Source: Bacteroidales bacterium (GTDB lineage: Bacteria; Bacteroidota; Bacteroidia; Bacteroidales; UBA10428). Taken from it: a stretch of DNA of 64,000 bases. The position numbers and the translations under genes are program-made. The notes beneath the pieces are model-generated. The model worked only from the letters and a program-made list of their open reading frames with translations, made no database searches and was not told the origin of the DNA. Numbering within the stretch: the first letter of the stretch is position 1; each line of letters opens with the position of its first letter. The stretch is from NCBI GenBank assembly GCA_041737175.1, contig JBGSSF010000002.1, positions 10,348-74,347 of the forward strand, given 5' to 3'. Shown here one piece after another: positions 1 through 64,000 of this stretch.

Positions 1-1168
1 GGCCGTTTCACCTGCTTTGTCCAGTCATGCCACTTTTGAAGCGAATGCGCACAATGCTTGGCAATCCCTGGATCATCTGAATGCTCCCAAATATGACCAG
101 GTGGGCAAATACAATTATTTATGGAAGAACGGACGTCCCGATTATGAATTCAGGAGAACCGCGGCCATGATACAATCCGCCCAGGTAGATTCCTTTGTCC
201 GCCATGCCGCCCGATTTACCAAGGTAAATATCGGGTATCTTTTCACTTCCCCTACTGAGGGTATAAAACAATCTGTTGCCGCAGTATATACCTTGTGGCG
301 GTCCGCATGGTCAGCCCTCGAATCCGGTGTTTATGCGTTTGCGGATATGCTGGACCCTCAACTGATGCATATCAAGGCCTCGGTAAAAAATTATGCCCCG
401 GAGACCTGCCAGAATCTTTATGTGCAGGTCACGGTAATGGATGGCGGGAACACGGTTTATCAGAATATCCAGCCCCTGACAAATGCGCTTCCCCTGAATT
501 CTATGGTTGAAATGACCTGGAACATCCATGCAGACCAGAAGCGCAATTATATCATCCTGGCCGAGGTGGTTGGCGCATATAACAACACCCCCGACCTTCA
601 GTACGATTATAGTTCCTATTCGTACCAGCCTGTGAATCAGATTTTAATCCAGCCTTCGAATCAGGAACAGGGTGTGTTCGGTGATAATCAATGGTCGCCC
701 AGTAAATTCACAGGCTATATTTATTACCTGCCTGAAGGAGCGTCAAAACTTCCGGATTTTGCCAGGAAGTATGATGCAGGACCGATCTTTGCCGAGAGCT
801 TTAACATTCCGCAAAGGGCTTTTGAATCGGGTTTTCCGAATGTAAGCCAGTGTATTGAATGGTTTGCCTTGCGCTTTTCCGGCGATATCAGAATCTCAAA
901 CTCCCAGGCCGGGTACTACACCTTTAAACTCACCAGTGATGACGGTTCCAGGCTGATCATCGACAATGTAACTATTGTCAGCAATGACGGCGTGCATGGA
1001 ACGAAAGCGGAAATAGGGAGCGTATATCTCTCTCCGGGCAGACACGACATGACAATCGATTATTTCCAGGGTCCCCGTTTCTTTGTCGCCCTGATCCTGG
1101 AGGTGCAACCTCCCGGATCAACGGGTTTCCGCATATTCAAAAAGGGGGAATATTCGGTTGCGTTTTAA
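1..1168 (+). CDS. PA14-domain protein, 5'-truncated by the window edge; N-terminal part possibly Zn-dependent phospholipase C-like
   Basis: Frame is open back to the window start. C-terminal YTFKLTSDDGSRLIID...NDGVHG...IDYFQG is typical of PA14. HATFE near the start resembles the H-x-x-F/Y-E zinc motif of phospholipase C (weak). Confidence 0.6.
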   Translation, partial: AVSPALSSHATFEANAHNAWQSLDHLNAPKYDQVGKYNYLWKNGRPDYEFRRTAAMIQSAQVDSFVRHAARFTKVNIGYLFTSPTEGIKQSVAAVYTLWRSAWSALESGVYAFADMLDPQLMHIKASVKNYAPETCQNLYVQVTVMDGGNTVYQNIQPLTNALPLNSMVEMTWNIHADQKRNYIILAEVVGAYNNTPDLQYDYSSYSYQPVNQILIQPSNQEQGVFGDNQWSPSKFTGYIYYLPEGASKLPDFARKYDAGPIFAESFNIPQRAFESGFPNVSQCIEWFALRFSGDIRISNSQAGYYTFKLTSDDGSRLIIDNVTIVSNDGVHGTKAEIGSVYLSPGRHDMTIDYFQGPRFFVALILEVQPPGSTGFRIFKKGEYSVAF

Positions 1169-1229
1169 GATAAGGTAATAGTTGAAGACATGAACAGCGG
1201 TGAATCTGAATTTTGATATTATTGTGGGG

Positions 1230-1252
1230 AAGCGTAGTTGCAAACTACGCTT
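1230..1252. repeat. REP-like palindrome AAGCGTAGTT-GCA-AACTACGCTT
   Basis: Perfect 10-bp stem. The same arms occur at 51046/51323, and a half copy at 57556. Confidence 0.7.
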
Positions 1253-1331
1253 AGCTGGTGTAATTTACCTATCACAACCATCACAACTCTTAATTTCTCA
1301 CAATCCCATTCATAATTCATCATAATTCTTA

Positions 1332-1339
1332 TATCTTTG
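1332..1339 (+). promoter_or_regulatory. Putative Bacteroidota -7 promoter element (TATCTTTG) for ileS
   Basis: Matches TAnnTTTG about 50 nt upstream of the ileS ATG. Confidence 0.5.
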
Positions 1340-1386
1340 TACACCTTTTTATTTCGCTTTTTTACATTGTAATTGCTTGATAGATA

Positions 1387-4300
1387 ATGAGTAATAAATA
1401 TCCTGAATACAAGAGTTTCAGTTTGTCCGCGATCAACCGGGAGATTCTCAGCATATGGAATAAGGAGAAGACCTTTGAGAAAAGCCTGGAAGTCCGCCAG
1501 GGCCGTCCGCTGTACGTGTTTTACGAAGGGCCTCCTTCGGCCAACGGCATGCCCGGCATTCACCACGTGATCGCGCGCACCATCAAAGATATTTTTTGCC
1601 GTTACAAGACCATGAAGGGGTACCTGGTGGAACGCAAGGCCGGCTGGGATACCCATGGCCTCCCGGTGGAGCTGAAAGTGGAAACCTCACTGGGCATCAC
1701 CAAGGAGGACATCGGACAGAAGATCAGCATCACCGATTTCAACGCAAAATGCAAGAGCGATGTGATGACATACACCCGCGAATGGGAGGACCTCACGATG
1801 AAAATGGGGTACTGGGTGGACATGGAAAACCCCTACATCACTTACGACAACCGCTATATAGAGAGTCTGTGGTACCTGCTGAAGGAATTGTTCCGGAAGG
1901 GACTTTTGTACAAGGGCTATTCCATTCAACCTTATTCCCCCGCCGCCGGAACGGGACTGAGCACCCACGAGCTGAATCAGCCGGGTTGCTACCGCGATGT
2001 GAAAGACACCACCTGCGTGGCGCAGTTTGAGGCCATCCAGAATGCCAAATCGGAATTCCTTTTCAAGAACACTGATACGCCGGTGTATTTCCTGGCCTGG
2101 ACCACCACGCCGTGGACACTTCCTTCGAACACCGCGCTTGCCGTTGGTTCCAACATCACGTATCTGAAAGTGCGCACCTTCAATCCCTACACACTGGAGC
2201 CGGTGACGCTGGTACTGGCCAAAGACCTGCTGCACAATTACTTCCCCGAGAACAATCAGGCCATTGCCATCGAAGGATTTCAGCCCGGGGACAAACGCAT
2301 TCCCTATAAAGTTACAGGGCATTACCAGGGATCGGAACTGGAAGGCATTTCGTACCACCAGCTCATCAACTGGGTGAATCCCGGGGAAGGTGCTTTCCGC
2401 GTGCTCACCGGCGATTTTGTCACCACCGAGGACGGTACCGGCATTGTGCATATAGCGCCTACCTTCGGCGCCGACGACTTCAGGGTGGCCCGGAAATACG
2501 GGGTCCCCCCGCTGATGGTCACCGATATCAACCGTCACCAGGGGCCGCTGGTGGACAAGAAAGGCCGCTTCATACGGCTGGAGGACCTGGATCCGCAGTT
2601 CACCGCCGCTTCGGTGAATGTCGACGAATACCGGGAATTTGCCGGCCGATTCGTCAAGAATGACTACGATCCCGCGCTGAAGGATGACGATACCACGGTG
2701 GATGTCGATATCGCCGTGTACCTGAAGAAGAGCAACAAGGTTTTCCGCATCGAAAAGCATGTGCACAATTACCCGAACTGCTGGCGAACCGACAAGCCGG
2801 TGCTGTATTATCCGATGGACGCGTGGTTCATCAAAACCACCGCGCTGAAGGACAAGCTGATAGAACTGAACAACACCATCAACTGGAAACCCGAGTCCAC
2901 CGGTACAGGAAGGTTCGGGAAGTGGCTGGAGAACCTGGTCGACTGGAACCTGTCGCGTTCCCGCTACTGGGGCACGCCTTTACCTGTATGGATTACCGGG
3001 GACCAGCAGGAGAGCAAATGCATTGGTTCGGTGACGGAGCTGAAAGAAGAGATCGGGAAGGCCATCGCGGCCGGATTCATGAAGGATAATCCATTCAGGG
3101 ACTATACGGAAGGCGATTTCAGCAAGGCGAACTACGAAAAGTTCGACCTGCACCGGCCGTTTGTGGATGAGATATTCCTGGTCTCGGACACCGGGAAAAA
3201 GATGATCCGCGAGACGGACCTGATTGACGTATGGTTTGACTCGGGCGCCATGCCATATGCCCAGATGCACTATCCCTTTGCCATGAAAGGAAAGGAATTT
3301 GAAAAATACTACCCGGCCGATTTCATTGCTGAAGGCGTTGACCAGACACGCGGGTGGTTTTTCACCCTGCATGCCATTGCCGTAATGCTTTTTGACTCGG
3401 TGGCCTACAAAAATATCATCAGCAACGGACTTTGCCTCGACAAGAACGGGAACAAGATGTCGAAAAGGCTCGGCAACGCCGTGGATCCCTTTGATGTGAT
3501 CGCCCAGCACGGGTCGGACCCGCTGCGGTGGTACCTGATCACCAACGCCCAGCCGTGGGACAACCTCAAGTTCGACACCGACGGCGTGGATGAGGTGAAG
3601 CGCAAGTTTTTCGGCACCCTTTACAACACCTATTCCTTCTTCGCGCTGTATGCCAACGTCGACGGATTCGCCTACCGGGAGCCCGAAATACCCGTGCGGA
3701 AACGGCCGGAGATCGACCGGTGGATCATATCGCTGCTGAATTCGCTGGTGCGGGATGTGGAATCGTACTATGAAGACTATGAGCCCACCAAAGCCGGCAG
3801 AACCATCCAGGATTTTGTGACCGAAAACCTGAGCAACTGGTACGTGCGCCTGAACCGCAAGCGATACTGGGGCGGAGAATACAACGAGGACAAGCTGGCG
3901 GCCTACCAGACACTGTATACCTGTCTCATGACCGTGGCAAAAATATCAGCTCCCCTGGCACCCTTTTACATGGATAAGATCTACCGCGACATGAACCACA
4001 TGACCAAAAAGGACGATCAGCCGTCGGTTCACCTGGTGGAGTTTCCCAGGGCTGATCTTTCACTGATCGACAGCGAGCTGGAGGAAAAGATGGAGCTGGC
4101 CCAGAACATGTCGTCGATGGTGCTGGGACTGCGGAGGAAGGTCAACATCAAAGTGCGCCAGCCCCTGCAGAAGATCATGGTTCCCGTGCCCGACCCGGGT
4201 TTCATTGCCCGTTTCGAAGCTGTGAAGCCCCTGATCCTCAACGAAGTGAACGTGAAAGAGCTGGAATATCTCAAGGATACCTCGGGCATCCTGGTGAAGA

Positions 4301-4824
4301 AAATCAAGCCGAACTTCAAGCTTCTGGGACCCCGGTACGGCAAGCTGATGAAAGAGATCGCACAGGTCGTGAGCGGCTTCCGGCAGGAGGATATCGCCGC
4401 TTTTGAAGCGGCCGGTTCCTATGAGATCTCCGCGGGCGGTGAAAAGATCACCCTGCAGGCCGATGATGTGGAGATCACATCGGAAGACATCCCCGGATGG
4501 CTGGTGGCCAGTGAAGGCAGGCTCACCGTAGCCCTGGATCTGAACATTACGCAGGAGCTGAAAGACGAGGGCATTGCCAGGGAATTCGTGAACAGGATCC
4601 AGAACCTGAGGAAGGAAAGCGGATTTGAAGTAACCGACAAGATTGCCGTGGAGATCCAGCGGCATGAACTGATCGATTCCGCCGTGGAAAATTTCAGCGA
4701 TTATATTGCGGCGCAAACGCTGGCGAAATCGGTAAAGCTGGTGGACATGACAGACCTCTCCGATGCACAGCCGGTGGAGATCGATGAAAATGTACTGACC
4801 CACTTGCGCGTTAGTAAGATTTAG
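1387..4824 (+). CDS. ileS: Isoleucine--tRNA ligase (type 2)
   Basis: GPPSANGMPGIHH (HIGH), WTTTPWTLPSN, KMSKR motifs; 1145 aa. Confidence 0.97.
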   Translation: MSNKYPEYKSFSLSAINREILSIWNKEKTFEKSLEVRQGRPLYVFYEGPPSANGMPGIHHVIARTIKDIFCRYKTMKGYLVERKAGWDTHGLPVELKVETSLGITKEDIGQKISITDFNAKCKSDVMTYTREWEDLTMKMGYWVDMENPYITYDNRYIESLWYLLKELFRKGLLYKGYSIQPYSPAAGTGLSTHELNQPGCYRDVKDTTCVAQFEAIQNAKSEFLFKNTDTPVYFLAWTTTPWTLPSNTALAVGSNITYLKVRTFNPYTLEPVTLVLAKDLLHNYFPENNQAIAIEGFQPGDKRIPYKVTGHYQGSELEGISYHQLINWVNPGEGAFRVLTGDFVTTEDGTGIVHIAPTFGADDFRVARKYGVPPLMVTDINRHQGPLVDKKGRFIRLEDLDPQFTAASVNVDEYREFAGRFVKNDYDPALKDDDTTVDVDIAVYLKKSNKVFRIEKHVHNYPNCWRTDKPVLYYPMDAWFIKTTALKDKLIELNNTINWKPESTGTGRFGKWLENLVDWNLSRSRYWGTPLPVWITGDQQESKCIGSVTELKEEIGKAIAAGFMKDNPFRDYTEGDFSKANYEKFDLHRPFVDEIFLVSDTGKKMIRETDLIDVWFDSGAMPYAQMHYPFAMKGKEFEKYYPADFIAEGVDQTRGWFFTLHAIAVMLFDSVAYKNIISNGLCLDKNGNKMSKRLGNAVDPFDVIAQHGSDPLRWYLITNAQPWDNLKFDTDGVDEVKRKFFGTLYNTYSFFALYANVDGFAYREPEIPVRKRPEIDRWIISLLNSLVRDVESYYEDYEPTKAGRTIQDFVTENLSNWYVRLNRKRYWGGEYNEDKLAAYQTLYTCLMTVAKISAPLAPFYMDKIYRDMNHMTKKDDQPSVHLVEFPRADLSLIDSELEEKMELAQNMSSMVLGLRRKVNIKVRQPLQKIMVPVPDPGFIARFEAVKPLILNEVNVKELEYLKDTSGILVKKIKPNFKLLGPRYGKLMKEIAQVVSGFRQEDIAAFEAAGSYEISAGGEKITLQADDVEITSEDIPGWLVASEGRLTVALDLNITQELKDEGIAREFVNRIQNLRKESGFEVTDKIAVEIQRHELIDSAVENFSDYIAAQTLAKSVKLVDMTDLSDAQPVEIDENVLTHLRVSKI

Positions 4825-4886
4825 GGAACTAATGTTTTTCCTAACCATTTTTTTATTACATTTAGAAATACTAAAAACCCAGAGTT

Positions 4887-5264
4887 ATGTCAGAAAAGAC
4901 AAGGTATTCCGATGAAGAACTCGAGGAGTTCAGAAAGATCATACTGGATAAGCTCGATCAGGCGAAGAAGGATTTTGATCTCCTGAAAAGTGCTATCACA
5001 CAGAGCGAAAGCAATGACACGCAAGATACCTCACCTACATTCAAGGTTCTCGAAGAAGGCGCAGCCACCCTCTCGAAAGAAGAGGCCGGAAGGCTTGCCC
5101 AGCGGCAGCAGAAATTCATTCAGCATTTGCAGGGCGCGCTGGTGAGGATCGAGAACAAGACCTACGGCATCTGCCGCGAGACCGGCAAGCTCATCTCCAA
5201 GGAAAGGTTGAGGGCTGTTCCGCATGCCACGCTTTCGATAGATGCCAAGCAGAAACAGCGTTGA
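4887..5264 (+). CDS. TraR/DksA family transcriptional regulator
   Basis: Coiled coil plus YGICRETGKLISKERLRAVPHATLSI; usual ileS-dksA-lspA context in Bacteroidota. Confidence 0.9.
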   Translation: MSEKTRYSDEELEEFRKIILDKLDQAKKDFDLLKSAITQSESNDTQDTSPTFKVLEEGAATLSKEEAGRLAQRQQKFIQHLQGALVRIENKTYGICRETGKLISKERLRAVPHATLSIDAKQKQR

Positions 5265-5274
5265 TCAGCGGTTT

Positions 5275-5970
5275 ATGAAGATTCCCAACGGCGTTAAGGC
5301 CTTATTGCTGATCGTGCTTGTACTGGCTGTTGATCAGATCGTAAAGTTCCATATCAAGACCTCCATGACCCTGGGGGAAAGCATTTATGTGCTGGGCAAC
5401 TGGTTCCAGATCCGTTTCATCGAAAACCCGGGCATGGCATTTGGTTTGGATATTCCCGGCAAATGGGGCAAACCCCTGCTCACGATTTTCAGGATCATCG
5501 CCGTGATCGTGATCGGCTGGTACCTGAGGCAACTGGTGCTCAAAAAGGTGAGCACCGGGCTCATCCTATGCGTGGCTCTGATCTTTGCAGGCGCTACAGG
5601 CAATATCATCGACAGCGTTTTTTACGGACGCATATTCAACGAAAGCACCTATTTCACCGTGGCATCGCTGTTCCCTGAAGAAGGCGGCTATGCCCCCCTG
5701 CTTTACGGCAAGGTGGTGGACATGCTTTACTTCCCCGTTATACACGGGCATTACCCGCAATGGTTCCCCGGCAGGGCAGGAGAAGAGTTCATCTTTTTCA
5801 GGCCCATTTTCAACCTCGCGGACACCTCCATCACCACCGGGATCCTGACGATACTGGTGTTTCAGAAGAGGTTTTTTCACCATCAATTGGAAGAGGGACA
5901 AGGGACGAGGGACGAGGGACAAGGAGAAGCGGCAGTGGATGGGGCAGAGGAAGTGAACCGTAAACAGTAA
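5275..5970 (+). CDS. lspA: Lipoprotein signal peptidase II; C-terminal tail is repeat-encoded
   Basis: DQIVK, NPGMAFG, GNIID, VVDM, FNLAD motifs. ATG 5275 preferred over 5242. Confidence 0.93.
   Translation: MKIPNGVKALLLIVLVLAVDQIVKFHIKTSMTLGESIYVLGNWFQIRFIENPGMAFGLDIPGKWGKPLLTIFRIIAVIVIGWYLRQLVLKKVSTGLILCVALIFAGATGNIIDSVFYGRIFNESTYFTVASLFPEEGGYAPLLYGKVVDMLYFPVIHGHYPQWFPGRAGEEFIFFRPIFNLADTSITTGILTILVFQKRFFHHQLEEGQGTRDEGQGEAAVDGAEEVNRKQ
5894..5924 (+). repeat. 7-mer AGGGAC(A/G) x4 inside the lspA 3' end
   Basis: AGGGACA AGGGACG AGGGACG AGGGACA; same unit as at 10254 and 21131. Confidence 0.85.
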
Positions 5971-6003
5971 AAAGTAAAAGGTAAACAGTAAGAAGTAAAC
6001 AGT
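5953..6003. repeat. 7-mer GTAAA(C/A)(A/G) array, downstream arm of cassette 1
   Basis: About 6-7 units; contains the lspA stop codon; inverted relative to 6432-6522. Confidence 0.9.
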
Positions 6004-6023
6004 TGCAGGCTAGTATTATAAAG

Positions 6024-6401
6024 TCATGTCTGACAAAATAAATGAGCCTTATCCATCATGGTTTTGAGCATTTTACCAACAGACAGACAGAAATCCACTA
6101 ATGCAATTTTTTCATTTTCGTTTAAATATTCACATTCTGAAGCGATTTCAATCCAATGTCTGGTTTCATATTGTTCTGAATCTGCATCAGACAATTTTGA
6201 AATGAAATGCCTTTCATATTTACGCTTTCCCCAGGCTTCTGCAATCTGTGCCCCGATGGATCTGGAAGAGCGTCTTATTTGATCAGTCAAAGAAAATCTT
6301 TCTTCTGCTGGAAATTTTTGACTTAATTCAAATATGGCTTTTGATAATTTTCTTGACGTTATATACACATCCAATTCGGTATAACTTCTAACATAACTCA
6401 T
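6024..6401 (-). CDS. Four helix bundle protein (TIGR02436 / 23S rRNA IVP family), copy 1
   Basis: L.VY...FP.EE.FSLTDQIRRSSRSI.AQIAEAW..R.Y..HF.SKL family signature; 125 aa; AT-rich. Confidence 0.93.
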   Translation of the reverse strand: MSYVRSYTELDVYITSRKLSKAIFELSQKFPAEERFSLTDQIRRSSRSIGAQIAEAWGKRKYERHFISKLSDADSEQYETRHWIEIASECEYLNENEKIALVDFCLSVGKMLKTMMDKAHLFCQT

Positions 6402-6431
6402 TGCTTCTAACTTTTAAATAACTATTGTTAC

Positions 6432-6522
6432 ATTCTACTTTTTACTTTTCACCTTTTACCTTTTACTTTTTACTGTTCACTTTTTACCTTTTACTGTTTA
6501 CTTTTTACTGTTTACCTGTTAC
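6432..6522. repeat. 7-mer (T/C)(T/G)TTTAC array, upstream arm of cassette 1
   Basis: About 12-13 units ending next to the yraN stop; reverse complement of the 5953-6003 unit. Confidence 0.9.
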
Positions 6523-6523
6523 C

Positions 6524-6886
6524 CTACCTCGCCACCGGGTGAAAAGCTTCCTTGACATGTTCCACCACGGTGCGGCTGTGGTCGATGATGATGGAGACGA
6601 TGTCGAAACGGACGTCGAGGTCGAGGTTGTGGCTGAAGATGTACCGCTCGGCGGCGAATATCAGGGAGCGCTGCTTGCGGAAGTCCACAGCGGTGTAGGG
6701 TTCACCCCAGGAATTTCCAGTGCGGGTTTTCACTTCGGCAATCACCAGCTGATCCCTGTCGCGCGCAATGATGTCGACTTCGGTGTGTTTGAAACGCCAG
6801 TTGCGTTCGAGGATCTCATACCCTTCCTCCAGTAAATATTCAACGGCGAGGTTCTCGCCCTGCTTGCCAAAACTGATATTGTCCAT
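6524..6886 (-). CDS. YraN family protein (UPF0102)
   Basis: G..GE..A..YL...GY.ILERNWR...EVDIIA...EVKTR, RFDIV. Confidence 0.92.
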   Translation of the reverse strand: MDNISFGKQGENLAVEYLLEEGYEILERNWRFKHTEVDIIARDRDQLVIAEVKTRTGNSWGEPYTAVDFRKQRSLIFAAERYIFSHNLDLDVRFDIVSIIIDHSRTVVEHVKEAFHPVAR

Positions 6887-6916
6887 AACGTATTGTTATT
6901 ATTGTTTCAAATAATG

Positions 6917-6966
6917 CTTCGACTCCGCTCAGCATGACACGCCAGTCACCCTGAGCGGAGTCGAAG
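6917..6966. repeat. REP-like hairpin, family A, minimal copy
   Basis: CTTCGACTCCGCTCAGCATGAC-ACGCCA-GTCACCCTGAGCGGAGTCGAAG; 22-bp near-perfect arms. Confidence 0.9.
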
Positions 6967-6971
6967 GGCGC

Positions 6972-7874
6972 TCAGAAGGTCATCCTGCAACCCTTATCCC
7001 CTACTTCCAGTCTCACCTCCCTCCCCAACACCAGACTCAGGTTCGGGTTGCCGTGGCCGGCGGGAAAGCCGAACATGACCGGGTAACCCTGGCCGGCAAC
7101 CGCTTCAAGGATGATTTCATGGGCCGGTTTGCGGAAGCCTGATGGAGATGTTTTCATGTTGAGCATACCTCCCACGATCAGGGCCTGCAATCCTTCGAGC
7201 TTACCCCGCAGTTTCAGGTTCATGATCATGCGGTCGATGTGGTAGAGGTATTCGCCCAGGTCCTCGATGAACAATATCTTTCCCCGGGTATCCAGGTCCA
7301 TGCAGGTACCGGTCATGCTGTACAGCACCGACAGGTTTCCGCCGATCAGGATGCCTTCCGCCGTGCCAGGAATGTTCAGGCGGTGAGGCCGGAGGGTATA
7401 TTCCTTCAGTTCGCCGAACAGCACCGAGCGTAAGGAATCAAAAGAGGCGACGTCGGGCACGGCAGGGGGGATGGCACGGAGCATGGCGCCATGCAGGCTT
7501 TCGGTTCCCAGGCATTGCTGCATGAAGGCATGGATGATGGTGATATCGCTGTAACCAACGATCCATTTGGGATGTTGGAGGAAGTTGCCGAACCTGAGCC
7601 TGTCGATGATGCGGATGCTGCCATAGCCGCCACGGGCGCACAGAATGGCGCGGATACGGGGATCATCGAGCATGTCCTGGAAATCCGCCGCGCGCTGGTT
7701 ATCGGTGCCGGCAAAGGAATTGCGCCGTTTGAACAGATGTTTGCCGAACACCGCGTGCAGACCCCAGGAACGGAGGATGTCGACGGCCGGCTGGATTTCC
7801 TGCTCGGCGAGACATCCTGCAGGCGCCGTAATCCCTACGGTATCACCCGGGCGGAGGCTGGGGGGCTGGATCAT
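6972..7874 (-). CDS. LD-carboxypeptidase (peptidase S66)
   Basis: ARGGYG, GYSDIT, GGNLS, FIED, GH motifs. Confidence 0.92.
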   Translation of the reverse strand: MIQPPSLRPGDTVGITAPAGCLAEQEIQPAVDILRSWGLHAVFGKHLFKRRNSFAGTDNQRAADFQDMLDDPRIRAILCARGGYGSIRIIDRLRFGNFLQHPKWIVGYSDITIIHAFMQQCLGTESLHGAMLRAIPPAVPDVASFDSLRSVLFGELKEYTLRPHRLNIPGTAEGILIGGNLSVLYSMTGTCMDLDTRGKILFIEDLGEYLYHIDRMIMNLKLRGKLEGLQALIVGGMLNMKTSPSGFRKPAHEIILEAVAGQGYPVMFGFPAGHGNPNLSLVLGREVRLEVGDKGCRMTF

Positions 7875-7910
7875 GATGACGTATTTGGTTTGAAATAATG
7901 GGGTTTTGAA

Positions 7911-7918
7911 TATATTTG
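7911..7918 (+). promoter_or_regulatory. Putative -7 promoter element (TATATTTG) upstream of metG
   Basis: TAnnTTTG match followed by CA. Confidence 0.45.
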
Positions 7919-7964
7919 CAAGGACTAAATATAATGAATTTCTATAAATTTTTGTAATACGATG

Positions 7965-8182
7965 CTTCGACTCCGCTCAGCATGACACGCCAGTCATAGC
8001 TCAGCATGACACGCCAGTCATAGCTCAGCATGACACGCCAGTCATAGCTCAGCATGACACGCCAGTCATAGCTCAGCATGACACGCCAGTCATAGCTCAG
8101 CATGGCACACCAGTCATAGCTCAGCATGACACGCCAGTCATAGCTCAGCATGACACGCCAGTCATCCTGAGCGGAGTCGAAG
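7965..8182. repeat. REP-like hairpin family A with an internal 24-bp unit repeated about 8 times
   Basis: Arms CTTCGACTCCGCTCAG / CTGAGCGGAGTCGAAG enclose GCTCAGCATGACACGCCAGTCATA x8 (7975-8165; one variant unit). Confidence 0.92.
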
Positions 8183-8214
8183 GATAATAATCAACTATTA
8201 TTTTACACCATAAA

Positions 8215-10248
8215 ATGTCCAAAAACTTTAAACGTCATCTCATCACCGCCGCCCTTCCCTATGCCAACGGGCCGGTACACATCGGGCACCTGGCCGGGGT
8301 TTACGTGCCGGCTGACATTTATGTCCGTTATCTCCGGCTGCGCGGAGAGGATGTCCTGTTCATCTGCGGGTCGGATGAGCACGGCGTGCCCATCACCATC
8401 AAAGCCCGCCAGGAAAAGGTAAGTCCCAGGGATATCGTGGATAAATACCACACCATGATCCGGGATTCCTTCGCGGAATTTGGCATTTCGTTCAGCATTT
8501 ATTCGAGGACCACATCGGAGACGCATTACAGGACTGCTTCGGAATTCTTTCGCACGTTGTATGACCGGGGTGACTTCATTGAGAAGACCACCCGGCAGTA
8601 TTATGACGAGGAGGTGAAGCAATTCCTGGCCGACCGGTATATAACAGGCACCTGCCCCCATTGCGGCAATGACAGCGCCTATGGCGACCAATGCGAGAAG
8701 TGCGGCACATCGCTGAATGCCACCGACCTCATCCATCCCCGTTCTACCATCAGCGGAAGTCAGCCGGTAATGAGAGACACGCTGCACTGGTTTCTGCCGC
8801 TGGACAAATATGAGCCTTTCCTCCGGAAGTGGATACTCGAAGAGAACAAAGATTGGAAATCCAATGTATACGGGCAGTGCAAATCGTGGCTCGATGCGGG
8901 ATTGCAGCCGCGCGCGGTGAGCCGTGACCTCGACTGGGGCATTCCCGTACCAGTGGAAGGGGCAACCGGCAAGGTGCTGTATGTGTGGTTTGATGCGCCC
9001 ATCGGATATATCTCGGCAACACGCGAACTGACTCCCGACTGGGAAAAGTACTGGAAGGACAAGGAAACCAGGATGATCCATTTCATCGGGAAGGACAACA
9101 TCGTGTTTCACTGCATCATCTTCCCGGCCATGCTGAAGGCCGAGGGAAGCTATATCCTCCCCGACAATGTGCCGGCCAATGAATTTCTGAATCTCGAAGG
9201 TGACAAGATATCCACGTCGCGCAACTGGGCGGTGTGGCTCCATGAATACCTGCAGGATTTCCCGGGCAAGCAGGACGTGCTGCGTTATGTGTTGTGCGCG
9301 ACGATGCCCGAAACCAAGGACAATGATTTCACCTGGAAGGATTTCCAGTCGCGCAACAACAATGAGCTCGTTGCCGTGCTGGGCAATTTCGTGAACCGTT
9401 CGCTGGTGCTGACGCAGAAATATTTCGGGGGGAAGGTGCCGGAGGCAGCGGCGCTCACGGAAAGCGACAGGGAAACCCTGGCGGAGATTCCCCGGCTTAA
9501 AGAGGCCGTGGAATACAACCTGGAGAATTTCAGGTTCCGGGATGCATTGAAGGCTGCCATGGACATGGCCCGGCTGGGCAACAAGTACCTGGCGGACGGC
9601 GAGCCCTGGATACTGATCAAGACCGATCCCTTGCGCACGGGCACCATACTGAACATTGCCCTGCAGATCACGGCCAACCTGGCCATCATCACGGAGCCCT
9701 TCCTGCCCCTGTCGGCCAAAAAGATCGCCGGTTTCACCGGCAGGAGCGACATGAAATGGCAGGATGCCGGCCAGTCGGATTTGCTGGAGGCAGGACACAA
9801 GCTGGGTGAGCCCTCCCTGCTGTTTGAGAAAATTGAAGATGAGGCTGTGGAAAATCAGCTTCAGAAACTGCAGAAAACCAAAGAGGCCAACCAGAACAAG
9901 TCGGCCGCCAAGCCGCAGAAGGAGAATATCAGCTACGATGATTTTGCGCGGATGGATATCCGGATCGGGACCATCCTGGAAGCGGTGAAGGTACCCAAGA
10001 CCAAAAAGCTGATGCAGCTGAAGATCGATACCGGCATTGATGTGCGCACCGTGGTATCAGGAATCTCCGAATATTTTGAACCCGGGGTGCTGATCGGCAA
10101 GCAGATCTGCCTGCTGGCCAACCTGGAGCCTCGCGAGATCAAGGGTATTCAATCGCAGGGCATGATATTGCTGGCGGAAGACGCCTCGGGGAAGCTGGTG
10201 TTTGTGACACCGGAGGAAGCAACGAAGGTTGGATCGGAAGTGAAATAG
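8215..10248 (+). CDS. metG: Methionine--tRNA ligase
   Basis: [13 protein letters not shown], Zn knuckle CPHC/CEKC, KISTS, C-terminal tRNA-binding domain. Confidence 0.97.
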
Positions 10249-10253
10249 AAATC

Positions 10254-10384
10254 AGGGACGAGGGACAAGGGACAAGGGACGAGGAAAAACAGAAGCAGCA
10301 GTAGCAGCGGCAGCAGCAGATAGGGCATGCTCCGGACTCCAAACCCAAGACAAACTTGTCCCTCGTCCCTTGTCCCTTGTCCCT
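10254..10384. repeat. Gene-less two-armed cassette: AGGGAC(G/A) x4 / GCA-rich run plus core / T(T/C)GTCCC x4
   Basis: Inverted 7-mer arms at 10254-10284 and 10356-10384, just after the metG stop. Confidence 0.88.
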
Positions 10385-10420
10385 TTTCTTTATATATTTG
10401 TTTCAAATTAACCACAGGTC

Positions 10421-11287
10421 ATGGCCGAGAAAACCGAAAAAGAGTCTTTCTGGGAGAAGTTCAAGCATAAATACAGGTTGTCGATTTACAGGGATGAGAC
10501 TTTTGAAGAAGTGCTCAATGTGCGGCTCACCAAGCTGAATGTGATGTCCATTGTGGGTATCGGAACTTTACTTTTCCTGGTCATCGTGATATCGATCATT
10601 GCCTATACTCCTGTCCGGGAACTTATACCGGGTTATCCCGACCAGGAGACCATCCGGAACATATACATGAACAATTACCGGCTCGATTCACTGGAACTGG
10701 AGATCACCAAGCGGGATGCCTACTTTGAGAATCTGCGGAGGATCATTGCCGGTGAGGGGCCTCTTGACCCGGCTGAGACCACTTCGGAACCTGAGCCGAC
10801 GAGGCAGGTGAACTTTGTGAGATCGAGGGAGGACTCTGCACTCAGGGCTTTGGTAGAGCCGCGGGATCAGTTCGGTTTGTCGGTCATTGAAAGCCGGAAG
10901 GGAAAGCCTGCTTTTTTCAGCGTGCTTTTCTTTCCACCGGTGAAAGGGATGATCACCAACTCGTTCAACAGCGGGATGGACCATTACGGCACCGATATCG
11001 TGGCCGGCACCAACGAGGTGGTGAAGGCAACGCTTCCCGGCACGGTGACCATGGCAGGCTGGACCCTGGAGACAGGTTATGTCATTCAACTGCAGCATGC
11101 CGACAACATCATTTCGGTATACAAGCACAACGCGGAGTTGCTGAAGCACATCGGTGACCATGTGAAAGCCGGCGAGCCCATTGCCATCATCGGGAACTCG
11201 GGAGAGCTCACCACCGGTCCCCACCTGCATTTTGAGCTCTGGTACAGCGGTACACCCGTTAATCCCGAAGACTACATCTCATTCTGA
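10421..11287 (+). CDS. M23 family metallopeptidase
   Basis: HYGTD, YKH, TGPHLHFE motifs; N-terminal TM helix. Confidence 0.92.
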   Translation: MAEKTEKESFWEKFKHKYRLSIYRDETFEEVLNVRLTKLNVMSIVGIGTLLFLVIVISIIAYTPVRELIPGYPDQETIRNIYMNNYRLDSLELEITKRDAYFENLRRIIAGEGPLDPAETTSEPEPTRQVNFVRSREDSALRALVEPRDQFGLSVIESRKGKPAFFSVLFFPPVKGMITNSFNSGMDHYGTDIVAGTNEVVKATLPGTVTMAGWTLETGYVIQLQHADNIISVYKHNAELLKHIGDHVKAGEPIAIIGNSGELTTGPHLHFELWYSGTPVNPEDYISF

Positions 11288-11310
11288 GAGCGTTCACCAC
11301 GCGGTCTGAT

Positions 11311-12471
11311 ATGAAACGACGCATAGCGATCCTCGGATCCACCGGATCAATCGGCACACAGGCGCTGGAAGTCATCCTGCAGCATGAGGATCTTTTTGAG
11401 GTGGTGGCGCTGACGGCTGGGCGCAATGCCGACCTGCTGATTGAACAGGCGCTGCGTTTTGTCCCCCCTTACGTTGTAATTGCCGATGAGGCGGGTTATC
11501 CCCTGGTTCGGGAAGCCCTGGCGAAGCTGCCCGTCAAGGTGCTTGCCGGAACAAAAGCTTTGGCGGAGGTAGCCTGCATTCCGGAGGCGGATATCGTACT
11601 GACCGCCATGGTGGGTTTCTCAGGCCTGCAGCCCACGCTTGCCGCCATCCAACACGGAAAACATATTGCCCTGGCCAACAAGGAGACCCTTGTGGTGGCA
11701 GGATCCCTGATCACCTCCCTGGCCCGGCAGACAGGATCGGACATTTACCCTGTGGATTCGGAGCATTCAGCCATATTCCAGTGCCTGGCAGGCGAAGATC
11801 CCGGCACCGTGGAAAAGCTTATCCTGACTGCCTCGGGCGGTCCATTCCGGGGAATGAAAAGAGAAGCCCTGCAAAAAGTGACCAGCCGGGAGGCCCTCAA
11901 ACACCCCAACTGGTGCATGGGGAACAAGGTAACCATTGATTCGGCATCATTGATGAACAAGGGACTGGAAGTGATTGAGGCGCGCTGGCTCTTTGGCATC
12001 GATCCCGGCAGGATTGAAGTGGTGATCCACCCCCAGAGTATCATCCATTCCATGGTGCAGTTCACCGACGGATCCATCAAGGCACAGCTGGGCCTTCCGG
12101 ATATGCGGCTCCCCATTCAGTATGCGCTGGGATATCCCAACCGCCTGCCATCGGATTTTCCGCGGTTCACCTTTTCGGGATGCCGGGAGTTCACCTTTGA
12201 GGAACCTGACCGGCATCTGTTCCGTAATCTCGACCTGGCTTACAAAGCCCTGCAAGCCGGGGGCAACATGCCGTGCATCATGAATGCCGCCAATGAGGTG
12301 GTTGTGGAGGAGTTCCTGAAGGACAGGATCGGGTTTCTGCAGATGCCGGATGTGATAGAGGAGGTGATGGGGAAGGTGGATTTTATTGCAGAACCGGACT
12401 TCGGGGATCTGGAGGAGACGGATGGGGAGGCGAGGAGGATGGCGAGGGGGGTTGGGAGAGGTAAAAGGTAA
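11311..12471 (+). CDS. dxr: 1-deoxy-D-xylulose-5-phosphate reductoisomerase
   Basis: LGSTGSIG, LANKE, PVDSEHSAIFQ, TASGGPF, NKGLEVIEA. Confidence 0.97.
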   Translation: MKRRIAILGSTGSIGTQALEVILQHEDLFEVVALTAGRNADLLIEQALRFVPPYVVIADEAGYPLVREALAKLPVKVLAGTKALAEVACIPEADIVLTAMVGFSGLQPTLAAIQHGKHIALANKETLVVAGSLITSLARQTGSDIYPVDSEHSAIFQCLAGEDPGTVEKLILTASGGPFRGMKREALQKVTSREALKHPNWCMGNKVTIDSASLMNKGLEVIEARWLFGIDPGRIEVVIHPQSIIHSMVQFTDGSIKAQLGLPDMRLPIQYALGYPNRLPSDFPRFTFSGCREFTFEEPDRHLFRNLDLAYKALQAGGNMPCIMNAANEVVVEEFLKDRIGFLQMPDVIEEVMGKVDFIAEPDFGDLEETDGEARRMARGVGRGKR

Positions 12472-12565
12472 ACAGTAAAAAGTAAAAGGTAAAAAGTAAA
12501 AGGTAAAAAGTAAACAGTAAAAAGTAAAAGGTAAAAAGTAAAAAGTAAAAGGTAAAAAGTAGAAT
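12461..12565. repeat. 7-mer GTAAA(A/C)(A/G) x14 array, upstream arm of cassette 2
   Basis: 14 in-phase units at 12461-12558; contains the dxr stop codon. Confidence 0.92.
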
Positions 12566-12595
12566 GTAGCAATAGTTATTTAAAAGTTAGATGCA

Positions 12596-12973
12596 ATGAG
12601 TTATGTTAGAAGTTATACCGAATTGGATGTGTATATAACATCAAGGAAATTATCTAAAGCCATATTCGAAATCAGTCAAAAATTTCCGGCTGAAGAAAAA
12701 TTCTCTTTGACAGATCAAATAAGACGCTCTTCCAGATATGTCGGAGCGCAGATCGCAGAAGCCTGGGGGAAACGTAAATATGAAAAGCATTTCATTTCAA
12801 AATTGTCAGATGCAGATGCAGAGCAATATGAAACCAGGCATTGGATTGAAATCGCTTCAGAATGTAATTATTTAAACGAAAATGAAAAGAATACATTACT
12901 GGATTTCTGTCTGGCAGTTGGCAAAATGCTCAAATCCATGATTGATAAAGCCCATTTATTTTGTCAGACATAA
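12596..12973 (+). CDS. Four helix bundle protein (TIGR02436 / 23S rRNA IVP family), copy 2
   Basis: By manual alignment, 13 of 125 aa differ from the protein at 6024-6401. Confidence 0.93.
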   Translation: MSYVRSYTELDVYITSRKLSKAIFEISQKFPAEEKFSLTDQIRRSSRYVGAQIAEAWGKRKYEKHFISKLSDADAEQYETRHWIEIASECNYLNENEKNTLLDFCLAVGKMLKSMIDKAHLFCQT

Positions 12974-12995
12974 TATTATAGTATTAGCCTACAAC

Positions 12996-13065
12996 TGTTT
13001 ACTTTTTACTTTTTACTGTTTACTGTTTACTGTTTACTGTTTACTGTTTACTGTTTACTGTTTAC
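12996..13065. repeat. 7-mer T(G/T)TTTAC x10 array, downstream arm of cassette 2
   Basis: 10 in-phase units; reverse complement of the upstream arm. Confidence 0.92.
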
Positions 13066-13098
13066 CTGATCCCGCAAATTTCCCAAAAAAATAAACTC

Positions 13099-13106
13099 TA
13101 TATTTG
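13099..13106 (+). promoter_or_regulatory. Putative -7 promoter element (TATATTTG) for rseP
   Basis: TAnnTTTG followed by CA, about 22 nt before the ATG. Confidence 0.55.
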
Positions 13107-13128
13107 CACCTAAATTAAAACAATCTAC

Positions 13129-14484
13129 ATGGGCGTTGTCATTCAGATCAGCCAGTTATTGCTGAGCTTATCCATCCTGATTATTCTGCACGAGCTGGGA
13201 CATTTTATTTTCGCACGGATTTTTCATACCCGGGTTGAGAAGTTCTACCTGTTTTTTGACCCCTGGTTCTCGCTTTTCAAAATCAAGCGCGGGGATACCG
13301 AGTACGGTATCGGCTGGCTGCCGCTTGGCGGGTATGTGAAGATTTCGGGCATGATCGATGAATCGATGGATAAGGAGCAGATGAAACAGCCCCCGCAACC
13401 CTGGGAATTCAGGTCGAAACCCACGGGACAGCGCCTGCTGATCATGTTGGGCGGCGTAATGGTGAACCTGATCCTGGGTTTTATCATTTATGCGGCCGTG
13501 CTTTACACCTGGGGTGAGAAATTCCTTCCCAACAGGAATCTTACCAACGGAATCTGGTGTGTTGACTCCATCGCCCTGGATGCCGGATTCAGAACAGGGG
13601 ACAAGATTATCTCGATCAACGGGGTTGAACCCCAGCGGTATGAAGATATTTACCGGGAGGTGATCTTTGGCGGAACCGTGAAGGTTATCCGCGACAACAA
13701 GACGGATTCCTTCACCATCCCCGGCGACTTTATCGGAAAACTGGTTGAGGAGAGCGGCGTAATGCTGTTTTATCCCAGGGTTCCCTTTATCATCCGGGAA
13801 GTTCCCGATACTTCCGTGAACAGCCAGGCCGGACTGAAGCCGAAGGATCAGGTGATGAGCGTCAACGGAGTGCCCATCCGGTTTTATGACGAGTACCTGG
13901 GTCTTGTGGATACACTCGAACCCGGACCCATCACCGCTGAAGTATTGCGGGACGGGAAAACGGTACCGCTTGCCCTGATGCTCACCCCGCAAAAGAAACT
14001 GGAAGTGCTGACCCTGATCCCCACTTTTGAGGAGCTTGACAGGCTGGGTTTATACAAAATGGAAACCCGCACCTTCAGCTTTGCGCAGGCCATACCGGCA
14101 GGATTCAGGCTGGCCGGTGACAGGCTGGGATTTTATATCAAGCAGTTCAAGCTGATCTTTGATTTTAAGACCGGCGCATATAAGGGACTTGGCGGATTCG
14201 GCACCATTGGCGGGCTGTTCCCGAGAGAATGGGAGTGGCAATCGTTTTGGGAAATAACGGCATTTTTGTCGCTCATCCTGGCTTTCATGAATGTGCTTCC
14301 CATTCCGGGACTCGATGGCGGGCATGTCACTTTCCTGCTTTACGAAATCGTAACCCGGCGGAAACCATCCGATAAATTCATGGAATACGCCCAGATCGTG
14401 GGGATGGTGATTATCATCGGACTGCTGATCTATGCGAACACGAATGATATCCTCCGGTGGATCGAGAGACTGGTGGGGAAATAG
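13129..14484 (+). CDS. rseP: RIP metalloprotease RseP
   Basis: HELGH, PLGGYV, PDZ regions, NVLPIPGLDGG. Confidence 0.96.
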   Translation: MGVVIQISQLLLSLSILIILHELGHFIFARIFHTRVEKFYLFFDPWFSLFKIKRGDTEYGIGWLPLGGYVKISGMIDESMDKEQMKQPPQPWEFRSKPTGQRLLIMLGGVMVNLILGFIIYAAVLYTWGEKFLPNRNLTNGIWCVDSIALDAGFRTGDKIISINGVEPQRYEDIYREVIFGGTVKVIRDNKTDSFTIPGDFIGKLVEESGVMLFYPRVPFIIREVPDTSVNSQAGLKPKDQVMSVNGVPIRFYDEYLGLVDTLEPGPITAEVLRDGKTVPLALMLTPQKKLEVLTLIPTFEELDRLGLYKMETRTFSFAQAIPAGFRLAGDRLGFYIKQFKLIFDFKTGAYKGLGGFGTIGGLFPREWEWQSFWEITAFLSLILAFMNVLPIPGLDGGHVTFLLYEIVTRRKPSDKFMEYAQIVGMVIIIGLLIYANTNDILRWIERLVGK

Positions 14485-14492
14485 GAAGAGGG

Positions 14493-14636
14493 GGAGACAA
14501 GGGGACAAGGGGACAAGGGGACAAGGAGACAAGGAGACAAGGGGACAAGGAGACAAGGAGACAAGGAGACAAGGAGACAAGGAGACAAGGGGACAAGGTG
14601 ACAAGGAGACAAGGGGACAAGGAGACAAGGAGATAA
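14493..14636. repeat. 8-mer GG(A/G)GACAA x18 one-armed array
   Basis: 18 in-phase units immediately after the rseP stop. Confidence 0.92.
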
Positions 14637-14711
14637 ATAGAAATACCAAGAAAACAGGCCGGAAATCAAAAAATATTCTAATTTTACCCGTTCAAATTTA
14701 AAACGTTTCCT

Positions 14712-14903
14712 ATGAACCTGAATATTGTATTATTTGCCTTAGGGCCGACGGAGATTATACTGGTCCTGGTTGTTGTTCTGCTGCTCTTTGGCGGAAGGAA
14801 GATCCCCGAACTCATGAGGGGACTGGGCCAGGGCATGAAGGAATTCAAGAAAGCCTCCAAGGCCGGTGATGAGGAAGACACGACAAAGGAGAAGGAAAAG
14901 TAA
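14712..14903 (+). CDS. tatA: Twin-arginine translocase TatA/TatE subunit
   Basis: [39 protein letters not shown]. Confidence 0.95.
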
Positions 14904-14929
14904 TTTCCAAAGCCTTAACCTGCCGAGCA

Positions 14930-15028
14930 ATGTCACTGGGACCAACCGAAATACTGCTCATTGTTGTTGTATTGCTGTTGCTTGTGGGCGGCAAGATGAT
15001 AGAATATGAGGCAAAACGCCGGGAATAA
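14930..15028 (+). CDS. 32-aa truncated TatA-like peptide (or pseudogene)
   Basis: Translates to MSLGPTEILLIVVVLLLLVGGKMIEYEAKRRE*, paralleling the TatA TM helix. Confidence 0.6.
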   Translation: MSLGPTEILLIVVVLLLLVGGKMIEYEAKRRE

Positions 15029-15049
15029 CATTTTGTAAAGGATATTCGT

Positions 15050-15080
15050 AAAACCTGTCAATGGTATGGCAGGTTTTTTT
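15050..15080 (+). terminator. Rho-independent terminator after the tatA genes
   Basis: AAAACCTGTCA-ATGGTA-TGGCAGGTTTTTTT. Confidence 0.75.
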
Positions 15081-15164
15081 CATTTATTCAGGCAGAGCCT
15101 GAAAAGATAGATCCGACTCAGGCCGGAGCCTGAGCCGAACCTTTTAATAAGTATATTTGTGGCG

Positions 15165-16286
15165 ATGATGCAATTTTTCCTGATCCTGTTTCTTTTTCTG
15201 ATACCCCTGTCGGGTTCCGGCGGTTCCGGGATGACCGACGACAAGGATATGCTGTACGAATACCGCATCGCGCAGCTGAACAAGTTATCCCCGATAGTCC
15301 TGGATTACAACGAAGATGTCAGGAAGTACATTGATTTGTACACGGGCCCCCGCAAGGCTGAAATGGCGAGGATCATCGGGCTTTCCAGGTTGTATTTCCC
15401 GATCTTTGATGACATACTCGACCGGCATTCTCTTCCGCATGAGCTGAAATACCTCACCATCGTTGAATCGGGACTGAATCCGCTGGCGGTGTCCAAATCG
15501 GGCGCCGTGGGATTGTGGCAGTTTCTGCTGAATACAAGCAGGCTGTTTGACCTGGAGGTCAATTCCTATGTGGATGAGCGGCGTGATCCTTATAAATCCA
15601 CCGAATCGGCCTGCCGGTACCTGCATTACCTGAACACCACCTTCAACGACTGGCAGCTGGTGCTTGCTTCCTACAACGGCGGACCCGGCGAAGTCAGAAA
15701 AGCCATTGAAAGGTGCAAGGGTGAGACCGGTTACTGGAAGCTGCGGCCCTACCTGTCGGAGCAGGCGAGAAATTACGTGCCTGCATTCATTGCAGCCTTT
15801 TACCTGATGAATTTCTACGAGCAGCACGGCATTGTTCCCGAAGCTCCTGCTTATGACTACCGGGGACTGGACACGCTGCACATCCGCTATGCCATTACCT
15901 TTGAACAGATCTCATCGTACATTGACCTGCCGGTGGACAAGATCAGGCTGCTGAATCCGGTTTACCGGCGGGATTACATTCCCGAAAAGCCTTCGGGGTC
16001 GGTGCTGGTTCTTCCGGCGGACAAAATACGCCTTTACCTGGAGCATGAGACCAGCATCCTGGGTTTCAGCCTGACGCCACCCGATTATAACCTGATGGTG
16101 CAGCAATCGGGGAATACCACGGGCAAGATCAAAATCGTCCATGTTGTTCAGCCGGGGGAGGTGACGCATAAGATCGCCATGAAGTACGACTGCACCCTGG
16201 AGAATATCAAGATCTGGAATAATATGGAGGGGTTTGAGGTGAAGGCGGGGCAGCAATTGGTTATTTGGATTGAGGAGAAGAAGTGA
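15165..16286 (+). CDS. Lytic transglycosylase (SLT + LysM, MltD-like)
   Basis: IVESGLNP.A.S..GA.GLWQF, DERRDP, SYNGG; C-terminal LysM. Start uncertain (15159-15168). Confidence 0.9.
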   Translation: MMQFFLILFLFLIPLSGSGGSGMTDDKDMLYEYRIAQLNKLSPIVLDYNEDVRKYIDLYTGPRKAEMARIIGLSRLYFPIFDDILDRHSLPHELKYLTIVESGLNPLAVSKSGAVGLWQFLLNTSRLFDLEVNSYVDERRDPYKSTESACRYLHYLNTTFNDWQLVLASYNGGPGEVRKAIERCKGETGYWKLRPYLSEQARNYVPAFIAAFYLMNFYEQHGIVPEAPAYDYRGLDTLHIRYAITFEQISSYIDLPVDKIRLLNPVYRRDYIPEKPSGSVLVLPADKIRLYLEHETSILGFSLTPPDYNLMVQQSGNTTGKIKIVHVVQPGEVTHKIAMKYDCTLENIKIWNNMEGFEVKAGQQLVIWIEEKK

Positions 16287-16297
16287 GTGGGGGACTT

Positions 16298-16456
16298 GGA
16301 GACAAGGGGACAAGGGGAAAAGGGGAAAAGGAGGCAAGGAGACAAGGAGGCAAGGAGACAAGGGGACAAGGAGGCAAGGGGACAAGGGGAAAAGGGGACA
16401 AGGAGACAAGGGGAAAAGGAGGCAAGGGGAAAAGGAGGCAAGGGACAAGGAGATTA
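16298..16456. repeat. 8-mer GG(A/G)G(A/G)(C/A)AA x18 array, upstream arm of cassette 3
   Basis: 18 in-phase units at 16298-16441 plus a 7-mer unit. Confidence 0.92.
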
Positions 16457-16529
16457 TGAAAACAATTATTTATATTTGAGCGTATTTTTTAGAACGTTAT
16501 TTATTTGTTATGTGTAATACTTATTATTT

Positions 16530-16907
16530 ATGGAAAATATTAAAACGCATAGGGACCTTAGGGTTTATAAATTGGCATTTGTAACAGCACAAAAAATTTA
16601 CCAACTCTCAAGGGAATTCCCTACAATTGAGAGATATTCATTAACTGACCAAATTCGAAGAAGTTCACGTTCTGTAGCTGCCAATATTGCTGAGGCTTAT
16701 CGTGCTCGTCGATATCCTGCAGCATTTATTTCTAAACTCAATCAATCTGAGGGCGAGGCAGCAGAGACTCAAGTTTGGCTTGAATTTGCAGAATCTTGCA
16801 ATTACATAGATATGAAACTATGGGACGACTTGTTTAATACTTATGAACAGATCATTGGCATGATCGTAAATATGGTAAATATGCCAGAAAAATGGAAAAT
16901 CGGATAA
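16530..16907 (+). CDS. Four helix bundle protein (TIGR02436 / 23S rRNA IVP family), copy 3, divergent subtype
   Basis: HRDLRVY...FP..ERYSLTDQIRRSSRSVAANIAEAY..RRY..F.SKL...EGEAAETQVWL; AT-rich. Confidence 0.93.
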   Translation: MENIKTHRDLRVYKLAFVTAQKIYQLSREFPTIERYSLTDQIRRSSRSVAANIAEAYRARRYPAAFISKLNQSEGEAAETQVWLEFAESCNYIDMKLWDDLFNTYEQIIGMIVNMVNMPEKWKIG

Positions 16908-16912
16908 ATTTT

Positions 16913-16971
16913 CTCCTTCTCCTTGTCTCCCCTCTCCCCCTCACCTTGTCTCCTTGTCTCCCCCTCTCCCC
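16913..16971. repeat. CCTTGTCT / CCCCTCTC array, downstream arm of cassette 3
   Basis: Reverse complement of the GGAGACAA-type unit; abuts the purF stop. Confidence 0.85.
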
Positions 16972-18863
16972 TAATACGCCCTAACATTCCTTCCCTCAAT
17001 AAAATTCAGGAAAGAACGATTAACAACTCTGTTCCCTCCCGGCGTGGGGTAGTTGCCGGTGAAATACCAGTCGCCCAAATGATTCGGAATGGCCACATGA
17101 AGATTTTCGATGGTCTGGTAAACGATCCTGATCTCAGCCCGGATGTCGGGGGTCTTCAGCATTTGCGCGATCTTATCGGAGATTTGCTCGGGGGTGAAGG
17201 GCCGGTATATTTCCTTCACGTGATTGATGACTTCTTCCTTCGGAAGATCCTCACTTGCTTTGGTTTTCCGGTACACTTCATTGATGATGTTTTCCCTGCC
17301 CGATTCTTTCAGCAGGGCGATGGCGGCTTTAAAGGCAATAAAATCTCCCAGCTTGGCCATATCGATGCCGTAGCAATCGGGGTACCTGATCTGCGGCGAT
17401 GAAGAGACGATCACGATGCGTTTGGGCTTCAGCCGGTCGAGTATTCTGATGATGCTGTACTTCAGCGTAGTGCCACGCACGATGGAATCATCAATGATCA
17501 CCAGGCTATCGGTGTTTTTCCGGATTGTGCCGTAGGTGATGTCGTAAACGTGTCCCACCAGGTCATCCCGGCGTTCGTCCTGGGTGATGAAAGTCCGCAG
17601 CTTGATGTCCTTGAGGGCAACCTTTTCAACGCGGGGTTTCAGGTAGATGATGCTGTCGATTTCCTCTTCGGTGATATTGCTGCCGAGGTTCAGTATCCTT
17701 TTTTTCTTTTGTTCCTTCATGACCTTCTCGACACCCTGGATCATTCCGTAGAAGGCCGATTCAGCCGTATTGGGGATGAAGGAGAACACCGTGTTCTCGA
17801 GATCACCGTCGACAGCATCGACAATTTTATCTGTGAGCAGTTCCCCGAGTTTTTTACGTTCGGCATAGATATCCTGATCGCTTCCGCGGGAGAAATAGAT
17901 GCGTTCGAAAGAGCAGCTGCGCTTATCGAATGGTCCGCGGATATTCTCGAGGTTCATGTTTCCGTTTTTCTTGATGATGAGAGCGGTTCCGGGATCAAGC
18001 TCCATGACGTCGGTGGTCTCTACATTCATGACAGTCTGGATGGCCGGCCTCTCCGAAGTGACCACGACTATCTCATCGTTCATGTAGTAAAATGCAGGCC
18101 TGATGCCCCACGGATCCCTGATCACAAATGCATCGCCGTGGCCGAGAAGACCGGCGATCACATAGCCTCCGTCCCATTTTTTGCTGCTTTCCCGAAGCAC
18201 ATTCCCCACATTGAGACTGTCGGCGATCAATTCCGATATTTCATTGTTATCGTGTCCCAGTTTTTTGAAATGATCGAAGTTCCGTTGGATTTCCCGGTCG
18301 AGGAAATGGCCGATATTCTCCAGCATGGTAACGGTGTCGGAGAAGTCACGCGGATCCTGACCGAGGTCGACCAGGACCTGGAAAAGCTCATCCACGTTGG
18401 TGAGGTTGAAATTCCCGGCCAGCAGAAGGTTTCGTGTTTTCCAGTTGTTCAGGCGCATGACCGGGTGCACTCTTTCGATATCATTGTTGCCGTATGTGCC
18501 ATAGCGGAGATGGCCCAGCAGCACTTCAGCCGCAAAGGGAAGATGCTCCTTGGCCCATAAGGGATCTGTGACCAGATCCGCATCAAATTTATCGAAGTGT
18601 TTGCGAAGGGCTTTAAAGACATCGTTGATGGCAGCCTGTTTGACGGATCGTTCACGGTGGACATACTGCATGCCCGGTCGGAGGCCCAGCTTGATGGAGG
18701 CAATCCCGGCGCCGTCCTGTCCCCGGTTATGCTGCTTTTCCATGAGGAGATACAGTTTGTTGATACCGTATTTCCAGGTTCCGTATGTCAGCTGATAATA
18801 TTCAAGGGGTTTCAGAAGCCTTACCAGGGCTATTCCGCATTCGTGATTAATTCCATCGGTCAT
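16971..18863 (-). CDS. purF: Amidophosphoribosyltransferase
   Basis: HECG N-terminus, QHNRGQDGAG, GHLRY, CSFERIYFSRG, DDSIVRGTT, YGIDM. Confidence 0.93.
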   Translation of the reverse strand: MTDGINHECGIALVRLLKPLEYYQLTYGTWKYGINKLYLLMEKQHNRGQDGAGIASIKLGLRPGMQYVHRERSVKQAAINDVFKALRKHFDKFDADLVTDPLWAKEHLPFAAEVLLGHLRYGTYGNNDIERVHPVMRLNNWKTRNLLLAGNFNLTNVDELFQVLVDLGQDPRDFSDTVTMLENIGHFLDREIQRNFDHFKKLGHDNNEISELIADSLNVGNVLRESSKKWDGGYVIAGLLGHGDAFVIRDPWGIRPAFYYMNDEIVVVTSERPAIQTVMNVETTDVMELDPGTALIIKKNGNMNLENIRGPFDKRSCSFERIYFSRGSDQDIYAERKKLGELLTDKIVDAVDGDLENTVFSFIPNTAESAFYGMIQGVEKVMKEQKKKRILNLGSNITEEEIDSIIYLKPRVEKVALKDIKLRTFITQDERRDDLVGHVYDITYGTIRKNTDSLVIIDDSIVRGTTLKYSIIRILDRLKPKRIVIVSSSPQIRYPDCYGIDMAKLGDFIAFKAAIALLKESGRENIINEVYRKTKASEDLPKEEVINHVKEIYRPFTPEQISDKIAQMLKTPDIRAEIRIVYQTIENLHVAIPNHLGDWYFTGNYPTPGGNRVVNRSFLNFIEGRNVRAY

Positions 18864-18881
18864 AAGTGGGCCTCTACGTGA

Positions 18882-19337
18882 TTATTCAGGGAAGGCTACA
18901 ATATCATCCCGGACAAAAGCGTCGGGATACACACCTTCTATCTGTTTAAGAAACTTCAATGCCTCGCTTTTTGTTCGAAAATCCCCGACATATACTTTAA
19001 AATAGGGGTATTCAAAACGCGAATAACTGTTCACATCCTCATACAACCTGATGAATCCGGCCCTTACCTGGTCCTGTTCCTTCCTGGCGTCCTGTCCTGA
19101 GCCCATGTAGATAAGTATCCGAAATCCCTTGATACCATTGATCTTCCGCTGCTGTGAGACGTGGAGGTTCACCAGGTTGCGGATATTGGCATCCTGGGTA
19201 ATGTGTACCGTTCCCTTACCGGGCCTTTTGGCTTCAAGCCTGTAAAAGATATCAACAGGGGGTTGCTGGGCCTGCAGGGAGGTGAAAAATGCGACAACGA
19301 ACAGCAGGACAGGTATAATGGAAGCTTTCTTCAGCAT
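18882..19337 (-). CDS. SPOR domain-containing protein
   Basis: Signal peptide; GFRILIY...PYFKVYVGDFRTK.EA...YPDAFV. Confidence 0.8.
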   Translation of the reverse strand: MLKKASIIPVLLFVVAFFTSLQAQQPPVDIFYRLEAKRPGKGTVHITQDANIRNLVNLHVSQQRKINGIKGFRILIYMGSGQDARKEQDQVRAGFIRLYEDVNSYSRFEYPYFKVYVGDFRTKSEALKFLKQIEGVYPDAFVRDDIVAFPE

Positions 19338-19379
19338 CGTTACGATTATGTGGCTTCAAAGGTATATAAAAAAAACAAA

Positions 19380-19865
19380 TCACCGGAAATTCCGCGGCAC
19401 ATCCATGAGCCGGGTTTCGTTCACGTCGACTTTTTTGGTGATCAACCCGGAACGGGCTTTGACATAGCCCTGCATAACCACGTTCACCTGATTTTTCCTG
19501 GACAGGTTGTAGAGGGCGGAGGCGCTGGTAATGATATTGGCGAGTTCCAGGGAAAAGTTCATGGTATAGGTTGAATCGGACCGGCCGGGTATTTTCACCC
19601 GGTCGGGACTTGTCAGCGTACCGATGAAATTACCGTCGATCGTAGTTTTCAGATTGATCTCACTCACTTTAAATCCGACGGAAGCAGGATTTCTGACTCC
19701 GATATCCGCCGCGAAGGTAACGGCATTGTTTTCCATGCCCCGCATTTTAAATCCTTCCACTCCGGTGATCTCTATGTCGTTGAGGTCTTTGCAGGAGAGG
19801 AGGAGGGGGAGGAGTAATGATATAATTAAAAGTGACCGCATGGACAGGGGAAGATTTTTCATCAT
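19380..19865 (-). CDS. LEA type 2 / WHy-like lipoprotein
   Basis: Lipobox LLLSC, VRNP motif, beta-rich. Start uncertain (19841 or 19865). Confidence 0.7.
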   Translation of the reverse strand: MMKNLPLSMRSLLIISLLLPLLLSCKDLNDIEITGVEGFKMRGMENNAVTFAADIGVRNPASVGFKVSEINLKTTIDGNFIGTLTSPDRVKIPGRSDSTYTMNFSLELANIITSASALYNLSRKNQVNVVMQGYVKARSGLITKKVDVNETRLMDVPRNFR

Positions 19866-19887
19866 TATAAATGAGAACAAAACAGTC

Positions 19888-19969
19888 AATATCGAACAAG
19901 GAACACTGATTTTAGAATTACGAATTCTTTTCTTCGAGATTCATCATTCGGTGTTCCTTGTTCATCATT
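19888..19969. repeat. Degenerate two-armed 7-mer cassette (GAACAAGGAACAC...GTGTTCCTTGTTC)
   Basis: 7-nt periodicity AATATCG AACAAGG AACACTG ATTTTAG AATTACG with an inverted arm; flanked by the direct repeat TTCATCATTATAAA. Confidence 0.7.
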
Positions 19970-20011
19970 ATAAAACCTTTGTAAACTTGGTTAAAACGTA
20001 GATTCTCTAAA

Positions 20012-21073
20012 TTAAACTCCCTTTGCGACAAAGTCACCCACCTCGCTGGTTCCCATTCCCATTTTGCCGGCGGCAAGGCTTTTGATCTTGCCGGAGGCGA
20101 GGGAATTGCTGACGGCCTGGTCGATGGCTCTGCCGGCTTCGGATTCACCCAGAGTTTCGAGCATCATGCCACCGGCGCAAATGGCGGCCAGGGGATTGAT
20201 GATGTTTTTCCCGGTATATTTGGGCGCTGACCCGCCCATGGGTTCGAACATGGAGACGCCCTGGGGATTGATGTTACCCCCTGCGGCAATACCGAGGCCG
20301 CCCTGGATCATAGCTCCCAGGTCGGTAATGATATCGCCGAAAAGGTTCTCCGTGACGATCACATCATAGAACTCCGGCGATTTCACGAACCACATGTTGC
20401 AGGCGTCAACATGGTTGTAGTCCTGCCTGATATCGGGAAATTCCGCATCGCCTATTTCCTTGTGCGCGCGCACCCACAGATCGCCGGCGTAAGTGAGCAC
20501 ATTGCATTTGTGCACCAGGGTAAGCTGTTTTCTGCGGTTTCTCTGGCGGGTATATTCATAGGCATACCGGATGCAGCGGTCAACTACCGGGCGGGAGTAT
20601 ATCATTACCTGCGTGGCAACTTCATAGGGTGTGCCGACCTGAACGGCTCCTCCGACGCCGGTATAGATACCGCCGGAGTTCTCGCGGATAACCACAAAAT
20701 CGATGTCTTCGGGGCCCTTGTCCTTCAAAGGCGTTTCAACACCGGGGTAGAGTTTCACCGGGCGGAGGTTGATATACTGGTCAAGTGCAAACCGGCTCTT
20801 GAGTAAAATCCCCACTTCGAGTATACCGGGTTTGACGTCGGGGTGACCGATGGCGCCGAGAAAGATAGAATCGAATTTTTTGAATTCTTCCACGGCAGAA
20901 TCGGGCAGTGTTTCACCGGTCCGCAGGTACCTTTCGCCACCAAAGTCGAAGTACTGGTAGTTGAGTTTAAAACCGAACTTTGCGGCGGCCGTGTTCATTA
21001 CCTTAATCCCTTCCTGAACCACTTCGGGACCGGTGCCGTCACCGGGAATAACTGCTATGTTGTAGGATTTCAT
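20012..21073 (-). CDS. leuB: 3-isopropylmalate dehydrogenase
   Basis: IAVIPGDGTGPEV, NLRP, RENS, ENLFGDIITD, FEPMGGSAP. Likely start MKSYN at 21073. Confidence 0.92.
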   Translation of the reverse strand: MKSYNIAVIPGDGTGPEVVQEGIKVMNTAAAKFGFKLNYQYFDFGGERYLRTGETLPDSAVEEFKKFDSIFLGAIGHPDVKPGILEVGILLKSRFALDQYINLRPVKLYPGVETPLKDKGPEDIDFVVIRENSGGIYTGVGGAVQVGTPYEVATQVMIYSRPVVDRCIRYAYEYTRQRNRRKQLTLVHKCNVLTYAGDLWVRAHKEIGDAEFPDIRQDYNHVDACNMWFVKSPEFYDVIVTENLFGDIITDLGAMIQGGLGIAAGGNINPQGVSMFEPMGGSAPKYTGKNIINPLAAICAGGMMLETLGESEAGRAIDQAVSNSLASGKIKSLAAGKMGMGTSEVGDFVAKGV

Positions 21074-21130
21074 GTTGAAATAAATTAATATTTGGTAAAT
21101 ATAGTCATTTGAGTTTTTTGAACAAATCTG

Positions 21131-21239
21131 AGGGACAAGGGACAAGGGACAGGGGACAAGTGTGTTTGGGATTATGGGTTGTGAGCATGCCCTTACTCCC
21201 AAAGCCCTATACTCCCTTGTCCCTTGTCCCTTGTCCCTT
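21131..21239. repeat. Gene-less two-armed cassette (A/G)GGGACA x4 / core / CCCTTGT x3-4
   Basis: Inverted arms at 21131-21160 and 21214-21239, between cimA and leuB. Confidence 0.88.
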
Positions 21240-21241
21240 CT

Positions 21242-22762
21242 TCAAAGATTGCTATTTTCTTCAATCATGTTCAACATTTTCATCGTTGCCTTGACAGCGG
21301 CCACGGTCTGGTCGGAATCGAGGCCCCGTGTCTTGAATTCGCGTCCCAGGCGCCAGGTGATGACAGTTTGCACCAGGGCATCGGTTTTTCCACCCGGAGG
21401 GATGGAAACGGTATAATCCAGCAAGGCGGGAAGTGATTTTTGCAGCCGGCTGTATATTTTCCGCAGGGCTTTCATAAAAGCATCGTACTGTCCGTCGCCG
21501 TTTGAGGTTTCCTCGAATACCCCGTCCCCGATCTGGATTTTCAGGCTGGCAACGGGTTTCAGTTCATTGGCCGTGGACAGTGAGAAATTCAGGATGCGGA
21601 TGTGTTCATCGATCAATTTGCTCCGGAGCACGTCGGAAATGATATAGGGCAGGTCTTCCTGGGTAACCGATTCTTTCTTATCCCCCAGTTCGATGATGCG
21701 TTCGGTGACTTTGCGCATGGATGCGTAATCGAGTTCAATGCCCATGTCTTCGAGGTTCTTCCGGATATTGGCTTTGCCGGATGTCTTGCCCAGGGCGTAG
21801 AGTCTTTTACGGCCGAACCGTTCGGGGAGCAGGTCGTTGAAATAAAGCTGGTTTTTCTGGTCGCCGTCTGCATGAATTCCGCTGGTCTGTGTAAAGACAC
21901 TGTCGCCGATCACCGGTTTATTCGGCGGTACCCGGATACCCGAATAGGATTCCACCAGCTTGCTCACCAGTGTGACCTTGGATTCCTTAACGGACATGTG
22001 GTATTTGAAATGATCCTTGACGATGGCAACGACGCTGGAAAGGGGAACGTTTCCGGCTCTTTCGCCCAGTCCGTTCACCGTGGTATGGATGCATTTAATG
22101 CCTGCGCTGATGGCGGAATACACATTGCCGGCGGCCAGGTCATAATCGTTGTGCGAATGAAAGTCGAAGGACAGCCGGGGGTAGCGGTCGATCATAATTT
22201 TACAGAAATCATACGTTTCAACGGGATTCAGAATTCCCAGCGTATCGGGCAGCATAAAGCGGCTGATTGGAAGATCCTTCAGGGAATCCATCATGAAGAA
22301 AACATAATCCCGGGAATGGCGCATACCGTTGGACCAGTCCTCGAGGTATACATTGACCCACAGGCCATTTTCGACTGCCCTGCCCACCACCTGCCGAATA
22401 TCGGCGGCATGCTGTTCCGGTGTTTTTTTCAGCTGTTCGGTAACATGTTTCAGGGATCCTTTGGTAAGGAGGTTCAGCACCTTGCATCCGGCATCCCTGA
22501 TCCAGTTGATTGAAACGTCACCATCCACGAACCCCAGCACTTCCACCTGGTCGAGGTGATTGTGGCGGGCAGCCCAGGCCGATATTTTTTTAACGGCTGC
22601 GAATTCCCCTTCGGAAACCCTGGCTGAGGCCACCTCGATGCGGTCCACCTTCAGGTCATCGAGCAGCAGTTTGGCCATGCTGAGTTTTTCCTCGTCGGTG
22701 AACGAAACGCCGGAGGTTTGTTCGCCGTCGCGGAGGGTGGTGTCCATGATGGTTATTTTCAT
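21242..22762 (-). CDS. cimA: Citramalate synthase (alpha-IPM synthase family)
   Basis: [28 protein letters not shown]-terminal regulatory domain; position within the Bacteroidales leu operon. Confidence 0.8.
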   Translation of the reverse strand: MKITIMDTTLRDGEQTSGVSFTDEEKLSMAKLLLDDLKVDRIEVASARVSEGEFAAVKKISAWAARHNHLDQVEVLGFVDGDVSINWIRDAGCKVLNLLTKGSLKHVTEQLKKTPEQHAADIRQVVGRAVENGLWVNVYLEDWSNGMRHSRDYVFFMMDSLKDLPISRFMLPDTLGILNPVETYDFCKIMIDRYPRLSFDFHSHNDYDLAAGNVYSAISAGIKCIHTTVNGLGERAGNVPLSSVVAIVKDHFKYHMSVKESKVTLVSKLVESYSGIRVPPNKPVIGDSVFTQTSGIHADGDQKNQLYFNDLLPERFGRKRLYALGKTSGKANIRKNLEDMGIELDYASMRKVTERIIELGDKKESVTQEDLPYIISDVLRSKLIDEHIRILNFSLSTANELKPVASLKIQIGDGVFEETSNGDGQYDAFMKALRKIYSRLQKSLPALLDYTVSIPPGGKTDALVQTVITWRLGREFKTRGLDSDQTVAAVKATMKMLNMIEENSNL

Positions 22763-22780
22763 AATTGGGGAGGAATATTT

Positions 22781-22850
22781 GTAAACAGTAAACAGTAAAA
22801 GGTAAACGGTATTCGGTATTCGGTGTTCGGTGTTCAGTGTTCGGTGTTTG
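22781..22850. repeat. 7-mer array whose unit shifts in phase: GTAAACA -> GTATTCG -> GTGTTCG
   Basis: 10 units; contains the leuD stop and encodes the last LeuD residues. Confidence 0.88.
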
Positions 22851-23433
22851 CTTTTTCAAACTGCACAATCTTATCCTTGATACTCAATAAATAATCAATA
22901 TCATCGTAACCGTTCAGCAGGCAGGTTTTTTTATAGGTGTTGATGCCGAAGCTTTCTTTTTGTCCGGTTGACAGAATGGTAACCTCCTGTTTTTCAAGAC
23001 TTACCTCAAGTTCGGCATGCGGGTCTTCCTCAATGGCTTTGAAAATATCAGCCAGGAAGGACTCGGATACCTGAACGGGAAGCAGGCCGTTGTTCAGGGC
23101 GTTGTTCTTGAAAATGTCGGCAAAGAAACTGGATATCACCACCTTGAATCCGTAATCGAAAATCGCCCAGGCGGCATGTTCGCGGCTTGAACCACTGCCG
23201 AAATTTTTTCCGGCCACAAGGATCTTTCCGGACCACTGCGGGTTGTTGAGGGCAAAGTCGGGTTTGGGCAGGTTGTTTTTATCATAGCGCCAGTCGCGGA
23301 ACAGGTTCTCTCCAAAACCATCACGGGTGGTGGCTTTCAGAAACCTGGCGGGAATGATCTGGTCGGTGTCCACATTTTCGATGGGGAGTGGGACAGTGGT
23401 GGAGCGGAGGGGGGTAAATTTTTCGATGGACAT
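22834..23433 (-). CDS. leuD: 3-isopropylmalate dehydratase small subunit
   Basis: [32 protein letters not shown]. Confidence 0.96.
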
Positions 23434-23441
23434 GGTGGTGG

Positions 23442-23634
23442 ATGTTTGTTGTGTTTGTTGTGATTGTTGTGGTTGTTGTGATTGTTGTGATTGTTGTGGT
23501 TGTTGTGATTGTTGTGGTTGTTGTGATTGTTGTGGTTGTTGTGATTGTTGTGGTTGTTGTGGTTGTTGTGGTTGTTGTGGTTGTTGTGGTTGTTATGTCT
23601 GCAACGATTCACAACCATCACAACCACCACAACG
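23442..23634. repeat. 9-mer GTG(A/G)TTGTT x17 with a short inverted arm (CACAACCAT/CAC)
   Basis: 17 units at 23442-23594; inverted arm at 23610-23634; lies between leuC and leuD. Confidence 0.9.
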
Positions 23635-23637
23635 TAT

Positions 23638-25035
23638 TCATAAATACTCCCGCGGATCGGTGATCCGCCCCGTTATTGCCGCAGCAGCAGCGGTAAGCGG
23701 GCTGGCCAGGAGTGTGCGGGCTCCCGGGCCCTGCCGGCCTTCGAAATTGCGGTTAGAGGTGGATACGGCATATTTTCCTTCGGGAATCTTGTCTTCGTTC
23801 ATGGCCAGGCAGGCGGAACAACCGGGCTGCCGGAGTTCGAATCCCGCTTCGGCGAGAATTTTATCGATACCCTCGGACCGGGCCTGTTTTTCAACCTGCT
23901 TGGAGCCCGGCACGATCCAGGCTGTCACCCGGGAGTCCTTTTTCTTTCCTTTCACGAAGCCGGCAAATTCTCGGAGATCTTCAATACGGCCGTTGGTGCA
24001 GCTTCCCACAAAGACATAATCCACCGGCTTGCCCAGCATGGCGGTGTCGTTTTCGTAACCCATGTACTGCAAGGCTTTTTCGAAGGTGAGCCGGTTCTTG
24101 TCGGGGATATCCCCGAGGGCAGGGATGCGTCCGGTTATGCCCACTCCCATGCCCGGATTGGTGCCATAGGTGATCATGGGCTCAATATCGCCGGCGTTGT
24201 AGTTCAGTTCGAGGTCGAAAACCGCATCGGGATCGGAGTGCAATGTTTTCCAGTAAGTGAGCTTTTTATCCCATTCATCGCCCTGCGGCGCAAATTCCCT
24301 TCCTTTCACATAGGTGAAGGTGGTTTCGTCAGGCGCGATAAGACCGCCGCGGGCGCCCATTTCGATGCTCATGTTGCAGATTGTCATGCGGCCTTCCATG
24401 CTGAGGCTGCGGATGGCGGAACCGGAATATTCGATGAAGTAGCCGGTGCCACCGCTGGCCGATATCCGGGAGATGATGAAAAGAATGATGTCCTTGGCGG
24501 TAACGCCTTTGCCCAGTTGTCCGTTGATGCTGATGCGCATTTTCCTGGGCTTGGGCTGCAAAATGCACTGCGTGGCCAGCACCATTTCCACCTCGCTTGT
24601 GCCAATGCCGAAGGCGACACATCCGAAAGCGCCGTGCGTGGAAGTATGGCTGTCGCCACAAACAATGGTCATTCCAGGCTGTGTGAACCCCAGTTCAGGT
24701 CCTATGACATGTACGATGCCCTGGAAGGGGGTATTCAGACCGTAAAGCCGGATATTGTGTCTGCGTGTGTTTTCCGTGAGCTTGTCGACCTGCGTGCGCG
24801 ATAGGATGTCATGAATGGTCATGTGCTGGTTGGTGGTCGGCACGTTGTGGTCGGGTGTAGCCACTGTTTTTTCCGGGCGGAACACCGTCAGTCCGCGTTT
24901 GTCGAGACCGGCGAAGGCCTGCGGACTGGTTACCTCGTGTATCAGATGCCTGTCGATGTATAAAACACTGGGACCGTCCTTGATCTCAGTGACCACGTGA
25001 GCATCCCAAATCTTGTCGAATAATGTCTTTCCCAA
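23638..25035 (-). CDS. leuC: 3-isopropylmalate dehydratase large subunit
   Basis: [48 protein letters not shown] start. Confidence 0.97.
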
Positions 25036-25111
25036 AGCAGGTTGATTTTAATTGTATAACTTCAAAATAATATATAAACCATAAATACGGCCAAGTGTTC
25101 GCCAACCGGCA

Positions 25112-26608
25112 TCAGACAATTTTGTTGATGGCGTTGACAAAGGCTTCCACCGAAGCGGTAAGGATATCGGTATTTCCGGCAAATCCGTAATAGAACTTAC
25201 CACGGTTTTCGATCTGGATGTGCACCTTCCCGACGTCATCGCTGCCCCGGGTGATCGCCTGAACCAGGAATTCCTCGAGCCTGATGTTGTGCCTTACAAT
25301 GGAGCGGACGGCTTTGAATGCTGCATCAATCGGACCGTTACCGGATTCCGTGGCGGTGAATTTCTCACCATTGATGTTCAGGGTGACAGCAGCCATGGGG
25401 ATGGATGATTTTCCGGCAATGATCTGCAGGTGCTCAAGCCTGATGGCTTTACCGCCAAAGGCTTCCTCGTTGCCAACCAGCATTTCAAGGTCTTCATCCT
25501 TCACTTCTTTTTTCCGGTCGGCCACTTCGAGAAATTTCTCATATACACGCTCCAGTTCCTCTCCTTCAATCCTGTAGCCCAGGTTCTGAAGGCGGTGCTT
25601 CAGCGCTGCCCTGCCGCTGCGGGCGGTGAGGGCAATGATGGATTCGCTGATGCCCACGGCCACCGGATCAATGATTTCGTAGTTCTCCCGGTTTTTTAAC
25701 ACGCCATCCTGGTGGATGCCGGATGAATGGGCGAAGGCATTACGGCCAACAATGGCTTTGTTGGGCTGTACAGGCATGTTCATCAGGGAAGATACCATGC
25801 GGCTTGTTTTGTAAATATTTTCCGTGGCAATGGCAGTTTCAATGTCGAGATGCTTGCGGCTTTTCATGATCATCACCACTTCTTCGAGTGAAGTATTGCC
25901 GGCCCTTTCTCCTATGCCGTTGATGGTGACCTCGACCTGCCTGGCTCCGTTGATCACACCCGAGACCGTGTTTGCCGTTGCCATACCCAGGTCGTTATGG
26001 CAATGGGTGGATATCACGGCTTTGTGAATGCCCTTCACATTTTCAACGAGGTATTTGATTTTCTGACCGAATTCCTCGGGGAGGCAATACCCGGTAGTAT
26101 CCGGAATATTCACCACCGTGGCTCCGGCCTTGATAACCGCTTCAATTACGCGGGCCAGGTATTCGTTGTCGCTGCGTCCCGCATCCTCGGCATAGAACTC
26201 AACGTCCTCCACGTATTTCTTGGCGTATTTCACTGCAGCCACAGCTCTTTCCACGATCTCGTCGGGAGTGGCGTTGAATTTATATTTGATGTGGTAAGGC
26301 GAGGTGCCAATGCCCGTGTGAATGCGTTTCCGCTTTGCATATTTCAGCGCATCCGCGGCAACGTCGATGTCTTTTTCAACGGCACGCGTGAGGGCGCAGA
26401 TGACCGGTTCCTTCAAAACCTTGGAAATTTCTTCGACCGAGTGAAAGTCCCCGGGGCTTGATATGGGAAATCCGGCTTCGAGGATATCCACACCTAGTGC
26501 TTCGAGTGCCCTGGCTACTTCAATTTTTTCCACTGTGTTCAGCTGGCAGCCCGGGACCTGTTCTCCGTCCCGGAGCGTCGTGTCGAAGATGTACAACCTG
26601 TTGCTCAT
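25112..26608 (-). CDS. leuA: 2-isopropylmalate synthase
   Basis: [32 protein letters not shown]. Confidence 0.95.
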
Positions 26609-26633
26609 GGTGTTATGGTTTTAGTAATTAATC

Positions 26634-26665
26634 AAAAGAGCCATTCCCGGTTGAGAATGGCTCTT
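26634..26665 (-). terminator. Attenuator terminator hairpin upstream of leuA
   Basis: Minus strand reads AAGAGCCATTCTC-AACC-GGGAATGGCTCTTTT. Confidence 0.85.
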
Positions 26666-26696
26666 ATTTATTATCCTTGTTTCAGGTATACCATTC

Positions 26697-26759
26697 TCAT
26701 GACGGTTTATGAAGGAGACCGAGCAAAATAATACCAAGAATGATAACCCTGTTTTCCAT
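26697..26759 (-). CDS. Leu/Ile-rich leader peptide MENRVIILGIILLGLLHKPS
   Basis: 20 aa with 5 Leu, 4 Ile, 1 Val. The stop overlaps the antiterminator strand TGAGAATGG. Confidence 0.85.
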   Translation of the reverse strand: MENRVIILGIILLGLLHKPS

Positions 26760-26778
26760 TTTTCAGTTATTCAGGGGG

Positions 26779-26786
26779 CAAATATA
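26779..26786 (-). promoter_or_regulatory. Putative -7 promoter element (TATATTTG) of the leu operon leader
   Basis: TAnnTTTG on the minus strand, about 20 nt before the leader ATG. Confidence 0.6.
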
Positions 26787-26824
26787 ATGATAAAAATCAT
26801 ATTTCAAAATATAAATGAAAAAAA

Positions 26825-26932
26825 AGGCTGTAGGCTGTAGGCTATAGGCTATAGGCTATAGGAAGAACACTCCCAAATCACATGCCCATAGGCTTTCAGC
26901 CTACAGCCTACAGCCTAAACCCCTACAGCCTA
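26825..26932. repeat. Gene-less two-armed cassette AGGCT(G/A)T x5 / spacer / CAGCCTA x4-5
   Basis: Inverted 7-mer arms; the yebC stop codon lies in the right arm. Confidence 0.88.
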
Positions 26933-27670
26933 TTCCAACGCCTTCATCAGCTCCTCCGTCATTTCGAGGTTGTGGTAAACGTACTGCACGTCATCCACAT
27001 CTTCGAATTCCTCGATAATCCGGAGCACTTTCTGGGATGATTCGAGATCGAGAACCTTGGTATCGTTGGGGATGCGCTGCAGCTGCGCATTTTCTATTTT
27101 AACCCCCATTTCATCGAGTTTCTTCTGCACCTTTCCAAAATCTTCCACGGCGGTGGTGATTTCAAACACATCATCATTCAGGTCAATATCCTCAATACCT
27201 GCGTCGATCATCTCGAGCTCAAAGGATTCCGGATCGAGTTTTCCTTTGGGTACGGTGAAAACGCCCTTGTGGTCGAAAATAAAAGCCAGGGAACCATTGG
27301 TGCCCAGGTTGCCACCGCGTTTGTTGAATATGGCGCGGATATTGGATACCGAACGGGTATTATTATCGGTGAGGCATTCAATGAATATGGCAATTCCACC
27401 GGGCGCATAACCCTCAAAAGTGACCTCCTGCAGGTTGGCACTTTCATTGCTCGCCTTGTTGATGGCCCGGTCGACGTTCTCCTTGGGCATGTTGGCACCT
27501 TTGGCGTTCTGTATGGCCAGGCGGAGGCGGGGATTGCCTTCGGGGGAGGCACCGCCTTCCTTGACTGCCATTTGTATTTCCTTGACAATGCGCGAAAAGA
27601 TTTTTCCTCTTTTGGCGTCGAGTGCGCCTTTTTTACGCTTGATGGTGGACCATTTACTATGACCTGACAT
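26930..27670 (-). CDS. YebC/PmpR family protein
   Basis: MSGHSKWSTIKRKK, NPRLR, EGYAPGG, TDN..R, DDVQ.VYHN. Confidence 0.96.
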   Translation of the reverse strand: MSGHSKWSTIKRKKGALDAKRGKIFSRIVKEIQMAVKEGGASPEGNPRLRLAIQNAKGANMPKENVDRAINKASNESANLQEVTFEGYAPGGIAIFIECLTDNNTRSVSNIRAIFNKRGGNLGTNGSLAFIFDHKGVFTVPKGKLDPESFELEMIDAGIEDIDLNDDVFEITTAVEDFGKVQKKLDEMGVKIENAQLQRIPNDTKVLDLESSQKVLRIIEEFEDVDDVQYVYHNLEMTEELMKALE

Positions 27671-27786
27671 AGGGTAGTTTTTGGGTTTTTATGAGTTAAG
27701 ACATGCAAAAATAATAAATTGGAGGAACTACTGATATTCCGGTGGGGTAAAATCATATTGAAATGTCATATGTTAGGAAAGCAACC

Positions 27787-27969
27787 CTTCGACTCCGCTC
27801 AGGGTGACACGCGTGTGCAGTCGTGCAGTCGTGCAGTCGTGCAGTCATGCAGTCATGCAGTCGTGCAGTCGTGCAATCGTGCAGTCATGCAGTCGTGCAG
27901 TCATGCAGTCATGCAGTCATGCAGTCATGCAGTCGTGCAGTCGTGCAGTCATGCTGAGCGGAGTCGAAG
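27787..27969. repeat. REP-like hairpin family A enclosing 8-mer GCAGTC(G/A)T x17
   Basis: Arms CTTCGACTCCGCTCAGGGTGAC / GTCATGCTGAGCGGAGTCGAAG; 17 units at 27817-27952. Confidence 0.92.
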
Positions 27970-28036
27970 CATATTTAAAAATTCACTAACTTTTAGGTCG
28001 TTTACGTGTTTATTACTTCTATCAAAACCAATCACC

Positions 28037-30457
28037 ATGAATCTCCACAGACCTTTCCCGAGATGGTTTTTCCTGATTCTGAGCGTGGTAGTTCTTGTTC
28101 TGGCAGGATTTGCTGATGAAGATGCCCGTTACAGGAAGATCAGGAGCGCCCTGCAGAAATTCACCTATATGTACCCCCAGCAGAAGGTATTCCTGCATAC
28201 CGACAAACCCGTATACCGGGGCGGTGAGGACATGTGGGTAAAGGCATACCTGGTAAACGGCATCAATCATATGCCTGATACACTCAGTACCAACCTGTAC
28301 GTTGAGCTGATCAGTCCCGCCAAAACCCGTGTTCAGATCAAGCGTTTTCAAATGTTCAGCGGATTCGGCATAGGTGACTTCACCCTGTCGGACACCCTGG
28401 CTGAAGGTCTTTATCAGATCAGGGCATACACTTCGTGGATGCAGAATTTTGACGCTGATTTCTACTACAGCCAGAATTTTCAGTTGCTGAATCCGGGATA
28501 CAGGAAACTGATATCGCCCAAGCAAGCCAGAATTAACAAGAAAGAACTCGACAACCTGGAAAAGCTTGAGGAAGATTTGGATATACAGTTCATGCCGGAG
28601 GGCGGTGATCTGGTAGCCGGACTTGAGAGCGTTGTAGGTTTCAAGGCGGTCAACCGGCTCGGAAAAGGAACCGACGTTGAAGGCAGGGTAGTTGATGATG
28701 CCGGGAACACGGCAGCCACTTTCAGGAGTTTCAGCAAAGGAATCGGCACCTTTTCACTGAAGCCCGAAAAAGGCAGGAAATACCACGCCGTGATACCCCT
28801 GAAGGAGAAAGAGCTGAAAGTTACACTGCCTGAGCCTCTCGAAACCGGGTTGATCATGCGTGTAACCCCTTATCCGGATAAAGCCGTTGTATCGTTGCGG
28901 ACAAACCGTCCATTCACTTCCGATCCGACCGCAAATGAGGTCATTATAACCGGACAAACCGGGGGAAACATCTATTACGGCCATATTCTGAGACTTGAAA
29001 ACGGGGAGGCCGTCGCTGAAATTCCGACAACCAGAGTTCCGGGGGGCATTATGCAAATCACGGCCTTTTCGGGAAGGAGCGAGCCCCTGGCAGAAAGGCT
29101 GGTTTTTGTGAATCACAGGAATCATATGAATATCAGGTTAACACCGACAGATACCCTTACGGAAGAAGGAAGAAAGATTTATCTCACCGTCAGCACCACC
29201 GACCTGGAGGATAAGCCTCTGCCGGCCAATCTCTCGCTTTCCATTACCCGTGAAATCATCCGGCAGCCACAGCATAACCAGGATAACATCATCAGCAACC
29301 TGCTGATTGGCTCTGACCTGAAAGGATACATTGAGGATCCGATGGATTATTTCAAAGATCATTCGCCGGAAACTTTGAAGGCACTGGATAATCTCATGCT
29401 GACCCAGGGCTGGAGAAGATTCAGCTGGAAGAGCCTGCTGGCTGATGAATACCCGAAGATCAAATACCATGAAGAAAAAGGGCTGACAGTTGTCGGGCAG
29501 ATCACCCGGGATTTTTTTGGCATACCCCTGAAGAACTGCAAAGTACAGCTGTCCATCCTGGATGCCTACAACGATGTCTTTACCCAGCAAACGGGCAACA
29601 AGGGTTATTTTATATTTGAAAACCTGGTGTATTATGATACAGTGAATGTGAAGATCGAGGCCTGGCGCCCTTCGGGGCGCAGGAATCTGCTCATTGTGCT
29701 GCCTGACGAAATCCCCGGCAAAGTAATGGAACAGCAGGGCGATTACCAGCTTACCACACAGTCAGAAAGGGATAATAAGGCTTACCGGATCGAGAGGGCC
29801 GTGGAAGCCAGGGAGGCTTACAACCAGGAACAGGAACGTTTAAAGGAAGAAGAGAGGAACCAGATCCCGAGTCTGCACGGTGACCCCGATTATGTGCTCA
29901 GGTCAGATCAGTTCCCCGAAGGAAGCAGGGATATTCTCGAAGTGATGAAAGGCAGGGTCCCGGGTGTAAACATCTCCGGCGACCAGGTCTTCATCAGGGG
30001 CATCAACTCCATCATGGGAAGCAACCAGCCCCTGTTTCTCATTGATGGTGTTCCAACGATTGATGTTGGTGCCGTAAAAGCCATTCCGGTTGAAGACATC
30101 GACCGTGTTGAGATTCTGAAAGGGCCCAGTTCCGCCATTTATGGCGTGAGGGGAGGAAACGGAGTCATTGCGATCTATACCAAAAGAGGACAATTTATGA
30201 AAAGAGGCGTGGTGGAATTCGGCATGCTGGGTTACAGCAAACCGCGCCAGTTTTACCAGCCCCGGTACCGGACTGAGGATGAGCCGGAAGACAATTATAC
30301 CCTGGTATGGGAACCTGTAATCACAACAGGCCAGAGCGGCACAGCGCGGATTGTCTTTGACAAGCCCCTGATCAACGGTGATTACCGGTTCATCATTCAG
30401 GGCATTTCCTATGAAGGGCATGTGGGATTCGGAGAAACCGTGGTCAATAACCAGTAA
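28037..30457 (+). CDS. MG2-like / TonB-dependent receptor plug domain-containing protein
   Basis: QKVFLHTDKPVY..GE, FMPEGG.LV.G, LMLTQGWRRF, PLFLIDG, ILKGPSSAIYGVRGGNGVIAIYTK. The ORF-track extension to 27719 runs through repeats. Confidence 0.8.
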   Translation: MNLHRPFPRWFFLILSVVVLVLAGFADEDARYRKIRSALQKFTYMYPQQKVFLHTDKPVYRGGEDMWVKAYLVNGINHMPDTLSTNLYVELISPAKTRVQIKRFQMFSGFGIGDFTLSDTLAEGLYQIRAYTSWMQNFDADFYYSQNFQLLNPGYRKLISPKQARINKKELDNLEKLEEDLDIQFMPEGGDLVAGLESVVGFKAVNRLGKGTDVEGRVVDDAGNTAATFRSFSKGIGTFSLKPEKGRKYHAVIPLKEKELKVTLPEPLETGLIMRVTPYPDKAVVSLRTNRPFTSDPTANEVIITGQTGGNIYYGHILRLENGEAVAEIPTTRVPGGIMQITAFSGRSEPLAERLVFVNHRNHMNIRLTPTDTLTEEGRKIYLTVSTTDLEDKPLPANLSLSITREIIRQPQHNQDNIISNLLIGSDLKGYIEDPMDYFKDHSPETLKALDNLMLTQGWRRFSWKSLLADEYPKIKYHEEKGLTVVGQITRDFFGIPLKNCKVQLSILDAYNDVFTQQTGNKGYFIFENLVYYDTVNVKIEAWRPSGRRNLLIVLPDEIPGKVMEQQGDYQLTTQSERDNKAYRIERAVEAREAYNQEQERLKEEERNQIPSLHGDPDYVLRSDQFPEGSRDILEVMKGRVPGVNISGDQVFIRGINSIMGSNQPLFLIDGVPTIDVGAVKAIPVEDIDRVEILKGPSSAIYGVRGGNGVIAIYTKRGQFMKRGVVEFGMLGYSKPRQFYQPRYRTEDEPEDNYTLVWEPVITTGQSGTARIVFDKPLINGDYRFIIQGISYEGHVGFGETVVNNQ

Positions 30458-30458
30458 A

Positions 30459-31169
30459 TCAATACCCCTGTTGTTCCGAATTGACCATAGGCACGAACCT
30501 TACCGGCAGCACACTTTTTCGGGTCATCTTACCTTTCTTCTTCACCAGCACAACCAGTTCCTGGCTGTACATCGGTCCGACGGGGATTATCATTCTGCCT
30601 CCCTCAGCGAGCTGTTCAATGAGCGGCAGGGGAATATGCGTGGGGGAGCAGGTAACAATAACCGCCTGGTAAGGAGCATGCCGGGCCCAACCCTGGTAAC
30701 CGTCGCCAACCCTCACGAAAACATTTTTATAGCCCAGGATGGTGAGCAGGTTGCCGGCCCTTTCGCCCAGGGCGGGAACTATCTCTACCGAGAACACCGA
30801 ATCGCATAACTCAGCAAGGACAGCTGCCTGGTAACCTGAACCTGTCCCTATTTCCAGCACTTTTTCACCGGGCATGATCCCAAGCGCCTCGGTCATAAAG
30901 GCCACAATATAAGGTTGTGAAATGGTCTGTCCGTATCCGATCGGCAACGGATAATCGCCATAGGCCCTGGATGCCTGTTCAGAAGGAACAAACAGATGCC
31001 TTTCCACCTTCCGCATGGCATTCAGCACCCGCGGATCTTTTATCCCCCGTGCTTCAATCTGAAGCCTGACCATCATCTGCCTTTGATCCGCGAAATCAGA
31101 GGTGGGTTGCGACCGGCCTGTGCAGCAGGCGAGGAGGAGGCAGAGGGATAGGGTGAGTGAGTGGGGCAT
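30459..31169 (-). CDS. pcm: Protein-L-isoaspartate O-methyltransferase with a possible signal/lipobox
   Basis: RHLFVP, GQTISQPY, VLEIGTGSGYQAA, GDGY.GW, VRFVPM. Confidence 0.93.
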   Translation of the reverse strand: MPHSLTLSLCLLLACCTGRSQPTSDFADQRQMMVRLQIEARGIKDPRVLNAMRKVERHLFVPSEQASRAYGDYPLPIGYGQTISQPYIVAFMTEALGIMPGEKVLEIGTGSGYQAAVLAELCDSVFSVEIVPALGERAGNLLTILGYKNVFVRVGDGYQGWARHAPYQAVIVTCSPTHIPLPLIEQLAEGGRMIIPVGPMYSQELVVLVKKKGKMTRKSVLPVRFVPMVNSEQQGY

Positions 31170-31174
31170 GGTTG

Positions 31175-31216
31175 TAGATTGAAGATTTAAGATTTAAGAT
31201 TGAAGATTAAAGATTG
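31175..31216. repeat. 7-mer AAGATT(G/T/A) x6 one-armed array
   Basis: TAGATTG AAGATTT AAGATTT AAGATTG AAGATTA AAGATTG, just upstream of pcm. Confidence 0.8.
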
Positions 31217-31396
31217 CTACACTAAAATTATCAAATCTGTAAGGTAAAATCAAGAAAAATAGGGAGATTATGCGGTTATCCTTACGGCATTGTTAATATT
31301 ATCTTGGTAAGTTCGTTACAAACTGTTTAAAAATGATTTATATTTAAATTGTTAGTAACAAAACGATTACAGGAGGTGTTTACAATCGGGATCAAA

Positions 31397-33334
31397 ATGA
31401 TGAAAACCGCTTTGTTTATATGGCTTTGTATTACCGGAATATCCCTGTCGGCGCAGACTTCTTCGAAAAATAATGAAATGAAGCTCGATGTGGATTATTA
31501 CCTGATGCTGAAGGAATATGACAAGGCACTTGACCTTTGTCTGAAAATACTTAAAACAGAGCCTGAGAACGCCGATATAAAACACTCCATTGGGATTTGT
31601 TACCTGAATTCTGAGAATGATAAGGTGAAAGCGATTCCCTATCTTGAAGAAGCGGTGCAGAAGATATCGGCGAATTACAATCCCAACTCGCTGAAAGAGG
31701 AAAACACCTCGTTTGAATCCTATTTCACGCTGGGTAGTGCCTATCGGGTGAATAATGAACTCGATAAGGCCATTGATGCCTACAATAAATTCAAGGAGTA
31801 TCTCGACAAGGGTGACGATTACAACAGGCAGGTGGCCGATCAGTATATCAGAAACTGCAACCTGGCCAAGGAGATGCAGGCGTTTCCCGTAGGATTCAAT
31901 GCTGTTAACCTGGGCGACAAGATCAACGACGCCCGGCCTAATTTCAACGCCGTGGTGTCGGCCGATGGTAAAACCCTGGCGTATACTTCTCCGGGCAAGC
32001 AAGGGTATGAGATCTGGATATCAACACATGCCGATAGCGGCTGGACGGCCTCCAAAAATATCACTACGGTCCTGGGCACAGGGAACTTTATGAAAACCTG
32101 CGACCTGTCGTCCGACGGGCTCACCATGCTGCTTGCGCTGGATGATCCTGTGAATTCGGACATTTACATAAGCCATTTCAGCAAAGGCAGGTGGTCGAAA
32201 GTTGAACCACTGGGTAAGACAATCAACAGCAATTTGCAGGAGACACATGCAAGTTTTTCACCTGACAACAATACGCTGTATTTCACAAGTAACCGGAAAG
32301 GAGGGGAGGGTGATCTGGATATTTACAAGTCGGTCATGACCTCCAAAGGGGAATGGGGTAAGCCGGTGAACCTGGGCCCCGGTGTGAATACTCCTTTTAA
32401 TGAGGAGACCCCTTTTGTTTCCGATGACGGACAGGTTTTATTCTTTAGTTCGGAAGGCCACGAGGGCATCGGCGGATATGATGTTTTCAGTTATTCCCTG
32501 GGTGTCTCAGGAGGCGCTGTGAATCTTGGTTACCCGGTAAACACCACTGACAATAATCTGTTTTACTTTCCGGTTGGAGACGGCACCTCTGCGTATTATT
32601 CCTTTGTTGGGCCGGATTCTTACGGGGGAAGGGATGTGTATGCGGTGATGTGGTTTGAGGAAGAAAGACAAAGAGAAGAGGAGATGGGGAGAGTGGGAGA
32701 AGAAGAAGCAGCAGTAGCAGTAGCAGTGGCTGTTGAAAAAATAGCAGAAGAAGAAGCAGCAGCAGCAGCGGCAGTAGCAGTTGAAGAAGAAGCAGCAGTA
32801 GCAGCGGCAGTAGCAGTAGAAGAAATAGCAGAAACTATTCCCGAACCTGCTCCTGCTCCTGCCGCTGCTCCTGCTCCTGCTGCTGCCGCTGCCCCTGCCG
32901 CTGCTCCTGCTGCCTACTCTATCCAAATCATGGCCCTGAGAAAGCCTGTTGACCTGGATCACTTTACCGGAGTGCCCGATTTGAGGGTTGTTTACAGCAG
33001 CGACCGGTGGTACAGGTATACCGTAGGAACGACAACCCGGGAACAGGAAGCCGCGATGACACTGGAAAACATGATCAGTAAAGGATATCTCGACGCTTTC
33101 ATACGAAACAGGAATCCGGATCCCCGCTATACCATTCAGATATTTGCCGTACCCGGACCGGTGGTTGATTTGTCGAAATTCAGCGATATCATGGAAATCA
33201 CTGTGAAAAAGGGAGAGGATAATTTCTGCAGGTACACCACGGGTGAATTCAGGAGTGAGGAAGAGGCTGCCGGAATGCTGGAAAGCGTCAAAAAAATGGG
33301 CTACAGCAGCGCATTTATCAGGAGCGCGGAGTAA
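31397..33334 (+). CDS. Exported TPR + PD40 beta-propeller + Ala/Pro linker + SPOR-like protein
   Basis: Signal peptide; TPR-like helices; LYFTSNRKGGEGDLDIY and NLGYPVNT PD40 motifs; two C-terminal YxIQI..RYT.G..GY.DAFI modules. Confidence 0.75.
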   Translation: MMKTALFIWLCITGISLSAQTSSKNNEMKLDVDYYLMLKEYDKALDLCLKILKTEPENADIKHSIGICYLNSENDKVKAIPYLEEAVQKISANYNPNSLKEENTSFESYFTLGSAYRVNNELDKAIDAYNKFKEYLDKGDDYNRQVADQYIRNCNLAKEMQAFPVGFNAVNLGDKINDARPNFNAVVSADGKTLAYTSPGKQGYEIWISTHADSGWTASKNITTVLGTGNFMKTCDLSSDGLTMLLALDDPVNSDIYISHFSKGRWSKVEPLGKTINSNLQETHASFSPDNNTLYFTSNRKGGEGDLDIYKSVMTSKGEWGKPVNLGPGVNTPFNEETPFVSDDGQVLFFSSEGHEGIGGYDVFSYSLGVSGGAVNLGYPVNTTDNNLFYFPVGDGTSAYYSFVGPDSYGGRDVYAVMWFEEERQREEEMGRVGEEEAAVAVAVAVEKIAEEEAAAAAAVAVEEEAAVAAAVAVEEIAETIPEPAPAPAAAPAPAAAAAPAAAPAAYSIQIMALRKPVDLDHFTGVPDLRVVYSSDRWYRYTVGTTTREQEAAMTLENMISKGYLDAFIRNRNPDPRYTIQIFAVPGPVVDLSKFSDIMEITVKKGEDNFCRYTTGEFRSEEEAAGMLESVKKMGYSSAFIRSAE

Positions 33335-33404
33335 TCTGTAAATTTATGGACTTTTTCGATCGGTGAGGTGGTATGGCTGATGTTAACAGCTTCCAATCCG
33401 ATTT

Positions 33405-33941
33405 TCAATGTATTGAGATCCCTATTCTGCATGAAAACCGGTTTAGTTTCATTTTTCTTTCATATTCACCCACCCACCAGTCTTCCAAATCGTAGTTCAG
33501 TTCGTTATAGCGGTACCCAATGGCTATCACAACTGAGGAACAGCCGTTCACCGGTATGATCAGGCCGGTTTCCAATCCGGCAAGCACACCTCCCTTTGCT
33601 TTCTGAATGCCTTCGGTACCGGGTTTCTCGAGCGAAACCGAGTATCCTCCCAGGCCGGCAAAAAAGAAAGAACACCGGTTGGCGGGTACGAACAATTTCA
33701 GATTCAGGGCCACGGGCATGAGATTTTCATTCAATTGCTCGATACCCATCATGATTCCGGGTGCCAGCGTTTTATTGAAACGGTAATTGTGTTCCATGAT
33801 GACACTCAGCGGGGCCGGATTTTTATCGGAGGAAGTTCCCGCCAGTATGCCGAAGGTTGTGAAGTTCATGTATCCGGCATTCTGGGCAGAGGATGTCAGC
33901 ATCAGCAGCAGGGCCGGGAAGAAAACAAGCAGTCTTTTCAT
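33405..33941 (-). CDS. Hypothetical exported protein, probable outer-membrane beta-barrel
   Basis: Signal peptide MKRLLVFF..., alternating beta-strand pattern. Confidence 0.55.
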   Translation of the reverse strand: MKRLLVFFPALLLMLTSSAQNAGYMNFTTFGILAGTSSDKNPAPLSVIMEHNYRFNKTLAPGIMMGIEQLNENLMPVALNLKLFVPANRCSFFFAGLGGYSVSLEKPGTEGIQKAKGGVLAGLETGLIIPVNGCSSVVIAIGYRYNELNYDLEDWWVGEYERKMKLNRFSCRIGISIH

Positions 33942-34067
33942 GGTGATGACTTTTGTAAGGGTTGCCATTGCAAGATGTTATTTCGGGATTGAAAGTTGCG
34001 TAAAAATTTTGAATACGCAACCTTTCGGCCTTTTTATCCATCCTGTAAGAAACCAAAATTAAACCAC

Positions 34068-35357
34068 ATGAAAACCTACCTGAGATTACTCATCCTGATG
34101 ATTATTCCGGTTACAATGATCTCCTGCAAGGATAAAATTGAGGAGACCTTTTTGGTGAATGAACCTGTATACCTCGCCTATGAAGATCTCCGCAGTTCCC
34201 TGAAAGTTGCGGAAGGCCAGGAAATCGTGCATCCCGGCAAGATCTATTTTAAAGACAACTACATTTTTGTGAATGAATACCAGAAAGGGATCCATGTGAT
34301 CAACAACAGCAATCCCGAAGCCCCTGAAATTGTCAGGTTTATCGAAATACCGGGGAATGTTGACCTGGCAGTGAAGGATGATATCCTTTATGCCGACAGC
34401 TACATTGACCTGGTAGCTATTGATATCAGCGATATGAACAACATTCAGGAAGTTAAACGCATAGCCGATGCGTTTCCCTATATGATCCCTGTTTGTGAAG
34501 ACGGCGTGGCGGAATTTGTGGATGAGCGTCTGGGGGTAGTCACCGGATGGAAGACCACGGAACGCGTGATGACCGCTGAAGAAGTCAATACCAACTACCG
34601 GGTATACCCGGTATGGAGGGAGGACATGGTATTTCTCAACAGTTACAGCGCCTCAGCAGGCAGCACCGGGAAAACGAACACGGGAACAGGCGGTTCACTG
34701 GCCAGGTTCACGGTATATGACAACTACCTGTATACTGTGGACAGCTATATGCTGCGACTTTTCAATATTTCCGAGTCAGATAATCCCTTGCCGGAAAAGG
34801 AATTGTATGTCGGCTGGAACATAGAGACCCTATTCCCCTATGAACAGAAACTGTTCCTGGGGAGCACCACCGGCATGTACATTTACAGTCTTTCCGATCC
34901 CTCCAATCCCGAGTATATTTCTATCTTCTGGCATGCCAGCAGCTGTGATCCCGTTGTAGTTGAAGGGAATCTTGCCTATGTTACCCTGCGGGCAGGCAAC
35001 CTGTGCGGTGATAATCTCAGCCAGCTCGATGTCATTGACATTTCGGATATCTATACTCCGAAGCTGCTGAAAGAATATCCCATGGAAGAACCATACGGAC
35101 TGGGGATCGATGACAACATTCTTTTTGTATGTGACGGAGATGCCGGACTTAAAGTGTACGATGCTACCAATCCTCTGCTGATCGACCAGAGGAAAATTGC
35201 GCAGTATGGCGATATCAACGCCTGGGATGTGATACCGGCGGGGGACGTACTGATCATGATCGGTACCGACGGATTGTACCAGTATGATTATACCGATCCG
35301 GAAGATATCAGGGAACTGAGCGTAATTCCGATAGAGAATTTAAGACATGGGTTTTAA
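34068..35357 (+). CDS. LVIVD-repeat lipoprotein
   Basis: Lipobox MISC; LVAIDISD, LDVIDISD, GTGGSLARF repeats. Confidence 0.75.
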   Translation: MKTYLRLLILMIIPVTMISCKDKIEETFLVNEPVYLAYEDLRSSLKVAEGQEIVHPGKIYFKDNYIFVNEYQKGIHVINNSNPEAPEIVRFIEIPGNVDLAVKDDILYADSYIDLVAIDISDMNNIQEVKRIADAFPYMIPVCEDGVAEFVDERLGVVTGWKTTERVMTAEEVNTNYRVYPVWREDMVFLNSYSASAGSTGKTNTGTGGSLARFTVYDNYLYTVDSYMLRLFNISESDNPLPEKELYVGWNIETLFPYEQKLFLGSTTGMYIYSLSDPSNPEYISIFWHASSCDPVVVEGNLAYVTLRAGNLCGDNLSQLDVIDISDIYTPKLLKEYPMEEPYGLGIDDNILFVCDGDAGLKVYDATNPLLIDQRKIAQYGDINAWDVIPAGDVLIMIGTDGLYQYDYTDPEDIRELSVIPIENLRHGF

Positions 35358-35364
35358 CAAGATA

Positions 35365-36342
35365 TTACAGTTGCAATAAAGCAATTTCGTTACTGAAATC
35401 AAGGAAAGGGTACATGGCGGTAAGGTGTTCGATCTGTTGAAGGGTATTGTGCTTGAATTGTTTATGGTTAGTTGATTCAGCGTGTAGTGGCCGGTGACCG
35501 GCAGCCTTCATAACGGCTGTCACATCGGCCATGATTTTTTGAGACACTTTGTCAATCCATGTTTCTGTAAACCTTTCCCAGATATACCGGCTGGCCTGTT
35601 CGGACGGATGGAGCATATCGGCGGCATAGAACCTGTAATCACGCAATTCATCCATGAATATTTCATAGGCCGGGAAGTAATGGGCACGGTCATACTTTTT
35701 CAGGATCTCATGCATGCTGTAATGGAGGATGGATTTGCTCAGCTGGTTGCTTTCCGCTCCGTCGGACCAATGTCTTACAGGGCTCAGGGTGAAGATCACC
35801 TGTATGGCGGGATTCATTTGCCGGAGCTCGTACATGGCAACATCGCAACTTTGGATGATTTCGGCGGGTTCTGCAAGCCTTGATGTAAAAGAAACCGAAG
35901 GTATCTTGTGGCAGTTGGCCACAATCAGACCTGATTCTTTCAGCTGGTAGATCCGGGAAGTGCCAAAAGTGAGCAGCAGGAAGTCAGATTGCTTCAGCCA
36001 GTCCGAGGCTGTTTTTAGCGAATCATTCATGGCGGAAAGGCATGCATCGGCGTCGGGGTGGGCAAAACCGGTATAATGGCTGAAGCTGAACCAAAGGCCG
36101 TCGTTGTAATGCAGATCATCGCTGGTAAATGCGTGTCCCGAGATCAGGCGCCGCAGGTTGTCCATCACAGAAAAAGGATTAAACAGGGTACCGAACGGAT
36201 TTAAAAGAACCGGGAATTTATGGCCGGCCATGATTTTTCCGATGGTGTCGGAGAAGCAGGAACCCATCCAAAGGCTTTTTGCCTTATAGCCCATCTTCCC
36301 CGCAGGTTCAGCAATGTCAACCCGTGTGCGGAATTTATCCAT
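35365..36342 (-). CDS. GSCFA domain-containing protein
   Basis: GSCFS, NPFG.LFNP, TLSPVRH, YFPAYE..MDELRDYRFY..DMLHP. Confidence 0.9.
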   Translation of the reverse strand: MDKFRTRVDIAEPAGKMGYKAKSLWMGSCFSDTIGKIMAGHKFPVLLNPFGTLFNPFSVMDNLRRLISGHAFTSDDLHYNDGLWFSFSHYTGFAHPDADACLSAMNDSLKTASDWLKQSDFLLLTFGTSRIYQLKESGLIVANCHKIPSVSFTSRLAEPAEIIQSCDVAMYELRQMNPAIQVIFTLSPVRHWSDGAESNQLSKSILHYSMHEILKKYDRAHYFPAYEIFMDELRDYRFYAADMLHPSEQASRYIWERFTETWIDKVSQKIMADVTAVMKAAGHRPLHAESTNHKQFKHNTLQQIEHLTAMYPFLDFSNEIALLQL

Positions 36343-36348
36343 GATCCG

Positions 36349-37191
36349 TCAGGATTTTTCTGAAAACCGGTTGTTCAGCCAATTCAACACAAAATCAAAA
36401 ACTTCCTGTTCCAGGATGTCATTGTGCAATTCATGGTAAGCGCCGGGCCATTCTTTATAGGTGGTGCGGTTCCCGGCATTCATAACAAAATTCCGGGTAA
36501 GTTTGACGGAGGTGATGCGGTCATCGGTGCCGTGCATCACCAGCAGGGGAACATTGATTTTGTAAATGCTCCGGGATGCTTTGAGGCCGGAGTCTTCTAT
36601 CTCGAAATAAAGACGGGGCAGGATGGAATTGTGCACGAGCGGATCCCTGAGATAAGCGTCCACCACTTCCCTTTTGCGGGACAGCCCTTCAGCTTCCAGC
36701 TCGGAGCGAACCAGGAGTCCCGGCAGGACATACCTCATGGTTTGCGCCATGATCTTTTTGAATACGGGTAATCCGGAAGCGAGTGAAAACCAGGGTGATG
36801 TAATCACACCTGCCTCCGGCAGCAGAACTCCGTTGATCAGGTAGTTGGCAACAATGTTGCCTCCGAGGCTGTGTCCGTAAAGGACATGCGGAACACCTTC
36901 AAACAGGTCTATTGCCTTCCGGTTCATAACCTCAACATCCTTCAGATAACTTTTAAATCCCGGGGCGTATCCTCTCCGGCCTCCGGAACGTCCATGACCC
37001 CTGAGATCAACGGCAATCACGCCATAACCGTTTTCGGTAAAGCGAGTAGCCCATTTCTCATACCTGCCGCTGTGATCCTTAAAGCCATGTACCAGGTTAA
37101 TGACTGCACGCGGTTTTCCGTCAGGTGTCCAGCTTTGGCCGAACAACGGAAGCAGATCATAGGATTCCCAGCTATATTCTCGATGCACCAT
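36349..37191 (-). CDS. Alpha/beta hydrolase (lysophospholipase-like)
   Basis: VHG..DHSGRY, DLRGHGRS, GHSLGG, HGTDD, YHELHN. Confidence 0.9.
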   Translation of the reverse strand: MVHREYSWESYDLLPLFGQSWTPDGKPRAVINLVHGFKDHSGRYEKWATRFTENGYGVIAVDLRGHGRSGGRRGYAPGFKSYLKDVEVMNRKAIDLFEGVPHVLYGHSLGGNIVANYLINGVLLPEAGVITSPWFSLASGLPVFKKIMAQTMRYVLPGLLVRSELEAEGLSRKREVVDAYLRDPLVHNSILPRLYFEIEDSGLKASRSIYKINVPLLVMHGTDDRITSVKLTRNFVMNAGNRTTYKEWPGAYHELHNDILEQEVFDFVLNWLNNRFSEKS

Positions 37192-37206
37192 GAATAGTCA
37201 GGCTAA

Positions 37207-38145
37207 TTAATTACCGGAATCCCGGTTATAGGTTTTGATGTGCCTTTCGATCTTTTCGACATACATGTCATTCAACGTCACCATAATGGCAGTTTCCTCA
37301 ACATCGCCGAACGAATAATTCATGGCCGTGCCAAAGACTTTCATGGTTGGGGAAAGGTTCATGTATGCATTGATCAGGGGAGGTATGGTTTCACCCCTGG
37401 CCCTGACATTTTGCGATAGCAGCCTGTAATCTTCCTGGTAATTGTTTCCGCAAAGGATGGATTCGATCAGTTTGATATCCGTGGCAAATTTCAGCGGTTC
37501 AAAAGGTTTTACAAGATTATCCCGGTCGGGAAAATATTTATTCATGAAATAGAGAATCAGGTCGCGGGCTGCGGTATTGAAAGTCGTATACATGGTGACT
37601 TTTCCGAAGAAGTACTTTACATCGGGATACCTCATCCATATAGCTCCCAGTCCATCCCACAGGTTGTCCATGGCATAAAGTCCCTTGCCTTTCCGGTTGG
37701 TCACCTGGTAGGATGGCTGCACAAATGATCGTCCCAGCTCAATCATATGCGGCATGTACTCTTCCCTGAATTTTTTGGAGAATCTGAACAATCTTGCCGT
37801 GGCAAGATTGCAATTGCCGTCATTATCCTCTCCCAATTCAGAGCAGGCGATATACCGGTAACCTCCAAGGATCTCCTTTTCAGCAGGGTCCCATACGATC
37901 AATTGCTTGTAAGGGTTGGGCATGGTATCATATGTGTCGATATCCACTTCCTTGCCTGTTCCTCCGCCGGCCACCCTGAAGGAGATCTCCCTGAGCCGGC
38001 CGATCTCGGTCATGATGTTCGGGGAGTCATGATGGGTTACCACATAAAGCAGGTTGTTGCCGTTGTTGGTGTTTCGCAACAGTTTCTCTTCTGTCAGTTC
38101 CGCTTCAAGGAGTTCACGATCAACCGCGGGTATGATTGGTTTCAT
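37207..38145 (-). CDS. GNAT family N-acyltransferase (hemolysin/OlsB-like)
   Basis: EIGRLREISFR..GGGTG, ILGGYR, IELGRSFV, IPPLINAY. Confidence 0.85.
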   Translation of the reverse strand: MKPIIPAVDRELLEAELTEEKLLRNTNNGNNLLYVVTHHDSPNIMTEIGRLREISFRVAGGGTGKEVDIDTYDTMPNPYKQLIVWDPAEKEILGGYRYIACSELGEDNDGNCNLATARLFRFSKKFREEYMPHMIELGRSFVQPSYQVTNRKGKGLYAMDNLWDGLGAIWMRYPDVKYFFGKVTMYTTFNTAARDLILYFMNKYFPDRDNLVKPFEPLKFATDIKLIESILCGNNYQEDYRLLSQNVRARGETIPPLINAYMNLSPTMKVFGTAMNYSFGDVEETAIMVTLNDMYVEKIERHIKTYNRDSGN

Positions 38146-38174
38146 ACGTATAAAATAAGTTCATTAAATGAAAA

Positions 38175-38555
38175 TCAGGCATTGATCATGGATGCGTAGG
38201 CTTTTGCATCCATCAGGTCGCTCACCTGGGCGGGATCATCCACTTCCATTTTGATGAGCCAGCCTGCTCCATAGGGGTCCATGTTGATCACTTCCGGTGA
38301 CGCATTGATTTTGCTGTTGATCTCCAAAACCTTGCCGGATAAGGGTATAAACAGATCAGAGACTGTTTTGACCGCCTCAATGGAGCCAAATGTGCTTCCT
38401 TTCTCAAGATGGCTGCCTAAGGTTTCAATTTCAACAAATACGATATCCCCCAGTTCCCCCTGGGCGAAATCGGTGATGCCGACAAGGGCTGTGTTGCCGT
38501 TGATCTTGATCCATTCATGATCGCTTGTGTAGTGTAAATCGGAAGGAATGTTCAT
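38175..38555 (-). CDS. gcvH: Glycine cleavage system H protein
   Basis: HEW, GITDFAQ.ELGDIVFV, EAVKTVSD, DPYG.GW. Confidence 0.96.
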   Translation of the reverse strand: MNIPSDLHYTSDHEWIKINGNTALVGITDFAQGELGDIVFVEIETLGSHLEKGSTFGSIEAVKTVSDLFIPLSGKVLEINSKINASPEVINMDPYGAGWLIKMEVDDPAQVSDLMDAKAYASMINA

Positions 38556-38561
38556 GGAGGT

Positions 38562-38596
38562 AATGGTTAATTATGAATTATGAATTGTAAATGGTT
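38562..38596. repeat. Short 7-mer array AAT(TATG/GGTT/TGTA) x5
   Basis: AATGGTT AATTATG AATTATG AATTGTA AATGGTT. Confidence 0.55.
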
Positions 38597-38607
38597 GTTC
38601 AAATTTG

Positions 38608-38677
38608 CTTCGACTACGCTCAGCATGACATTGAATTGCTCAATGTGACACACCAGTCACCCTGAGCGGAGTCGAAG
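38608..38677. repeat. REP-like hairpin family A with one degenerate internal duplication
   Basis: CTTCGACTACGCTCAGCATGACA...GCTCAATGTGACACACCA-GTCACCCTGAGCGGAGTCGAAG. Confidence 0.88.
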
Positions 38678-38755
38678 GGCCCTCAGCAAAACAAATAAAA
38701 TCCGTATAAAAGTAATGATATTTCCTGAGAGGAAATATTTCTTTTCATGTGAAAT

Positions 38756-41700
38756 TTACTGCGAAAGGGTGAAACGCAGGCTGAATCCTATGTTTGAATC
38801 CACCCGGAGGAACGAACGCGAAGTATGGGGCTTATTCAGGGTACGGTCAAAGAAGAACTGCAGGTTGAACCGGGGGGACAGCAGGTAATCAGCAGTAAAC
38901 ATAACCTTGAATATCCTGTCACCTGTAGTGATCTGGTCGCTTTCATCGTCTTCCGTCTGGGCAAGATACCGGATAATGGTTTTATTATCCCGCACGGAAA
39001 GGTCGAATTTCAAATTCAGGTCGCTTTTATAAGCCTTTTCGCCCAATTTGATGGGAACTTCCTTAAACCTGTAACCTGCACCGATGATCAGCTCGTTGTT
39101 CAGGCTCTCCGTGAGCTGATTGTTCGCCATGCTCAGCACCAGAATGCGTGATTTCCTGAATTCAGCGCGGGTAATGAGACTGTTCACCCAGTTGGCGTCA
39201 AAACCGATCAGGGGATTCATATCTTCCCGGATGGACACTGTGCTGAGCTGAAGCTCGGGTATAAAGTTATCCTGGTAATCCCGGATATAGCCTAAACCGT
39301 CCCGGTCGTCTTTCTCATACAGGAAGTTGGTGGTGAATGAATTAACGCTGTAAACCGATCGGTAGGAATGTATGATGTTGATGGATTTGATGTATTGCTT
39401 TACCCAGTCGAGTTTAGAAAGGCCGTCGAAGGTAAGCCGCCAGTTGGGAAGTATGCTGAGGTATCCGGGAAAGGGTTCCAGGACTGTCCGGCGGGGATCC
39501 TTTCCCGTGTAAGCCGACAGGAATGCGGGGATAATAACTTCGGGGGAAGTGGATCCGTAACCATCGGTATAGCCCGGTTCAATGGTGCGCTGTATGGTTC
39601 CCTGGTAATTGTAACCGTTGTTGTTCAGCCGGTTGGCGTACAGCCGTTGTGATATGGTCTGCCGGTAGCTTTTAAAGCGTTCAAAAGAGGCTGACCGGAA
39701 ACCGTTATCACTTTTGAGCTTTTCAAAGGCTGATCCGATGGTGATGACAGTGATGGAAAAGCCGCCGTTGATCATCCGGTTGTTGAAATAAAAACCGTTG
39801 TCGGTTTCAACAGAATCATAGTAATGGAAGTATTCGCTTGTAAAGTCGGTATAGGTTCGAGTACCTGTGAGTTCAATCCGGAATCCCTTAAAGGGTTCAA
39901 AAGTTCCTTTGATGTTGAGGTTCTCGGTTTTTGACATCGTATACGGATTGGTGAAGGCTTCGTTCCTGGTAAGCCATCCGTTGGATGCGGCATCTTTGAT
40001 AAATTGCCTGTCCTGAACTCCCAGCAGGAATGGCAGACCCGGAGCGCCCTTATAGGTGTCGCCCGTGTTGAATCCCGCCACATTGGGTGTGGGCAGGAAA
40101 CCCATGACCGTGGTGCCACCCGACAGGGAATAGGAAACGGTAATATTTTTCAGTCCGGTGAGGAACCGCAGGGAGTTTTCGGCAAGGAACACCATTGGAT
40201 TTTCACCGGCGGCAACCTGGCCCTCTACTTCCACCAGGAGTCCGGAATAGTTTGTATCGGCCACAATGCTGATCCGGTTTTCATCGAGGACAGCATAGTC
40301 CACTTTGATTTCCTGTCCCTCTTTATCGGTGACCTTCACCGTGATCTTTTCGGTTTTCAGCTTATGGGAAATGTTTCTCGGGGTTTTGGTGCGCAGGAAG
40401 AAGTTCTCGCGACTGTAGGAAACGGACTTCATACGTGCTTCGGCCTCGGGCTTTTTTGTCCCGGAATACTTGGACTCGATTTTTTTGAGGTATTTCGACT
40501 TACTGTAAAGCCCTGTGAGGTTGAAGGTTGAATTGGCCTGGATGGTATTGGAGTTTGTGATCGTATTGCCGAGTGACCGGGAGCCCTGGTAAACAGGTCC
40601 CTCATTCCACTGATAGGTTGAGTTGTACCGGAGTGAAAGCGAAGTCCAGCTCAGGACCGGGAATTTGCTCAGCGGAAGGCTATAGGTAGTGTTGAAACTA
40701 TGCTGGTAATTGATCGAACGTCCTCCGTTGAGGATGCTGTTCCAGACCGACCGGGACCATTCCCTGTTGTTCCCTTTGCGGAAGAGGTCGTAGGCACCGG
40801 GAGTCTCATCAATACGGGATTGATTGTTGATCATCAGGTCGAATTTCAGCGATCGGGTAAGGTCCCAGTTGAGTTCATAACCCCGATTCCATACAAAATC
40901 CTTGCTCACCGTGGAATCGAGAAGAATATCACGGTCATCGTAAATATTACGCATTTTGATTTCATTGTATCTGCGGTCGAAGTCAGTGCGGAATGCCAAG
41001 CGGCTGGGGAGCGGTGAAATATTGAAATCTTTGATGAAACGCAGGTAGGGCGATTTAAGACCCTTGCTGTTTTTGAAGGGAGTAAAGATCTTAGGCCGGG
41101 CATTGTAAATATAATTGAAGGCAAGTCCATACTGAATGGTATTGTTTCGTTCCACTTCATAGCTGTGCGCCTGGGTTTCGGAATAACCGGCAGTAACTGA
41201 AAAGTTGGAGGGCGAGAGCAGGCGGAATTTTTCGAATTCGCGGTTCACCCTTACATTGGTAAGGTTTATGCTGTTCCGTTGGATGACATCCTGGGAAACT
41301 TCCTTGATCTCACGTCGTTCCTCTCGGGTGGAGGCTTCGTTGATAACATCCCTGAGCAGCCGGTCAGGTTCTTTCGGAGAGTATTCGGGAGTTACTGTGA
41401 TTTTGGAAACGCCGACATACAGGGGCACGGATACCTTGGATTTTTCCGGAAGGAGTTTTCCCAGCTCAATATTGGAGGAAACATCAATCTGGTTGGTTTC
41501 CTCTTTGTTCCTGTCGTCCACTTTTTGTTCAATGCTTCCGAATCCCGGTTTGGAGGTGCTTCCGGCTACCGACAGGATACCCAGGTCAGCCAGCCGCACC
41601 TGCGCGCGGGCGTTGGCCGCCCAGCCTCCCTTGTTGTTAAAATCGGTGAGTCGCAACTCATTGAACCAGATCTCAGCGGATTTGGACAATCCATCGTTCG

Positions 41701-44700
41701 GATAGACATTGTCATCATCACCTGCATTGCGGACTCCGATCAGTATGGTCCTGATATTGCTGAAGTTCGGAGTTCCTTTTATTTTCATGAGATTTTTGCC
41801 TGAGCGTTTTCTGTACACCCTGAGCTTGTCAAACAGGTCGGGTCGCTCACCGATGGCATCATCACGTTCCACTTTCAGACCGACAAAATCATCGAGGTTG
41901 ATTTCGATCAGGTTGCTGTCGGGCCAGACAATCCGCCTGTCCCCATCGCCATAATTGGAATTATGCGGGGTGAGTTCAAGGGGCACCTCGTATTCGTAAT
42001 AGTTGTCGGTCTGGTCAGATCCGAGACGGATAAAAGCCGTCATATCGTAGTCGTTCAGCTGCTGATCGATCAGGGCTTCCGCATGAACGAACATTTTCAG
42101 CTTTTTATACTGGCGGAGGTCCATGCTCATGTTCTTGTAAGCAACACGGGCATCCCCGTCGGGCAGATCCCGTACCTTGAAAACAATGGACTGCTCATTC
42201 AGCTGCGCCACCTGGGGCTGACTGGGATCCACCACGCGATCGATGCCCGGAGGCAGGATATAATTGACCGGTGATTTGGCCGAGTTTTCCTCGATGTTCA
42301 CCGAGGTAATCTCAAAACTCCCGGGTTCATACTGATCGGTAACCGAAGGTCCGCCTTCGGCCACGTTGCCCTCATATTTTCTCCATTCCGAACGCACCAG
42401 GTGCAGCTCGGCAAAGCGCAGGATGATCGGATCGGCAAAACCGGTCAGATACATACGCATGAACCGGATGGATTTGAAATCCTCGATGTTGCCGTATTTG
42501 CCTTCATAATCATCAATCGGGATGCGGAACTGGTACCAGTTAACCTCCTTGCCCCTGACGATGTCGGTGATGTAACTGTTCTCAAAATTCATTTCCTCCG
42601 GGTTAAGCCTGATGTGGTACTCGTAATAGGCATCCGTTTCATTGAGGGTGTTATCGTCATTGATGTCTTCGGTATTCGGCAGTGTGGTGGCTGCTGCGAA
42701 ATTTCCCCCGCTTTGCTCCGTGGTAGGAGAGTTGCCCTGGGTGTTGTTGTAATCCTTGTACCGGGATATCACGCCTGCTGTATCGCCGTAATCGGAGCTC
42801 AGGAAGTAGCGGAAGTTGTCATTGGAAGGATCATTGTATGCCCTTTCATAAATTGGCGTACCGGGAGTCAGGTTGTTCAGCCATGCATTGTATTTCAGGC
42901 GTTCGTCATCATCACTCAGTCCGTCCAGGCCAACGTCCTGCCGTGCCCGGTTATTGGGATCTGAATCGAACGAATTAACGATACTCTGAATGGTGGGCAC
43001 CCTGCCCCATACGGTATTGGTATCGACCTTGGTGATTGAATCCGTGGTGGGCAGTCCGTTTTCAAAGAATTTCCTGGAATCTTTCAGCACATCCTCGGAC
43101 ACTTCCCCCAGGTTGAAATACAAATCACCTCCCGCGTGCAGCGAATCCTTCACAAAAGGATCCATGAGCCAGAATTCGATGTATTCAATGTTGGAGGTTT
43201 CAAAATCGTTGGTCTGGAGTTCCCGCATAATGCCGCCCCACCGGTTCTGGGGATTCGGCAGGAAACCCTGCGGTGTGATCGTGGGATCGAAATTATAGGG
43301 TCCCCTTTCCTGGGGGTAATAGGCCAGGTTCATGACCAGCAGGGTATTCTGAAAACCGGTGCCGCTTTCGCGATTCTTGAAGATTTCCGTTTCCAGCACT
43401 TCCCTGATGAAGGGATCATTCTGTTCCTCTTCTGTAATATTATCCGGGGTGCGGCTTTCATTCCTGGTGAACAGCGGATCAATCGAATACCAGGCCAGCT
43501 TGGAACGGTTGAACCCGTACCTCAGGTCATTCAGGGCTCCCGAGTTGCTGAACCGGCGCGGGGTGCTTGAAAGGAACCACGACTGCATGGTTTTGAGCTC
43601 CACGGTGGTTTCGGTGCCTTCAAAATCGTCGATATAGGCCACCCCCCCCTCGCCGATAATTTTAGCCTGCCCGGGGACCAGGTGGGCAAATTCAGCATCC
43701 ACTGAAATGGAGGAGGTTTCCTTGGTCTCTATCAGCGGCAGCTTATCCACAAGCTTGGTCAGCAGACGTGAATCGGTGCGGTAACTGGTATTGAGTCCCC
43801 AGATCGTATTTGAAATGGGCTCATCGCCCATGTTCACTTTCTGGGTGAGCGGCCGTTCGGTGAGGTTCATCACGGTGGCGCCGATGTTGAAGTTTTCAGA
43901 AATCTTGTAATCCAGATGTGTTCCAATAAGGGTTTTTGTCTGGAGATTGAACAGGGCATTGTTTTCGAGTGAAATGGAAAGGGGCGCACCGGACTGAATG
44001 AGCCCTTCATTCATGATCTTCACCCTGCCCAGGGTGTAATCCACCGAATAATCGCTTCCCTCCACCAGGGCAATTCCTCCTGAAGATACCTTGACAGATC
44101 CCTGGGGAATGTTCATGGCATTGAGCTGGATTTCAGAGCCGGAGGAGGACTGGTAGGTACCGGACAGAAAAAACTTATTTTTCTTGGAGATTTGTCTGGC
44201 TTTGGTCTGCGTGGAATCGTACAGCTCCTCGAAGACATATTTGTCGGCAATGGGATTCTTGCCGGAGTTACCACCTGTAATGGCTTTCCGAAGGTCGGAG
44301 CCGAAGGGCTCCGTCTGGGTAAAAAAGATTCGCCCGTCGCGGGAAGTAATTGTGGTTCCTTCAATGAAATCGAATCTGCCGTCGGCGTTGGGTTCATTCC
44401 GGGAGTCGAGGTTATCCATTTTCAACACGCGAAGCAGGACCTTCCTGTTGAAAGCGGAGTCTGCCTGGGGTTCGACGATATAATTCACCGGCACACCTGT
44501 TTCGTCCTTGCGATACAGGATATCGAGGATGAAGTCGGTGCCGGACACCTGATAAGCCCCAAGGGCATAAACGTTTTTCATCATCAGGTCCCAGGTCCCG
44601 GATTTGGGTGTCAGGCTGGTACCTTTCAGCAATTTGACAACCAGGGTTTTAGGTGCGCTGATGCCATCGGTGGACAGTTCACCCACCCGGTAGGTCTTGC

Positions 44701-46159
44701 CCTGCCAGGTATAAACGTAGGCAACGGCGAGCACCTCGTCGGACCGCAACGATGAATTCAGCGAGATGTAACCCAGTTCAGTGTTGAGTTTGTATTCGCT
44801 TTCAGAGAGTTTTCGTGCGTTTTCAATTTTTTCGAAATCCGTGCCCCCGTAAAAGTTGAATGCGGTTTCGAGCGGGGACAGCAAGGCGGCGATATCGCTG
44901 AATGTCCTGATACCGGCATACTGTGTGGTGATGGCGTTGTACAGGTTGTTTTGTTCATTGTTCACCGGGGAATTCCAGGCAGTGCCCGGCTGAATAAATG
45001 CCTGCTGTCCGAAGAAGTTGGGTTCACCATCGGGGCCGTAAGTCTCACCCAGGTCGAGCAGGGCCAGAATATTCCTGGTATCGGTGGTGGAGCTTGATTT
45101 GTTGGTCACCCACACTTCGATCTGTTCGATCCTGACCCCTGAGTTCACATAGGGAAGTGTGGACAGCCAGGCATTGTAATTGTCCCTGAAGTATTGCGAC
45201 AGGAAAAAGTGACGATTGGCGTCGTAATCAGCCACATCCACTTCGAATTCGCTCACCTGTGCGCCTCCTTTCACTTCGATGACCTGTGATTGTCCACGCT
45301 GGTGGCTAAAGACGGAGCTTACAAAAAGCTTTCCGAACTGCAGGTCGGTTTTCAGTCCGAACAAGCTCTGGCTTCCGGTGATCAGGGTTCCCGGAAGGCT
45401 GAAAGAGACATTACCGGCTTCTATCTTCTTGATGATCTCATCCTCCTTGCCCGTATATTCCAGCTTGGTCTTGTTTTCGAAGTCGAAGGAGGCTTCGGTG
45501 TTATAATTGATGCCGAGCTGCATTTTATCACCGATGCTGCCGGTAACGTTCATCTGAATTTTTTCTTTAAAGAGAAAGGATCCGTTTCTCCGGTTTTTCT
45601 CTGAAAGGGCGGGATTGTCGATACGCGACATGTTATAGCCGAAAATAAGTTCGGCGGATCCCTGCGGTACAATACTGATGGCATCGGTGCCGAAGACCTT
45701 ATCGAAGGTTTCTCCCATTTTTATATTTCCGAGCAGGGGCGATTGTTGCGGGGTAAGGGTTTCACGTGATTTCTGCAGCCAGTAATTCCTGACGGAATTC
45801 TGCCGGTCATACACCATGTATTCCCTGAGAGACATGGAAGAAGGAGGTCTGTAATTGAGGCGCCCGATCTTTTCGGAAAAAACATACTGTCCCGTTGCCG
45901 GATCAAACTGGATATTCTGTTCGATGTTGGAAGGATTCTTCAGGTAGAGGGGCGAGGTGAAACCTGAATTGGAGAAAGGATAACGGATCTCATCCCTGAA
46001 AGGATAACGGAGTTTGGCTGTGTCGGTTTGCACGGTAGCCCCGGTCTGCGAGAAAAGTGATCCCGAAAGGAGGATCAGGCAGATTGCCGGAAGAATGCGG
46101 GAGTAAGGACTTTTAAGCGGTTTACTATCAATGATATGTTTTACCTGCCGATAGATCAA
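38756..46159 (-). CDS. sprA: T9SS outer-membrane translocon SprA/Sov
   Basis: About 2460 aa; YNTEASFDFEN, EDEIIKKIEAGNVS, WDLMMKNVY, IEFWLMDPF, SIRFMRMYLTGF; ruvA-sprA-gcvH synteny. Start uncertain. Confidence 0.95.
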   Translation of the reverse strand: MIYRQVKHIIDSKPLKSPYSRILPAICLILLSGSLFSQTGATVQTDTAKLRYPFRDEIRYPFSNSGFTSPLYLKNPSNIEQNIQFDPATGQYVFSEKIGRLNYRPPSSMSLREYMVYDRQNSVRNYWLQKSRETLTPQQSPLLGNIKMGETFDKVFGTDAISIVPQGSAELIFGYNMSRIDNPALSEKNRRNGSFLFKEKIQMNVTGSIGDKMQLGINYNTEASFDFENKTKLEYTGKEDEIIKKIEAGNVSFSLPGTLITGSQSLFGLKTDLQFGKLFVSSVFSHQRGQSQVIEVKGGAQVSEFEVDVADYDANRHFFLSQYFRDNYNAWLSTLPYVNSGVRIEQIEVWVTNKSSSTTDTRNILALLDLGETYGPDGEPNFFGQQAFIQPGTAWNSPVNNEQNNLYNAITTQYAGIRTFSDIAALLSPLETAFNFYGGTDFEKIENARKLSESEYKLNTELGYISLNSSLRSDEVLAVAYVYTWQGKTYRVGELSTDGISAPKTLVVKLLKGTSLTPKSGTWDLMMKNVYALGAYQVSGTDFILDILYRKDETGVPVNYIVEPQADSAFNRKVLLRVLKMDNLDSRNEPNADGRFDFIEGTTITSRDGRIFFTQTEPFGSDLRKAITGGNSGKNPIADKYVFEELYDSTQTKARQISKKNKFFLSGTYQSSSGSEIQLNAMNIPQGSVKVSSGGIALVEGSDYSVDYTLGRVKIMNEGLIQSGAPLSISLENNALFNLQTKTLIGTHLDYKISENFNIGATVMNLTERPLTQKVNMGDEPISNTIWGLNTSYRTDSRLLTKLVDKLPLIETKETSSISVDAEFAHLVPGQAKIIGEGGVAYIDDFEGTETTVELKTMQSWFLSSTPRRFSNSGALNDLRYGFNRSKLAWYSIDPLFTRNESRTPDNITEEEQNDPFIREVLETEIFKNRESGTGFQNTLLVMNLAYYPQERGPYNFDPTITPQGFLPNPQNRWGGIMRELQTNDFETSNIEYIEFWLMDPFVKDSLHAGGDLYFNLGEVSEDVLKDSRKFFENGLPTTDSITKVDTNTVWGRVPTIQSIVNSFDSDPNNRARQDVGLDGLSDDDERLKYNAWLNNLTPGTPIYERAYNDPSNDNFRYFLSSDYGDTAGVISRYKDYNNTQGNSPTTEQSGGNFAAATTLPNTEDINDDNTLNETDAYYEYHIRLNPEEMNFENSYITDIVRGKEVNWYQFRIPIDDYEGKYGNIEDFKSIRFMRMYLTGFADPIILRFAELHLVRSEWRKYEGNVAEGGPSVTDQYEPGSFEITSVNIEENSAKSPVNYILPPGIDRVVDPSQPQVAQLNEQSIVFKVRDLPDGDARVAYKNMSMDLRQYKKLKMFVHAEALIDQQLNDYDMTAFIRLGSDQTDNYYEYEVPLELTPHNSNYGDGDRRIVWPDSNLIEINLDDFVGLKVERDDAIGERPDLFDKLRVYRKRSGKNLMKIKGTPNFSNIRTILIGVRNAGDDDNVYPNDGLSKSAEIWFNELRLTDFNNKGGWAANARAQVRLADLGILSVAGSTSKPGFGSIEQKVDDRNKEETNQIDVSSNIELGKLLPEKSKVSVPLYVGVSKITVTPEYSPKEPDRLLRDVINEASTREERREIKEVSQDVIQRNSINLTNVRVNREFEKFRLLSPSNFSVTAGYSETQAHSYEVERNNTIQYGLAFNYIYNARPKIFTPFKNSKGLKSPYLRFIKDFNISPLPSRLAFRTDFDRRYNEIKMRNIYDDRDILLDSTVSKDFVWNRGYELNWDLTRSLKFDLMINNQSRIDETPGAYDLFRKGNNREWSRSVWNSILNGGRSINYQHSFNTTYSLPLSKFPVLSWTSLSLRYNSTYQWNEGPVYQGSRSLGNTITNSNTIQANSTFNLTGLYSKSKYLKKIESKYSGTKKPEAEARMKSVSYSRENFFLRTKTPRNISHKLKTEKITVKVTDKEGQEIKVDYAVLDENRISIVADTNYSGLLVEVEGQVAAGENPMVFLAENSLRFLTGLKNITVSYSLSGGTTVMGFLPTPNVAGFNTGDTYKGAPGLPFLLGVQDRQFIKDAASNGWLTRNEAFTNPYTMSKTENLNIKGTFEPFKGFRIELTGTRTYTDFTSEYFHYYDSVETDNGFYFNNRMINGGFSITVITIGSAFEKLKSDNGFRSASFERFKSYRQTISQRLYANRLNNNGYNYQGTIQRTIEPGYTDGYGSTSPEVIIPAFLSAYTGKDPRRTVLEPFPGYLSILPNWRLTFDGLSKLDWVKQYIKSINIIHSYRSVYSVNSFTTNFLYEKDDRDGLGYIRDYQDNFIPELQLSTVSIREDMNPLIGFDANWVNSLITRAEFRKSRILVLSMANNQLTESLNNELIIGAGYRFKEVPIKLGEKAYKSDLNLKFDLSVRDNKTIIRYLAQTEDDESDQITTGDRIFKVMFTADYLLSPRFNLQFFFDRTLNKPHTSRSFLRVDSNIGFSLRFTLSQ

Positions 46160-46179
46160 ATTCAGGGTATTTTAAGCAA

Positions 46180-46758
46180 TTATAACTCTTTCAGGGCTTT
46201 TTTAATCAGGTCTTCAAGAGCCAGGTTTTTTTCAGCAAGAAGAATCTTATTGATCACCTTATCGGCCTCACCCTTGTTAAAACCCAGGATTACCAAAGCT
46301 GATAACGCTTCATCTTTCAATCTATTGTCCTTAACCGGAAATAATTCACCTGTTTTATCTTTGGTCACTTTATCGCGCAGATCGAGGATGACGCGCTGGG
46401 CGGTCTTGGCGCCGATCCCTTTTATGCTCTGAAGCAGGGATACATTGGCGCTGAGAATGGCCTGGCGGACATCTTCAGAAGTGAGGGATGAAAGCATCAT
46501 GCGGGCGGTGTTGGCCCCTATGCCGGAAACAGTGAGCAGCTGCCTGAACATTTCCCGTTCCTGTTTGGTGTGAAAGCCGAAGAGCAAATGGGCATCTTCC
46601 CGGATAACCTGGTGGAGATAGAGTCTGACGCGGGTTCCTGTTCCCATCCCGCTGAAAGTGGTGAGCGTTATCTGAATAAAATACCCGATGCCTCCCGTTT
46701 CGATGGTACAGCAGGTCGGATTCTTTTCAATAAGTGAACCTTCGATATATTCATACAT
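46180..46758 (-). CDS. ruvA: Holliday junction branch migration protein RuvA
   Basis: REDAHLLFGF, VSGIG..TA, KGIGAKTAQR. Confidence 0.96.
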   Translation of the reverse strand: MYEYIEGSLIEKNPTCCTIETGGIGYFIQITLTTFSGMGTGTRVRLYLHQVIREDAHLLFGFHTKQEREMFRQLLTVSGIGANTARMMLSSLTSEDVRQAILSANVSLLQSIKGIGAKTAQRVILDLRDKVTKDKTGELFPVKDNRLKDEALSALVILGFNKGEADKVINKILLAEKNLALEDLIKKALKEL

Positions 46759-46776
46759 GATTGCAGCAATTAGGCA

Positions 46777-47829
46777 TCAGGATTCTGAGATGTCAACCTG
46801 CTTCAGAGGATTTGCCGACATTTCTTTGAATAGTTTTCTGCTTCGGAAGATGTCGCAGGCCAGGTAAATGGCTTTCCGGAATGAATCAGCGGAAGCCTCG
46901 TTCTTACCGGCCAGCTCATAAGCGGTCCCGTGAGCAGGAGAGGTGCGCACCACGGGAAGTCCGGCAGTAAAATTGACTCCGCCTTCAACGCTGAGTGCTT
47001 TAAAGGGGACAAGGCCCTGATCGTGATACATGGCGAGCACGGCATCGAATTGGGTGAAGCTGCCGGCCCCGAAAAAGCCGTCGGCAGGAAACGGCCCGAA
47101 TGCCAGTATGCCTTCTTCCTGCGCCTGCATAATGGCAGGAATGATCTCTTTGATTTCCTCATCACCCAGCAGGCCATGGTCTCCTGCGTGAGGATTCAGT
47201 CCCAGCACGGCGATCCTGGGAGAGCGGATCGTAAAATCACTGAGGAGTGAATGGCTCAGTATCCGCAGCTTATTCAGGATGGTGTCGCGCACGATATATT
47301 CATTGACTTTGGCCAGGGGGATGTGGGAAGTGACCACCCCGATGCGTAAAAACTCATTGACCATCAGCATGAGCACACCGTTTGATTTGAAGTGGGTCTC
47401 AAAAAACTCGGTGTGGCCGTTGAAATTGAAATGTTCCGATTTCACATTTGATTTGTTGATGGGGCCGGTTACGAGGGCATCCAGTTTACCCTCTCCGAGG
47501 TCCTTGACAGCCGCCTCGAGCGCTTTCAGGGAAGCCTCACCTGCATCAGGTGTTGATTTGCCCAGTTCCACCCGGGCAGAATCATCGATGCAGTTGATGA
47601 TATTGGCGCGGCGGACAACAGCCTCGTCGACCGTGCGGATCGTGTTGAAGCTGAAATTCTCGAGATTAAGCGCTTTACGATGGTAGGCAGCCACTTTGGG
47701 AGAACCGTAAACAACGGGAGTGCATAACTCCAGGATGCGGTTATCCGACAGTGATTTCATGATGACTTCGTAGCTGATGCTGTTTATATCGCCCTGGGAT
47801 ATTCCCAATATGATCTTGTCGCCCTTCAT
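46777..47829 (-). CDS. pdxA: 4-hydroxythreonine-4-phosphate dehydrogenase
   Basis: GPINK, GHTE, GLNPHAG, AMYHDQG, RTSPAHGTA. Confidence 0.95.
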   Translation of the reverse strand: MKGDKIILGISQGDINSISYEVIMKSLSDNRILELCTPVVYGSPKVAAYHRKALNLENFSFNTIRTVDEAVVRRANIINCIDDSARVELGKSTPDAGEASLKALEAAVKDLGEGKLDALVTGPINKSNVKSEHFNFNGHTEFFETHFKSNGVLMLMVNEFLRIGVVTSHIPLAKVNEYIVRDTILNKLRILSHSLLSDFTIRSPRIAVLGLNPHAGDHGLLGDEEIKEIIPAIMQAQEEGILAFGPFPADGFFGAGSFTQFDAVLAMYHDQGLVPFKALSVEGGVNFTAGLPVVRTSPAHGTAYELAGKNEASADSFRKAIYLACDIFRSRKLFKEMSANPLKQVDISES

Positions 47830-47885
47830 TGCAGAGGAATGTGATTAGGTTAAAATGATTAAGGTAGGCAAATGTAAGAAAAAAA

Positions 47886-47995
47886 GTGATGAGTGATGAG
47901 TGAAGAGTGATGAGTAATGAGTGAGCATGGGATTTGTGTATGCTCCAGTCCCAAAACCCAAATCCCGCTCATTACTCATTACTCATTACTCATTT
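47886..47995. repeat. Gene-less two-armed cassette GT(G/A)ATGA x5 / core / CTCATTA x4
   Basis: Inverted 7-mer arms between divergent TAnnTTTG elements at 47869-47876 (-) and 48008-48015 (+). Confidence 0.88.
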
Positions 47996-48029
47996 CTGGA
48001 TTTTTTATAACTTTGCAAAAAAAATCAAC

Positions 48030-48302
48030 ATGGGATTATTAAGAACCCTACTGATCCTTTTCATCATTTTCTATGTCATCAGGCTGGTCACCCGGTTTTT
48101 TCTGCCGATGCTCTTCAAAAACTATGTGGATGACAAGATGAATGAGATGGCAGGGAACCAGAAGAAGCAGCAGCAACGGCAAAAGGAGCAGGCCAGGAAA
48201 CGGGAGGGAGAAGTATCTATTGACTACAATCCCAGGCAGGGTGACACCAAAGACAAAAATGACAAGGGGGATTATGTGGATTATGTTGAGGTGAAGGATT
48301 GA
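48030..48302 (+). CDS. DUF4834-like small membrane protein
   Basis: N-terminal TM helix; C-terminal GDYVDYVEVKD. Confidence 0.75.
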   Translation: MGLLRTLLILFIIFYVIRLVTRFFLPMLFKNYVDDKMNEMAGNQKKQQQRQKEQARKREGEVSIDYNPRQGDTKDKNDKGDYVDYVEVKD

Positions 48303-48327
48303 GATGAACCGCTGAGAAGAAGCATGA

Positions 48328-49083
48328 TCATGTAGTCAGGGCTTTAATTTTCTTGGCGAGGTTGGAAGCAAATACAAAATCATTCAGGTTCTCATCCGAG
48401 GTATCCAGTATTTCTTCGCGGGTACCTTCCCAGCCTTTTCGGCCGTCGTGAATAAAAACGACCTTTTCGCCGATTTCCATCACGGAATTCATATCATGTG
48501 TGTTGATCACCGTGGTAATATCGAATTCATGCGTAATTTCACTGATCAGGTCATCAATGACCAGGGCAGTTTTCGGGTCGAGACCTGAATTGGGCTCATC
48601 ACAGAACAGGTACCTCGGATTTTCAACAATGGCTCTGGCTATAGCCACTCTTTTTTTCATGCCGCCACTGAGTTCCCCGGGATAAAGTTTATTGATATCC
48701 GCCAGGTCCACACGTCGCAGGCAGGAATTCGTGCGTTCCAATTTTTCCCCGGGCGTCATATTGGAGAACATGTTGAGCGGAAACATGACATTTTCTTCCA
48801 CGGTAAGCGAGTCGAAAAGAGCGCTGCCCTGGAAAAGCATGCCAATCTCACGGCGTATTTGCTTACGCTCCGTGAAATTCATGGATACAAAATTCCGGTC
48901 GTTATAATAAATCGCACCCTCGTCGGCTTCCAGCAAACCGACGATGCATTTCATGAGCACTGTCTTACCGGAACCGCTCCGGCCAATGACAAGGTTTGTT
49001 TTCCCTTTTTCAAAATCAACGGAAATGTCTTCCAGCACCTTTGTGCCATTAAAGATCTTCACCAGGTTTTCTACTTTTATCAT
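48328..49083 (-). CDS. ABC transporter ATP-binding protein (MlaF-like)
   Basis: GRSGSGKT, LSGGMKKR, DEP. Likely start MIKVEN at 49083. Confidence 0.92.
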   Translation of the reverse strand: MIKVENLVKIFNGTKVLEDISVDFEKGKTNLVIGRSGSGKTVLMKCIVGLLEADEGAIYYNDRNFVSMNFTERKQIRREIGMLFQGSALFDSLTVEENVMFPLNMFSNMTPGEKLERTNSCLRRVDLADINKLYPGELSGGMKKRVAIARAIVENPRYLFCDEPNSGLDPKTALVIDDLISEITHEFDITTVINTHDMNSVMEIGEKVVFIHDGRKGWEGTREEILDTSDENLNDFVFASNLAKKIKALTT

Positions 49084-49823
49084 CAGGCCAGCATGAGTTG
49101 GGTTATAATCAGGTCTGTCAGCAGAATGAGAATGCTGCTGTATACAACACCCCGTGTACTGGATCTGCCCACTTCGAGAGCGCCTCCCTGTACATTGTAT
49201 CCGTAAAATGCAGGTACCGAGGTGATAATAAACGCATAAACAACGGTTTTCACCAGGGCATAGGTGACATAGAAAGGTACAAACAGGTATTGTATGCCGA
49301 AAATATAATCGGAAGAGGGCAGGGCGCCGGTCAGGACCACGGCCAGCCATCCACCGATCAGTCCCACAAACATGCTGATGAGCGTGAGGAAGGGGTTGAA
49401 AAGCATGGCTGCAATGATCTTCGGAAGAATCAGATAACTGGCGGAGTTAATGCCCATCATTTCAAGGGCGTCAATCTGTTCGGTGATCCGCATGGTGCCG
49501 ATTTCAGAGGCAATATTTGATCCTACCTTGCCGGCCAGGATCAGGCCGACCATGGTGGATGAAAATTCGAGCAGCAGGGTGTCACGGGCGGTGAGGCCGA
49601 TCAGGTAAAGCGGGATCCATGAACTTTCGAGATTGTAACGGGTCTGCAAGGTGATAACGGCACCGATGAACACCGAAATGATGATCACAATGCCGACGGA
49701 ATTGAGACCCAGAATTTCGATCTCCTTGATAATCTGTTTGATGTATATTTTGGTTTTCTCCGGCCTCGAAAAAACGTGGCCCATCAGAATGAAGTAACGT
49801 CCGAATAGGGTAAAGAAATTCAT
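49083..49823 (-). CDS. MlaE family ABC transporter permease
   Basis: AGKVGSNIASEIGTMRITEQIDALEMMG. Confidence 0.93.
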   Translation of the reverse strand: MNFFTLFGRYFILMGHVFSRPEKTKIYIKQIIKEIEILGLNSVGIVIIISVFIGAVITLQTRYNLESSWIPLYLIGLTARDTLLLEFSSTMVGLILAGKVGSNIASEIGTMRITEQIDALEMMGINSASYLILPKIIAAMLFNPFLTLISMFVGLIGGWLAVVLTGALPSSDYIFGIQYLFVPFYVTYALVKTVVYAFIITSVPAFYGYNVQGGALEVGRSSTRGVVYSSILILLTDLIITQLMLA

Positions 49824-49948
49824 GGCAACAAAAATAATGATATAAAATCAATATATAAATCTCATTGATCGCTTGTTTGCCTTACTCCATCAAAATAAAT
49901 GGATCCGTAATAAGTTAATTTGTTAATTTCGCAACAAAAGCGCAATAC

Positions 49949-51043
49949 ATGAACAAAAATCATTATTGTATTATCATGGCCGGAGGTATTGGCAGTCGTT
50001 TCTGGCCGTTAAGCAGAACAATAAAGCCAAAGCAGTTCCTCGACATCCTGGGTGCAGGGCGCACATTGCTGCAGCAGACATTTGACCGGTTGCAGCATGT
50101 TTTTCCGGTGGAAAATATTCTCATTGTTACCAACGAGGATTATGAGGGCCTGGTAGCGAAACAATTGCCCGAACTCCATGCAGACCAGATTTTACTGGAA
50201 CCCATGCGGCGAAATACAGCTCCCTGTTTAGCCTATGCCAATCATAAAATCCACCTGCGTGATCCGGAGGCGGTTATCCTGGTGGCTCCATCGGATCATG
50301 TGATCTTAAAGGAGCAGGATTTCCTGGATGTGGTAAGGAAAGGCCTTGATTTTGTTACCCAGAATGATTGTCTGCTGACGCTGGGCATACAGCCCAACAG
50401 GCCGGAGACCGGTTACGGCTATATCCAGATCAACGGGGACAAGACAAAAATCGAGTTGAATCAGAGCTTCAGGCGGGTAAAGACCTTCACCGAAAAACCC
50501 GATATGGACATGGCCAGATTGTTCATTCAGAGTGGTGACTTTTTCTGGAATTCAGGCATGTTCTTCTGGTCGCTCCGGACGATCATGAAAGCGTTCAACG
50601 ACTTTCTTCCCGACATCAACCAGCTTTTCGCCGAGGGGAAAGGCTTTTACAATACCAGCCAGGAAGCTGAGTTTATCAGCAAGGTATACCCGAACTGCAA
50701 GAACATTTCGATCGACTACGGTGTGATGGAAAAGGCAGAGAATGTGTATGTGCTGTGTTCCGACTTCGGCTGGTCGGACCTGGGCACATGGGGTTCCCTG
50801 TATGACAGGCTGTGCAAGGATGAAGATGAAAATTCCGTTACCGGTTCCAATGTTTTCATGTACAATTCGCAAAACTGCCTGATCAACCTTCCTGATAACA
50901 AACTGGCGGTCATTCAGGGCCTGGATGATTACATTGTTGTGGAATCGGATAATATTCTCCTCATTTGCCGGAAGCAGGATGAGCAGAAGATCAAGAATTT
51001 CGTGAATGATGTGAGGATTGAGAAGGGAGAGGAATATATATAA
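49949..51043 (+). CDS. Mannose-1-phosphate guanylyltransferase
   Basis: MAGGIGSRFWPLSR..PKQF, RNTAPC, PSDH, TGYGYI, FWNSG, WSDLGTW. Confidence 0.94.
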   Translation: MNKNHYCIIMAGGIGSRFWPLSRTIKPKQFLDILGAGRTLLQQTFDRLQHVFPVENILIVTNEDYEGLVAKQLPELHADQILLEPMRRNTAPCLAYANHKIHLRDPEAVILVAPSDHVILKEQDFLDVVRKGLDFVTQNDCLLTLGIQPNRPETGYGYIQINGDKTKIELNQSFRRVKTFTEKPDMDMARLFIQSGDFFWNSGMFFWSLRTIMKAFNDFLPDINQLFAEGKGFYNTSQEAEFISKVYPNCKNISIDYGVMEKAENVYVLCSDFGWSDLGTWGSLYDRLCKDEDENSVTGSNVFMYNSQNCLINLPDNKLAVIQGLDDYIVVESDNILLICRKQDEQKIKNFVNDVRIEKGEEYI

Positions 51044-51065
51044 AAAAGCGTAGTTAAGAAAACTA

Positions 51066-51314
51066 TTGCCGTCAACTTAAGGTTTAACCGCAAAGCGGTT
51101 GAATTTGAATAACCCCGGGTGAAACCCGGGGTACACACTATGTGTGATGCTATCCAACCACGGAGTGGTTGAATTTGCAGGTGAAATACTTTTAATTAAT
51201 ATTCAACCACTCCGTGGTTGATGAAAATTGCGATCTATGATAACACCGGGTTTCACCCGGCGCTATTCATATTAAAGCACTCCGTGCTTTTGAAGATTCC
51301 TTAAGTAGACTATG
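51066..51314. mobile_element. Non-autonomous MITE/REPIN-like element of nested palindromes, with a 13-bp flanking duplication
   Basis: Imperfect TIRs GTCAACTTAAGG / CCTTAAGTAGAC; direct repeat GTTAAGAAAACTA at 51053-51065 and 51315-51327; perfect 20-bp inner IR at 51155-51174 / 51201-51220. Confidence 0.75.
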
Positions 51315-51343
51315 GTTAAGAAAACTACGCTTAGCCTCTCATA

Positions 51344-51376
51344 AAAAAAATCCCGACTGCAAGGCCGGGATTTTTT
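51344..51376. terminator. Bidirectional Rho-independent terminator
   Basis: AAAAAAATCCCG-ACTGCAAGGC-CGGGATTTTTT between convergent genes. Confidence 0.8.
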
Positions 51377-51390
51377 ATATATCCTTGTGC

Positions 51391-51415
51391 TCAGCGGAGT
51401 TTGTAACTCCGCTGA
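51391..51415. repeat. Palindrome TCAGCGGAGTT-TGT-AACTCCGCTGA (REP-like)
   Basis: Perfect 11-bp stem with a 3-nt loop, after the gldN stop. Confidence 0.6.
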
Positions 51416-51425
51416 AAATAACATC

Positions 51426-52289
51426 CTAATACTCCCAAAGATCATGTTCCATGTTGAACAGGTATTCCTTTACCCTTTCGGCTTCGAGGAGGGCGTCCAT
51501 CCCCAGGGCGTAAGAGCTGATGGCCCGGTTTTCATAAACGTTTGACTCGGCAAAGATGTAGCTGTTGAACCGGCGCTGCATAAAGTAATCGTCGTACGAT
51601 ATTCTCTGCGCATCGTTGTTGTTGTTGAAGATCTCATGCCTGGCCAGCAGCGGCCTGATCTCGGGGAAGTACACCCAGAAGCACTTTTCTTTCAGAATGG
51701 CATCGGTGGGCATTCCCTGGTCGTCGAGCTTGTTATAGATACGGATCGGGCAAAGACCAACGATGCGGACATTCATCACGGAGTGATTCTTATCGAAGAA
51801 CCATTTTTCCTTCACCATGATCTGTTTTACCTGATCGGTCTGTCTTTCTTTCTGTATGGTCGTATCTGTAACCATTCCGGTATTGATATCGGTTCTCTTG
51901 AAGACTTCTTCCCCTGCGTCGAGAGATTCGTCGACCTGGTTGCGGTCGAGCGGGATGGTGAATTCATTCCGCCGATCCACCGAGGAAAAAGCACGGATGC
52001 CCTCGTTATCGATTCCCCAAAGGATCAGCTGCACCAGGTTGTACCTGTCATTGATCGGTTGGGTGGGATAAAACAGGGGCAGATTCTGTTTCTGCTTCAG
52101 GTCGATGATCCTGTAAATATCCTTGGCCCACATCACATCGGCCTCACGTATATAGGCATAAGGTACAGGGGCCTTGTTGGGAATATGCTCACGGGTATAC
52201 ACCTCGGTGAGAATATCCTGGGCTTTGAGTTTTTGCGGAGCCACTATGACCATCGCCAATCCCATCAGTAATAAAGCAACTCGTTTCAT
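51426..52289 (-). CDS. gldN: T9SS/gliding motility protein GldN/PorN
   Basis: READVMWAK.IYR.IDL, KEKWFFDK, FWVYFPE, RRFNSYI, EHDLWEY. Confidence 0.93.
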   Translation of the reverse strand: MKRVALLLMGLAMVIVAPQKLKAQDILTEVYTREHIPNKAPVPYAYIREADVMWAKDIYRIIDLKQKQNLPLFYPTQPINDRYNLVQLILWGIDNEGIRAFSSVDRRNEFTIPLDRNQVDESLDAGEEVFKRTDINTGMVTDTTIQKERQTDQVKQIMVKEKWFFDKNHSVMNVRIVGLCPIRIYNKLDDQGMPTDAILKEKCFWVYFPEIRPLLARHEIFNNNNDAQRISYDDYFMQRRFNSYIFAESNVYENRAISSYALGMDALLEAERVKEYLFNMEHDLWEY

Positions 52290-52309
52290 TCGACTATGTA
52301 TTAATAAAA

Positions 52310-53986
52310 TTAATTCAATCTAAAGTTAATTGTGGACAGGTTTCTGACCGTACCATCGGGACCCGTGGCCTTGATATCCTGAATATAAACCGGGCTCCCC
52401 TTGCCGAGGGTGTTGATCAAAGCCCTGACCTCCTGGTTAAACTGGTTTCCCTTTACTCTTCTTTCCTGGACAAAGCCCTGAACGACTGCCATCACAGTAA
52501 ACTCAGTAACGGTGAATTTCAGGTCAAAATCAAAATCGGGAGGCATGGCTGCCATAACACCGCTCTGTGCCATCAGTATGTTTTTGGCAATTCCGCCACC
52601 TTTTTGGTTGTTCACCCGGGCTTCGGGATCGGGAACTTTTTTCACGCGGAATTCCTTGTTGCCTACGTTGGTCCATTTGCCGTCGAGATCAGCGGATACG
52701 GTCACCATGCAGTTGCCCTCTCTGCGGGCACGCATGATCCATGAACTGCCGCGTTGTTCCAGCTGACCGTTGGATGCGGTGGCCCTGATCTTGTTGCCGG
52801 CAACGCCGGAAACCGATATTTCAACCGGGTTATCCACACCCAGGTAGAAGACGTTCATTTTGGTAGGGGAAACCACCACGCCACCTTCGGCCACGGTATA
52901 GTCAGCCGCAAACGGCCGTATGATGGGTTCACCACCGGGGCCCTTGATTTCGATAATACCACCCCAGCTTCGTGAGCCCAGGGAACCACCTGAACGTTCG
53001 AACAAACCTTTTCCGGAACCTTTCTCAACCGGTAATTTGGTATAATTCAGGCCTTCCTTTCTTTCGTATTTCTTCTGTCCCGTAACAGGGTCAGTAGTCT
53101 CAATCCATGGCTGGCTGACTCCTTCAACCACATAAATATCGGGAGCCTGCGTTGTGTCGCGGGCAGCCAGGAATATGCTGGCCTTATAGGGATTCCCTTT
53201 CAAAATATAATTTGAATTGGGTATCACCACGGCTTCGAGTTCGTTAAACTTGACTTCGCCTGCGCTGATCTGGGCATACAGGTAATTGATCATTTCCGAT
53301 TCTGCGTTCCGCAGGTCGATCTGCAGGGATGACATGATGGCCAGAAAGCCCATCAGCGGGGAATGTCCGAATTTATGGTATTCCCAGGTGGAACTTTCGG
53401 GATCTTTTTTCTTGCCTTTGGGCAGAACAGGAGGCTCCGTATCTAGACTCTTGGAAATGGAGGTCCTGAGCTGTTCCGGAAGTTCTTTTTCCTTTACCAC
53501 GGTGAGCATGAATTCCCGGAGCGAGGCAATTTCATTTTTCAGTTTGCGAGCTTCGCTTTTATCGTTCAGATCGTTACCGATCATAACATTGTGCGGTGTA
53601 TCATAATCGGTTGTGGCTTCGATTTTATCACGATCGATACTTTTGCCTTCGATGGCTTCGGATTTACCGCGCTCGGCCTGACTGAGCGTCTTTATTTTGA
53701 GATCCTGGATATAATCGTACAATTTTTGGGTCCTCTCCTGGACCTGCAGCGCCCTGTCGCGCCAAACAGCGGTTTTACTCTGATTTAACTGGTATGCCTG
53801 GTCAAACTCGGTATAAATGTCCTTGTTTTTATTTTCCATGGTGACCCCGGTCTTCTCCAGTCCCTCATCGATGATCTTGAATGCGTCGAGCACACTGGTT
53901 GATACATTCAGTGCCAGCAATGCTGTCAGCACCAAATACATCATGCCGATCATTTTTTGTCTTGGAGTTTCTTTGCCGTGTGCCAT
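52310..53986 (-). CDS. gldM: T9SS/gliding motor protein GldM/PorM
   Basis: ETPRQKMIGMMYLVLTALLALNVS, KMNVFYLGVDNP. Confidence 0.95.
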   Translation of the reverse strand: MAHGKETPRQKMIGMMYLVLTALLALNVSTSVLDAFKIIDEGLEKTGVTMENKNKDIYTEFDQAYQLNQSKTAVWRDRALQVQERTQKLYDYIQDLKIKTLSQAERGKSEAIEGKSIDRDKIEATTDYDTPHNVMIGNDLNDKSEARKLKNEIASLREFMLTVVKEKELPEQLRTSISKSLDTEPPVLPKGKKKDPESSTWEYHKFGHSPLMGFLAIMSSLQIDLRNAESEMINYLYAQISAGEVKFNELEAVVIPNSNYILKGNPYKASIFLAARDTTQAPDIYVVEGVSQPWIETTDPVTGQKKYERKEGLNYTKLPVEKGSGKGLFERSGGSLGSRSWGGIIEIKGPGGEPIIRPFAADYTVAEGGVVVSPTKMNVFYLGVDNPVEISVSGVAGNKIRATASNGQLEQRGSSWIMRARREGNCMVTVSADLDGKWTNVGNKEFRVKKVPDPEARVNNQKGGGIAKNILMAQSGVMAAMPPDFDFDLKFTVTEFTVMAVVQGFVQERRVKGNQFNQEVRALINTLGKGSPVYIQDIKATGPDGTVRNLSTINFRLN

Positions 53987-54006
53987 AATCGTGAAGCGCT
54001 AAAGAA

Positions 54007-54942
54007 TTATTTATTAATAATCACGTTCATGGCTGAGAGCATATTGCCATAGATATTGTTCAGAGAGGAGAGGTTGTCGCGAAGTTTCACCACTTCTTCC
54101 TTGTAGCGGCTGGTTTCATCGATTGAATCCTTCAGTTTGGCAACCATTTCTTCGATCCCCGAATATACCTTCTGTGTTCCTTTGAGATGTTCGCTGCCTT
54201 CTTTAGCCTGAAGTTCATACACGGCATTCAGGGCAGAGAGGTTTTTATTGAGTGCTTCAAGATGCTGTTCGTGGGTACGACCGCTTTGCGATATCATATC
54301 ATGTTCACCCTTCAGGGACTCGGCAATTTTCTGGAAGGATCCTGCCACTTCTCCGCCTGAGCGGGCAACCTGTTCGGCTGACTGAAGATAGGCATTGGCC
54401 AGGGATCCGGCCGAATCCTTAATGGACTGAACGGATGAACTGTACACCTCATGCATGCTGCCTGCAGATCCTGCGGCAGCCTTGATATTCTTCATGAATT
54501 CCTGGGTAGCGACTGTTGCGCCTGATATCTCAGCAATGCCGGAAGCGGCGGTCTGGAGTCTCTGCAATCCCGAACCAATGTTTTTCAGTGTATCTTCATT
54601 GATACTGGCCTCGCCCAGGAGGTTTTCGATCCGTTCAACCGGTCTTCCGCCGAAACCTGCGCCTACTTCTTTCATGTCTTCCATCTCCTCCTGTTCGGAC
54701 ATGCCGGCCAATTCAGGATAAACCAGTGTCCAGTCGAGTTCTTCATGAAGAGGCTCAAAGGCGGAGAAAAAGAAGATGATCGCTTCGGTCAGAAGACCAA
54801 TGGTCAGGAAGAGCCCGGCAAATTTCCAGTGCTGTATTTTGAACAATGCACCGATGATTACGATTGAGGCTCCCCAGCCATAAAGCTTGGCCATGAATTT
54901 TTTCCAGCCTGAACTTTCGACAATGTCTGCTAAGCTTGCCAT
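54007..54942 (-). CDS. gldL: T9SS/gliding motor protein GldL/PorL
   Basis: YGWGASIVIIGALFKIQHW, TEAIIFFFSAFEP, WTLVYPEL, LNNIYGNMLSAM. Confidence 0.95.
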   Translation of the reverse strand: MASLADIVESSGWKKFMAKLYGWGASIVIIGALFKIQHWKFAGLFLTIGLLTEAIIFFFSAFEPLHEELDWTLVYPELAGMSEQEEMEDMKEVGAGFGGRPVERIENLLGEASINEDTLKNIGSGLQRLQTAASGIAEISGATVATQEFMKNIKAAAGSAGSMHEVYSSSVQSIKDSAGSLANAYLQSAEQVARSGGEVAGSFQKIAESLKGEHDMISQSGRTHEQHLEALNKNLSALNAVYELQAKEGSEHLKGTQKVYSGIEEMVAKLKDSIDETSRYKEEVVKLRDNLSSLNNIYGNMLSAMNVIINK

Positions 54943-54983
54943 AATACTTTAAGCGTTAAATTGGATTAGTTATTTTGTTTATG

Positions 54984-56330
54984 TTAAATTCCGCCCATTA
55001 CCGGTCTTACACAACGGAAACCGATATAGGATTTGGTTGTATCCTGGTATTCATATGTACGGGTACCGTTTTGCATGTAATAGCCAATGTCTTTCCAAGA
55101 ACCGCCCCTGATCACCTTTCTTTTCATTACCGGGGGATCATCGGGACGTGCGTTGTAGGTATAATCGGGATTCAGGTCATGCGTGAAGGCATAGGCTGAT
55201 TCGTCGTAAGCACTTTTTGTCCATTCTGCCACGTTACCTGCCATATCGTACAAACCGTATTCGTTGGGCTGGTAGGTGCCTACCGGAACCGTGGTTACGC
55301 CACCGTCATCGGCATAATTACCCCTGAGCGGCTTGAAGTTGGCCAGGAAGCAACCATCCTTGTTGCGGGTATAGTAACCGCCCCAGGGATACATGGAATG
55401 CTCCAGACCACCACGGGCTGCATATTCCCATTCAGCTTCAAAGGGTAAACGGTAATCGTGAACACCGGGGTTTCCGCCTGCGCGCAAAGCGGCATTCAGG
55501 AACATGGACCTCCAGATGCAGAAGGCGGTAGCCTGTTTCCAGGAAACACCCACAACCGGATAGTTATCATAGGAAGGATGCCAGAAATACATATTGGCAT
55601 AAGGTTCATTGAATGAATACGTGAAATCTGCTATCCATACCAGCGTATCGGGATAAACATTGACCACATCGCGGATCACAAAGGAGGAGCGGTCTTTTAT
55701 TTCCACTTTTTCGCCCTGGTTGTCGATAATGAAGCCTTCATATTTCTTGGTATCATAATCGTAGCGGTTTGATTTCCGGGCGGCCTGTTTCAGGTCGATC
55801 CAGAAATATTCGTACATCAGTTTACGGGTGTCAATTTCCTGCTTTTTGTAAAAGCGTTCCTGCTGATTCAGGTACATATCGGCAAGGATCGTATTGACCT
55901 CCTCATCACGCGTATCGATCCTGGTTTCCCAGTTGATGGCCGGAGGCTCGATCGGATTGCCGAATTCATCTTCCGTGATGACATAATCATCGAGTTGCTC
56001 GCCCAGCAGACGGCGCATGATCGAATCACGCACCCAGAAAACAAATTGCCGGTATTCGTTATTCGTGATTTCTGTTTCGTCCATCCAGAAAGGATCAACG
56101 GTGACGGTTTTTGTCTGTGAAGATTGTGCCCAGGCAACTTCCTGGTCATTCACACCCATGTTGAAACTACCCTGGGGTATGAAAACCATGCCAAACGGAT
56201 CGGCCTCCCCGTATGCCTTGGGTCGTCCTTCAACCCCGGTCAGTTCACCACTGTTGCCACCACCGCCGCGCGAACAGCTGGTGATCACAAACACTGCCAA
56301 CACAAATCCTAAAGAAAATAACTTTTTCAT
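54984..56330 (-). CDS. gldK: T9SS/gliding lipoprotein GldK/PorK
   Basis: Lipobox ITSC; FGE-sulfatase-like RLPFEAEWEYAARGG, DMAGNVAEW, GFRCV; located upstream of gldL. Confidence 0.93.
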   Translation of the reverse strand: MKKLFSLGFVLAVFVITSCSRGGGGNSGELTGVEGRPKAYGEADPFGMVFIPQGSFNMGVNDQEVAWAQSSQTKTVTVDPFWMDETEITNNEYRQFVFWVRDSIMRRLLGEQLDDYVITEDEFGNPIEPPAINWETRIDTRDEEVNTILADMYLNQQERFYKKQEIDTRKLMYEYFWIDLKQAARKSNRYDYDTKKYEGFIIDNQGEKVEIKDRSSFVIRDVVNVYPDTLVWIADFTYSFNEPYANMYFWHPSYDNYPVVGVSWKQATAFCIWRSMFLNAALRAGGNPGVHDYRLPFEAEWEYAARGGLEHSMYPWGGYYTRNKDGCFLANFKPLRGNYADDGGVTTVPVGTYQPNEYGLYDMAGNVAEWTKSAYDESAYAFTHDLNPDYTYNARPDDPPVMKRKVIRGGSWKDIGYYMQNGTRTYEYQDTTKSYIGFRCVRPVMGGI

Positions 56331-56389
56331 ATGTACTGAAGTTTATCCTATATAACAAGTCCTTATACTTACTTTTGATCCATTTTGTT

Positions 56390-57352
56390 TTAAAGAAATC
56401 GAATACTTTTATATTTCTGTGGAATTTTATCCATACCAACTGTAAAACTGTACCCTATCATCACCTCGTGGGATCCTTTGGAGAAGCTGGTCAGCGCCGA
56501 TGTGTCAAAATCATAGGAATATCCTACTTTCACCCCGTTCAGTATTTCCAAACCCACCATTCCGACAATTGCGGCACCTACCCTATACGTAACGCCGGCC
56601 CAAAACTTTTTATTGTATAAAAGTGTAGTATTCAGATCAATTTTTGTCATCCGGGCATCTGATTGCATAAAAACAGAAGGAAGCAATTCAAAAGCAGGAT
56701 TGGATAACTGAATGTTATAACCTGCCATAAGATAATAATGTCTGTACATTTTCATGGAGGCTTCCGCGGTTGTTGTACCCTCGGACTGATATACAAATTC
56801 ATCCTCCAGAAGATGGGTGGCGGATAAACCTACATAAAGTTCTTCGGTACGATAGAACAGTCCTGCGCCAAAATCAATGGTAAATTCATTCTGATCACCC
56901 GTTGGAATTGCCAGATCATTGTTGGGATCGTGGAGGGGAGAGGAAGGAATGATCCATTCGGGATTATCCATCTGCTGGTTATCGAAAATACCACTGATGC
57001 CGAGACCGAGTCTTCCGTTACCCACGGTGAACTGATATGCATAGTTCAATGACAGGTTGATATCGTTGTTGAAACCCACTTCATCCTTCCATACAGAAAG
57101 ACCGACTCCGTGATTGGCATTGAGCAGTTTGAAAGGAGCAGATATATTGAAAATGAAATCAACAGGTGCTCCGTCAATACCCGCCCATTGCTGACGTCCG
57201 ATGACGTGGGTGGAGATCTGATCGCTGCTGCCGGCAGAACCGGGATTCACTGAAATTTGGTCGTACATATAATGGCTTACCTGTCTTTCTTGCTGTGAAA
57301 AAGCGCCATTCCAGAGGACAGCGATTAAGAAGATCAGTATAATTTTTTTCAT
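56390..57352 (-). CDS. PorP/SprF family T9SS membrane protein
   Basis: NPGSAG, RQQWAGIDGAP, GYSYD, GSHEVMIGY. Confidence 0.92.
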   Translation of the reverse strand: MKKIILIFLIAVLWNGAFSQQERQVSHYMYDQISVNPGSAGSSDQISTHVIGRQQWAGIDGAPVDFIFNISAPFKLLNANHGVGLSVWKDEVGFNNDINLSLNYAYQFTVGNGRLGLGISGIFDNQQMDNPEWIIPSSPLHDPNNDLAIPTGDQNEFTIDFGAGLFYRTEELYVGLSATHLLEDEFVYQSEGTTTAEASMKMYRHYYLMAGYNIQLSNPAFELLPSVFMQSDARMTKIDLNTTLLYNKKFWAGVTYRVGAAIVGMVGLEILNGVKVGYSYDFDTSALTSFSKGSHEVMIGYSFTVGMDKIPQKYKSIRFL

Positions 57353-57573
57353 ATTTTTCCTACCTTACTTTTTATAGAAATTCCTATAAATCGCCCAATT
57401 AGCCTATATAAAAGGTAAAATAAGCAAAAATATTGTATAACAACAAATCAAAATTAACACCAACCTGTTAATAAACTTTTTCACAAATTGCTCATATTAT
57501 ACTCAAATGTTTAAGGAATGTTACTTTCACCTGAAAATTTTTCGGATTTTTTTTGAAGCGTAGTTAGAAATCA

Positions 57574-57657
57574 GTGACTCGTGACTCGTGACTCGCGATG
57601 GACAGTGCGCTACCAATCACCAATCACCAATCACCAATCACCAATCACCATTCACAA
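57574..57657. repeat. Two-armed cassette with mismatched arms: GTGACTC x3 / CCAATCA x5-6
   Basis: The reverse complement of the right unit (GTGATTG) resembles the left unit. Preceded by the half-REP AAGCGTAGTT at 57556. Confidence 0.8.
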
Positions 57658-60441
57658 TTATTTCACCCTGTAATTGTACAAAAAATTATCCCCGCTCCCC
57701 ACCACCAGGTTAAACTTCGACAGGGTATCGCCGAAGTTTCCGATACTGAAGGGGGTATTTCCCTGCAGGGGGAATCCGGCATAAATCTCACCGTTGTTGT
57801 TGAACAGGTAGATCTTGTTTGCAGGGCGGTTAACCACCCCGATTTTCAGATCGGTGGCAGAAAACTGGTAGAACAAGGGCCGGGAAGCAACCGGGGCATC
57901 GAAATCAAAATCAAAGAGCCGGGTCATGTCACTGTTCAACACAAGCATTGATCTTCCTTCGATGAAGATCAGCTCATATTTTCCATCGCCATTCAGATCC
58001 CTGTATTCGAAAAAATGATCGTTGGAAAATTTTCTGCCCGGGTCAAGGGTGGTTGATTTCCCGTTAAACCCTATTTTGTAAACCATACCGGTTGTATCGG
58101 TGGTGGCGATCCCGGGGCCCGAACCATCGCGGGGTGAATAAAGCATATAGTTATTGTTGGCAGAGCGCGGGAAGTAGGTTTCCACATCAATACGCGTATT
58201 GCCTTTCCTGTCGAGTAAATACGTTTTAAACCGGTCACCGAACACAATGAAATCCCTGTCCCCGATCCTGAAGTGCGCGACGGGCTGTGTAACTTCGCTT
58301 TCCGACTTATCAAATCCCCAACCCGGCAAGAGGTTGCCCTCTTTTGTATAGACATATACATGCCTGTCCTCGCAAGCTATAAAAATACGGTAGTCACGAT
58401 TCCTGTCATAGTCAAACACGGCCACACCGCAGGTCGAGGGTGACCTGAGCTTTACCGGGTACTTCTCCACGAAGTTACCGTTTCTGTCGATCAGGTAAAG
58501 TGAGCTGCGTGTGCTGAAAAGCAGCTGAAGCTTGCCGTTGCGGTAGTAATCCACCTGAAATACCTCACTGTTTATGCGTTCGGGCAGCTGAACCTTCCAT
58601 AAGATACGCCCAACCTGGTTGATCAGGTAAATGTTGTTCCTCATATCCTGCACAAATACTTCATTTTGTTTTGTCTGGTGATTCATGACAAAAACAGGCT
58701 TGAAATCTGCCAGGGTATCCAGTTTGCTTTCCCACACGGTTTGTGTGACATTGTTATAGGCCGAAAGAAACCGAAGCAGGAAATTGCTGTACAACATTTT
58801 ACTATTGGAAAACAGCTGGAAGCCCATGATCTGTACTTTCTGGAATACCGGTTGGTAGGATGACCATTGCTGATTGATTGCATGGGTCAGGTAGGGAGCG
58901 TACACACTTTGCGCCTTGCTCAGGTTGGCATAGAAGTAAAGATTGGAACGGGGTGAAAGGTTATTCTTAAACTCCCGGAATGCAGCGTCATTGGCCAGGG
59001 TTTTATTTAAGATCAGGCTGTGTATCAATGACTTAATAGACTCTACGGAGGATGAGAAAACAACATAATTGTCGAGAATGGTAAAATAGTGTTCATCCAG
59101 CGCGGAGAAGAGGTTGCCGAACACTTTCGCGGAAAATTTACGGATTGGCAGGTAGTAGATTTTGTAGCTCAGTTCATTATCGAGCCTGTACAGGGTGGTA
59201 AAGGAAGAAAGCGACCCGGATTCCACAGCAGCAATCCTGGCAACCATGGAATTCAGTTTTTCTTCGGCCTGGGTGCTGCTTTTGATCCGCATCAGGAAGT
59301 ACCTGTGGCCCGGACCACCTTCGCGGGTTCCCGGATCAAAGGCCTGGCTGATCTCATTATCCATGATTTCCAGCAACTCACGCGGCACATCAATGCCGTA
59401 CGTGCTGTTGAGTGATGTCAGGGTATTCTGGTAAGTGGTATACAGGCCCTGTTCGAGCAGGAAATTTTGGTAATCCGTGAAATAGCGTGCCGGGTCGGAC
59501 AGGCTGACCGTAAAAAACGATGCCACGGAACCGGGGAGAAATTCATCAGCCGTTATGCGCTGGGGGGTTTGGTTGATAAAGAGGGAAGCCATGGAAGATA
59601 AAGAATCCGGAGGATATACAAAACCATTCATCAGCAGCATGTCGGATAACAGGTTGATATCCATTTCAGCCCATTCAGCAAAGTGCCTGGCCGAGCGAAC
59701 CTCTGCCTTGAATTCAGGACGGACCAGAACGGACAGGCTTTTGGGAAAGTTTTGAAAATTGATGAACAGGTTGGCATCCACATTTTTACCAGCCGTGGCA
59801 TACACTGCCCTGAATCCTTTCATGGACAGGACGTTATCTTCAGTGGCGATCTGCCGGATGGCATCCTCGAGCACAGTGGCGGAAAAGCTGAGCATTAAAA
59901 TATCCCTGTACACTGCAAAGGAGAAATTCCTCACTGCGTTTTCATTCAGGAGGACAACTTCATGAACAGAAACATTTTCATACTTCCGGATACTCATGGT
60001 GCCGGAGTTCACTACAAGGCCCCTGATCAGGTCCACGATCTTCTTTTCGGAGTATCGGGGCGGTAACTGAAATATATGCATGAGGCTGACCTTGTCCTTT
60101 CCGGTGAAATGAGCTGAAAGGAAGGAGGGGGAATTTTTCAGAATCTGTTCAGCGTCGGGTACGAATTTATACAGCGAATCAAGAAACCGCAATTGTCTGT
60201 CGATCCGTGCAAAGTCAGGTATGGTTTTGAGTTCATTCCAGATGGCATTGTGAACAGATGCTTTTTCAAACAGGTTCCTGAAATCATTCACCTGCATGAT
60301 CACAGAGGCAGACACGGGAATGGCCCTGAGCGGTTCAGCAGGGGGGGAAGGTTTATGAAGTGCTATAAAGTACAGGATAACAAGCAACAGTGCAGCAACT
60401 CCTATAAATGGCACAATGGTCCATTTATTTTTCTTTGACAT
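57658..60441 (-). CDS. Large membrane-anchored hypothetical protein (DUF3352-like N-region, C-terminal beta-propeller-like repeats)
   Basis: N-terminal TM helix; VDYYRNGKLQ, FDYDRNRDYR, DLNGDG motifs. Confidence 0.65.
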   Translation of the reverse strand: MSKKNKWTIVPFIGVAALLLVILYFIALHKPSPPAEPLRAIPVSASVIMQVNDFRNLFEKASVHNAIWNELKTIPDFARIDRQLRFLDSLYKFVPDAEQILKNSPSFLSAHFTGKDKVSLMHIFQLPPRYSEKKIVDLIRGLVVNSGTMSIRKYENVSVHEVVLLNENAVRNFSFAVYRDILMLSFSATVLEDAIRQIATEDNVLSMKGFRAVYATAGKNVDANLFINFQNFPKSLSVLVRPEFKAEVRSARHFAEWAEMDINLLSDMLLMNGFVYPPDSLSSMASLFINQTPQRITADEFLPGSVASFFTVSLSDPARYFTDYQNFLLEQGLYTTYQNTLTSLNSTYGIDVPRELLEIMDNEISQAFDPGTREGGPGHRYFLMRIKSSTQAEEKLNSMVARIAAVESGSLSSFTTLYRLDNELSYKIYYLPIRKFSAKVFGNLFSALDEHYFTILDNYVVFSSSVESIKSLIHSLILNKTLANDAAFREFKNNLSPRSNLYFYANLSKAQSVYAPYLTHAINQQWSSYQPVFQKVQIMGFQLFSNSKMLYSNFLLRFLSAYNNVTQTVWESKLDTLADFKPVFVMNHQTKQNEVFVQDMRNNIYLINQVGRILWKVQLPERINSEVFQVDYYRNGKLQLLFSTRSSLYLIDRNGNFVEKYPVKLRSPSTCGVAVFDYDRNRDYRIFIACEDRHVYVYTKEGNLLPGWGFDKSESEVTQPVAHFRIGDRDFIVFGDRFKTYLLDRKGNTRIDVETYFPRSANNNYMLYSPRDGSGPGIATTDTTGMVYKIGFNGKSTTLDPGRKFSNDHFFEYRDLNGDGKYELIFIEGRSMLVLNSDMTRLFDFDFDAPVASRPLFYQFSATDLKIGVVNRPANKIYLFNNNGEIYAGFPLQGNTPFSIGNFGDTLSKFNLVVGSGDNFLYNYRVK

Positions 60442-60509
60442 GGGGCCGGCAATTGATGGTTTTCCAAAAATAGGAAATCTTTACTATTTTTAGATTGTAA
60501 TTAAGCTCC

Positions 60510-62294
60510 ATGTATCAACACCGCCGAAAAATCCTGCTTGTCCTGCTGTTGGCCGGTATGGCTGCTTTTTGCCATGCGGCCGGAGAGTTATCAACAGGGT
60601 TTTCCGCAGGCCGTTGGCTCCTGGTCTTCTCCAGTCTGGTGGGTGGCCTTGGATTGTTCCTGATGGGGATGAAAATGATGAGTGACAGCCTTACCAAGTC
60701 GGCCGGCAGTCAGATCAGGGATCTTCTGGCCAGGCTCACGCAAAACAGGTTTATCGCCTTTCTGATCGGCATTTTTGCCACCATGGTGTTTCAGAGCAGC
60801 AGCGCCACCACGGTAATGCTGGTAAGTTTCGTGAATTCAAGGCTGATGAAATTCGCCAGCACCATTGGAATAATACTGGGAGCTGCTGTTGGCGCCACCA
60901 TTACCATCCAGCTGATTGCATTCAGGCTGGCCGACTATGCGCTGAGTGTAATTGCCCTGGGATTTCTGCTTTATGTGATTTCAAAGCAGCCAAAACTGCG
61001 AAGCATCAGCCTTACTGTCATCGGATTTGGTGTTTTGTTTCTGGGTATGAACCTGATGTCACAAAGCATTGAACCTTTGCGGACAGCGGAAGGCTTAACA
61101 TTCATGCTGCTGCAGCTTGAAAATCCCTGGGCGGGGATCCTGGTTGGGGCTCTGCTGACGGCCCTGATACAAAGCAGCAGTGCTTTTATCGGCATACTCA
61201 TCATCCTGGCGGGACAGGGATTGCTGACACTCGATGCATCGGTGCCCCTGATGATCGGTGCGAATATCGGAACTGCGATCACAGCCATCATTGCCTCTTC
61301 AGGCGGATCAAGGGAATCCAAACAGGTAGCCCTGGCCCATACCCTGTTCAAAGTCATCGGCGCCCTGATCATCGTTTGGTTCATACCCTGGTTTGTCAGG
61401 CTTATCACTTTCATCTCTCCGCCAGAGTCGATAGCACGGCAGATTGCCAATGCGCACACTGTATTCAACACCCTGCTTGCCTTGGCCTTTCTGCCTTTTA
61501 CCGGGTCTTATGCCCGGTTCATTAACAGGTTGTTGCCTGTTCGCGAAGAGAAACATGCTTCGCTCACCGCATGGTATCTTGATGAGGGATTGCTTCAAAC
61601 TCCCGCCCTGGCGTTGGGGGTAGCCCGCCAGGAAGTGTTGCGGATGATGGAGATTGCGGAAAGGATGACGGAAGAGATCATCATCCCCTTCATGGAGAAA
61701 AAGACCGATGTTCTTGTGAAGATCAAGAACCGTGAGCAGGAGTTGAATTTTCTGCGGGATGCCGTAAATGGCTATCTCATTAAAATTATCCGGCAGGACA
61801 TCACCTCCAGGCAGGCGGAAGAAGCTTATCAGATGTTGTATGCCGTGGATGAGTTTGAACAGATCGGGGACATTGTTTCCGTGACCCTGTATGACAAAGC
61901 GGAAAGCTGGTGCAGGAGCAATCATCATTTCTCCTCCCAGGGAAGGGAAGAGATCCTTGATTTTCACCTGAAAACCCTGAAAATATTGTATCAGACTTAC
62001 AAGACATTCGGTGATGCAGACCTGAAGGGGGTCAGGAAAGGAGCCAAAAAATCAAAGGAGAAGTACAGCCATTACAGAACCCTGTTTTTTGACCTGGAAA
62101 AGCAGCATTATGAAAGGCTGAAAAAGGAGGTGGAAGAATCCATTGAAACCAGCCGTACCCATATGGAGATCATTGCTTCGCTGAAAGTGATCGGAAGCCA
62201 TGCAACCAATATAGCGAGAATTTTGCTTAAAGAAGAAAAAAATGGAAGTGAATCCGCGCATCGAGGAAAGCTGGAAGGCCATACTGGAGGGTGA
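60510..62294 (+). CDS. Na/Pi cotransporter family protein with PhoU-like domains
   Basis: GGLGLFLMGM, two QSSSA repeats, GANIGT, IANAHTVFN. Confidence 0.93.
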   Translation: MYQHRRKILLVLLLAGMAAFCHAAGELSTGFSAGRWLLVFSSLVGGLGLFLMGMKMMSDSLTKSAGSQIRDLLARLTQNRFIAFLIGIFATMVFQSSSATTVMLVSFVNSRLMKFASTIGIILGAAVGATITIQLIAFRLADYALSVIALGFLLYVISKQPKLRSISLTVIGFGVLFLGMNLMSQSIEPLRTAEGLTFMLLQLENPWAGILVGALLTALIQSSSAFIGILIILAGQGLLTLDASVPLMIGANIGTAITAIIASSGGSRESKQVALAHTLFKVIGALIIVWFIPWFVRLITFISPPESIARQIANAHTVFNTLLALAFLPFTGSYARFINRLLPVREEKHASLTAWYLDEGLLQTPALALGVARQEVLRMMEIAERMTEEIIIPFMEKKTDVLVKIKNREQELNFLRDAVNGYLIKIIRQDITSRQAEEAYQMLYAVDEFEQIGDIVSVTLYDKAESWCRSNHHFSSQGREEILDFHLKTLKILYQTYKTFGDADLKGVRKGAKKSKEKYSHYRTLFFDLEKQHYERLKKEVEESIETSRTHMEIIASLKVIGSHATNIARILLKEEKNGSESAHRGKLEGHTGG

Positions 62295-62916
62295 GTTTGA
62301 TAAGCAGTATTTCAAGGAATTGAAAGAATTCCTTGTAGATGAGAAATCAAAATACTCGGTATATCCCCCCGGCGGGCTCATTTTCAATGCTTTCAGGCTC
62401 ACGCCCTTCGACAGGGCAAGGGTGGTGCTGTTGGGACAGGATCCTTATCACGGACAGGGACAGGCGCATGGGTTGTGCTTTTCGGTTCCGCCGGGGATCA
62501 CCGCTCCGCCATCACTGGTCAATATTTTCAAGGAAATCGAACGGGACCTGGGCATTCCTGTTCCTGCACACGGAAATCTGGAAAGGTGGGCCCGGCAGGG
62601 TGTGCTTTTACTGAATGCCACGCTTACGGTACGGGCAAACCAACCCGGCTCGCATCAGCGGAAGGGATGGGAAACCTTTACCAATGCGGTAATCGGTAAG
62701 CTTTCGGAAAAGCGTGTGGGATTGATCTTTTTGCTGTGGGGGAAATTTGCCCAGGAAAAGGAGGCTTTGATCGATACCAACCGGCATTATATTCTCAAGG
62801 CCGCTCATCCTTCGCCTTACTCTGCCTACAACGGATTTTTCGGGTGCCGGCATTTTTCTAAAACCAATGAGATTCTCAAGAAGCATGGGTTGGAGGAGAT
62901 GGATTGGAGAGTATAG
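62242..62916 (+). CDS. ung: Uracil-DNA glycosylase
   Basis: GQDPYH, GLCFSV, PPSL.NI, VLLLN, HPSPYS. Confidence 0.97.
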   Translation: MEVNPRIEESWKAILEGEFDKQYFKELKEFLVDEKSKYSVYPPGGLIFNAFRLTPFDRARVVLLGQDPYHGQGQAHGLCFSVPPGITAPPSLVNIFKEIERDLGIPVPAHGNLERWARQGVLLLNATLTVRANQPGSHQRKGWETFTNAVIGKLSEKRVGLIFLLWGKFAQEKEALIDTNRHYILKAAHPSPYSAYNGFFGCRHFSKTNEILKKHGLEEMDWRV

Positions 62917-63037
62917 GGACAAGGGGATTGGGAGAATAGGTGATTAGGTGATTAGGTGATTTGATGATTACCGATTACCGATTACCGAATACCGATTACC
63001 ATTTACTGTTTACTTTTTACTGTTTACCGTTTACTGC
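62916..63037. repeat. Composite array: 8-mers (GGGACAAG...GTGATTAG) followed by 7-mers (CGATTAC -> TGTTTAC)
   Basis: Fills the whole gap between the ung stop and the convergent gene's stop. Confidence 0.85.
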
Positions 63038-63038
63038 C

Positions 63039-63332
63039 CTATTCCTCCTCTTCAGAGACATCATCTCCAATCTCGAGGCTTTCAAAATTATCGAATTCAT
63101 CAAACGAGGAGGATTCTGGTTCTTCCTCTTCTTCAGCAGGATTGATGCGGGGAAGTTTGATGAGGTAGTAAATATCTTCGGTTTCAAAAGGGATGGCTAC
63201 TTCAATCTCACCTCTTGGGTTCGTGAAAGTAATGGTACGGTCTTCATAGCCATCGGGATACTTCTCTTTTAATTTTTCTACCAGCTCCTCCGACAGTTGC
63301 TCATATGACTTGATTATTCTTTTCTTTCCCAC
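63039..63332 (-). CDS. Hypothetical protein with an acidic tail
   Basis: KRIIKSYEQLSEELVEKLKEKYPDGY...VPFETEDIYYLIK-like sequence; GTG start. Confidence 0.7.
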   Translation of the reverse strand: MGKKRIIKSYEQLSEELVEKLKEKYPDGYEDRTITFTNPRGEIEVAIPFETEDIYYLIKLPRINPAEEEEEPESSSFDEFDNFESLEIGDDVSEEEE

Positions 63333-63447
63333 GGTTTTACAAGTGATTTAGATTGTCTGTTCAACTGGGGGTAAATTTATATAAATTTTATTCTTAATTG
63401 CAAAAGCAAAATGTGATATTTTTCTTACGTCAAATCTTAATAAAAGT

Positions 63448-64000
63448 TCAGATATTATTTTCAGTCAGAACCATATTAACGGAAGGATCACCAAGCCATT
63501 TCGCCTGGGCTAGCTTTGTCAGGTTAATTTTTCCTATGAGGTAATTAAAACCGGGTGATTCATGCTTCACCGAGATACTGATGAAATCCCGGGGATCGGG
63601 CCTGACAGCGCCGTTGTAACTCACATATATCTCGAGTTCTATATCCCGGGTATAACTGTGATTCAGTTTCTGGTTCAGCTTTTTGTACTCGTACCGGTAA
63701 TCATAGGTAAGCGCGGAAATATCGGAAAGGACCGCTGAACCGGTCGCGTTTCCTCCCGCACCTTTGCCCATGAAAAACTGGTGTTCGGCAAAAGCACCTT
63801 CGAGCAGCAAACCGTTGTATTCATAGGACACCTTGTTCAGGGTGTCAGAAAGGGGAATAAATCGCGGTATGCAGTAAGCATAAACCTTGTTGCCGATTTT
63901 GCTGCACCTGGCTATGAGTTTGATGCGTGCGTTCTTTTCGCGTGCATACCTGATATCAGCATCTTTCAGATTTTGAATACCATAATTAAATATGTCCCCC
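63448..64000 (-). CDS. Homoserine dehydrogenase, C-terminal part (5' end outside the window)
   Basis: Frame open to the window end; ...DIRYARE...IKL...GKGAGGNATGSAVLSDI. Confidence 0.85.
   Translation of the reverse strand, partial: GDIFNYGIQNLKDADIRYAREKNARIKLIARCSKIGNKVYAYCIPRFIPLSDTLNKVSYEYNGLLLEGAFAEHQFFMGKGAGGNATGSAVLSDISALTYDYRYEYKKLNQKLNHSYTRDIELEIYVSYNGAVRPDPRDFISISVKHESPGFNYLIGKINLTKLAQAKWLGDPSVNMVLTENNI

Follow-up and report, generated by a model that had tools for sequence, protein, structure and literature searches.

Among the systems closest to the elements reported here are the ORF-bearing intervening sequences (IVSs) of 23S rRNA. The Coxiella IVS is described as having a 28-bp terminal stem and being excised by RNase III (Warrier 2016, PMC4990558), with 3-4 tandem heptamers (GACAGAT) upstream of its ORF (PMC4990558). 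The PF05635 protein family has been described as Avd-like (PMC10053308), and a Xanthomonas protein as a homopentameric torus (PMC4990558). Heptamer arrays have also been reported in their own right, as 70-75 inverted array pairs per genome in Xanthomonas (PMC4692102) and as TAACTGA arrays in Beggiatoaceae, Cyanobacteria and five Bacteroidetes, for which horizontal spread was suspected with 'no mechanism evident' (PMC4679880). The text of these two reports makes no mention of a four-helix-bundle/S23 gene ('23S' occurs zero times in one and 'S23' zero times in the other), and figures in their supplements could show such genes. We found no account in the literature of a family-wide link between PF05635 genes and such arrays.

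The window, by which we mean the whole 64,000-nucleotide stretch of Bacteroidales DNA that was analysed, contains three ORFs of 125 aa that all match Pfam PF05635 (23S_rRNA_IVP) with E-values of 1e-29 to 5e-31 and above the family cut-off of 33.8 bits, in agreement with the initial annotation, which had placed them in TIGR02436/PF05635. Matches to bAvd (PF22296) were weaker (E 3e-11 to 2e-4), and only IVP2 of the three passed the 40-bit cut-off of that family. The ORF positions given initially were correct, but the first ORF lies on the minus and not the plus strand. The ORFs and the arms that enclose them are as follows:

5951..6003, minus strand: cassette 1 downstream (3') arm, reverse complement of the 6428-6522 arm (TRF)
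6024..6401, minus strand: IVP1, PF05635 four-helix-bundle protein of 125 aa, GC 0.34 (Pfam)
6428..6522, minus strand: cassette 1 upstream (5') arm, TTACTTT x12.6 (TRF), paired with 5951-6003 in the MFE fold
12461..12568, plus strand: cassette 2 upstream arm, GTAAAAA x14.4 (TRF, MFE fold)
12596..12973, plus strand: IVP2, PF05635 protein of 125 aa with 90% amino acid identity to IVP1 (Pfam)
12994..13065, plus strand: cassette 2 downstream arm, ACTGTTT x10.3, which corresponds to GTAAACA when reverse-complemented (TRF, MFE fold)
16290..16453, plus strand: cassette 3 upstream arm, GGGGACAA/GGAGACAA octamers x20 (TRF, sequence)
16530..16907, plus strand: IVP3, PF05635 protein of 125 aa with 36% identity to IVP2 (Pfam)
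16921..16971, plus strand: cassette 3 downstream arm, units CCCCTCTC/CCTTGTCT/CCTTGTCTCC (TRF, sequence, MFE fold)

Each gene thus lies, as had been noticed, between a G/A-rich tandem array of 7-8-nt units and the reverse complement of that array; on the gene's strand, the upstream arm of cassette 1 reads as GTAAAAA/GTAAAAG/GTAAACA-type heptamers. The neighbours were identified by Pfam as lspA, UPF0102/yraN, dxr, M50/rseP-like, SLT-LysM (mltD-like) and GATase (purF-like) genes, and the reported start of each cassette at or near a host stop codon was borne out: the upstream array starts 1 nt past the stop of the yraN-like gene in cassette 1, overlaps the last 11 nt of dxr in cassette 2 and starts 3 nt past the stop of the mltD-like gene in cassette 3. 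At the other end, the lspA stop codon lies inside the downstream arm of cassette 1, and the downstream arm of cassette 3 runs up to 16971, where the convergent purF-like gene has its stop. In predicted minimum free energy (MFE) folds of all three cassettes, on both strands, the arms are paired over 44-66 nt of arm (z of -4.0 to -9.9 against dinucleotide shuffles), as expected from the proposed long stem with the ORF in its loop. In several cassettes the AT-rich spacer inside the upstream arm contains TTTG...TAnnTTT motifs that we read as promoter-like; an mRNA started there would not contain the 5' arm. Across the IVP proteins only Q41, R44 and E55 are invariant; no recognisable catalytic motif was found in them, and no enzyme for mobility was identified.

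This layout is genuine and far above chance. The genome contains 12 PF05635 family ORFs, each cassette having its own repeat unit, and 10 of the 12 have reverse-complementary arrays on either side at a distance of no more than 150 nt, compared with 12 of the 3358 other ORFs (greedy-called, whole genome) and 3 of 779 short ORFs (≤600 nt); the enrichment over background that the initial annotation had anticipated is therefore present. In relatives, 17 of 30 IVP ORFs had inverted arrays, and among 80 loci from many phyla, including archaea, an array was present on at least one side in 71, on both sides in 40 and clearly inverted in 28. Arrays covered 21.8% of the sequence within 125 nt of the gene and 2.0-2.6% at 250-1500 nt. 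All 12 plasmid loci (from named cyanobacteria, Gemmatirosa, Azospirillum and Riemerella) had arrays on both sides. The suggested link to rRNA IVSs was substantiated by Azospirillum lipoferum AZO_p2, where a locus inside LSU rRNA (1089.8 bits) is a 23S rRNA IVS with inverted GAGGACG-type heptamer arms around a PF05635 gene.

Gene and arms form a single unit in duplication, in gain or loss, and in inversion. Cassettes 1 and 2, whose genes are ~90% identical in nucleotide sequence, are homologous exactly from one outer array end to the other, and their flanks are unrelated, which upholds the proposal that arms and gene are one cassette. The IVP protein is under purifying selection (IVP1-IVP2 dN/dS = 0.13, dS = 0.40). 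Empty orthologous sites were seen in congeners at two junctions. At dxr-rseP, an IVP was present at 5 of 27 loci and arrays alone at 9; 8 further loci were short and clean, and 5 were uninformative. At lspA-yraN, 4 of 17 loci carried IVP cassettes, between them with three arm families, and 1 carried an AGGGACA hairpin without a gene; arrays alone were seen at 2, and the remainder were clean (2) or uninformative (8). The AGGGACA arms persist at lspA-yraN in two congeners, as a cassette in L143 and as a gene-less hairpin in L147. In some congeners the slot downstream of dxr holds a protein of the same subfamily (64% IVP identity, with dxr identity at 69%), from which the dxr-linked copy looks vertically retained; spread by hopping, as first envisaged, is accordingly only part of the picture, the element being in part vertically kept.

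At dxr-rseP the gene is flipped between congeners L040 and L042 while the arms are fixed. Together with the co-orientation of all three window copies with their upstream host gene, this could suggest an invertible switch, in which homologous recombination between the arms would invert the gene, with the orientation of the upstream gene as the on state and the opposite one as the off state, and array slippage would tune the switching rate. We regard such a switch as highly improbable: a single flip between species is expected of any long inverted repeat and is uninformative on regulated switching, and many cassettes have short arms of ~30 nt, which are poor RecA substrates. Co-orientation, moreover, describes the window copies and is not a rule, since two of the seven IVP copies on the contig lie, judged from the ORF listing, in divergent regions and one orthologue is flipped. 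The gene-less hairpins and the rRNA IVS are also unaccounted for by a switch.

The repeat units share a common core, A-G-K-R-A, across phyla, and the information content of their consensus was 4.69 bits compared with 3.64 ± 0.14 bits for shuffled units (n = 54). The G-rich arm is the 5' arm, whichever strand is read: G exceeded C in the upstream arm in 64 cases against 8, and C exceeded G in the downstream arm in 71 against 8. Median copies per arm were 4.6 and 4.95. The two arms keep their reverse complementarity even though the unit sequence drifts, and the arm mismatches showed no sense-strand excess of G:U-compatible changes (76 vs 88, p = 0.39) and more transversions (206) than transitions, which argues against selection for a stem in sense RNA and for homogenisation at the DNA level, and lends no support to the 'RNA-level' action originally proposed. 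Among sequencing runs, the locus was found in one DNA run only, probably the source, and an RNA run contained array-like words only.

DNA-made complementarity without wobble bias would also be expected if the arrays were a by-product, that is, if a gene of unrelated function (for example, an orphan Avd-like nucleic-acid chaperone or an addiction module) were an AT-rich foreign gene landing preferentially in existing terminator hairpins, where slippage then grew the arrays with no functional tie to the protein. This account is fitted by the orthologous junction at which L147 has a hairpin without a gene and L143 a cassette with arms of the same family, as it is by a window palindrome with its loop amplified x8, which shows hairpin-linked slippage in this genome; among the long simple repeats of prokaryotes, heptamers are, further, described as the commonest, with polymerase slippage blamed (Mrazek 2007, cited in PMC4679880). 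We nevertheless consider it improbable, because it leaves unexplained the lack of arrays in gene-less genomes, the A-G-K-R-A core and G-rich-first polarity from Bacteroidota to archaea, the enrichment of arms around family ORFs (10/12 vs 12/3358) and the travel of the arms with the gene to a second site.

Further arrays occur in the window, most of them as hairpins that enclose no gene:

5889..5924, plus strand: AGGGACA array in the C-terminal tail of lspA (TRF), probably the left arm of an older AGGGACA hairpin or cassette
10254..10385, unstranded: gene-less inverted array hairpin, AGGGACA x4.4 / CTTGTCC x4.4, with a 70-nt loop (TRF)
14493..14633, plus strand: solitary G-rich octamer array, GGAGACAA x17.6 (TRF)
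21131..21239, unstranded: gene-less inverted array hairpin, AGGGACA / TCCCTTG (TRF)
23446..23633, unstranded: gene-less inverted 9-mer arrays, TTGTTGTGG x16.6 / TCACAACCA x2.8 (TRF)
26825..26932, unstranded: gene-less inverted array hairpin, AGGCTAT / CAGCCTA (TRF)
47885..47994, unstranded: gene-less inverted array hairpin, AGTGATG / CTCATTA (TRF)

The solitary array at 14493-14633 starts 9 nt past the rseP-like stop and belongs to the unit family of the cassette 3 arm. An Rfam scan of the hairpin at 10254-10385 gave sub-threshold matches to miRNA-like hairpins only, and the hairpin at 21131-21239 has inner GGGATT/CCCAAA arms and a GCATGC centre. The palindrome with the amplified loop is unrelated to these arrays.

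The genome contains 1783 array loci, most of them solitary, with 62 inverted pairs among them. Arrays, including gene-less hairpin arrays of the cassette unit families, favour gene 3' ends (148 in 314 convergent, 242 in 1581 co-directional and 50 in 488 divergent regions), and in convergent regions 125 of the 147 arrays that adjoin the 3' end of a gene are richer in G on its sense strand. Across 31 genomes array count correlated with IVP count (Spearman 0.73), although relatedness of the genomes means that this overstates their independence; pattern hits were zero in 4 of 4 IVP-less genomes, and sampled 7/8-mer arrays numbered 3 in 285 kb of IVP-less compared with 18 in 320 kb of IVP-bearing genomes. 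Such a distribution could reflect a REPIN/RAYT-like system with roles reversed, where the protein would act mainly in trans on hundreds of 3'-end array hairpins that the host uses to terminate transcription or to stabilise mRNA, the arrays flanking the gene would be their nearest members or autoregulatory sites, and the whole would be mostly vertically inherited, with no selfish hopping cassette. Besides the 3'-end location with fixed polarity and the absence or rarity of arrays in gene-less genomes, purifying selection on the protein, retention of the dxr-linked copy across congeners and conservation of the unit core across phyla favour this explanation. Even so, we think it unlikely, since the gene is present at some orthologous sites and missing from others and one junction has different arm families, its GC content is 16-23 points below that of its neighbours, and its spread over phyla, plasmids, cas, RNR and par operons and rRNA is of the kind typically seen for an invader. 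The two gene-less families that are most abundant here, AGGGACA and AGTRATG, also have no cognate gene, no IVP with identical arms being found in the genome.

Overall, we favour as probable the explanation that the loci are individual copies of a widespread hairpin cassette with a PF05635 gene in the loop and inverted 7-8-nt arrays as arms, of the same kind as the ORF-bearing 23S rRNA IVSs and situated at the 3' ends of protein genes. How this cassette moves and what its protein does we infer as follows. Arm complementarity is likely to be maintained by DNA-level concerted evolution, through slippage and exchange between inverted arms, which would also flip the gene. It is conceivable, though we lean slightly against it, that in read-through transcripts the arms pair and RNase III cuts the stem as in rRNA IVSs, so that the insertion would be tolerated. 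An RNase III gene is present in this genome; archaea, which mostly do not have RNase III, are among the carriers, so RNase III is not a general explanation. More tentatively, a pentameric protein (in the PDB, its relatives 2rld and 2gsc each consist of 5 chains) might recognise the A-G-K-R-A heptamer core, with about five units per arm, and thereby act on its own arms and on gene-less arrays, by analogy with RAYT on REPINs. Equally tentative is the idea that spread to new sites might proceed through host recombination or replication at hairpins instead of an encoded transposase.

The cassettes resemble the 23S rRNA IVSs of Coxiella, Leptospira and Azospirillum in the protein family, PF05635, in having the gene in the loop of a stem formed by terminal inverted repeats and in the heptamer repeats adjoining the ORF (GACAGAT x3-4 upstream of it in Coxiella; PMC4990558). 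They differ in lying between protein-coding genes, at or a few nt from stops, and not in an rRNA helix, in having long tandem arrays of up to 20 units as arms and in being accompanied by many gene-less hairpin arrays. With REPIN-RAYT systems they share a single small gene between inverted copies of a short element, the scattering of that element through intergenic DNA as gene-less hairpin doublets, a gene-repeat pairing that is specific to the family, and largely vertical inheritance (PMC3337134). RAYT, however, is an HUH/Y1 transposase and PF05635 a four-helix bundle without known catalytic motif, the arms are tandem 7-8-mers where REPIN is a unique palindrome, and the PF05635 family occurs in different phyla and domains and also on plasmids. 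Avd, the DGR accessory protein, has a homologous fold in the same family neighbourhood (the PF22296 matches), and the solved relatives 2rld and 2gsc are pentameric. Unlike in DGRs, there is no template/variable repeat pair here, and a search of the genome, which is 97.6% complete, found no reverse transcriptase (PF00078), extending an absence first claimed for the window. To our knowledge, DGRs do not include inverted heptamer arrays. The TAACTGA unit in reverse complement, rotated to AGTTATC, fits the A-G-K-N-A core of the units seen here; the cyanobacterial STRR are likewise unexplained heptanucleotide tandem repeats. Prokaryotic heptanucleotide repeats (TAACTGA; GGGAATC in Xanthomonas) are described as intergenic heptamer arrays, some in convergent pairs capable of forming stem-loops, and in this they are like the arrays reported here, which differ in being tied to a PF05635 four-helix-bundle gene.

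The three open reading frames (ORFs) that the initial annotation had proposed from the sequence alone are present in the window, as listed here.

PF05635 family genes of the window
6024-6401, minus strand, IVP1 ORF
12596-12973, plus strand, IVP2 ORF
16530-16907, plus strand, IVP3 ORF

All three matched the PF05635 (23S_rRNA_IVP) profile with 101.7-107.5 bits against a cut-off of 33.8 bits, with alignments spanning profile positions 1 or 2 to 105 of 106. The bAvd profile (PF22296) was matched more weakly, and no further Pfam match was found in these ORFs. The family protein shows no evident catalytic motif, with Q41, R44 and E55 as its only invariant residues, and its sequence relatives in the PDB were 2rld and 2gsc (E about 1e-6, 5 chains each). 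The neighbours guessed in the annotation were likewise identified by Pfam: lspA, UPF0102/yraN, dxr, an M50 rseP-like protease, an SLT-LysM (mltD-like) transglycosylase and a purF-like amidotransferase. The GC content of the family genes is 34-37%, compared to 53-57% in these neighbours.

TRF detected a G/A-rich array of 7- or 8-nt units 5' of each window gene and its reverse complement 3' of it (henceforth referred to as the ‘arms’; gene and arms together are cassettes 1 to 3). The upstream arrays start 1 nt past the yraN stop, in the final 11 nt of dxr and 3 nt past the mltD-like stop. The stem with the ORF in its loop that had been envisaged earlier recurs in the predicted minimum free energy folds of all three cassettes, in which the arms pair over a loop of ~400 nt on either strand (z -4.0 to -9.9). 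The ORFs of two host genes extend into arrays (window 5889-5970 for lspA and 12400-12471 for dxr): the tail of lspA is a translated AGGGACA array whose TAA falls within the cassette arm, and the final ~70 nt of dxr are of purine-rich low complexity with the TAA in the GTAAAAA array. The arrays thus supply C-terminal extensions of host proteins. Window 13066-13128, which separates the downstream arm of cassette 2 from the rseP-like start, contains TATATTTG. This sequence fits the Bacteroidota -7 promoter motif TAnnTTTG, and rseP may therefore have its own promoter beyond cassette 2.

The genome (4.32 Mb in 36 contigs, 97.6% complete; the window is contig C10:10348-74347) contains 12 family copies, seven of which lie within the first 27 kb of contig C10. 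The enrichment of inverted arms around family members that the annotation had put forward as a check was clearly detected: inverted arms within 150 nt on both sides accompany 10 of the 12 family ORFs, whereas among the 3358 other ORFs, taken from a crude greedy gene call on the whole genome, only 12 have them, and among the 779 ORFs of up to 600 nt only 3. The two family ORFs without this layout are one located 215 nt from a contig end and one weak member (E 1e-9). Each cassette in the genome has its own unit, namely GATCGAA, AGTCTTGC, AGTTGTGC, TGGTGAA, GTTGTGATG, GTAAAAA (twice), GGGGACAA, AATAAGA or a 10-mer. Just 5' of the window, contig C10:2211-7322 carries four more cassettes in four successive intergenic regions within 5 kb, with arms that are all different. 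The GC content of contig C10 is 0.479, compared to 0.42-0.46 in other contigs. Beside the family copy at the contig edge (C3:1-900) we observed a 57-nt direct repeat with an CCGCCATCGGCGGGGC palindrome and a second repeat family, CCCTCCATCGCT[TC]CGCGCTGGCGG.

The earlier proposal that arms and gene form one cassette is borne out by cassettes 1 and 2, which are homologous from outer array end to outer array end and have unrelated flanks. IVP1 and IVP2 share 90% protein identity with a dS of 0.40 and a dN/dS of 0.13, indicating that both copies have been under purifying selection since the duplication. The empty sites that the annotation had suggested looking for in relatives were found as clean loci at both junctions compared, dxr-rseP (8 of 27) and lspA-yraN (2 of 17). 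At dxr-rseP, the 27 loci came from 24 genomes of the genus: the eight clean loci were short (57-131 nt), nine contained arrays without a gene, five contained a family gene (the window's own genome, L037, which is partial, L039, L040 and L042), and five were uninformative, being affected by contig ends or by frameshifts in the genes or having a 285-nt gap free of arrays. Loci L040 and L042 both have GTAATCG-type arms in constant orientation to dxr and rseP, yet the gene has opposite orientations in the two loci. The proteins of L018 and L042 form one subfamily with that of cassette 2 (64% identity, compared to 69% for dxr), and here the arms differ, being GTAATCG in L018 and L042 and GTAAAAA in cassette 2, with both arms changed jointly each time. 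At lspA-yraN, the 17 loci comprised four cassettes, one gene-less hairpin (L147, an inverted AGGGACA pair), two loci with arrays only, the two clean loci with a 33-nt gap and eight uninformative ones. The four cassettes belong to three arm families, GTAAAAA (window), AGGGACA (L143) and 8-mers (L150 and L156, the latter with a fragmented family gene), and the lspA tail of the window retains an AGGGACA array (5889-5924) beside the GTAAAAA cassette. Overall, the junction comparisons reveal empty sites, filled sites, replaced cassettes and one flip.

When 54 upstream heptamer units were aligned by rotation, a core A-G-[T/G]-[G/A]-A-N-N emerged with an information content of 4.69 bits, compared to 3.64 ± 0.14 (maximum 4.00) for letter-shuffled units, several entries being from one genus and hence not independent. 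The core A-G-K-R-A also occurs in Acidobacteriota, Chlorobi, Firmicutes, Planctomycetota and archaea. G exceeded C in the upstream arm in 64 cases versus 8, and C exceeded G in the downstream arm in 71 versus 8; since the layout is palindromic, the first arm is the G-rich one whichever strand is read, and a flip of the gene leaves the polarity unchanged. The arms contain a median of 4.6 and 4.95 units, with a mode of 4-5.

Arrays are also abundant away from the family genes. The genome contains 1783 tandem array loci (period 5-30; 442, 269 and 293 of them with a period of 7, 8 and 9, respectively) and 62 inverted pairs of neighbouring arrays, 40 of which are gene-less with a gap of at most 250 nt (five of these in the window). 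Inside many gene-less hairpins, a GCATGC-like centre lies between a GGGATTTGGG-type run and a CCCAAATCCC-type run, a structure that recurs upstream of family genes in relatives. Arrays of period 7 or 8 are concentrated in convergent intergenic regions, with 148 arrays over 314 regions, compared to 242 over 1581 co-directional and 50 over 488 divergent regions, and in convergent regions the array adjoining a gene 3' end was G-rich on the sense strand of that gene in 125 of 147 cases. Two other kinds of repeat occur in the window. One is a palindromic element (6918-6960 and 7975-8165) with the stem CGACTCCGCTCAG / CTGAGCGGAGTCG, whose 24-nt loop-side unit GCTCAGCATGACACGCCAGTCATA is repeated eight times in one copy at 97% identity and whose 16-nt core has 11 copies on two contigs of the genome, a case of tandem growth within a hairpin. 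The other, at 32698-32911, consists of inverted hexamer/trinucleotide arrays (AGCAGT-type x18, then CCTGCT-type x11), the period of which, unlike that of the 7-8-mers, is a multiple of three.

We then consider how widely gene and arrays occur together. PF05635 is present in 27 of 31 related genomes, where 17 of 30 family ORFs had inverted arrays by a k-mer criterion. In a wider survey with one genome per species, the best 80 of 598 relatives came from Bacteroidota, Ignavibacteria, Acidobacteriota, Chlorobi, Planctomycetota, Nitrospirales, Desulfobacterota, Firmicutes, Spirochaetes, Alphaproteobacteria, candidate phyla and two archaea. Of these 80 loci, 71 had an array of 5-12-nt units at a distance of up to 250 nt on one side or both, 40 on both sides and 28 in clearly inverted form. 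Of the bases up to 125 nt from the gene, 21.8% belonged to arrays, versus 2.0-2.6% at 250-1500 nt in these loci. Across the 31 genomes, matches to a four-unit A-G-K-R-A pattern correlated with family copy number (Spearman 0.73). The pattern had no match in any of the four genomes without a family gene, nor in six genomes with 1-10 family copies, the units of which differ. Arrays of 7/8-mers with at least three copies numbered 0, 0, 3 and 0 in four gene-less genomes (51-100 kb sampled each) versus 6, 2, 7 and 3 in four gene-bearing genomes (26-100 kb sampled each); the window's own genome has 11 per 100 kb.

A family relative was also found in 31 plasmid records of named organisms. All 12 loci inspected had 7/8-mer arrays on both sides, and by our reading those of 10 loci were reverse-complementary over the gene. 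The sites include the gaps between the two ribonucleotide reductase genes, cas6 and cas4 (twice), cmr2 and cmr3, and parA and parB, and guilt-by-association screens can misread cassettes inside such operons as operon components. The cassettes within CRISPR-cas operons, in cas6/cas4 and cmr2/cmr3 gaps, are on plasmids of Anabaena sp. 90, Pseudanabaena galeata and Picosynechococcus PCC 7003 (L202, L204 and L205). A figure legend of PMC10910872 names PF05635 as one of the CRISPR-linked domains, and cassettes in CRISPR-cas operons may be the reason for the CRISPR-associated score of this domain in large screens.

The annotation had also considered that the system might act at the RNA level, which the arms do not bear out: their mismatches showed no excess of changes compatible with wobble pairing on the sense strand (76 versus 88), and transversions (206) outnumbered transitions. 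A first duplex-energy test over 114 cassettes had favoured selection for a sense-RNA stem, the sense strand being more stable than the antisense in 76 versus 38. In this test most of the energy came from sequence beyond the arms, and shuffled versions were almost equally stable (-114 versus -140); the cleaner mismatch count is without asymmetry. The arms were also considered as a translational insulator, since units of 7 or 8 nt, neither a multiple of three, would place stops in all three frames. Stop-containing units accounted for 0.66 of upstream arms versus 0.58 after shuffling, with an equal excess when the arms were read outward, and as the main explanation this role was rejected. G-quadruplexes appear unlikely as well, as G-tracts occur in some units only (AGGGACA, GGGGACAA) and most of the 54 aligned units have none. 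A scan of window 5000-18000 (E up to 1) detected no known RNA family, save sub-threshold matches, which resembled miRNA precursors and fell in the gene-less hairpin at 10232-10405. A look for expression among sequencing runs with cassette words yielded no usable RNA evidence: one DNA run, probably the source, contained 0.97 of the words and the other 19 at most 0.24. Four mapped runs matched mainly array words, reaching a depth of hundreds at 12471-12592 and 13020-13080, and conserved parts of dxr; one X4 contig spans 12503-12900 with 38 differences, from which, being a contig, RNA ends cannot be read.

The best-supported reading of these results is an IVS-type hairpin cassette with cis-acting arms that move along with the gene. 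On this reading the cassette settles at the 3' ends of genes, while other copies sit in rRNA helices or operon interiors, and at the level of DNA it is duplicated, flipped, gained, lost or replaced. Arm complementarity would most simply be kept by slippage and exchange between inverted arms, which fits both the L040/L042 flip and the absent wobble bias. In read-through transcripts the stem could be cut by RNase III, by analogy with the rRNA cases; an RNase III gene is present in the genome. Such cutting cannot be general since archaeal carriers exist. The unit core, polarity, arm size and co-occurrence suggest that a pentamer of the protein may bind the repeats and that it may act on gene-less arrays as RAYT does on REPINs (PMC3337134). 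A broader proposal, which we regard as tentative and rather doubtful, is that PF05635 proteins represent the partner long missing for the heptanucleotide repeats of numerous bacteria and archaea (STRR, TAACTGA and GGGAATC types), that a pentameric ring sits on about five A-G-K-R-A heptamers with paralogue and unit co-evolving, that gene-less hairpins at gene 3' ends are non-autonomous derivatives kept or spread by the protein, and that the rRNA IVS is one landing site of a cross-domain, transposase-less cassette.

In the accessible parts of the literature, heptamer arrays and inverted pairs are described without a gene partner or mechanism (PMC4679880, PMC4692102), for one organism the IVS ORF is reported together with a stem and a few heptamers (PMC4990558), and the PF05635 family is still called ‘functionally uncharacterized’ in 2024 (PMC11270868). 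Our search of openly accessible main texts returned no paper on PF05635 genes regularly lying within inverted 7-8-nt arrays across phyla, nor any on gene-less arrays tracking a PF05635 gene. Two old puzzles, an uncharacterized family and heptamer arrays without a mechanism, merge into one testable question, with gene and arrays forming one unit in Bacteroidota, cyanobacteria, Acidobacteriota, Proteobacteria and archaea, and the classical rRNA IVS sharing the arms.

The cassettes can be compared with four known systems. With respect to transposons with terminal inverted repeats and MITEs, cassettes 1 and 2 showed, on visual inspection, no direct repeat where their outer arrays end, although these ends are fuzzy, and no transposase lies within the cassette. 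According to PMC10053308, PF05635 is the commonest DGR-linked Pfam. The cassettes differ from DGRs and their Avd proteins in having no adjacent reverse transcriptase. The annotation had seen none in the window, and PF00078 is in fact unmatched in the 97.6%-complete genome, which speaks against a DGR link. The cassettes resemble REPIN-RAYT systems in that a gene lies between inverted repeat copies (10 of 12 genes) and the repeat is also scattered gene-less as hairpin doublets (the 40 pairs with a gap of up to 250 nt), but there is no match to an HUH/Y1 (IS200-like) transposase, the window ORFs matching the two IVP and bAvd profiles instead. Like 23S rRNA IVSs, the window copies have terminal reverse-complementary arms that form a predicted stem around the ORF; unlike them, they lie between lspA and yraN, dxr and rseP, and mltD- and purF-like genes rather than in an rRNA helix. 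Window 5000-18000 contains no rRNA match, and the genome's own LSU (23S) rRNA, looked for as a possible IVS site, is absent from the assembly. For the Coxiella IVS, Warrier et al. 2016 (PMC4990558) report a 28-bp terminal inverted-repeat stem and 3-4 tandem heptamers directly 5' of the ORF in strain-variable number, and cite earlier proposals in which IVSs are either left over from transposition or mobile elements with an ORF for mobility. The IVS link drawn in the annotation is substantiated by one of the 12 plasmid loci, the AZO_p2 cassette of Azospirillum lipoferum, which lies inside an LSU rRNA gene (RF02541, 1089.8 bits) and has inverted GAGGACG-type heptamer arms around its gene: it is a classical 23S IVS that shares the cassette anatomy. 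Together with the Coxiella report, this anatomy indicates that the window cassettes are the same kind of element at another kind of site.

Follow-up and report, generated by a model that had tools for sequence, protein, structure and literature searches.

Paralogous PF05635 genes between inverted heptamer arrays form cassettes with the layout of ribosomal intervening sequences behind protein-coding genes of a Bacteroidales bacterium

Introduction

Proteins of PF05635 form a very large family with no assigned function, which publications mention mainly for its members in the intervening sequences of rRNA and for its relationship to Avd. The structures 2GSC and 2RLD have a four-helix-bundle fold and form toroidal homopentamers. 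Tandem repeats of heptamers are present in long-noted, unexplained excess in bacterial genomes; in cyanobacteria, intergenic heptamer tandem repeats are known as STRR.

The available text of the Coxiella burnetii report describes an intervening sequence (IVS) with a 28-bp terminal stem that is cut by RNase III, an S23p ORF, and heptameric repeats upstream of this ORF, the number of which varies between strains; ORF-bearing IVSs of 23S rRNA, in Coxiella burnetii and Leptospira, are regarded as selfish elements (PMC4990558). A preprint that deals with insertions in the rRNA genes of CPR bacteria mentions the family, in its accessible part, just as an ORF found in insertions of 16S and 23S. For intergenic heptamers, the available texts report over-represented convergent pairs of GGGAATC in Xanthomonas (PMC4692102), and TAACTGA repeats in Beggiatoaceae, Cyanobacteria and Bacteroidetes (PMC4679880). 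The terms "helix bundle", "intervening sequence" and "S23" do not occur in the available text of either of the latter two papers, and our literature search, with supplementary files outside its scope, found no published link of the PF05635 family to heptamer arrays outside rRNA.

Here, we describe two PF05635 loci in a stretch of 64,000 nt from a Bacteroidales bacterium (UBA10428; GCA_041737175.1, JBGSSF010000002.1:10,348-74,347, forward strand), called the window below and used for all coordinates. With a probability of about 60%, we regard the two loci as paralogous, self-contained cassettes with an IVS-like layout behind protein-coding genes.

Results

Copy 1 lies on the minus strand between the UPF0102 gene and lspA, copy 2 on the plus strand between dxr and rseP, and each gene is flanked on the 5' side by an array of GTAAA(A/C)(G/A) heptamers and on the 3' side by an inverted array. 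In the direction of its gene, copy 1 consists of a 5' arm (6428..6522; 12.6 heptamers at 6428-6515 according to Tandem Repeats Finder, TRF), a leader that is strongly conserved in copy 2 (6402..6427), a coding sequence for 125 aa (6024..6401), a trailer common to both copies (6004..6023) and a 3' arm of TGTTTAC-type heptamers (5951..6003; about 6-7 units, of which TRF reports 6.3 at 5960-6003). The corresponding parts of copy 2 are the 5' arm (12461..12568; 14.4 units by TRF at 12461-12561), the leader (12569..12595), the coding sequence, again for 125 aa (12596..12973), the trailer (12974..12993) and the 3' arm (12994..13065; 10.3 units by TRF). In this last arm, seven units are identical TGTTTAC and matches reach 96%, which points to recent local expansion. 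The arms abut or overlap the host genes: the co-oriented UPF0102 gene has its stop codon (6524-6526) 1 nt ahead of the 5' arm of copy 1, the stop codon of lspA (5968-5970) lies within the 3' arm of copy 1 on the opposite strand, and dxr takes its stop codon (12469-12471) from the second unit of the 5' arm of copy 2. Contigs from four DNA runs break at the arrays, and the cross-cassette joints they contain have sides shorter than 31 nt and possibly come from other hairpins or organisms; one contig of another study spans 6099-6497 with 6 differences.

Both proteins match PF05635 (103.3 bits, E 1e-29, for copy 1 and 101.7 bits, E 3.3e-29, for copy 2; cut-off 33.8) and TIGR02436 (96.8 and 94.4 bits; cut-off 24) above the curated cut-offs and over the full domain, which makes them four-helix-bundle proteins of this family, and by sequence they match the structures 2RLD (E 1.4e-6) and 2GSC (E 3.2e-6). 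Matches to the Avd models NF033474 and PF22296 are weak (30.3 and 35 bits, compared with an equivalog cut-off of 80); with these sub-cut-off scores and no PF00078 match genome-wide, the loci do not qualify as diversity-generating retroelements. PADLOC defence models gave noise-level matches only (E 0.0016 and 0.0045, 16 bits), and the phage records searched gave no match.

The first-pass annotation of this DNA had described the loci as near-identical cassettes in opposite orientation that share non-coding flanks, differ in arm copy number and lose all similarity at the outer edges of the arrays. The orientation, the unequal arms and the shared flanks are borne out. The proteins differ at 13 of 125 aa and the coding sequences at 38 of 378 nt; the leaders are identical at 37 of 39 nt, despite a pS of 0.31 in the coding sequence, and the trailers, with the first arm unit counted, at 24 of 29 nt. 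"Near-identical" overstates 90% identity and a dS of 0.40. In a pairwise alignment, nothing aligns outside the arrays, and the host genes on either side have no relationship to each other. Since homology does not reach into the flanks, ordinary segmental duplication of host DNA, in favour of which there is nothing beyond the existence of two similar stretches, is refuted. The annotation was also right that dxr and rseP are commonly adjacent: among 26 distinct loci in the genus, 22 have rseP as the gene after dxr. An inversion between the copies is rejected as well, because gene order and orientation are the same in G017 and G002.

On the tree, the copies are sisters (99/99 support). Their dS is about half of the value that neighbouring host genes give when this genome is compared with G017, the nearest sampled relative (0.78-0.99), and G017 has no cassette at either site. 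By this clock, the copies appear to be younger than the split from G017, but not recent; a dS of 0.40 makes the copying event old. If gene conversion has acted on the pair, its true age could be greater than it seems. The tree is compatible both with orthology of copy 2 to the cassettes between dxr and rseP in G018 and G029 and with its absence, and so does not point to a donor site. The dN/dS between the copies, which the annotation had proposed to compute, is 0.125, and the proteins are under purifying selection.

The base composition of the cassette genes (32-38% G+C, compared with 44.4% for the genome) and relatives on cyanobacterial plasmids (21 records, 43-55% identity) could be taken to mean that the copies are independent horizontal acquisitions of related cassettes, and were not made within the genome. 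We consider this quite improbable: the copies are by far each other's closest relatives (90% identity, compared with at most 74% for any other sequence in the 61 genomes searched), they lie close together, and the pattern recurs, since both of the closest paralog pairs in this genome consist of opposite-orientation neighbours (6.5 kb apart with 90% identity, and 1.4 kb apart with 72%).

The genome has 12 PF05635 genes according to a profile search, 7 of them within 25 kb of one contig (C10), and nearly all have complementary arms, with a repeat unit that differs from copy to copy. One further cassette lies in the window on the plus strand (16290..16971, by TRF and profile search), with a 5' arm of GGGGACAA-type 8-mers (16290-16453), a PF05635 gene (16530-16907) and an inverted 3' arm (16921-16971). 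Of nine inverted array pairs in the whole genome that are 300-900 nt apart, six enclose a PF05635 gene, so that the association of gene and arrays is far beyond chance. We also assembled 41 distinct cassettes from at least 25 genomes. Arrays are present on both sides in 37 of them, and 30 pass a strict test for inverted 5-mers. In the control set of the profile search, Bacteroides thetaiotaomicron also gave a PF05635 match, and arms are visible in cyanobacteria. The G-rich strand points inward in 32 of 33 cassettes, and in 36 of 38 hairpins of the genome itself.

Arm sequence co-varies with protein relatedness (Mantel r 0.39 for 39 cassettes; none of 5000 permutations as high). A subfamily keeps its arm unit across sites and genomes, as exemplified by pf7-like genes, which go with GTT(C/G)TGCG 8-mers in two genomes, G000 and, at the UPF0102 site, G029, and a single site can host different combinations of subfamily and arm. 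Together with the sister relationship of the copies and the end of homology at the outer arm edges, these comparisons indicate that gene and arms have been inherited and relocated together. The suggestion that the arm-gene-arm cassette moved as a unit therefore stands in so far as it describes a heritable, relocatable unit. The attached idea, that the arms were rebuilt or remodelled as part of each move, is not supported. Four orthologous cassettes that have stayed at one site (87-94% aa identity) have 5' arms of 3.7-14.8 units and 3' arms of 2.5-7.8 units, so that remodelling is an ongoing process, most simply slippage, and not a by-product of moving. The order of unit variants is uninformative about rebuilding: the two 5' arms correspond clearly for the two innermost units only, and with three variants, longer stretches in common are no more than chance would produce. 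Both the length of the arms and the order of their units drift without a change of site.

Sites also change their occupants. At the 3' end of dxr, 5 of 26 loci have a PF05635 sequence, of which one is flipped, one is truncated, and one belongs to a different subfamily and is also flipped; several others have gene-less GTAATCG-type hairpins, and several are empty, with spacers of 60-130 nt. Between UPF0102 and lspA, four different combinations of subfamily and arm occur, depending on the species, and other loci have a hairpin without a gene or are empty. Next to copy 1, at the 3' end of lspA, a half array of 4.4 AGGGACR units has been left over (5889..5924, plus strand, TRF). The same site has a complete AGGGAC(G/A) hairpin in G002 and an AGGGACA-armed cassette with a different PF05635 subfamily in G030, and the half array is the remaining arm of an older hairpin, either gene-less or of another subfamily, so that copy 1 landed in a hairpin or replaced one. 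At fixed intergenic sites, cassettes are thus gained and lost, replaced and flipped, and gene-less hairpins are left behind. The arm edges show no duplicated flank that would indicate a target-site duplication, and no recent insertion or empty allele was seen in a near-identical strain. A hexamer hairpin at 32698-32911, checked because four relatives carry a GGCAGT-armed cassette at that site, is not a decayed cassette, as it lies in frame inside an ORF of 661 aa.

Arrays with 3.5 or more copies number 430 in the genome, and there are also dozens of hairpins without a gene, such as the one directly behind metG in the window (10254..10385, by TRF), in which (AGGGACA) x4.4 and (CTTGTCC) x4.4 enclose a 70-nt loop. 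Besides the four arms of copies 1 and 2, there are 44 more GTAAACA-type arrays. Some gene-less hairpins have the units of four gene-bearing cassettes of the same genome (GTAAACA, GATCGAA, GTTTCATGTG and GTTGTGG types). The commonest hairpin families, AGGGACA (9) and AGTAATG/AGTGATG (8), have no cognate-armed gene in the genome; hairpins therefore persist, and may spread, without one. An ordinary PNPOx-like gene is also found between inverted 8-mer arrays.

This abundance of arrays and hairpins, the position of copy 1 next to the remaining arm of an older hairpin and the PNPOx-like gene would all fit a scenario in which only the gene moves, and PF05635 genes preferentially land in the loops of hairpins that are a generic intergenic feature of the host, for example terminators, insulators or RNA-stability elements. 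We think this unlikely, as arm sequence follows the clade of the gene and not the site, as one site has four arm units each paired with a different gene subfamily, and as leader, trailer and arm type are common to copies at two unrelated sites.

In predicted folds, the arms close the structure around the ORF in both cassettes (z -6.9 and -4.5), and the genome has an RNase III gene. A search for RNA runs that contain the locus found none. In seven or eight of the 12 cassettes of the genome, the start lies at the stop codon of an ORF with the same orientation; four or five have no co-oriented ORF ahead, and the flipped cassette of G029 is antisense to putative read-through. The TAnnTTTG box, which we take to be a promoter box, is found within 150 nt of the ATG in 3 of 41 cassettes, compared with 3.2 expected by chance; rseP, ileS and the M23 gene do have it. 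In just 23 of 36 cassettes, sense RNA gives a more stable arm duplex than antisense RNA, so that a structure at the DNA level fits equally well, and selection at the RNA level is not demonstrated.

Discussion

Our best reading is an IVS-like selfish cassette outside rRNA. Both the loci described here and IVSs have, in a stem loop of terminal inverted repeats, an ORF of the same family (S23p is PF05635) and, upstream of it, heptameric direct repeats in variable number. As far as the available text of PMC4990558 allows comparison, IVSs lie in helix 25 or 45 of 23S rRNA, whereas both copies lie between protein-coding genes, behind one of them; IVSs have a unique 28-bp stem, whereas the cassette arms are tandem arrays of 6-14 units; the Coxiella ORF is decaying, whereas that of the cassettes is under purifying selection; and excision by RNase III has been shown for the IVS and is conjectured for the cassettes. 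With the intergenic heptamer repeats of the literature, the arms share the tandem 7-mers, often in convergent, G-rich-inward pairs, the variation in length between relatives, and the occurrence in Bacteroidetes and Cyanobacteria; the link to a gene family and the cassette with a gene in the loop are absent from the available texts of PMC4692102 and PMC4679880. The cassettes resemble MITEs and REP elements as short intergenic repeats that are dispersed, form hairpins and exist in an autonomous and a non-autonomous form. Unlike these, the cassettes have arms that are tandem arrays, with a unit that differs between families, and a single ORF, PF05635, but no transposase, RAYT or visible target-site duplication, so that we do not class them as transposons or MITEs.

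Our data suggest the following model. The cassette consists of a PF05635 gene with leader and trailer in the loop of a long hairpin, the arms of which are inverted arrays of one short unit. It would have no promoter of its own and would be transcribed by read-through from the abutting host gene. In the read-through RNA, the arms would pair to a long double-stranded stem, as the predicted folds suggest, and RNase III might cut this stem as in rRNA IVSs, a cut that would release the RNA of the cassette and leave the message of the host intact. Spread would be short-range and independent of a transposase, with recombination or template switching at hairpin arrays as the likeliest route, and replication slippage would change the copy number of the arms. 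As for the protein, binding to the stem of its own repeats is the function that we would guess first.

The protein might also play a more active part, and drive the element by recognizing its own repeat unit in DNA or RNA and promoting the synthesis or insertion of arrays together with a polymerase or nuclease; gene-less hairpins would then be non-autonomous derivatives. Gene and arm unit do co-vary, some gene-less hairpins share the units of gene-bearing cassettes, both arms consist of one unit with independent copy numbers and unit order, and the G-rich-inward polarity would fit extension of both 3' ends at a break from one template. Moreover, Avd, to which the family is related by its four-helix-bundle fold, is the reverse-transcriptase partner of diversity-generating retroelements. 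However, co-variation is also predicted by simple co-inheritance, this genome lacks a cognate gene for its commonest hairpin families, and the near-neutral pI of the two proteins (6.8 and 7.7) is unlike that of a strongly basic nucleic-acid binder. The similarity to Avd does not extend to its context either, as a profile search found no RVT_1 reverse transcriptase in this 97.6% complete genome, and the loci have no template or variable repeat pair. We therefore consider such a driving role doubtful.

A further proposal is much more speculative than the cassette itself, and we consider it rather unlikely. PF05635 proteins and short-unit hairpin arrays might form one self-propagating system, in which each clade recognizes its own unit, gene-bearing cassettes are autonomous, the hundreds of gene-less heptamer or octamer hairpins per genome are derivatives, and arrays are laid down G-rich-inward where a break or a stalled fork is extended on a template.

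The dated paralog pair and the genus-wide survey of sites identify gene and inverted arms as one evolving, relocating unit, which decays into gene-less hairpins. This ties the puzzle of the PF05635 family to that of the excess of heptamers and makes both testable, and the G-rich-first polarity is a constraint for any proposed mechanism. If there were such a self-propagating system, it would explain why 7-base repeats are so numerous in bacterial genomes, and rRNA intervening sequences would be a special case of a much larger family.

Two PF05635 cassettes and their insertion sites

The first-pass annotation described two cassettes, and its account of their ORFs, of 13 differences in 125 residues, of inverted arrays and of independent unit numbers is borne out. 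Copy 1, between a UPF0102 gene and lspA, has its ORF at 6024-6401 on the minus strand; that of copy 2, between dxr and rseP, lies at 12596-12973 on the plus strand. Both ORFs are 378 nt long, with 38 bases different. The proteins match TIGR02436, 'four helix bundle protein' in NCBIfam, with 96.8 and 94.4 bits (cut-off 24); their match to Avd, a diversity-generating-retroelement protein, is weak (30-35 bits vs a cut-off of 80), and among solved structures 2RLD and 2GSC are closest in sequence. Upstream of each gene runs an array of GTAAA(A/C)(G/A) heptamers and downstream an array of the reverse-complement unit, the 5' and 3' arms counting 12.6 and 6.3 units in copy 1, and 14.4 and 10.3 in copy 2. 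In a pairwise alignment, similarity spans the copies from arm to arm and ends there, with no homology in the neighbouring host genes.

Copy 1 is co-oriented with the UPF0102 gene, and its 5' arm starts 1 base past that gene's stop codon. On the other side, the lspA frame crosses an older AGGGACR array, a single arm that remains beside copy 1 (5889-5924), and terminates within the 3' arm of the cassette. The surviving AGGGACR arm implies that copy 1 landed in an older hairpin, or displaced most of it. At the other site, the dxr stop codon comes from the second unit of the copy 2 5' arm, and downstream of the cassette a TAnnTTTG motif, which we take to be the Bacteroidetes -7 box, is retained 30 nt upstream of the rseP start.

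Age and selection

The copies differ with a dS of 0.40 and a dN of 0.05 (Nei-Gojobori). The dN/dS of 0.125 and the location of 25 of the 38 differences at third codon positions show that the protein is kept by selection, and the dS that the copies are not recent. The leader is constrained as well, since only 2 of the 39 nt immediately upstream of the start codon differ, against a synonymous difference of 31% (binomial probability about 9e-5, by arithmetic from that 31%). In the tree the copies group as sisters (99/99 support), and their best homologue among the 61 genomes searched is 69-74% identical. For the neighbouring host genes, dS is 0.78-0.99 between this genome and G017, the nearest sampled species, which lacks the cassette at both sites. 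As the copies have a lower dS than the host genes and G017 is without a cassette at these two sites, at least one insertion took place in this lineage after the split from G017, with the caveat that gene conversion would make the copies seem younger than they are.

PF05635 genes and arrays across the genome

This genome has 12 PF05635 genes, and their flanks place 10 of them between complementary 5' and 3' arrays. The arm unit varies copy by copy (GTGAATA, GATCGAA, GTTTCATGTG, GGGGACAA, GTCTTGCA, GTTGTGCG, AATTAAAG and GTTGTGG types), with periods from 7 to 10, and the G+C content of the genes is 32-38% vs 44.4% for the genome. Seven of the genes, three of them in the window, are packed in 25 kb of contig C10 (C10:2447-27215, that is, window 1-16868 plus 10 kb upstream). 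In each of the two closest paralog pairs the members are neighbours on opposite strands, 6.5 kb apart with 90% identity in one pair and 1.4 kb apart with 72% in the other, suggesting short-range copying.

Genome-wide, 430 arrays with periods of 6-12 reach at least 3.5 copies, and 249 have period 7. They include dozens of hairpins without a gene, some with units of gene-bearing cassettes. The commonest types, AGGGACA (9) and AGTAATG/AGTGATG (8), do not occur as arms in this genome's 12 PF05635 cassettes. When inverted array pairs are spaced 300-900 nt, six of nine have a PF05635 gene inside.

Other repeat arrangements were seen as well. On contig C11, inverted 8-mer arrays, AGTCATGC and CTGCACGA, bracket an ordinary ORF that resembles pyridoxamine-phosphate oxidase, as judged by eye (C11:231898-232575); this could have arisen by chance or be a cassette with other cargo. 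Three long arrays stand alone, their inverted partners missing from the vicinity, at window positions 14493-14633 (GGAGACAA x17.6), 23446-23594 (TTGTTGTGG x16.6) and 27815-27954 (GTGCAGTC x17.5), the latter two having the units of gene-bearing cassettes elsewhere on C10. A 661-aa ORF (31349-33334) contains inverted hexamer arrays at 32698-32911, (AGCAGT)n followed by (CCTGCT)n; they are in frame and translate to a linker rich first in E/A/V and then in P/A, so coding sequence can hold a repeat hairpin of cassette-like style. A REP-like palindrome (GCTTCGACTCCGCTCAG...CCTGAGCGGAGTCGAAG) flanks an LD-carboxypeptidase gene (6917-6970 and 7960-8185), and its copy upstream of metG surrounds a 24-bp unit (GCTCAGCATGACACGCCAGTCATA) with 8 repeats of 97% identity.

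Evidence that gene and arms move together

We collected 41 distinct cassettes, 12 from this genome and 29 from relatives. Arrays are present on both sides in 37; under a strict inverted 5-mer test, 30 qualify. For 5' arms, the 5-mer Jaccard index averages 0.02 at protein identities below 30%, 0.16 at 60-80% and 0.35 above 80%. Arm likeness follows protein identity with a Mantel r of 0.39 (0/5000 permutations as high), a test that overstates the case because relatives are not independent. Surveys of the two host sites are more telling.

Among 26 distinct loci of the genus at the dxr 3' end, rseP is downstream of dxr in 22, and a PF05635 gene stands between them in three of these: in this genome, in G018 (co-oriented, GTATTCG arms) and in G029 (flipped). 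The dxr 3' end carries a truncated PF05635 gene in G012 and a flipped one of a different subfamily in G015. In these two (loci L053 and L056), a reversed LD-carboxypeptidase gene follows the cassette in place of rseP, so a rearrangement breakpoint coincides with the cassette arms. Several other loci carry hairpins without a gene, either of the GTAATCG type (G034, G008, G023) or with other units, and at several the spacer is empty and 60-130 nt long. Nested hairpins occupy the dxr-rseP spacer of G023 (L047) and G001 (L067), where an outer GTAATCG-type pair surrounds an AGTC(A/G)TGC-type pair whose core, about 150 nt long, is gene-less; this looks like one element inserted in another, followed by decay.

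The UPF0102-lspA site, surveyed at 23 loci, varies in the species listed here: a GTAAACA cassette in this genome, an AGGGACA-armed cassette of another subfamily in G030, a broken gene with GTTTTGCA arms in G001, a gene-less AGGGAC(G/A) hairpin in G002, and nothing in G012 and G015. The GTTCTGCG-armed cassette of G029 carries a gene 71% identical to the C10:3837 copy, which has GTTGTGCG arms and sits at another site; G023 has the same arms and gene start as G029 up to the end of its contig. In G017 (L066, L071), both sites are filled by arrays of another repeat, a REP-like palindrome (812 nt at dxr-rseP), without heptamer hairpins.

The proposal that the cassette moves as one unit is thus supported by independent lines, including the end of the alignment at the arms, the co-variation of arm and protein, and the site surveys. 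The companion idea of arm remodelling as a consequence of moving lacks such support. Orthologous cassettes kept behind the same host gene in G005, G025, G022 and G027, with proteins 87-94% identical, have 5' arms of 8.7, 9.7, 3.7 and 14.8 units and 3' arms of 3.5, 7.8, 4.8 and 2.5 units; arm length therefore changes in place. Seven identical TGTTTAC units in copy 2 point to recent local expansion, and neither the stationary orthologues nor the two copies gave evidence for the building of new arms upon insertion.

RNA folding, polarity and expression

In predicted RNA folds of both cassettes, the arms pair as a long closing stem (copy 1, -148.5 kcal/mol, z -4.5; copy 2, -172 kcal/mol, z -6.9). 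The arm duplex is better on the sense than on the antisense strand in 23/36 cassettes, a proportion that a DNA-level structure would fit as well as selection on RNA of the gene's strand. A robust feature is polarity: whichever strand is read, the G-rich arm leads, so the G-rich strands face inward. In this genome 36 of 38 inverted pairs that could be scored follow this rule; one exception joins arrays of two separate hairpins and the other is an ordinary gene. The rule also holds for 32 of 33 inverted-arm cassettes, drawn from at least 25 genomes. It spans more than a dozen unrelated-looking units, although unit families are not independent events. Convergent GGGAATC pairs described for Xanthomonas in PMC4692102 have the same polarity. 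On an ordinary account, a C-rich arm transcribed first would be a bare Rho loading site, and placing the G-rich arm first would avoid loading from both directions. A bolder account would have both 3' ends of a break extended on a template; a search of this genome (97.6% complete) revealed no reverse transcriptase.

A TAnnTTTG box occurs within 150 nt of the start in only 3 of 41 cassettes, with 3.2 expected from shuffles, 7 or 8 of the 12 cassettes of this genome begin where a co-oriented ORF reaches its stop codon, and RNase III is encoded. These observations fit a model in which the cassette would be transcribed by read-through from the upstream host gene, and the arm stem of that RNA might be cleaved in RNase III fashion, as in the Coxiella IVS. 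For that element, PMC4990558 reports an S23p ORF, a 28-bp terminal stem with RNase III sites, and upstream GACAGAT heptamers whose number varies by strain. The likeness comprises ORF, closing stem and heptamers; stem cleavage was shown there and would apply here by analogy. No RNA run among those searched contained this locus.

Distribution and relation to known elements

Homologues at 43-55% identity are found on 21 plasmid records, all cyanobacterial, and in no phage records. On NC_019730.1 (OSC7112_RS32210) and NZ_CP046156.1 (GFS31_RS19745), G-rich 5' and C-rich 3' arrays surround an annotated 'four helix bundle protein'. An excess of heptamer repeats in bacteria, including convergent pairs, is among the findings of PMC4692102, and PMC4679880 includes TAACTGA repeats common to Beggiatoaceae, Cyanobacteria and Bacteroidetes; 'helix bundle', 'intervening sequence' and 'S23' are absent from the text of both. 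For CPR bacteria, 23S_rRNA_IVP ORFs are mentioned in passing within rRNA insertions. Our literature search, which mostly covered journals outside subscription, found no paper tying the PF05635 family to repeat arrays outside rRNA. IVS elements and the heptamer excess were already known; the gene-arm cassette is best read as an rRNA-IVS-like selfish element located outside rRNA.

Follow-up and report, generated by a model that had tools for sequence, protein, structure and literature searches.

The motif of about 30 nt shared by the spacers of gene-less two-armed elements in a Bacteroidales genome is probably the inner of two tiers that make up a hairpin arm, and the elements themselves are probably hairpin-only relatives of cassettes carrying a PF05635 gene. 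As part of this reading, the tier would be the mark of a single PF05635 cassette lineage restricted to the genus. PF05635 is the family of 23S-rRNA-IVS proteins, which are Avd-like four-helix bundles. The new detail is that one tier is common to hairpins with different arm words. The window analysed comprises 64,000 nt (GCA_041737175.1, JBGSSF010000002.1:10348-74347), and coordinates given without a contig refer to it.

Anatomy of the gene-less elements

Four gene-less elements (E1 to E4) were confirmed at the positions given by the first-pass annotation, and the three 30-mers described as their common core (10322-10351, 47935-47964 and the reverse complement of 21164-21193) read as quoted there. 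All four are located between protein-coding genes. Their arms are inverted tandem heptamer arrays, called by TRF, and enclose spacers of 34-70 nt; the features below are given on the plus strand.

E1 (10254-10385) lies between metG and an M23 peptidase gene. Its left arm (AGGGACA/GGGACGA, 4.4 units, 10254-10284) starts 6 nt past the metG stop codon, and its right arm (CTTGTCC, 4.4 units, 10355-10385) precedes TAnnTTTG, a promoter-like sequence of the M23 peptidase gene. The tier is one-sided: the 'core' (10322-10351) is a C-tier with the units GGGCATGCTC..CTCCAAACCCAAGAC, while the left half of the spacer (10285-10321) consists of an A-run and a (CAG)n run without a G-tier. E2, between leuB and a leuA-like gene, has both sides. 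Between the left arm (AGGGACA, 4.3 units, 21131-21160) and the right arm (TCCCTTG, 3.9 units, 21213-21239), whose end is separated by 2 nt from the LeuA-like stop codon on the minus strand, the spacer (21161-21212) contains the G-tier GTTTGGGATTATGGGT (21164-21179), the apex GAGCATGCCC (21183-21192) and the C-tier CCCTTACTCCCAAAGCCCTA (21190-21209). G-tier and C-tier pair with each other in the predicted fold.

E3 is situated between the leuA-like and a yebC-like gene. Its left arm (AGGCTRT, 5.4 units, 26825-26862) is directly preceded by A8, its spacer (26863-26896) contains TCCCAAA and CATGCCC, as had been noticed before, and the final unit of its right arm (CAGCCTA, 5 units, 26897-26932) contains the yebC-like stop codon (minus strand). 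E4 lies between divergent genes, namely pdxA on the minus strand and a small conserved ORF on the plus strand. Its left arm (AGTGATG/AGTAATG, 5.7 units, 47885-47924) is followed by a spacer (47925-47967) with the short G-tier GCATGGGATTTG and then a C-tier, which runs in heptamer steps (ATGCTCC, AGTCCCA, AAACCCA, AATCCCG) up to the junction CCCG/CTCATTA with the right arm (CTCATTA, 3.9 units, 47968-47994).

Aligned without gaps, the three 30-mers are identical at 21, 21 and 19 of 30 positions in pairwise comparison. The sharing of the core among spacers exceeds chance. In the 44 inter-arm spacers found genome-wide (2,658 nt), CCCAAA/TTTGGG occurs 27 times (1.26 expected; 19 of the 44 spacers) and ATGCTC/GAGCAT 10 times (0.9 expected); CCCAA/TTGGG is present in just 21 of the 44. 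The combined motif ATGCTC-N10-12-CCCAA, which the first-pass annotation had suggested testing for enrichment between arms, matched 5 times in 2,650 nt between arms compared to twice in the remaining intergenic DNA (crude definition, 339,961 nt), with 2 further matches in coding DNA. This corresponds to an about 320-fold enrichment (Fisher p 6e-10), three of the five matches being the motif's own source sequences.

The idea that this core is a discrete site of about 30 nt unlike the arms was not supported. It continues the heptamer array in the same phase, in degenerate form and often on one side only. The outer tier repeats one heptamer homogeneously in tandem (GGGACAA, AGTRATG or another word), and the inner tier, a run of 2-5 diverged heptamers, shares its 7-nt register. 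Inner units have the form GGGnnnn 5' of the apex and nnnnCCC 3' of it, and the apex is built of GCATGC-like units (examples are GGGTTTT, GGGATTT, GGGCATG / CATGCYC, AAAWCCC). On the inner side of the arms, GGG runs are spaced by exactly 7 nt in 11/24 intervals of the GGGACAA class and 21/37 of the AGTRATG class, and by 6-8 nt in 18/24 and 29/37, respectively. The first GGG run stands in a single phase relative to the arm end in 10/17 and 17/20 flanks of these two classes.

The tier is specific for side and arm class, too. At least two tier words were detected in the inner 45 nt of 17/63 GGGACAA and 20/57 AGTRATG arrays, compared to 4/63 and 2/57 in the outer 45 nt and to a chance level of 483 in 20,000 random 45-mers. 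The corresponding values beside other arms are 0/62 (GTAAAMA), 2/47 (GTTGTGRT) and 0/11 (GATCGAA); overall, the tier is rare or absent beside four other arm words. Arm polarity is uniform, with 41 pairs running from purine word to pyrimidine word and none reversed.

Relation to gene-bearing PF05635 cassettes

Three gene-bearing cassettes are present in the window. The cassette at 5951-6522 (minus strand; gene 6024-6401) has GTAAAMA-type arms (5951-6003 and 6428-6522) and is adjoined by an outer GGGACRA half-arm on the plus strand (5889-5924). The other two are on the plus strand: 12461-13065 (gene 12596-12973) with (GTAAAAR)n and (ACTGTTT)n arms, and 16290-16971 (gene 16530-16907) with (GGRGACAA)n and CCTTGTCTCC-like arms.

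The gene-less elements had been interpreted as non-autonomous derivatives. Kinship is borne out by sister PF05635 cassettes with GGGACAA, GTGACRA and AGTRATG arms, which have the tier between arm and gene (e.g. L033-L037, L042, L044, L062) and whose match extends as far as the junction ...CCCG/CTCATTAC, for instance in the form CATGCCCAAAACTCTCATCCCG/CTCATTAC. As the sister species have the same inner tier around a PF05635 gene, the hairpins would be empty relatives of the cassette and not the carriers of a separate new signal. As to derivation, the gene-less forms may have lost the PF05635 gene, or hairpins may have acquired it as cargo. By blastx, no PF05635 coding remnant was found in any gene-less spacer.

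The likeness between core spacers and sister cassette flanks is modest. In 9 of 21 cases it beat all 40 dinucleotide shuffles (median z 2.86), as against 2 of 23 spacers without the core (median z 0.13); the 12 core spacers that failed include E1 (z -0.13). Among PF05635 genes sampled from the genus, the inner flank contains the tier in 12/19 cassettes of the M-x-T-H subfamily, the remaining 7 being without it, versus 7/39 of the others.

Orthologous sites differ in their occupancy. The site of the gene-bearing 5951-6522 cassette is occupied in G002 by a gene-less GGGACAA-plus-tier hairpin and in G001 by a gene-bearing cassette with different arms; in G012 it is empty (33 nt). The elements in the metG/M23 and pdxA spacers of G002 agree with those described here in tier and junction, and their arm words are GTGACGR instead of GGGACRA, or AGTAATG. 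At the E2 site, no such repeat element was found in the compared stretches of G017, G002 and G012. In addition, we detected a near-identical gene-less pair (C29:237468-237585 and C29:294647-294763) with about 95 nt in common apart from 2-3 differences. The two copies point in opposite directions, and their flanks are unrelated; this single pair showed no target-site duplication at its ends.

With up to one mismatch, the junction CCCR/CTCATYACTCATYACTC occurs in 5 of 35 genus genomes (23, 29, 25, 11 and 2 sites). Among 201 sampled genomes of the order, two had it: this one and another with 2 sites, both without CCC. The reversed junction, used as control, had 0 sites in the 35 genus genomes and scattered matches in the order sample.

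Folding, gene ends and alternative readings

Predicted folding energies of whole elements range from -41 to -72 kcal/mol (z -5.9 to -9.1) and were matched by 0 of 200 shuffles. Spacers alone are weakly self-complementary (median z -1.62), and in just 2 of 19 core spacers were no more than 2 of 200 shuffles as stable. Pairing within the tier itself does not look strongly maintained in these predictions.

Such weak self-complementarity suits a sequence role better than a pairing role and is in line with a possibility raised already by the first-pass annotation, that the tier is a true cis-acting recognition site, here for the M-x-T-H PF05635 protein or for an enzyme moving the cassette. We regard this as rather unlikely. 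The GGG/CCC-anchored units and the GCATGC apex would be recognised, arm words would be interchangeable, and gene-less copies would be served in trans. The tier indeed stays constant while the arm word changes, tracks one protein subfamily (the 12/19 versus 7/39 above) and has a junction, CCCR/CTCAT, conserved across four genomes. Furthermore, this genome has one M-x-T-H gene (C10:5745-6099) for at least 19 two-armed elements with the tier, no PF05635 gene among its 12 is directly flanked by AGTRATG or GGGACAA arms, and one gene-less element was copied as a unit. However, conservation is limited to the period and the GGG/CCC anchors, and recurrent fixed sequences do not exceed about 7 nt. The tier is also absent from 9 of 28 two-armed elements of the GGGACAA/AGTRATG arm classes and one-sided in 11, and PF05635 proteins are without known catalytic activity according to the available text of PMC4990558.

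A more specific version, to which we give little credence, is that the tier is the binding array of a ring-shaped (pentameric) M-x-T-H PF05635 protein with one heptamer per subunit. If this were true, the role of the protein would be to mark, protect or mobilise whichever hairpin bears the tier; protein and repeats would form one system, with the gene-less hairpins as its true non-autonomous passengers. Heptamer repeats of bacteria at large would then be read-out arrays for the long-unexplained PF05635 family.

The position of the elements at gene ends has to be considered as well. According to a crude longest-ORF call, 23 of 40 classifiable gene-less elements are located between convergent genes, whereas convergent junctions make up 513 of the 3,377 (15%) in the whole genome. 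A divergent setting is found for E4 and one further element. Of 62 facing stop codons, 50 are at -19 to +8 nt relative to the arm edge. This position and the strong predicted folds would fit resident 3'-end hairpins, i.e. bidirectional terminators or mRNA stabilisers, which expanded at their site through slippage of 7 nt during replication and through correction templated by the hairpin, and in which the core is a convergence of similar G-rich heptamers. Orthologous arm words that are one base apart with both arms changed together (GGGACRA here, GTGACGR in G002) point the same way, and cyanobacterial intergenic STRR heptamer hairpins have been suggested as transcript stabilisers or terminators (described in PMC2670836). 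We nevertheless consider this explanation improbable. U-tracts were not in excess: T4+ within 14 nt past the right arm was found in 7/43 and A4+ before the left arm in 4/43, compared to 379/3,412 after stop codons. This background rate speaks against intrinsic (Rho-independent) terminators, E3, with U8 following on the yebC strand, and E4 being individual exceptions. Residence in place is also hard to reconcile with the near-identical pair in unrelated flanks, with the same tier and junction flanking a gene in sister genomes, and with sites that are empty, gene-less or gene-bearing depending on the species. Since the junction is confined to 5 of 35 genus genomes at 2-29 sites each, its distribution looks like a family expansion.

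It is very improbable that the strand with GGG every 7 nt forms G-quadruplexes (and the C strand i-motifs) regulating neighbour genes, with the core extending the G-tract array: (GGGACAA)n and a (GGGWTTT)n tier match the form G3-N4-G3, and G-rich heptamer repeats of Xanthomonas and Nostoc have been studied as quadruplex formers (described in PMC4692102), but AGTRATG, AGGCTRT and GTAAAMA arms build the same element type without G-tracts, and the G strand pairs with its C partner in the predicted hairpin.

The tier lies between arm and gene in the intact sister cassettes, and the two half-tiers abut in the gene-less elements. In the reading as hairpin-only relatives of PF05635 cassettes, this would be why elements with different outer arm words share the tier. 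The gene-less elements would use the same type of site, at stop codons and mostly at convergent gene ends, would turn over between species and could be copied to new sites as a unit. As to function and mobility, we infer that the elements may form long hairpins, of RNA or DNA, at the 3' ends of mRNAs, serving either as RNase III-type stems like those of rRNA IVSs or as 3'-end protectors, and that they may be maintained as selfish or nearly neutral DNA. RNase III is encoded in this genome. For the core, the first-pass annotation had also suggested a priming site or a small RNA motif; a search against Rfam gave 0 matches.

Comparison with known repeat systems

REP/BIME/REPIN palindromes and MITEs are short, gene-less, dispersed hairpin repeats, which are intergenic, enriched at gene 3' ends and form lineage-specific families related to a gene-carrying element. 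Unlike REP/REPIN, the arms described here are tandem repeats of variable number with no fixed palindrome, and the partner gene is neither a transposase nor a RAYT. Classification as MITE was rejected, too: inverted arms are present, yet the related gene encodes PF05635 and no transposase, and no target-site duplication accompanied the one copy pair.

The 23S IVS of Coxiella burnetii contains an S23p ORF, a 28-bp terminal stem cut by RNase III and tandem heptamers (GACAGAT) whose number varies between strains; the ORF of an IVS can decay while the RNA element remains, and ORF-bearing 23S IVSs are cited for Leptospira, Brucella and Xanthomonas as well (described in PMC4990558). As in the cassettes studied here, a PF05635 gene is enclosed by a long stem of terminal inverted repeats, with heptamers inside. 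E1-E4 share the terminal inverted repeats with a stable predicted stem. Unlike the IVSs, they lie outside rRNA between protein-coding genes, their whole arms are two-tier heptamer arrays, and their loops are without the PF05635 ORF that is present in the three cassettes of the window (6024-6401, 12596-12973, 16530-16907).

Cyanobacterial STRR hairpins, e.g. between hupS and hupL (PMC2670836), and the TAACTGA repeats of Beggiatoaceae, Cyanobacteria and Bacteroidetes (PMC4679880) are likewise 7-bp intergenic repeats with potential hairpins near gene ends and a patchy taxonomic spread; as described there, roles in transcript stability, termination or translation were proposed. TAACTGA arrays are mostly single and located just upstream of start codons in the available account (PMC4679880), whereas those described here are paired, located at stop codons and equipped with a second, diverged tier.

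The G-rich heptamer SSRs GGGAATC of Xanthomonas and GGGGAYT of Nostoc, with 70-75 convergent pairs, are intergenic as well and combine a GGG anchor and variable positions with convergent array pairs able to form stem-loops (as described by Rehm et al. 2015, PMC4692102). By this definition the elements described here are of the same type, having at least 2 tandem 7-nt units in two convergent intergenic arrays. A G-tract in every unit is found in GGGACAA arms and in the tier, but not in AGTRATG and AGGCTRT arms. Compared to the available text of Rehm et al. 2015 (PMC4692102), the inner tier, the link to a gene cassette and the comparison of orthologous sites are particular to the elements of our study.

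Gene-less elements and gene-bearing cassettes of the window

The first-pass annotation had described four elements lacking a gene between inverted repeats, and these elements, here called E1 to E4, are present where it had placed them, each consisting of a pair of inverted tandem-heptamer arms. The arms of E1 are built from the word AGGGACA/GGGACGA (10254-10284 with 10355-10385), which is also used by E2 (21131-21160 with 21213-21239). E3 has AGGCTRT arms (26825-26862 with 26897-26932) and E4 arms of AGTGATG/AGTAATG (47885-47924 with 47968-47994). The enclosed spacers are 34-70 nt long. Three 30-mers quoted from such spacers as a common core match the sequence exactly and show pairwise ungapped identities of 21, 21 and 19 of 30 positions. 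Folding of the whole elements gave long hairpins (z -5.9 to -9.1), none of 200 shuffles being equally stable.

The term gene-less refers to the contrast with three gene-bearing cassettes of the window. In each of these, a gene for a 125-aa protein of the 23S-rRNA-IVS family (PF05635, Avd-like four-helix bundle) is located between inverted arrays of 7-8-nt repeats (6024-6401 on the minus strand, 12596-12973 and 16530-16907 on the plus strand). The three proteins exhibit weaker bAvd-like matches, too. A scan of the whole window against Rfam at gathering thresholds gave no matches. The public runs for 8200-13200 list no RNA run. Contigs from four DNA runs compared with 8200-12440 break at the arms and show other short loops in the joints spanning the spacer; the depth of the arm bins in this comparison is drawn from many other loci and organisms. 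The beginning of contig C10 (its first 27 kb, a stretch located partly upstream of the window) contains seven of the 12 PF05635 genes of the window's genome (G000), and the G+C content of this contig is 47.9% compared to 42-46% in other contigs of the genome.

The inner tier and its relation to the arms

In the genome of the window (4.32 Mb, 36 contigs), TRF detected 2,284 repeat rows with periods of 7-9 dominating, and for 165 of the 1,236 arrays with periods of 6-10 an inverted counterpart lies at most 1.3 kb away (33 in the reversed-unit control). The 44 pairs with spacers of 25-150 nt (2,658 nt in all) were used as inter-arm set. Sharing of the core exceeds chance in these spacers. CCCAAA/TTTGGG was observed 27 times vs 1.26 expected and is present in 19 of the 44 spacers, ATGCTC/GAGCAT was observed 10 times vs 0.9 expected, and CCCAA/TTGGG is held by 21 spacers. 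The composite motif ATGCTC-N10-12-CCCAA, proposed earlier as a candidate for enrichment between arms, is indeed enriched there, with five matches in 2,650 nt vs two in the remaining intergenic DNA (339,961 nt); coding DNA contains two. As three of the five inter-arm matches are the founding cases, independent support comes from the two remaining matches and from the word enrichments.

Genome-wide, the spacers contain a further inverted layer enclosed by the arms, with (GGGTTTT/GGGATTT)n-GGGCATG as its left and CATGCYC-(AAAWCCC)n as its right half; the core of about 30 nt corresponds to the right half. On the inner side, the distance between successive GGG runs is 7 nt in 11 of 24 intervals for GGGACAA arms and in 21 of 37 for AGTRATG arms. 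Measured from the arm end, the first GGG run keeps to one phase in 10 of 17 flanks of the former and in 17 of 20 of the latter (binomial p 2e-4 and 2e-11, corrected for the choice of phase). Because this tier is periodic and in the register of the arm, the core does not differ in kind from the arms, and its description as a distinct sequence is not supported: it consists of diverged heptamer units in which the GGG/CCC anchor and the arm register are kept. The two half-tiers meet at a GCATGC-like apex, which is the end of the diverged heptamer stretch.

The tier is specific to the side and to the arm word. At least two tier words in 45 nt were found on the inner vs the outer side of 17 vs 4 of 63 GGGACAA arrays, 20 vs 2 of 57 AGTRATG arrays, 4 vs 2 of 21 AGTAGGG arrays and 3 vs 2 of 13 TGGTGAW arrays. 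The values are 1 vs 2 of 26 for AGGCTRT, 0 vs 3 of 62 for GTAAAMA, 2 vs 3 of 47 for GTTGTGRT and 0 vs 0 of 11 for GATCGAA; among random 45-mers, 483 of 20,000 have at least two tier words. Being too short and degenerate for nhmmer, the tier was assessed throughout by word counts, phase statistics and shuffled local alignments. A strict word search for the five tier-associated arm classes yielded 28 two-armed elements (56 arrays) with the tier on both sides in eight, on one side in 11 and on neither in nine. Among 111 unpaired arrays of the same words, 15 have a tier.

We also considered whether the tier is kept up as a paired stem. Such pairing does not look strongly maintained, the spacers alone being only weakly self-complementary (median z -1.62; in only 2 of 19 were at most two of 200 shuffles as stable), and each half-tier seems to decay on its own. 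Some GGGACAA-armed hairpins (C18:78006-78228, C11:202778-202970 and C16:90384-90582) contain a third, innermost inverted pair of CGCAAAGA/CTTTGCG 8-mers, a nesting that suggests repeated insertion into hairpin centres.

Relation to PF05635 cassettes and occupancy of orthologous sites

To our knowledge, no function has been found for the PF05635 "23S rRNA IVS protein" family in 30 years. Our search of the genus detected the family in 31 of 35 genomes. The cassettes of one subfamily, named M-x-T-H after its protein start, have GGGACAA, GTGACRA, AGTRATG, TGGTGAW or GTGGTTA arms among the loci fetched from sister genomes, and in most of them the same tier as in the gene-less elements lies between arm and gene. 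In locus L035, (AGTRATG)n and GGGGGGGATTGGGCAAGAGTTTTGGGTGTG precede the gene, which is followed by CTCATGCCCAAAACTCTCATCCCG and, beyond the tier/arm junction, CTCATTAC; this junction is identical to that of E4. The corresponding order in L036 is (GGGACAA)n, GGGAATTGGGTTTGGGATTTGGG, gene, CATCCCTAAACCCCC and, beyond the junction, CTTGTCCC. An inner flank with the tier was found in 12 of 19 M-x-T-H cassettes vs 7 of 39 others (58 of 59 distinct proteins, one being left out for too short a flank). When the spacers of G000 were locally aligned with inner flanks taken from 18 sister cassettes, a score above all 40 dinucleotide shuffles was reached by 9 of 21 core spacers (median z 2.86), compared to 2 of 23 spacers without core (median z 0.13). 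The z values of E2, E3, E4 and E1 are 3.7, 2.9, 2.2 and -0.13, respectively.

Only one of the PF05635 genes of G000 is of the M-x-T-H type (C10:5745-6099, TGGTGAW/GTGAATR arms and tier), and none of the 12 has GGGACAA or AGTRATG as immediate arms. The tier elements with those arms are consequently all gene-less in this genome. One AGTRATG-armed gene-bearing cassette each was found in the sister genomes G002, G013 and G036. A blastx search of 39 spacers (60-400 nt) against 59 PF05635 proteins gave chance-level matches only (E at least 0.005) and no gene remnants, with the sole exception of C11:142285-142680, which is a true gene-bearing cassette. Of the earlier proposal that the gene-less elements are non-autonomous derivatives, the relationship with gene cassettes is supported by the tier and junctions shared with sister cassettes. 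A coding remnant was not detected in gene-less spacers, so that the change may have been either the loss of a gene or its addition to a hairpin.

The first-pass annotation also put forward the core as a possible recognition site. This is the main alternative to the reading that we prefer, and it would account for a tier that stays constant while the arm words vary and that is tied to one protein subfamily. The tier has, however, no fixed sequence outside its GGG/CCC anchors, and judged from sequence a recognition site appears unlikely.

Gene order around the window is kept in five sister genomes. At the E1 site (metG/M23), G002 has GTGACGR instead of GGGACRA arms, both arms being altered together, and a related tier (GTGTGAGCATG ... 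CCCATGCTCAAACCTCA); different repeats are present in G017 and G001. The E4 site carries AGTAATG arms with a longer tier and junctions as in E4 in G002, GGGACAA arms with a different interior in G001, GTGATTA-type arms in G018 and a short remnant only in G017. No such repeat element was found at the E2 site in the examined stretches of G017, G002 and G012. The cassette site 5885-6525 is occupied in G002 by a gene-less hairpin of 141 nt that has GGGACAA arms and the tier CAATTCCCCAATTCCTAAAACCCA, in G001 by a PF05635 cassette with 8-nt arms and in G017 by other palindromes, and G012 has 33 nt without repeat. In G000, a lone GGGACRA half-arm adjoins the GTAAAMA-armed cassette at this site, as if the latter had been put into a GGGACAA-type hairpin. 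The cassette site 12455-13128 holds a related gene flanked by other arm words in G018 and is empty in G002. Divergence between filled and empty orthologous sites is too great for base-by-base alignment.

Two near-identical copies of about 95 nt, comprising arms and tier, were detected in G000 at C29:237468-237585 and C29:294647-294763, mutually inverted and with unrelated flanks; a duplication at the ends was not seen in this single pair. Five of the 35 genus genomes contain the tier-to-AGTRATG junction (23, 29, 25, 11 and 2 sites); in an order sample of G000 and 200 others, it was found in G000 and one other genome, whose 2 sites are without CCC. The reversed junction gave no sites in the 35 genus genomes and scattered matches in the order sample. 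Such a pattern is that of a repeat family specific to a lineage, expanding and turning over. In sister genomes (L003 and the syntenic stretches of G017 and G018), the same spacers are frequently occupied by a different palindrome of REP-like type (...CAGATTGCTTCGTCCCGTAA..GGGACTCGCAATGACG...), with as many as 4-5 tandem copies. Repeats of several unrelated families thus have hot spots in these spacers.

Position, possible working and further repeats

According to a crude gene call, 23 of 40 classifiable gene-less elements lie between convergent, 16 between co-directional genes and one between divergent genes, E4 being counted as co-directional by this call and lying between divergent genes on direct reading. 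The genome has 513 convergent, 2,348 co-directional and 516 divergent junctions. Facing stop codons are located -19 to +8 nt from the arm edge in 50 of 62 cases, 27 of them within the arm, in its first units. The purine-rich word comes first and the pyrimidine-rich word second in all 41 word-search pairs, the opposite order in none. Stops in all three frames occur in 45 of 86 arms read inward vs 6 of 86 read outward, which may be a simple consequence of purine richness. With a 7-nt period and one stop triplet per unit, all three frames are covered within three units.

The elements are two-tier, heptamer-phased palindromes at gene 3' ends, with a tier common to one PF05635 subfamily and an occupancy that varies by species. 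They are probably hairpin-only kin of the PF05635 cassettes that form stems at 3' ends and behave as selfish or nearly neutral DNA; our confidence concerns mostly anatomy and family relationship, and function less. Transcripts entering an element would fold into a long stem, and by analogy with the S23p-bearing 23S rRNA IVS this stem might be a substrate of RNase III, the gene of which is present in G000, or a protector of 3' ends. Growth of the elements in place as terminators fits less of the evidence and is improbable. U-tracts are not enriched beside the gene-less elements, which are therefore not canonical intrinsic terminators. A quadruplex role, fitting less of the evidence as well, is very improbable.

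Heptamer tandem repeats are described as an over-represented class in many bacterial genomes, TAACTGA arrays being one case (PMC4679880), and 70-75 convergent pairs of GGGAATC repeats are reported for Xanthomonas (PMC4692102). STRR hairpins lie between cyanobacterial genes (PMC2670836). The S23p-bearing Coxiella 23S IVS has a terminal stem, in which RNase III cuts, and contains tandem heptamers whose number varies (PMC4990558). Heptamers and PF05635 are connected in print only in passing, by way of those within this IVS. In open-access main texts we found no account of gene cassettes with heptamer arms, of PF05635 genes flanked on both sides by inverted heptamer arrays elsewhere than in rRNA, or of a shared inner tier. 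New are the phased inner tier common to different arm words and to gene-bearing cassettes, the concerted change of the arm word at one orthologous site, and one site whose state varies among species between empty, gene-less and gene-bearing.

Within the genus, the diverged phased tier keeps with one PF05635 subfamily while the outer arm words vary. Its presence on about 20 gene-less hairpins per genome provides a defined sequence for work on binding, processing and mobility, and orthologous sites in the empty, gene-less and gene-bearing state can be used to date when elements were gained or lost. Should the tier be nothing more than decayed arm, it would still show how these hairpins age and why unrelated-looking arms have a common core.

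The window contains further repeats. A second palindrome family, CTTCGACTCCGCTCAG(CATG/GGTG)AC ... GTCA..CTGAGCGGAGTCGAAG, is present at 6917-6966, 7962-8185 and 27787-27969, once as a tight hairpin after a UPF0102 gene and twice as arms flanking long tandem arrays (a 24-nt unit x8 at 7975-8165; the 8-nt unit GTGCAGTC x17.5 at 27815-27954). An inverted (AGCAGY)n/(CTGCTS)n repeat at 32698-32920, with 74-nt arms that are 78% complementary and 24 nt apart, lies within a 661-aa open frame (31349-33334), and its word recurs in the (CAG)n run of the E1 spacer and in the arms of the sister PF05635 cassettes L053 and L054. After a gene ending at 14484 follows a long unpaired array, (GGAGACAA)x17.6, at 14493-14633; the orthologous spacers contain small TatA-like ORFs in G017, G002 and G001, and comparable arrays only in G017. 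Finally, an inverted-repeat cluster at 51094-51289, one component of which is a perfect 20-nt pair (CAACCACGGAGTGGTTGAAT) separated by 26 nt, is located in a 382-nt spacer (51044-51425), the orthologous spacers of G017, G002 and G001 comprising 33-77 nt.
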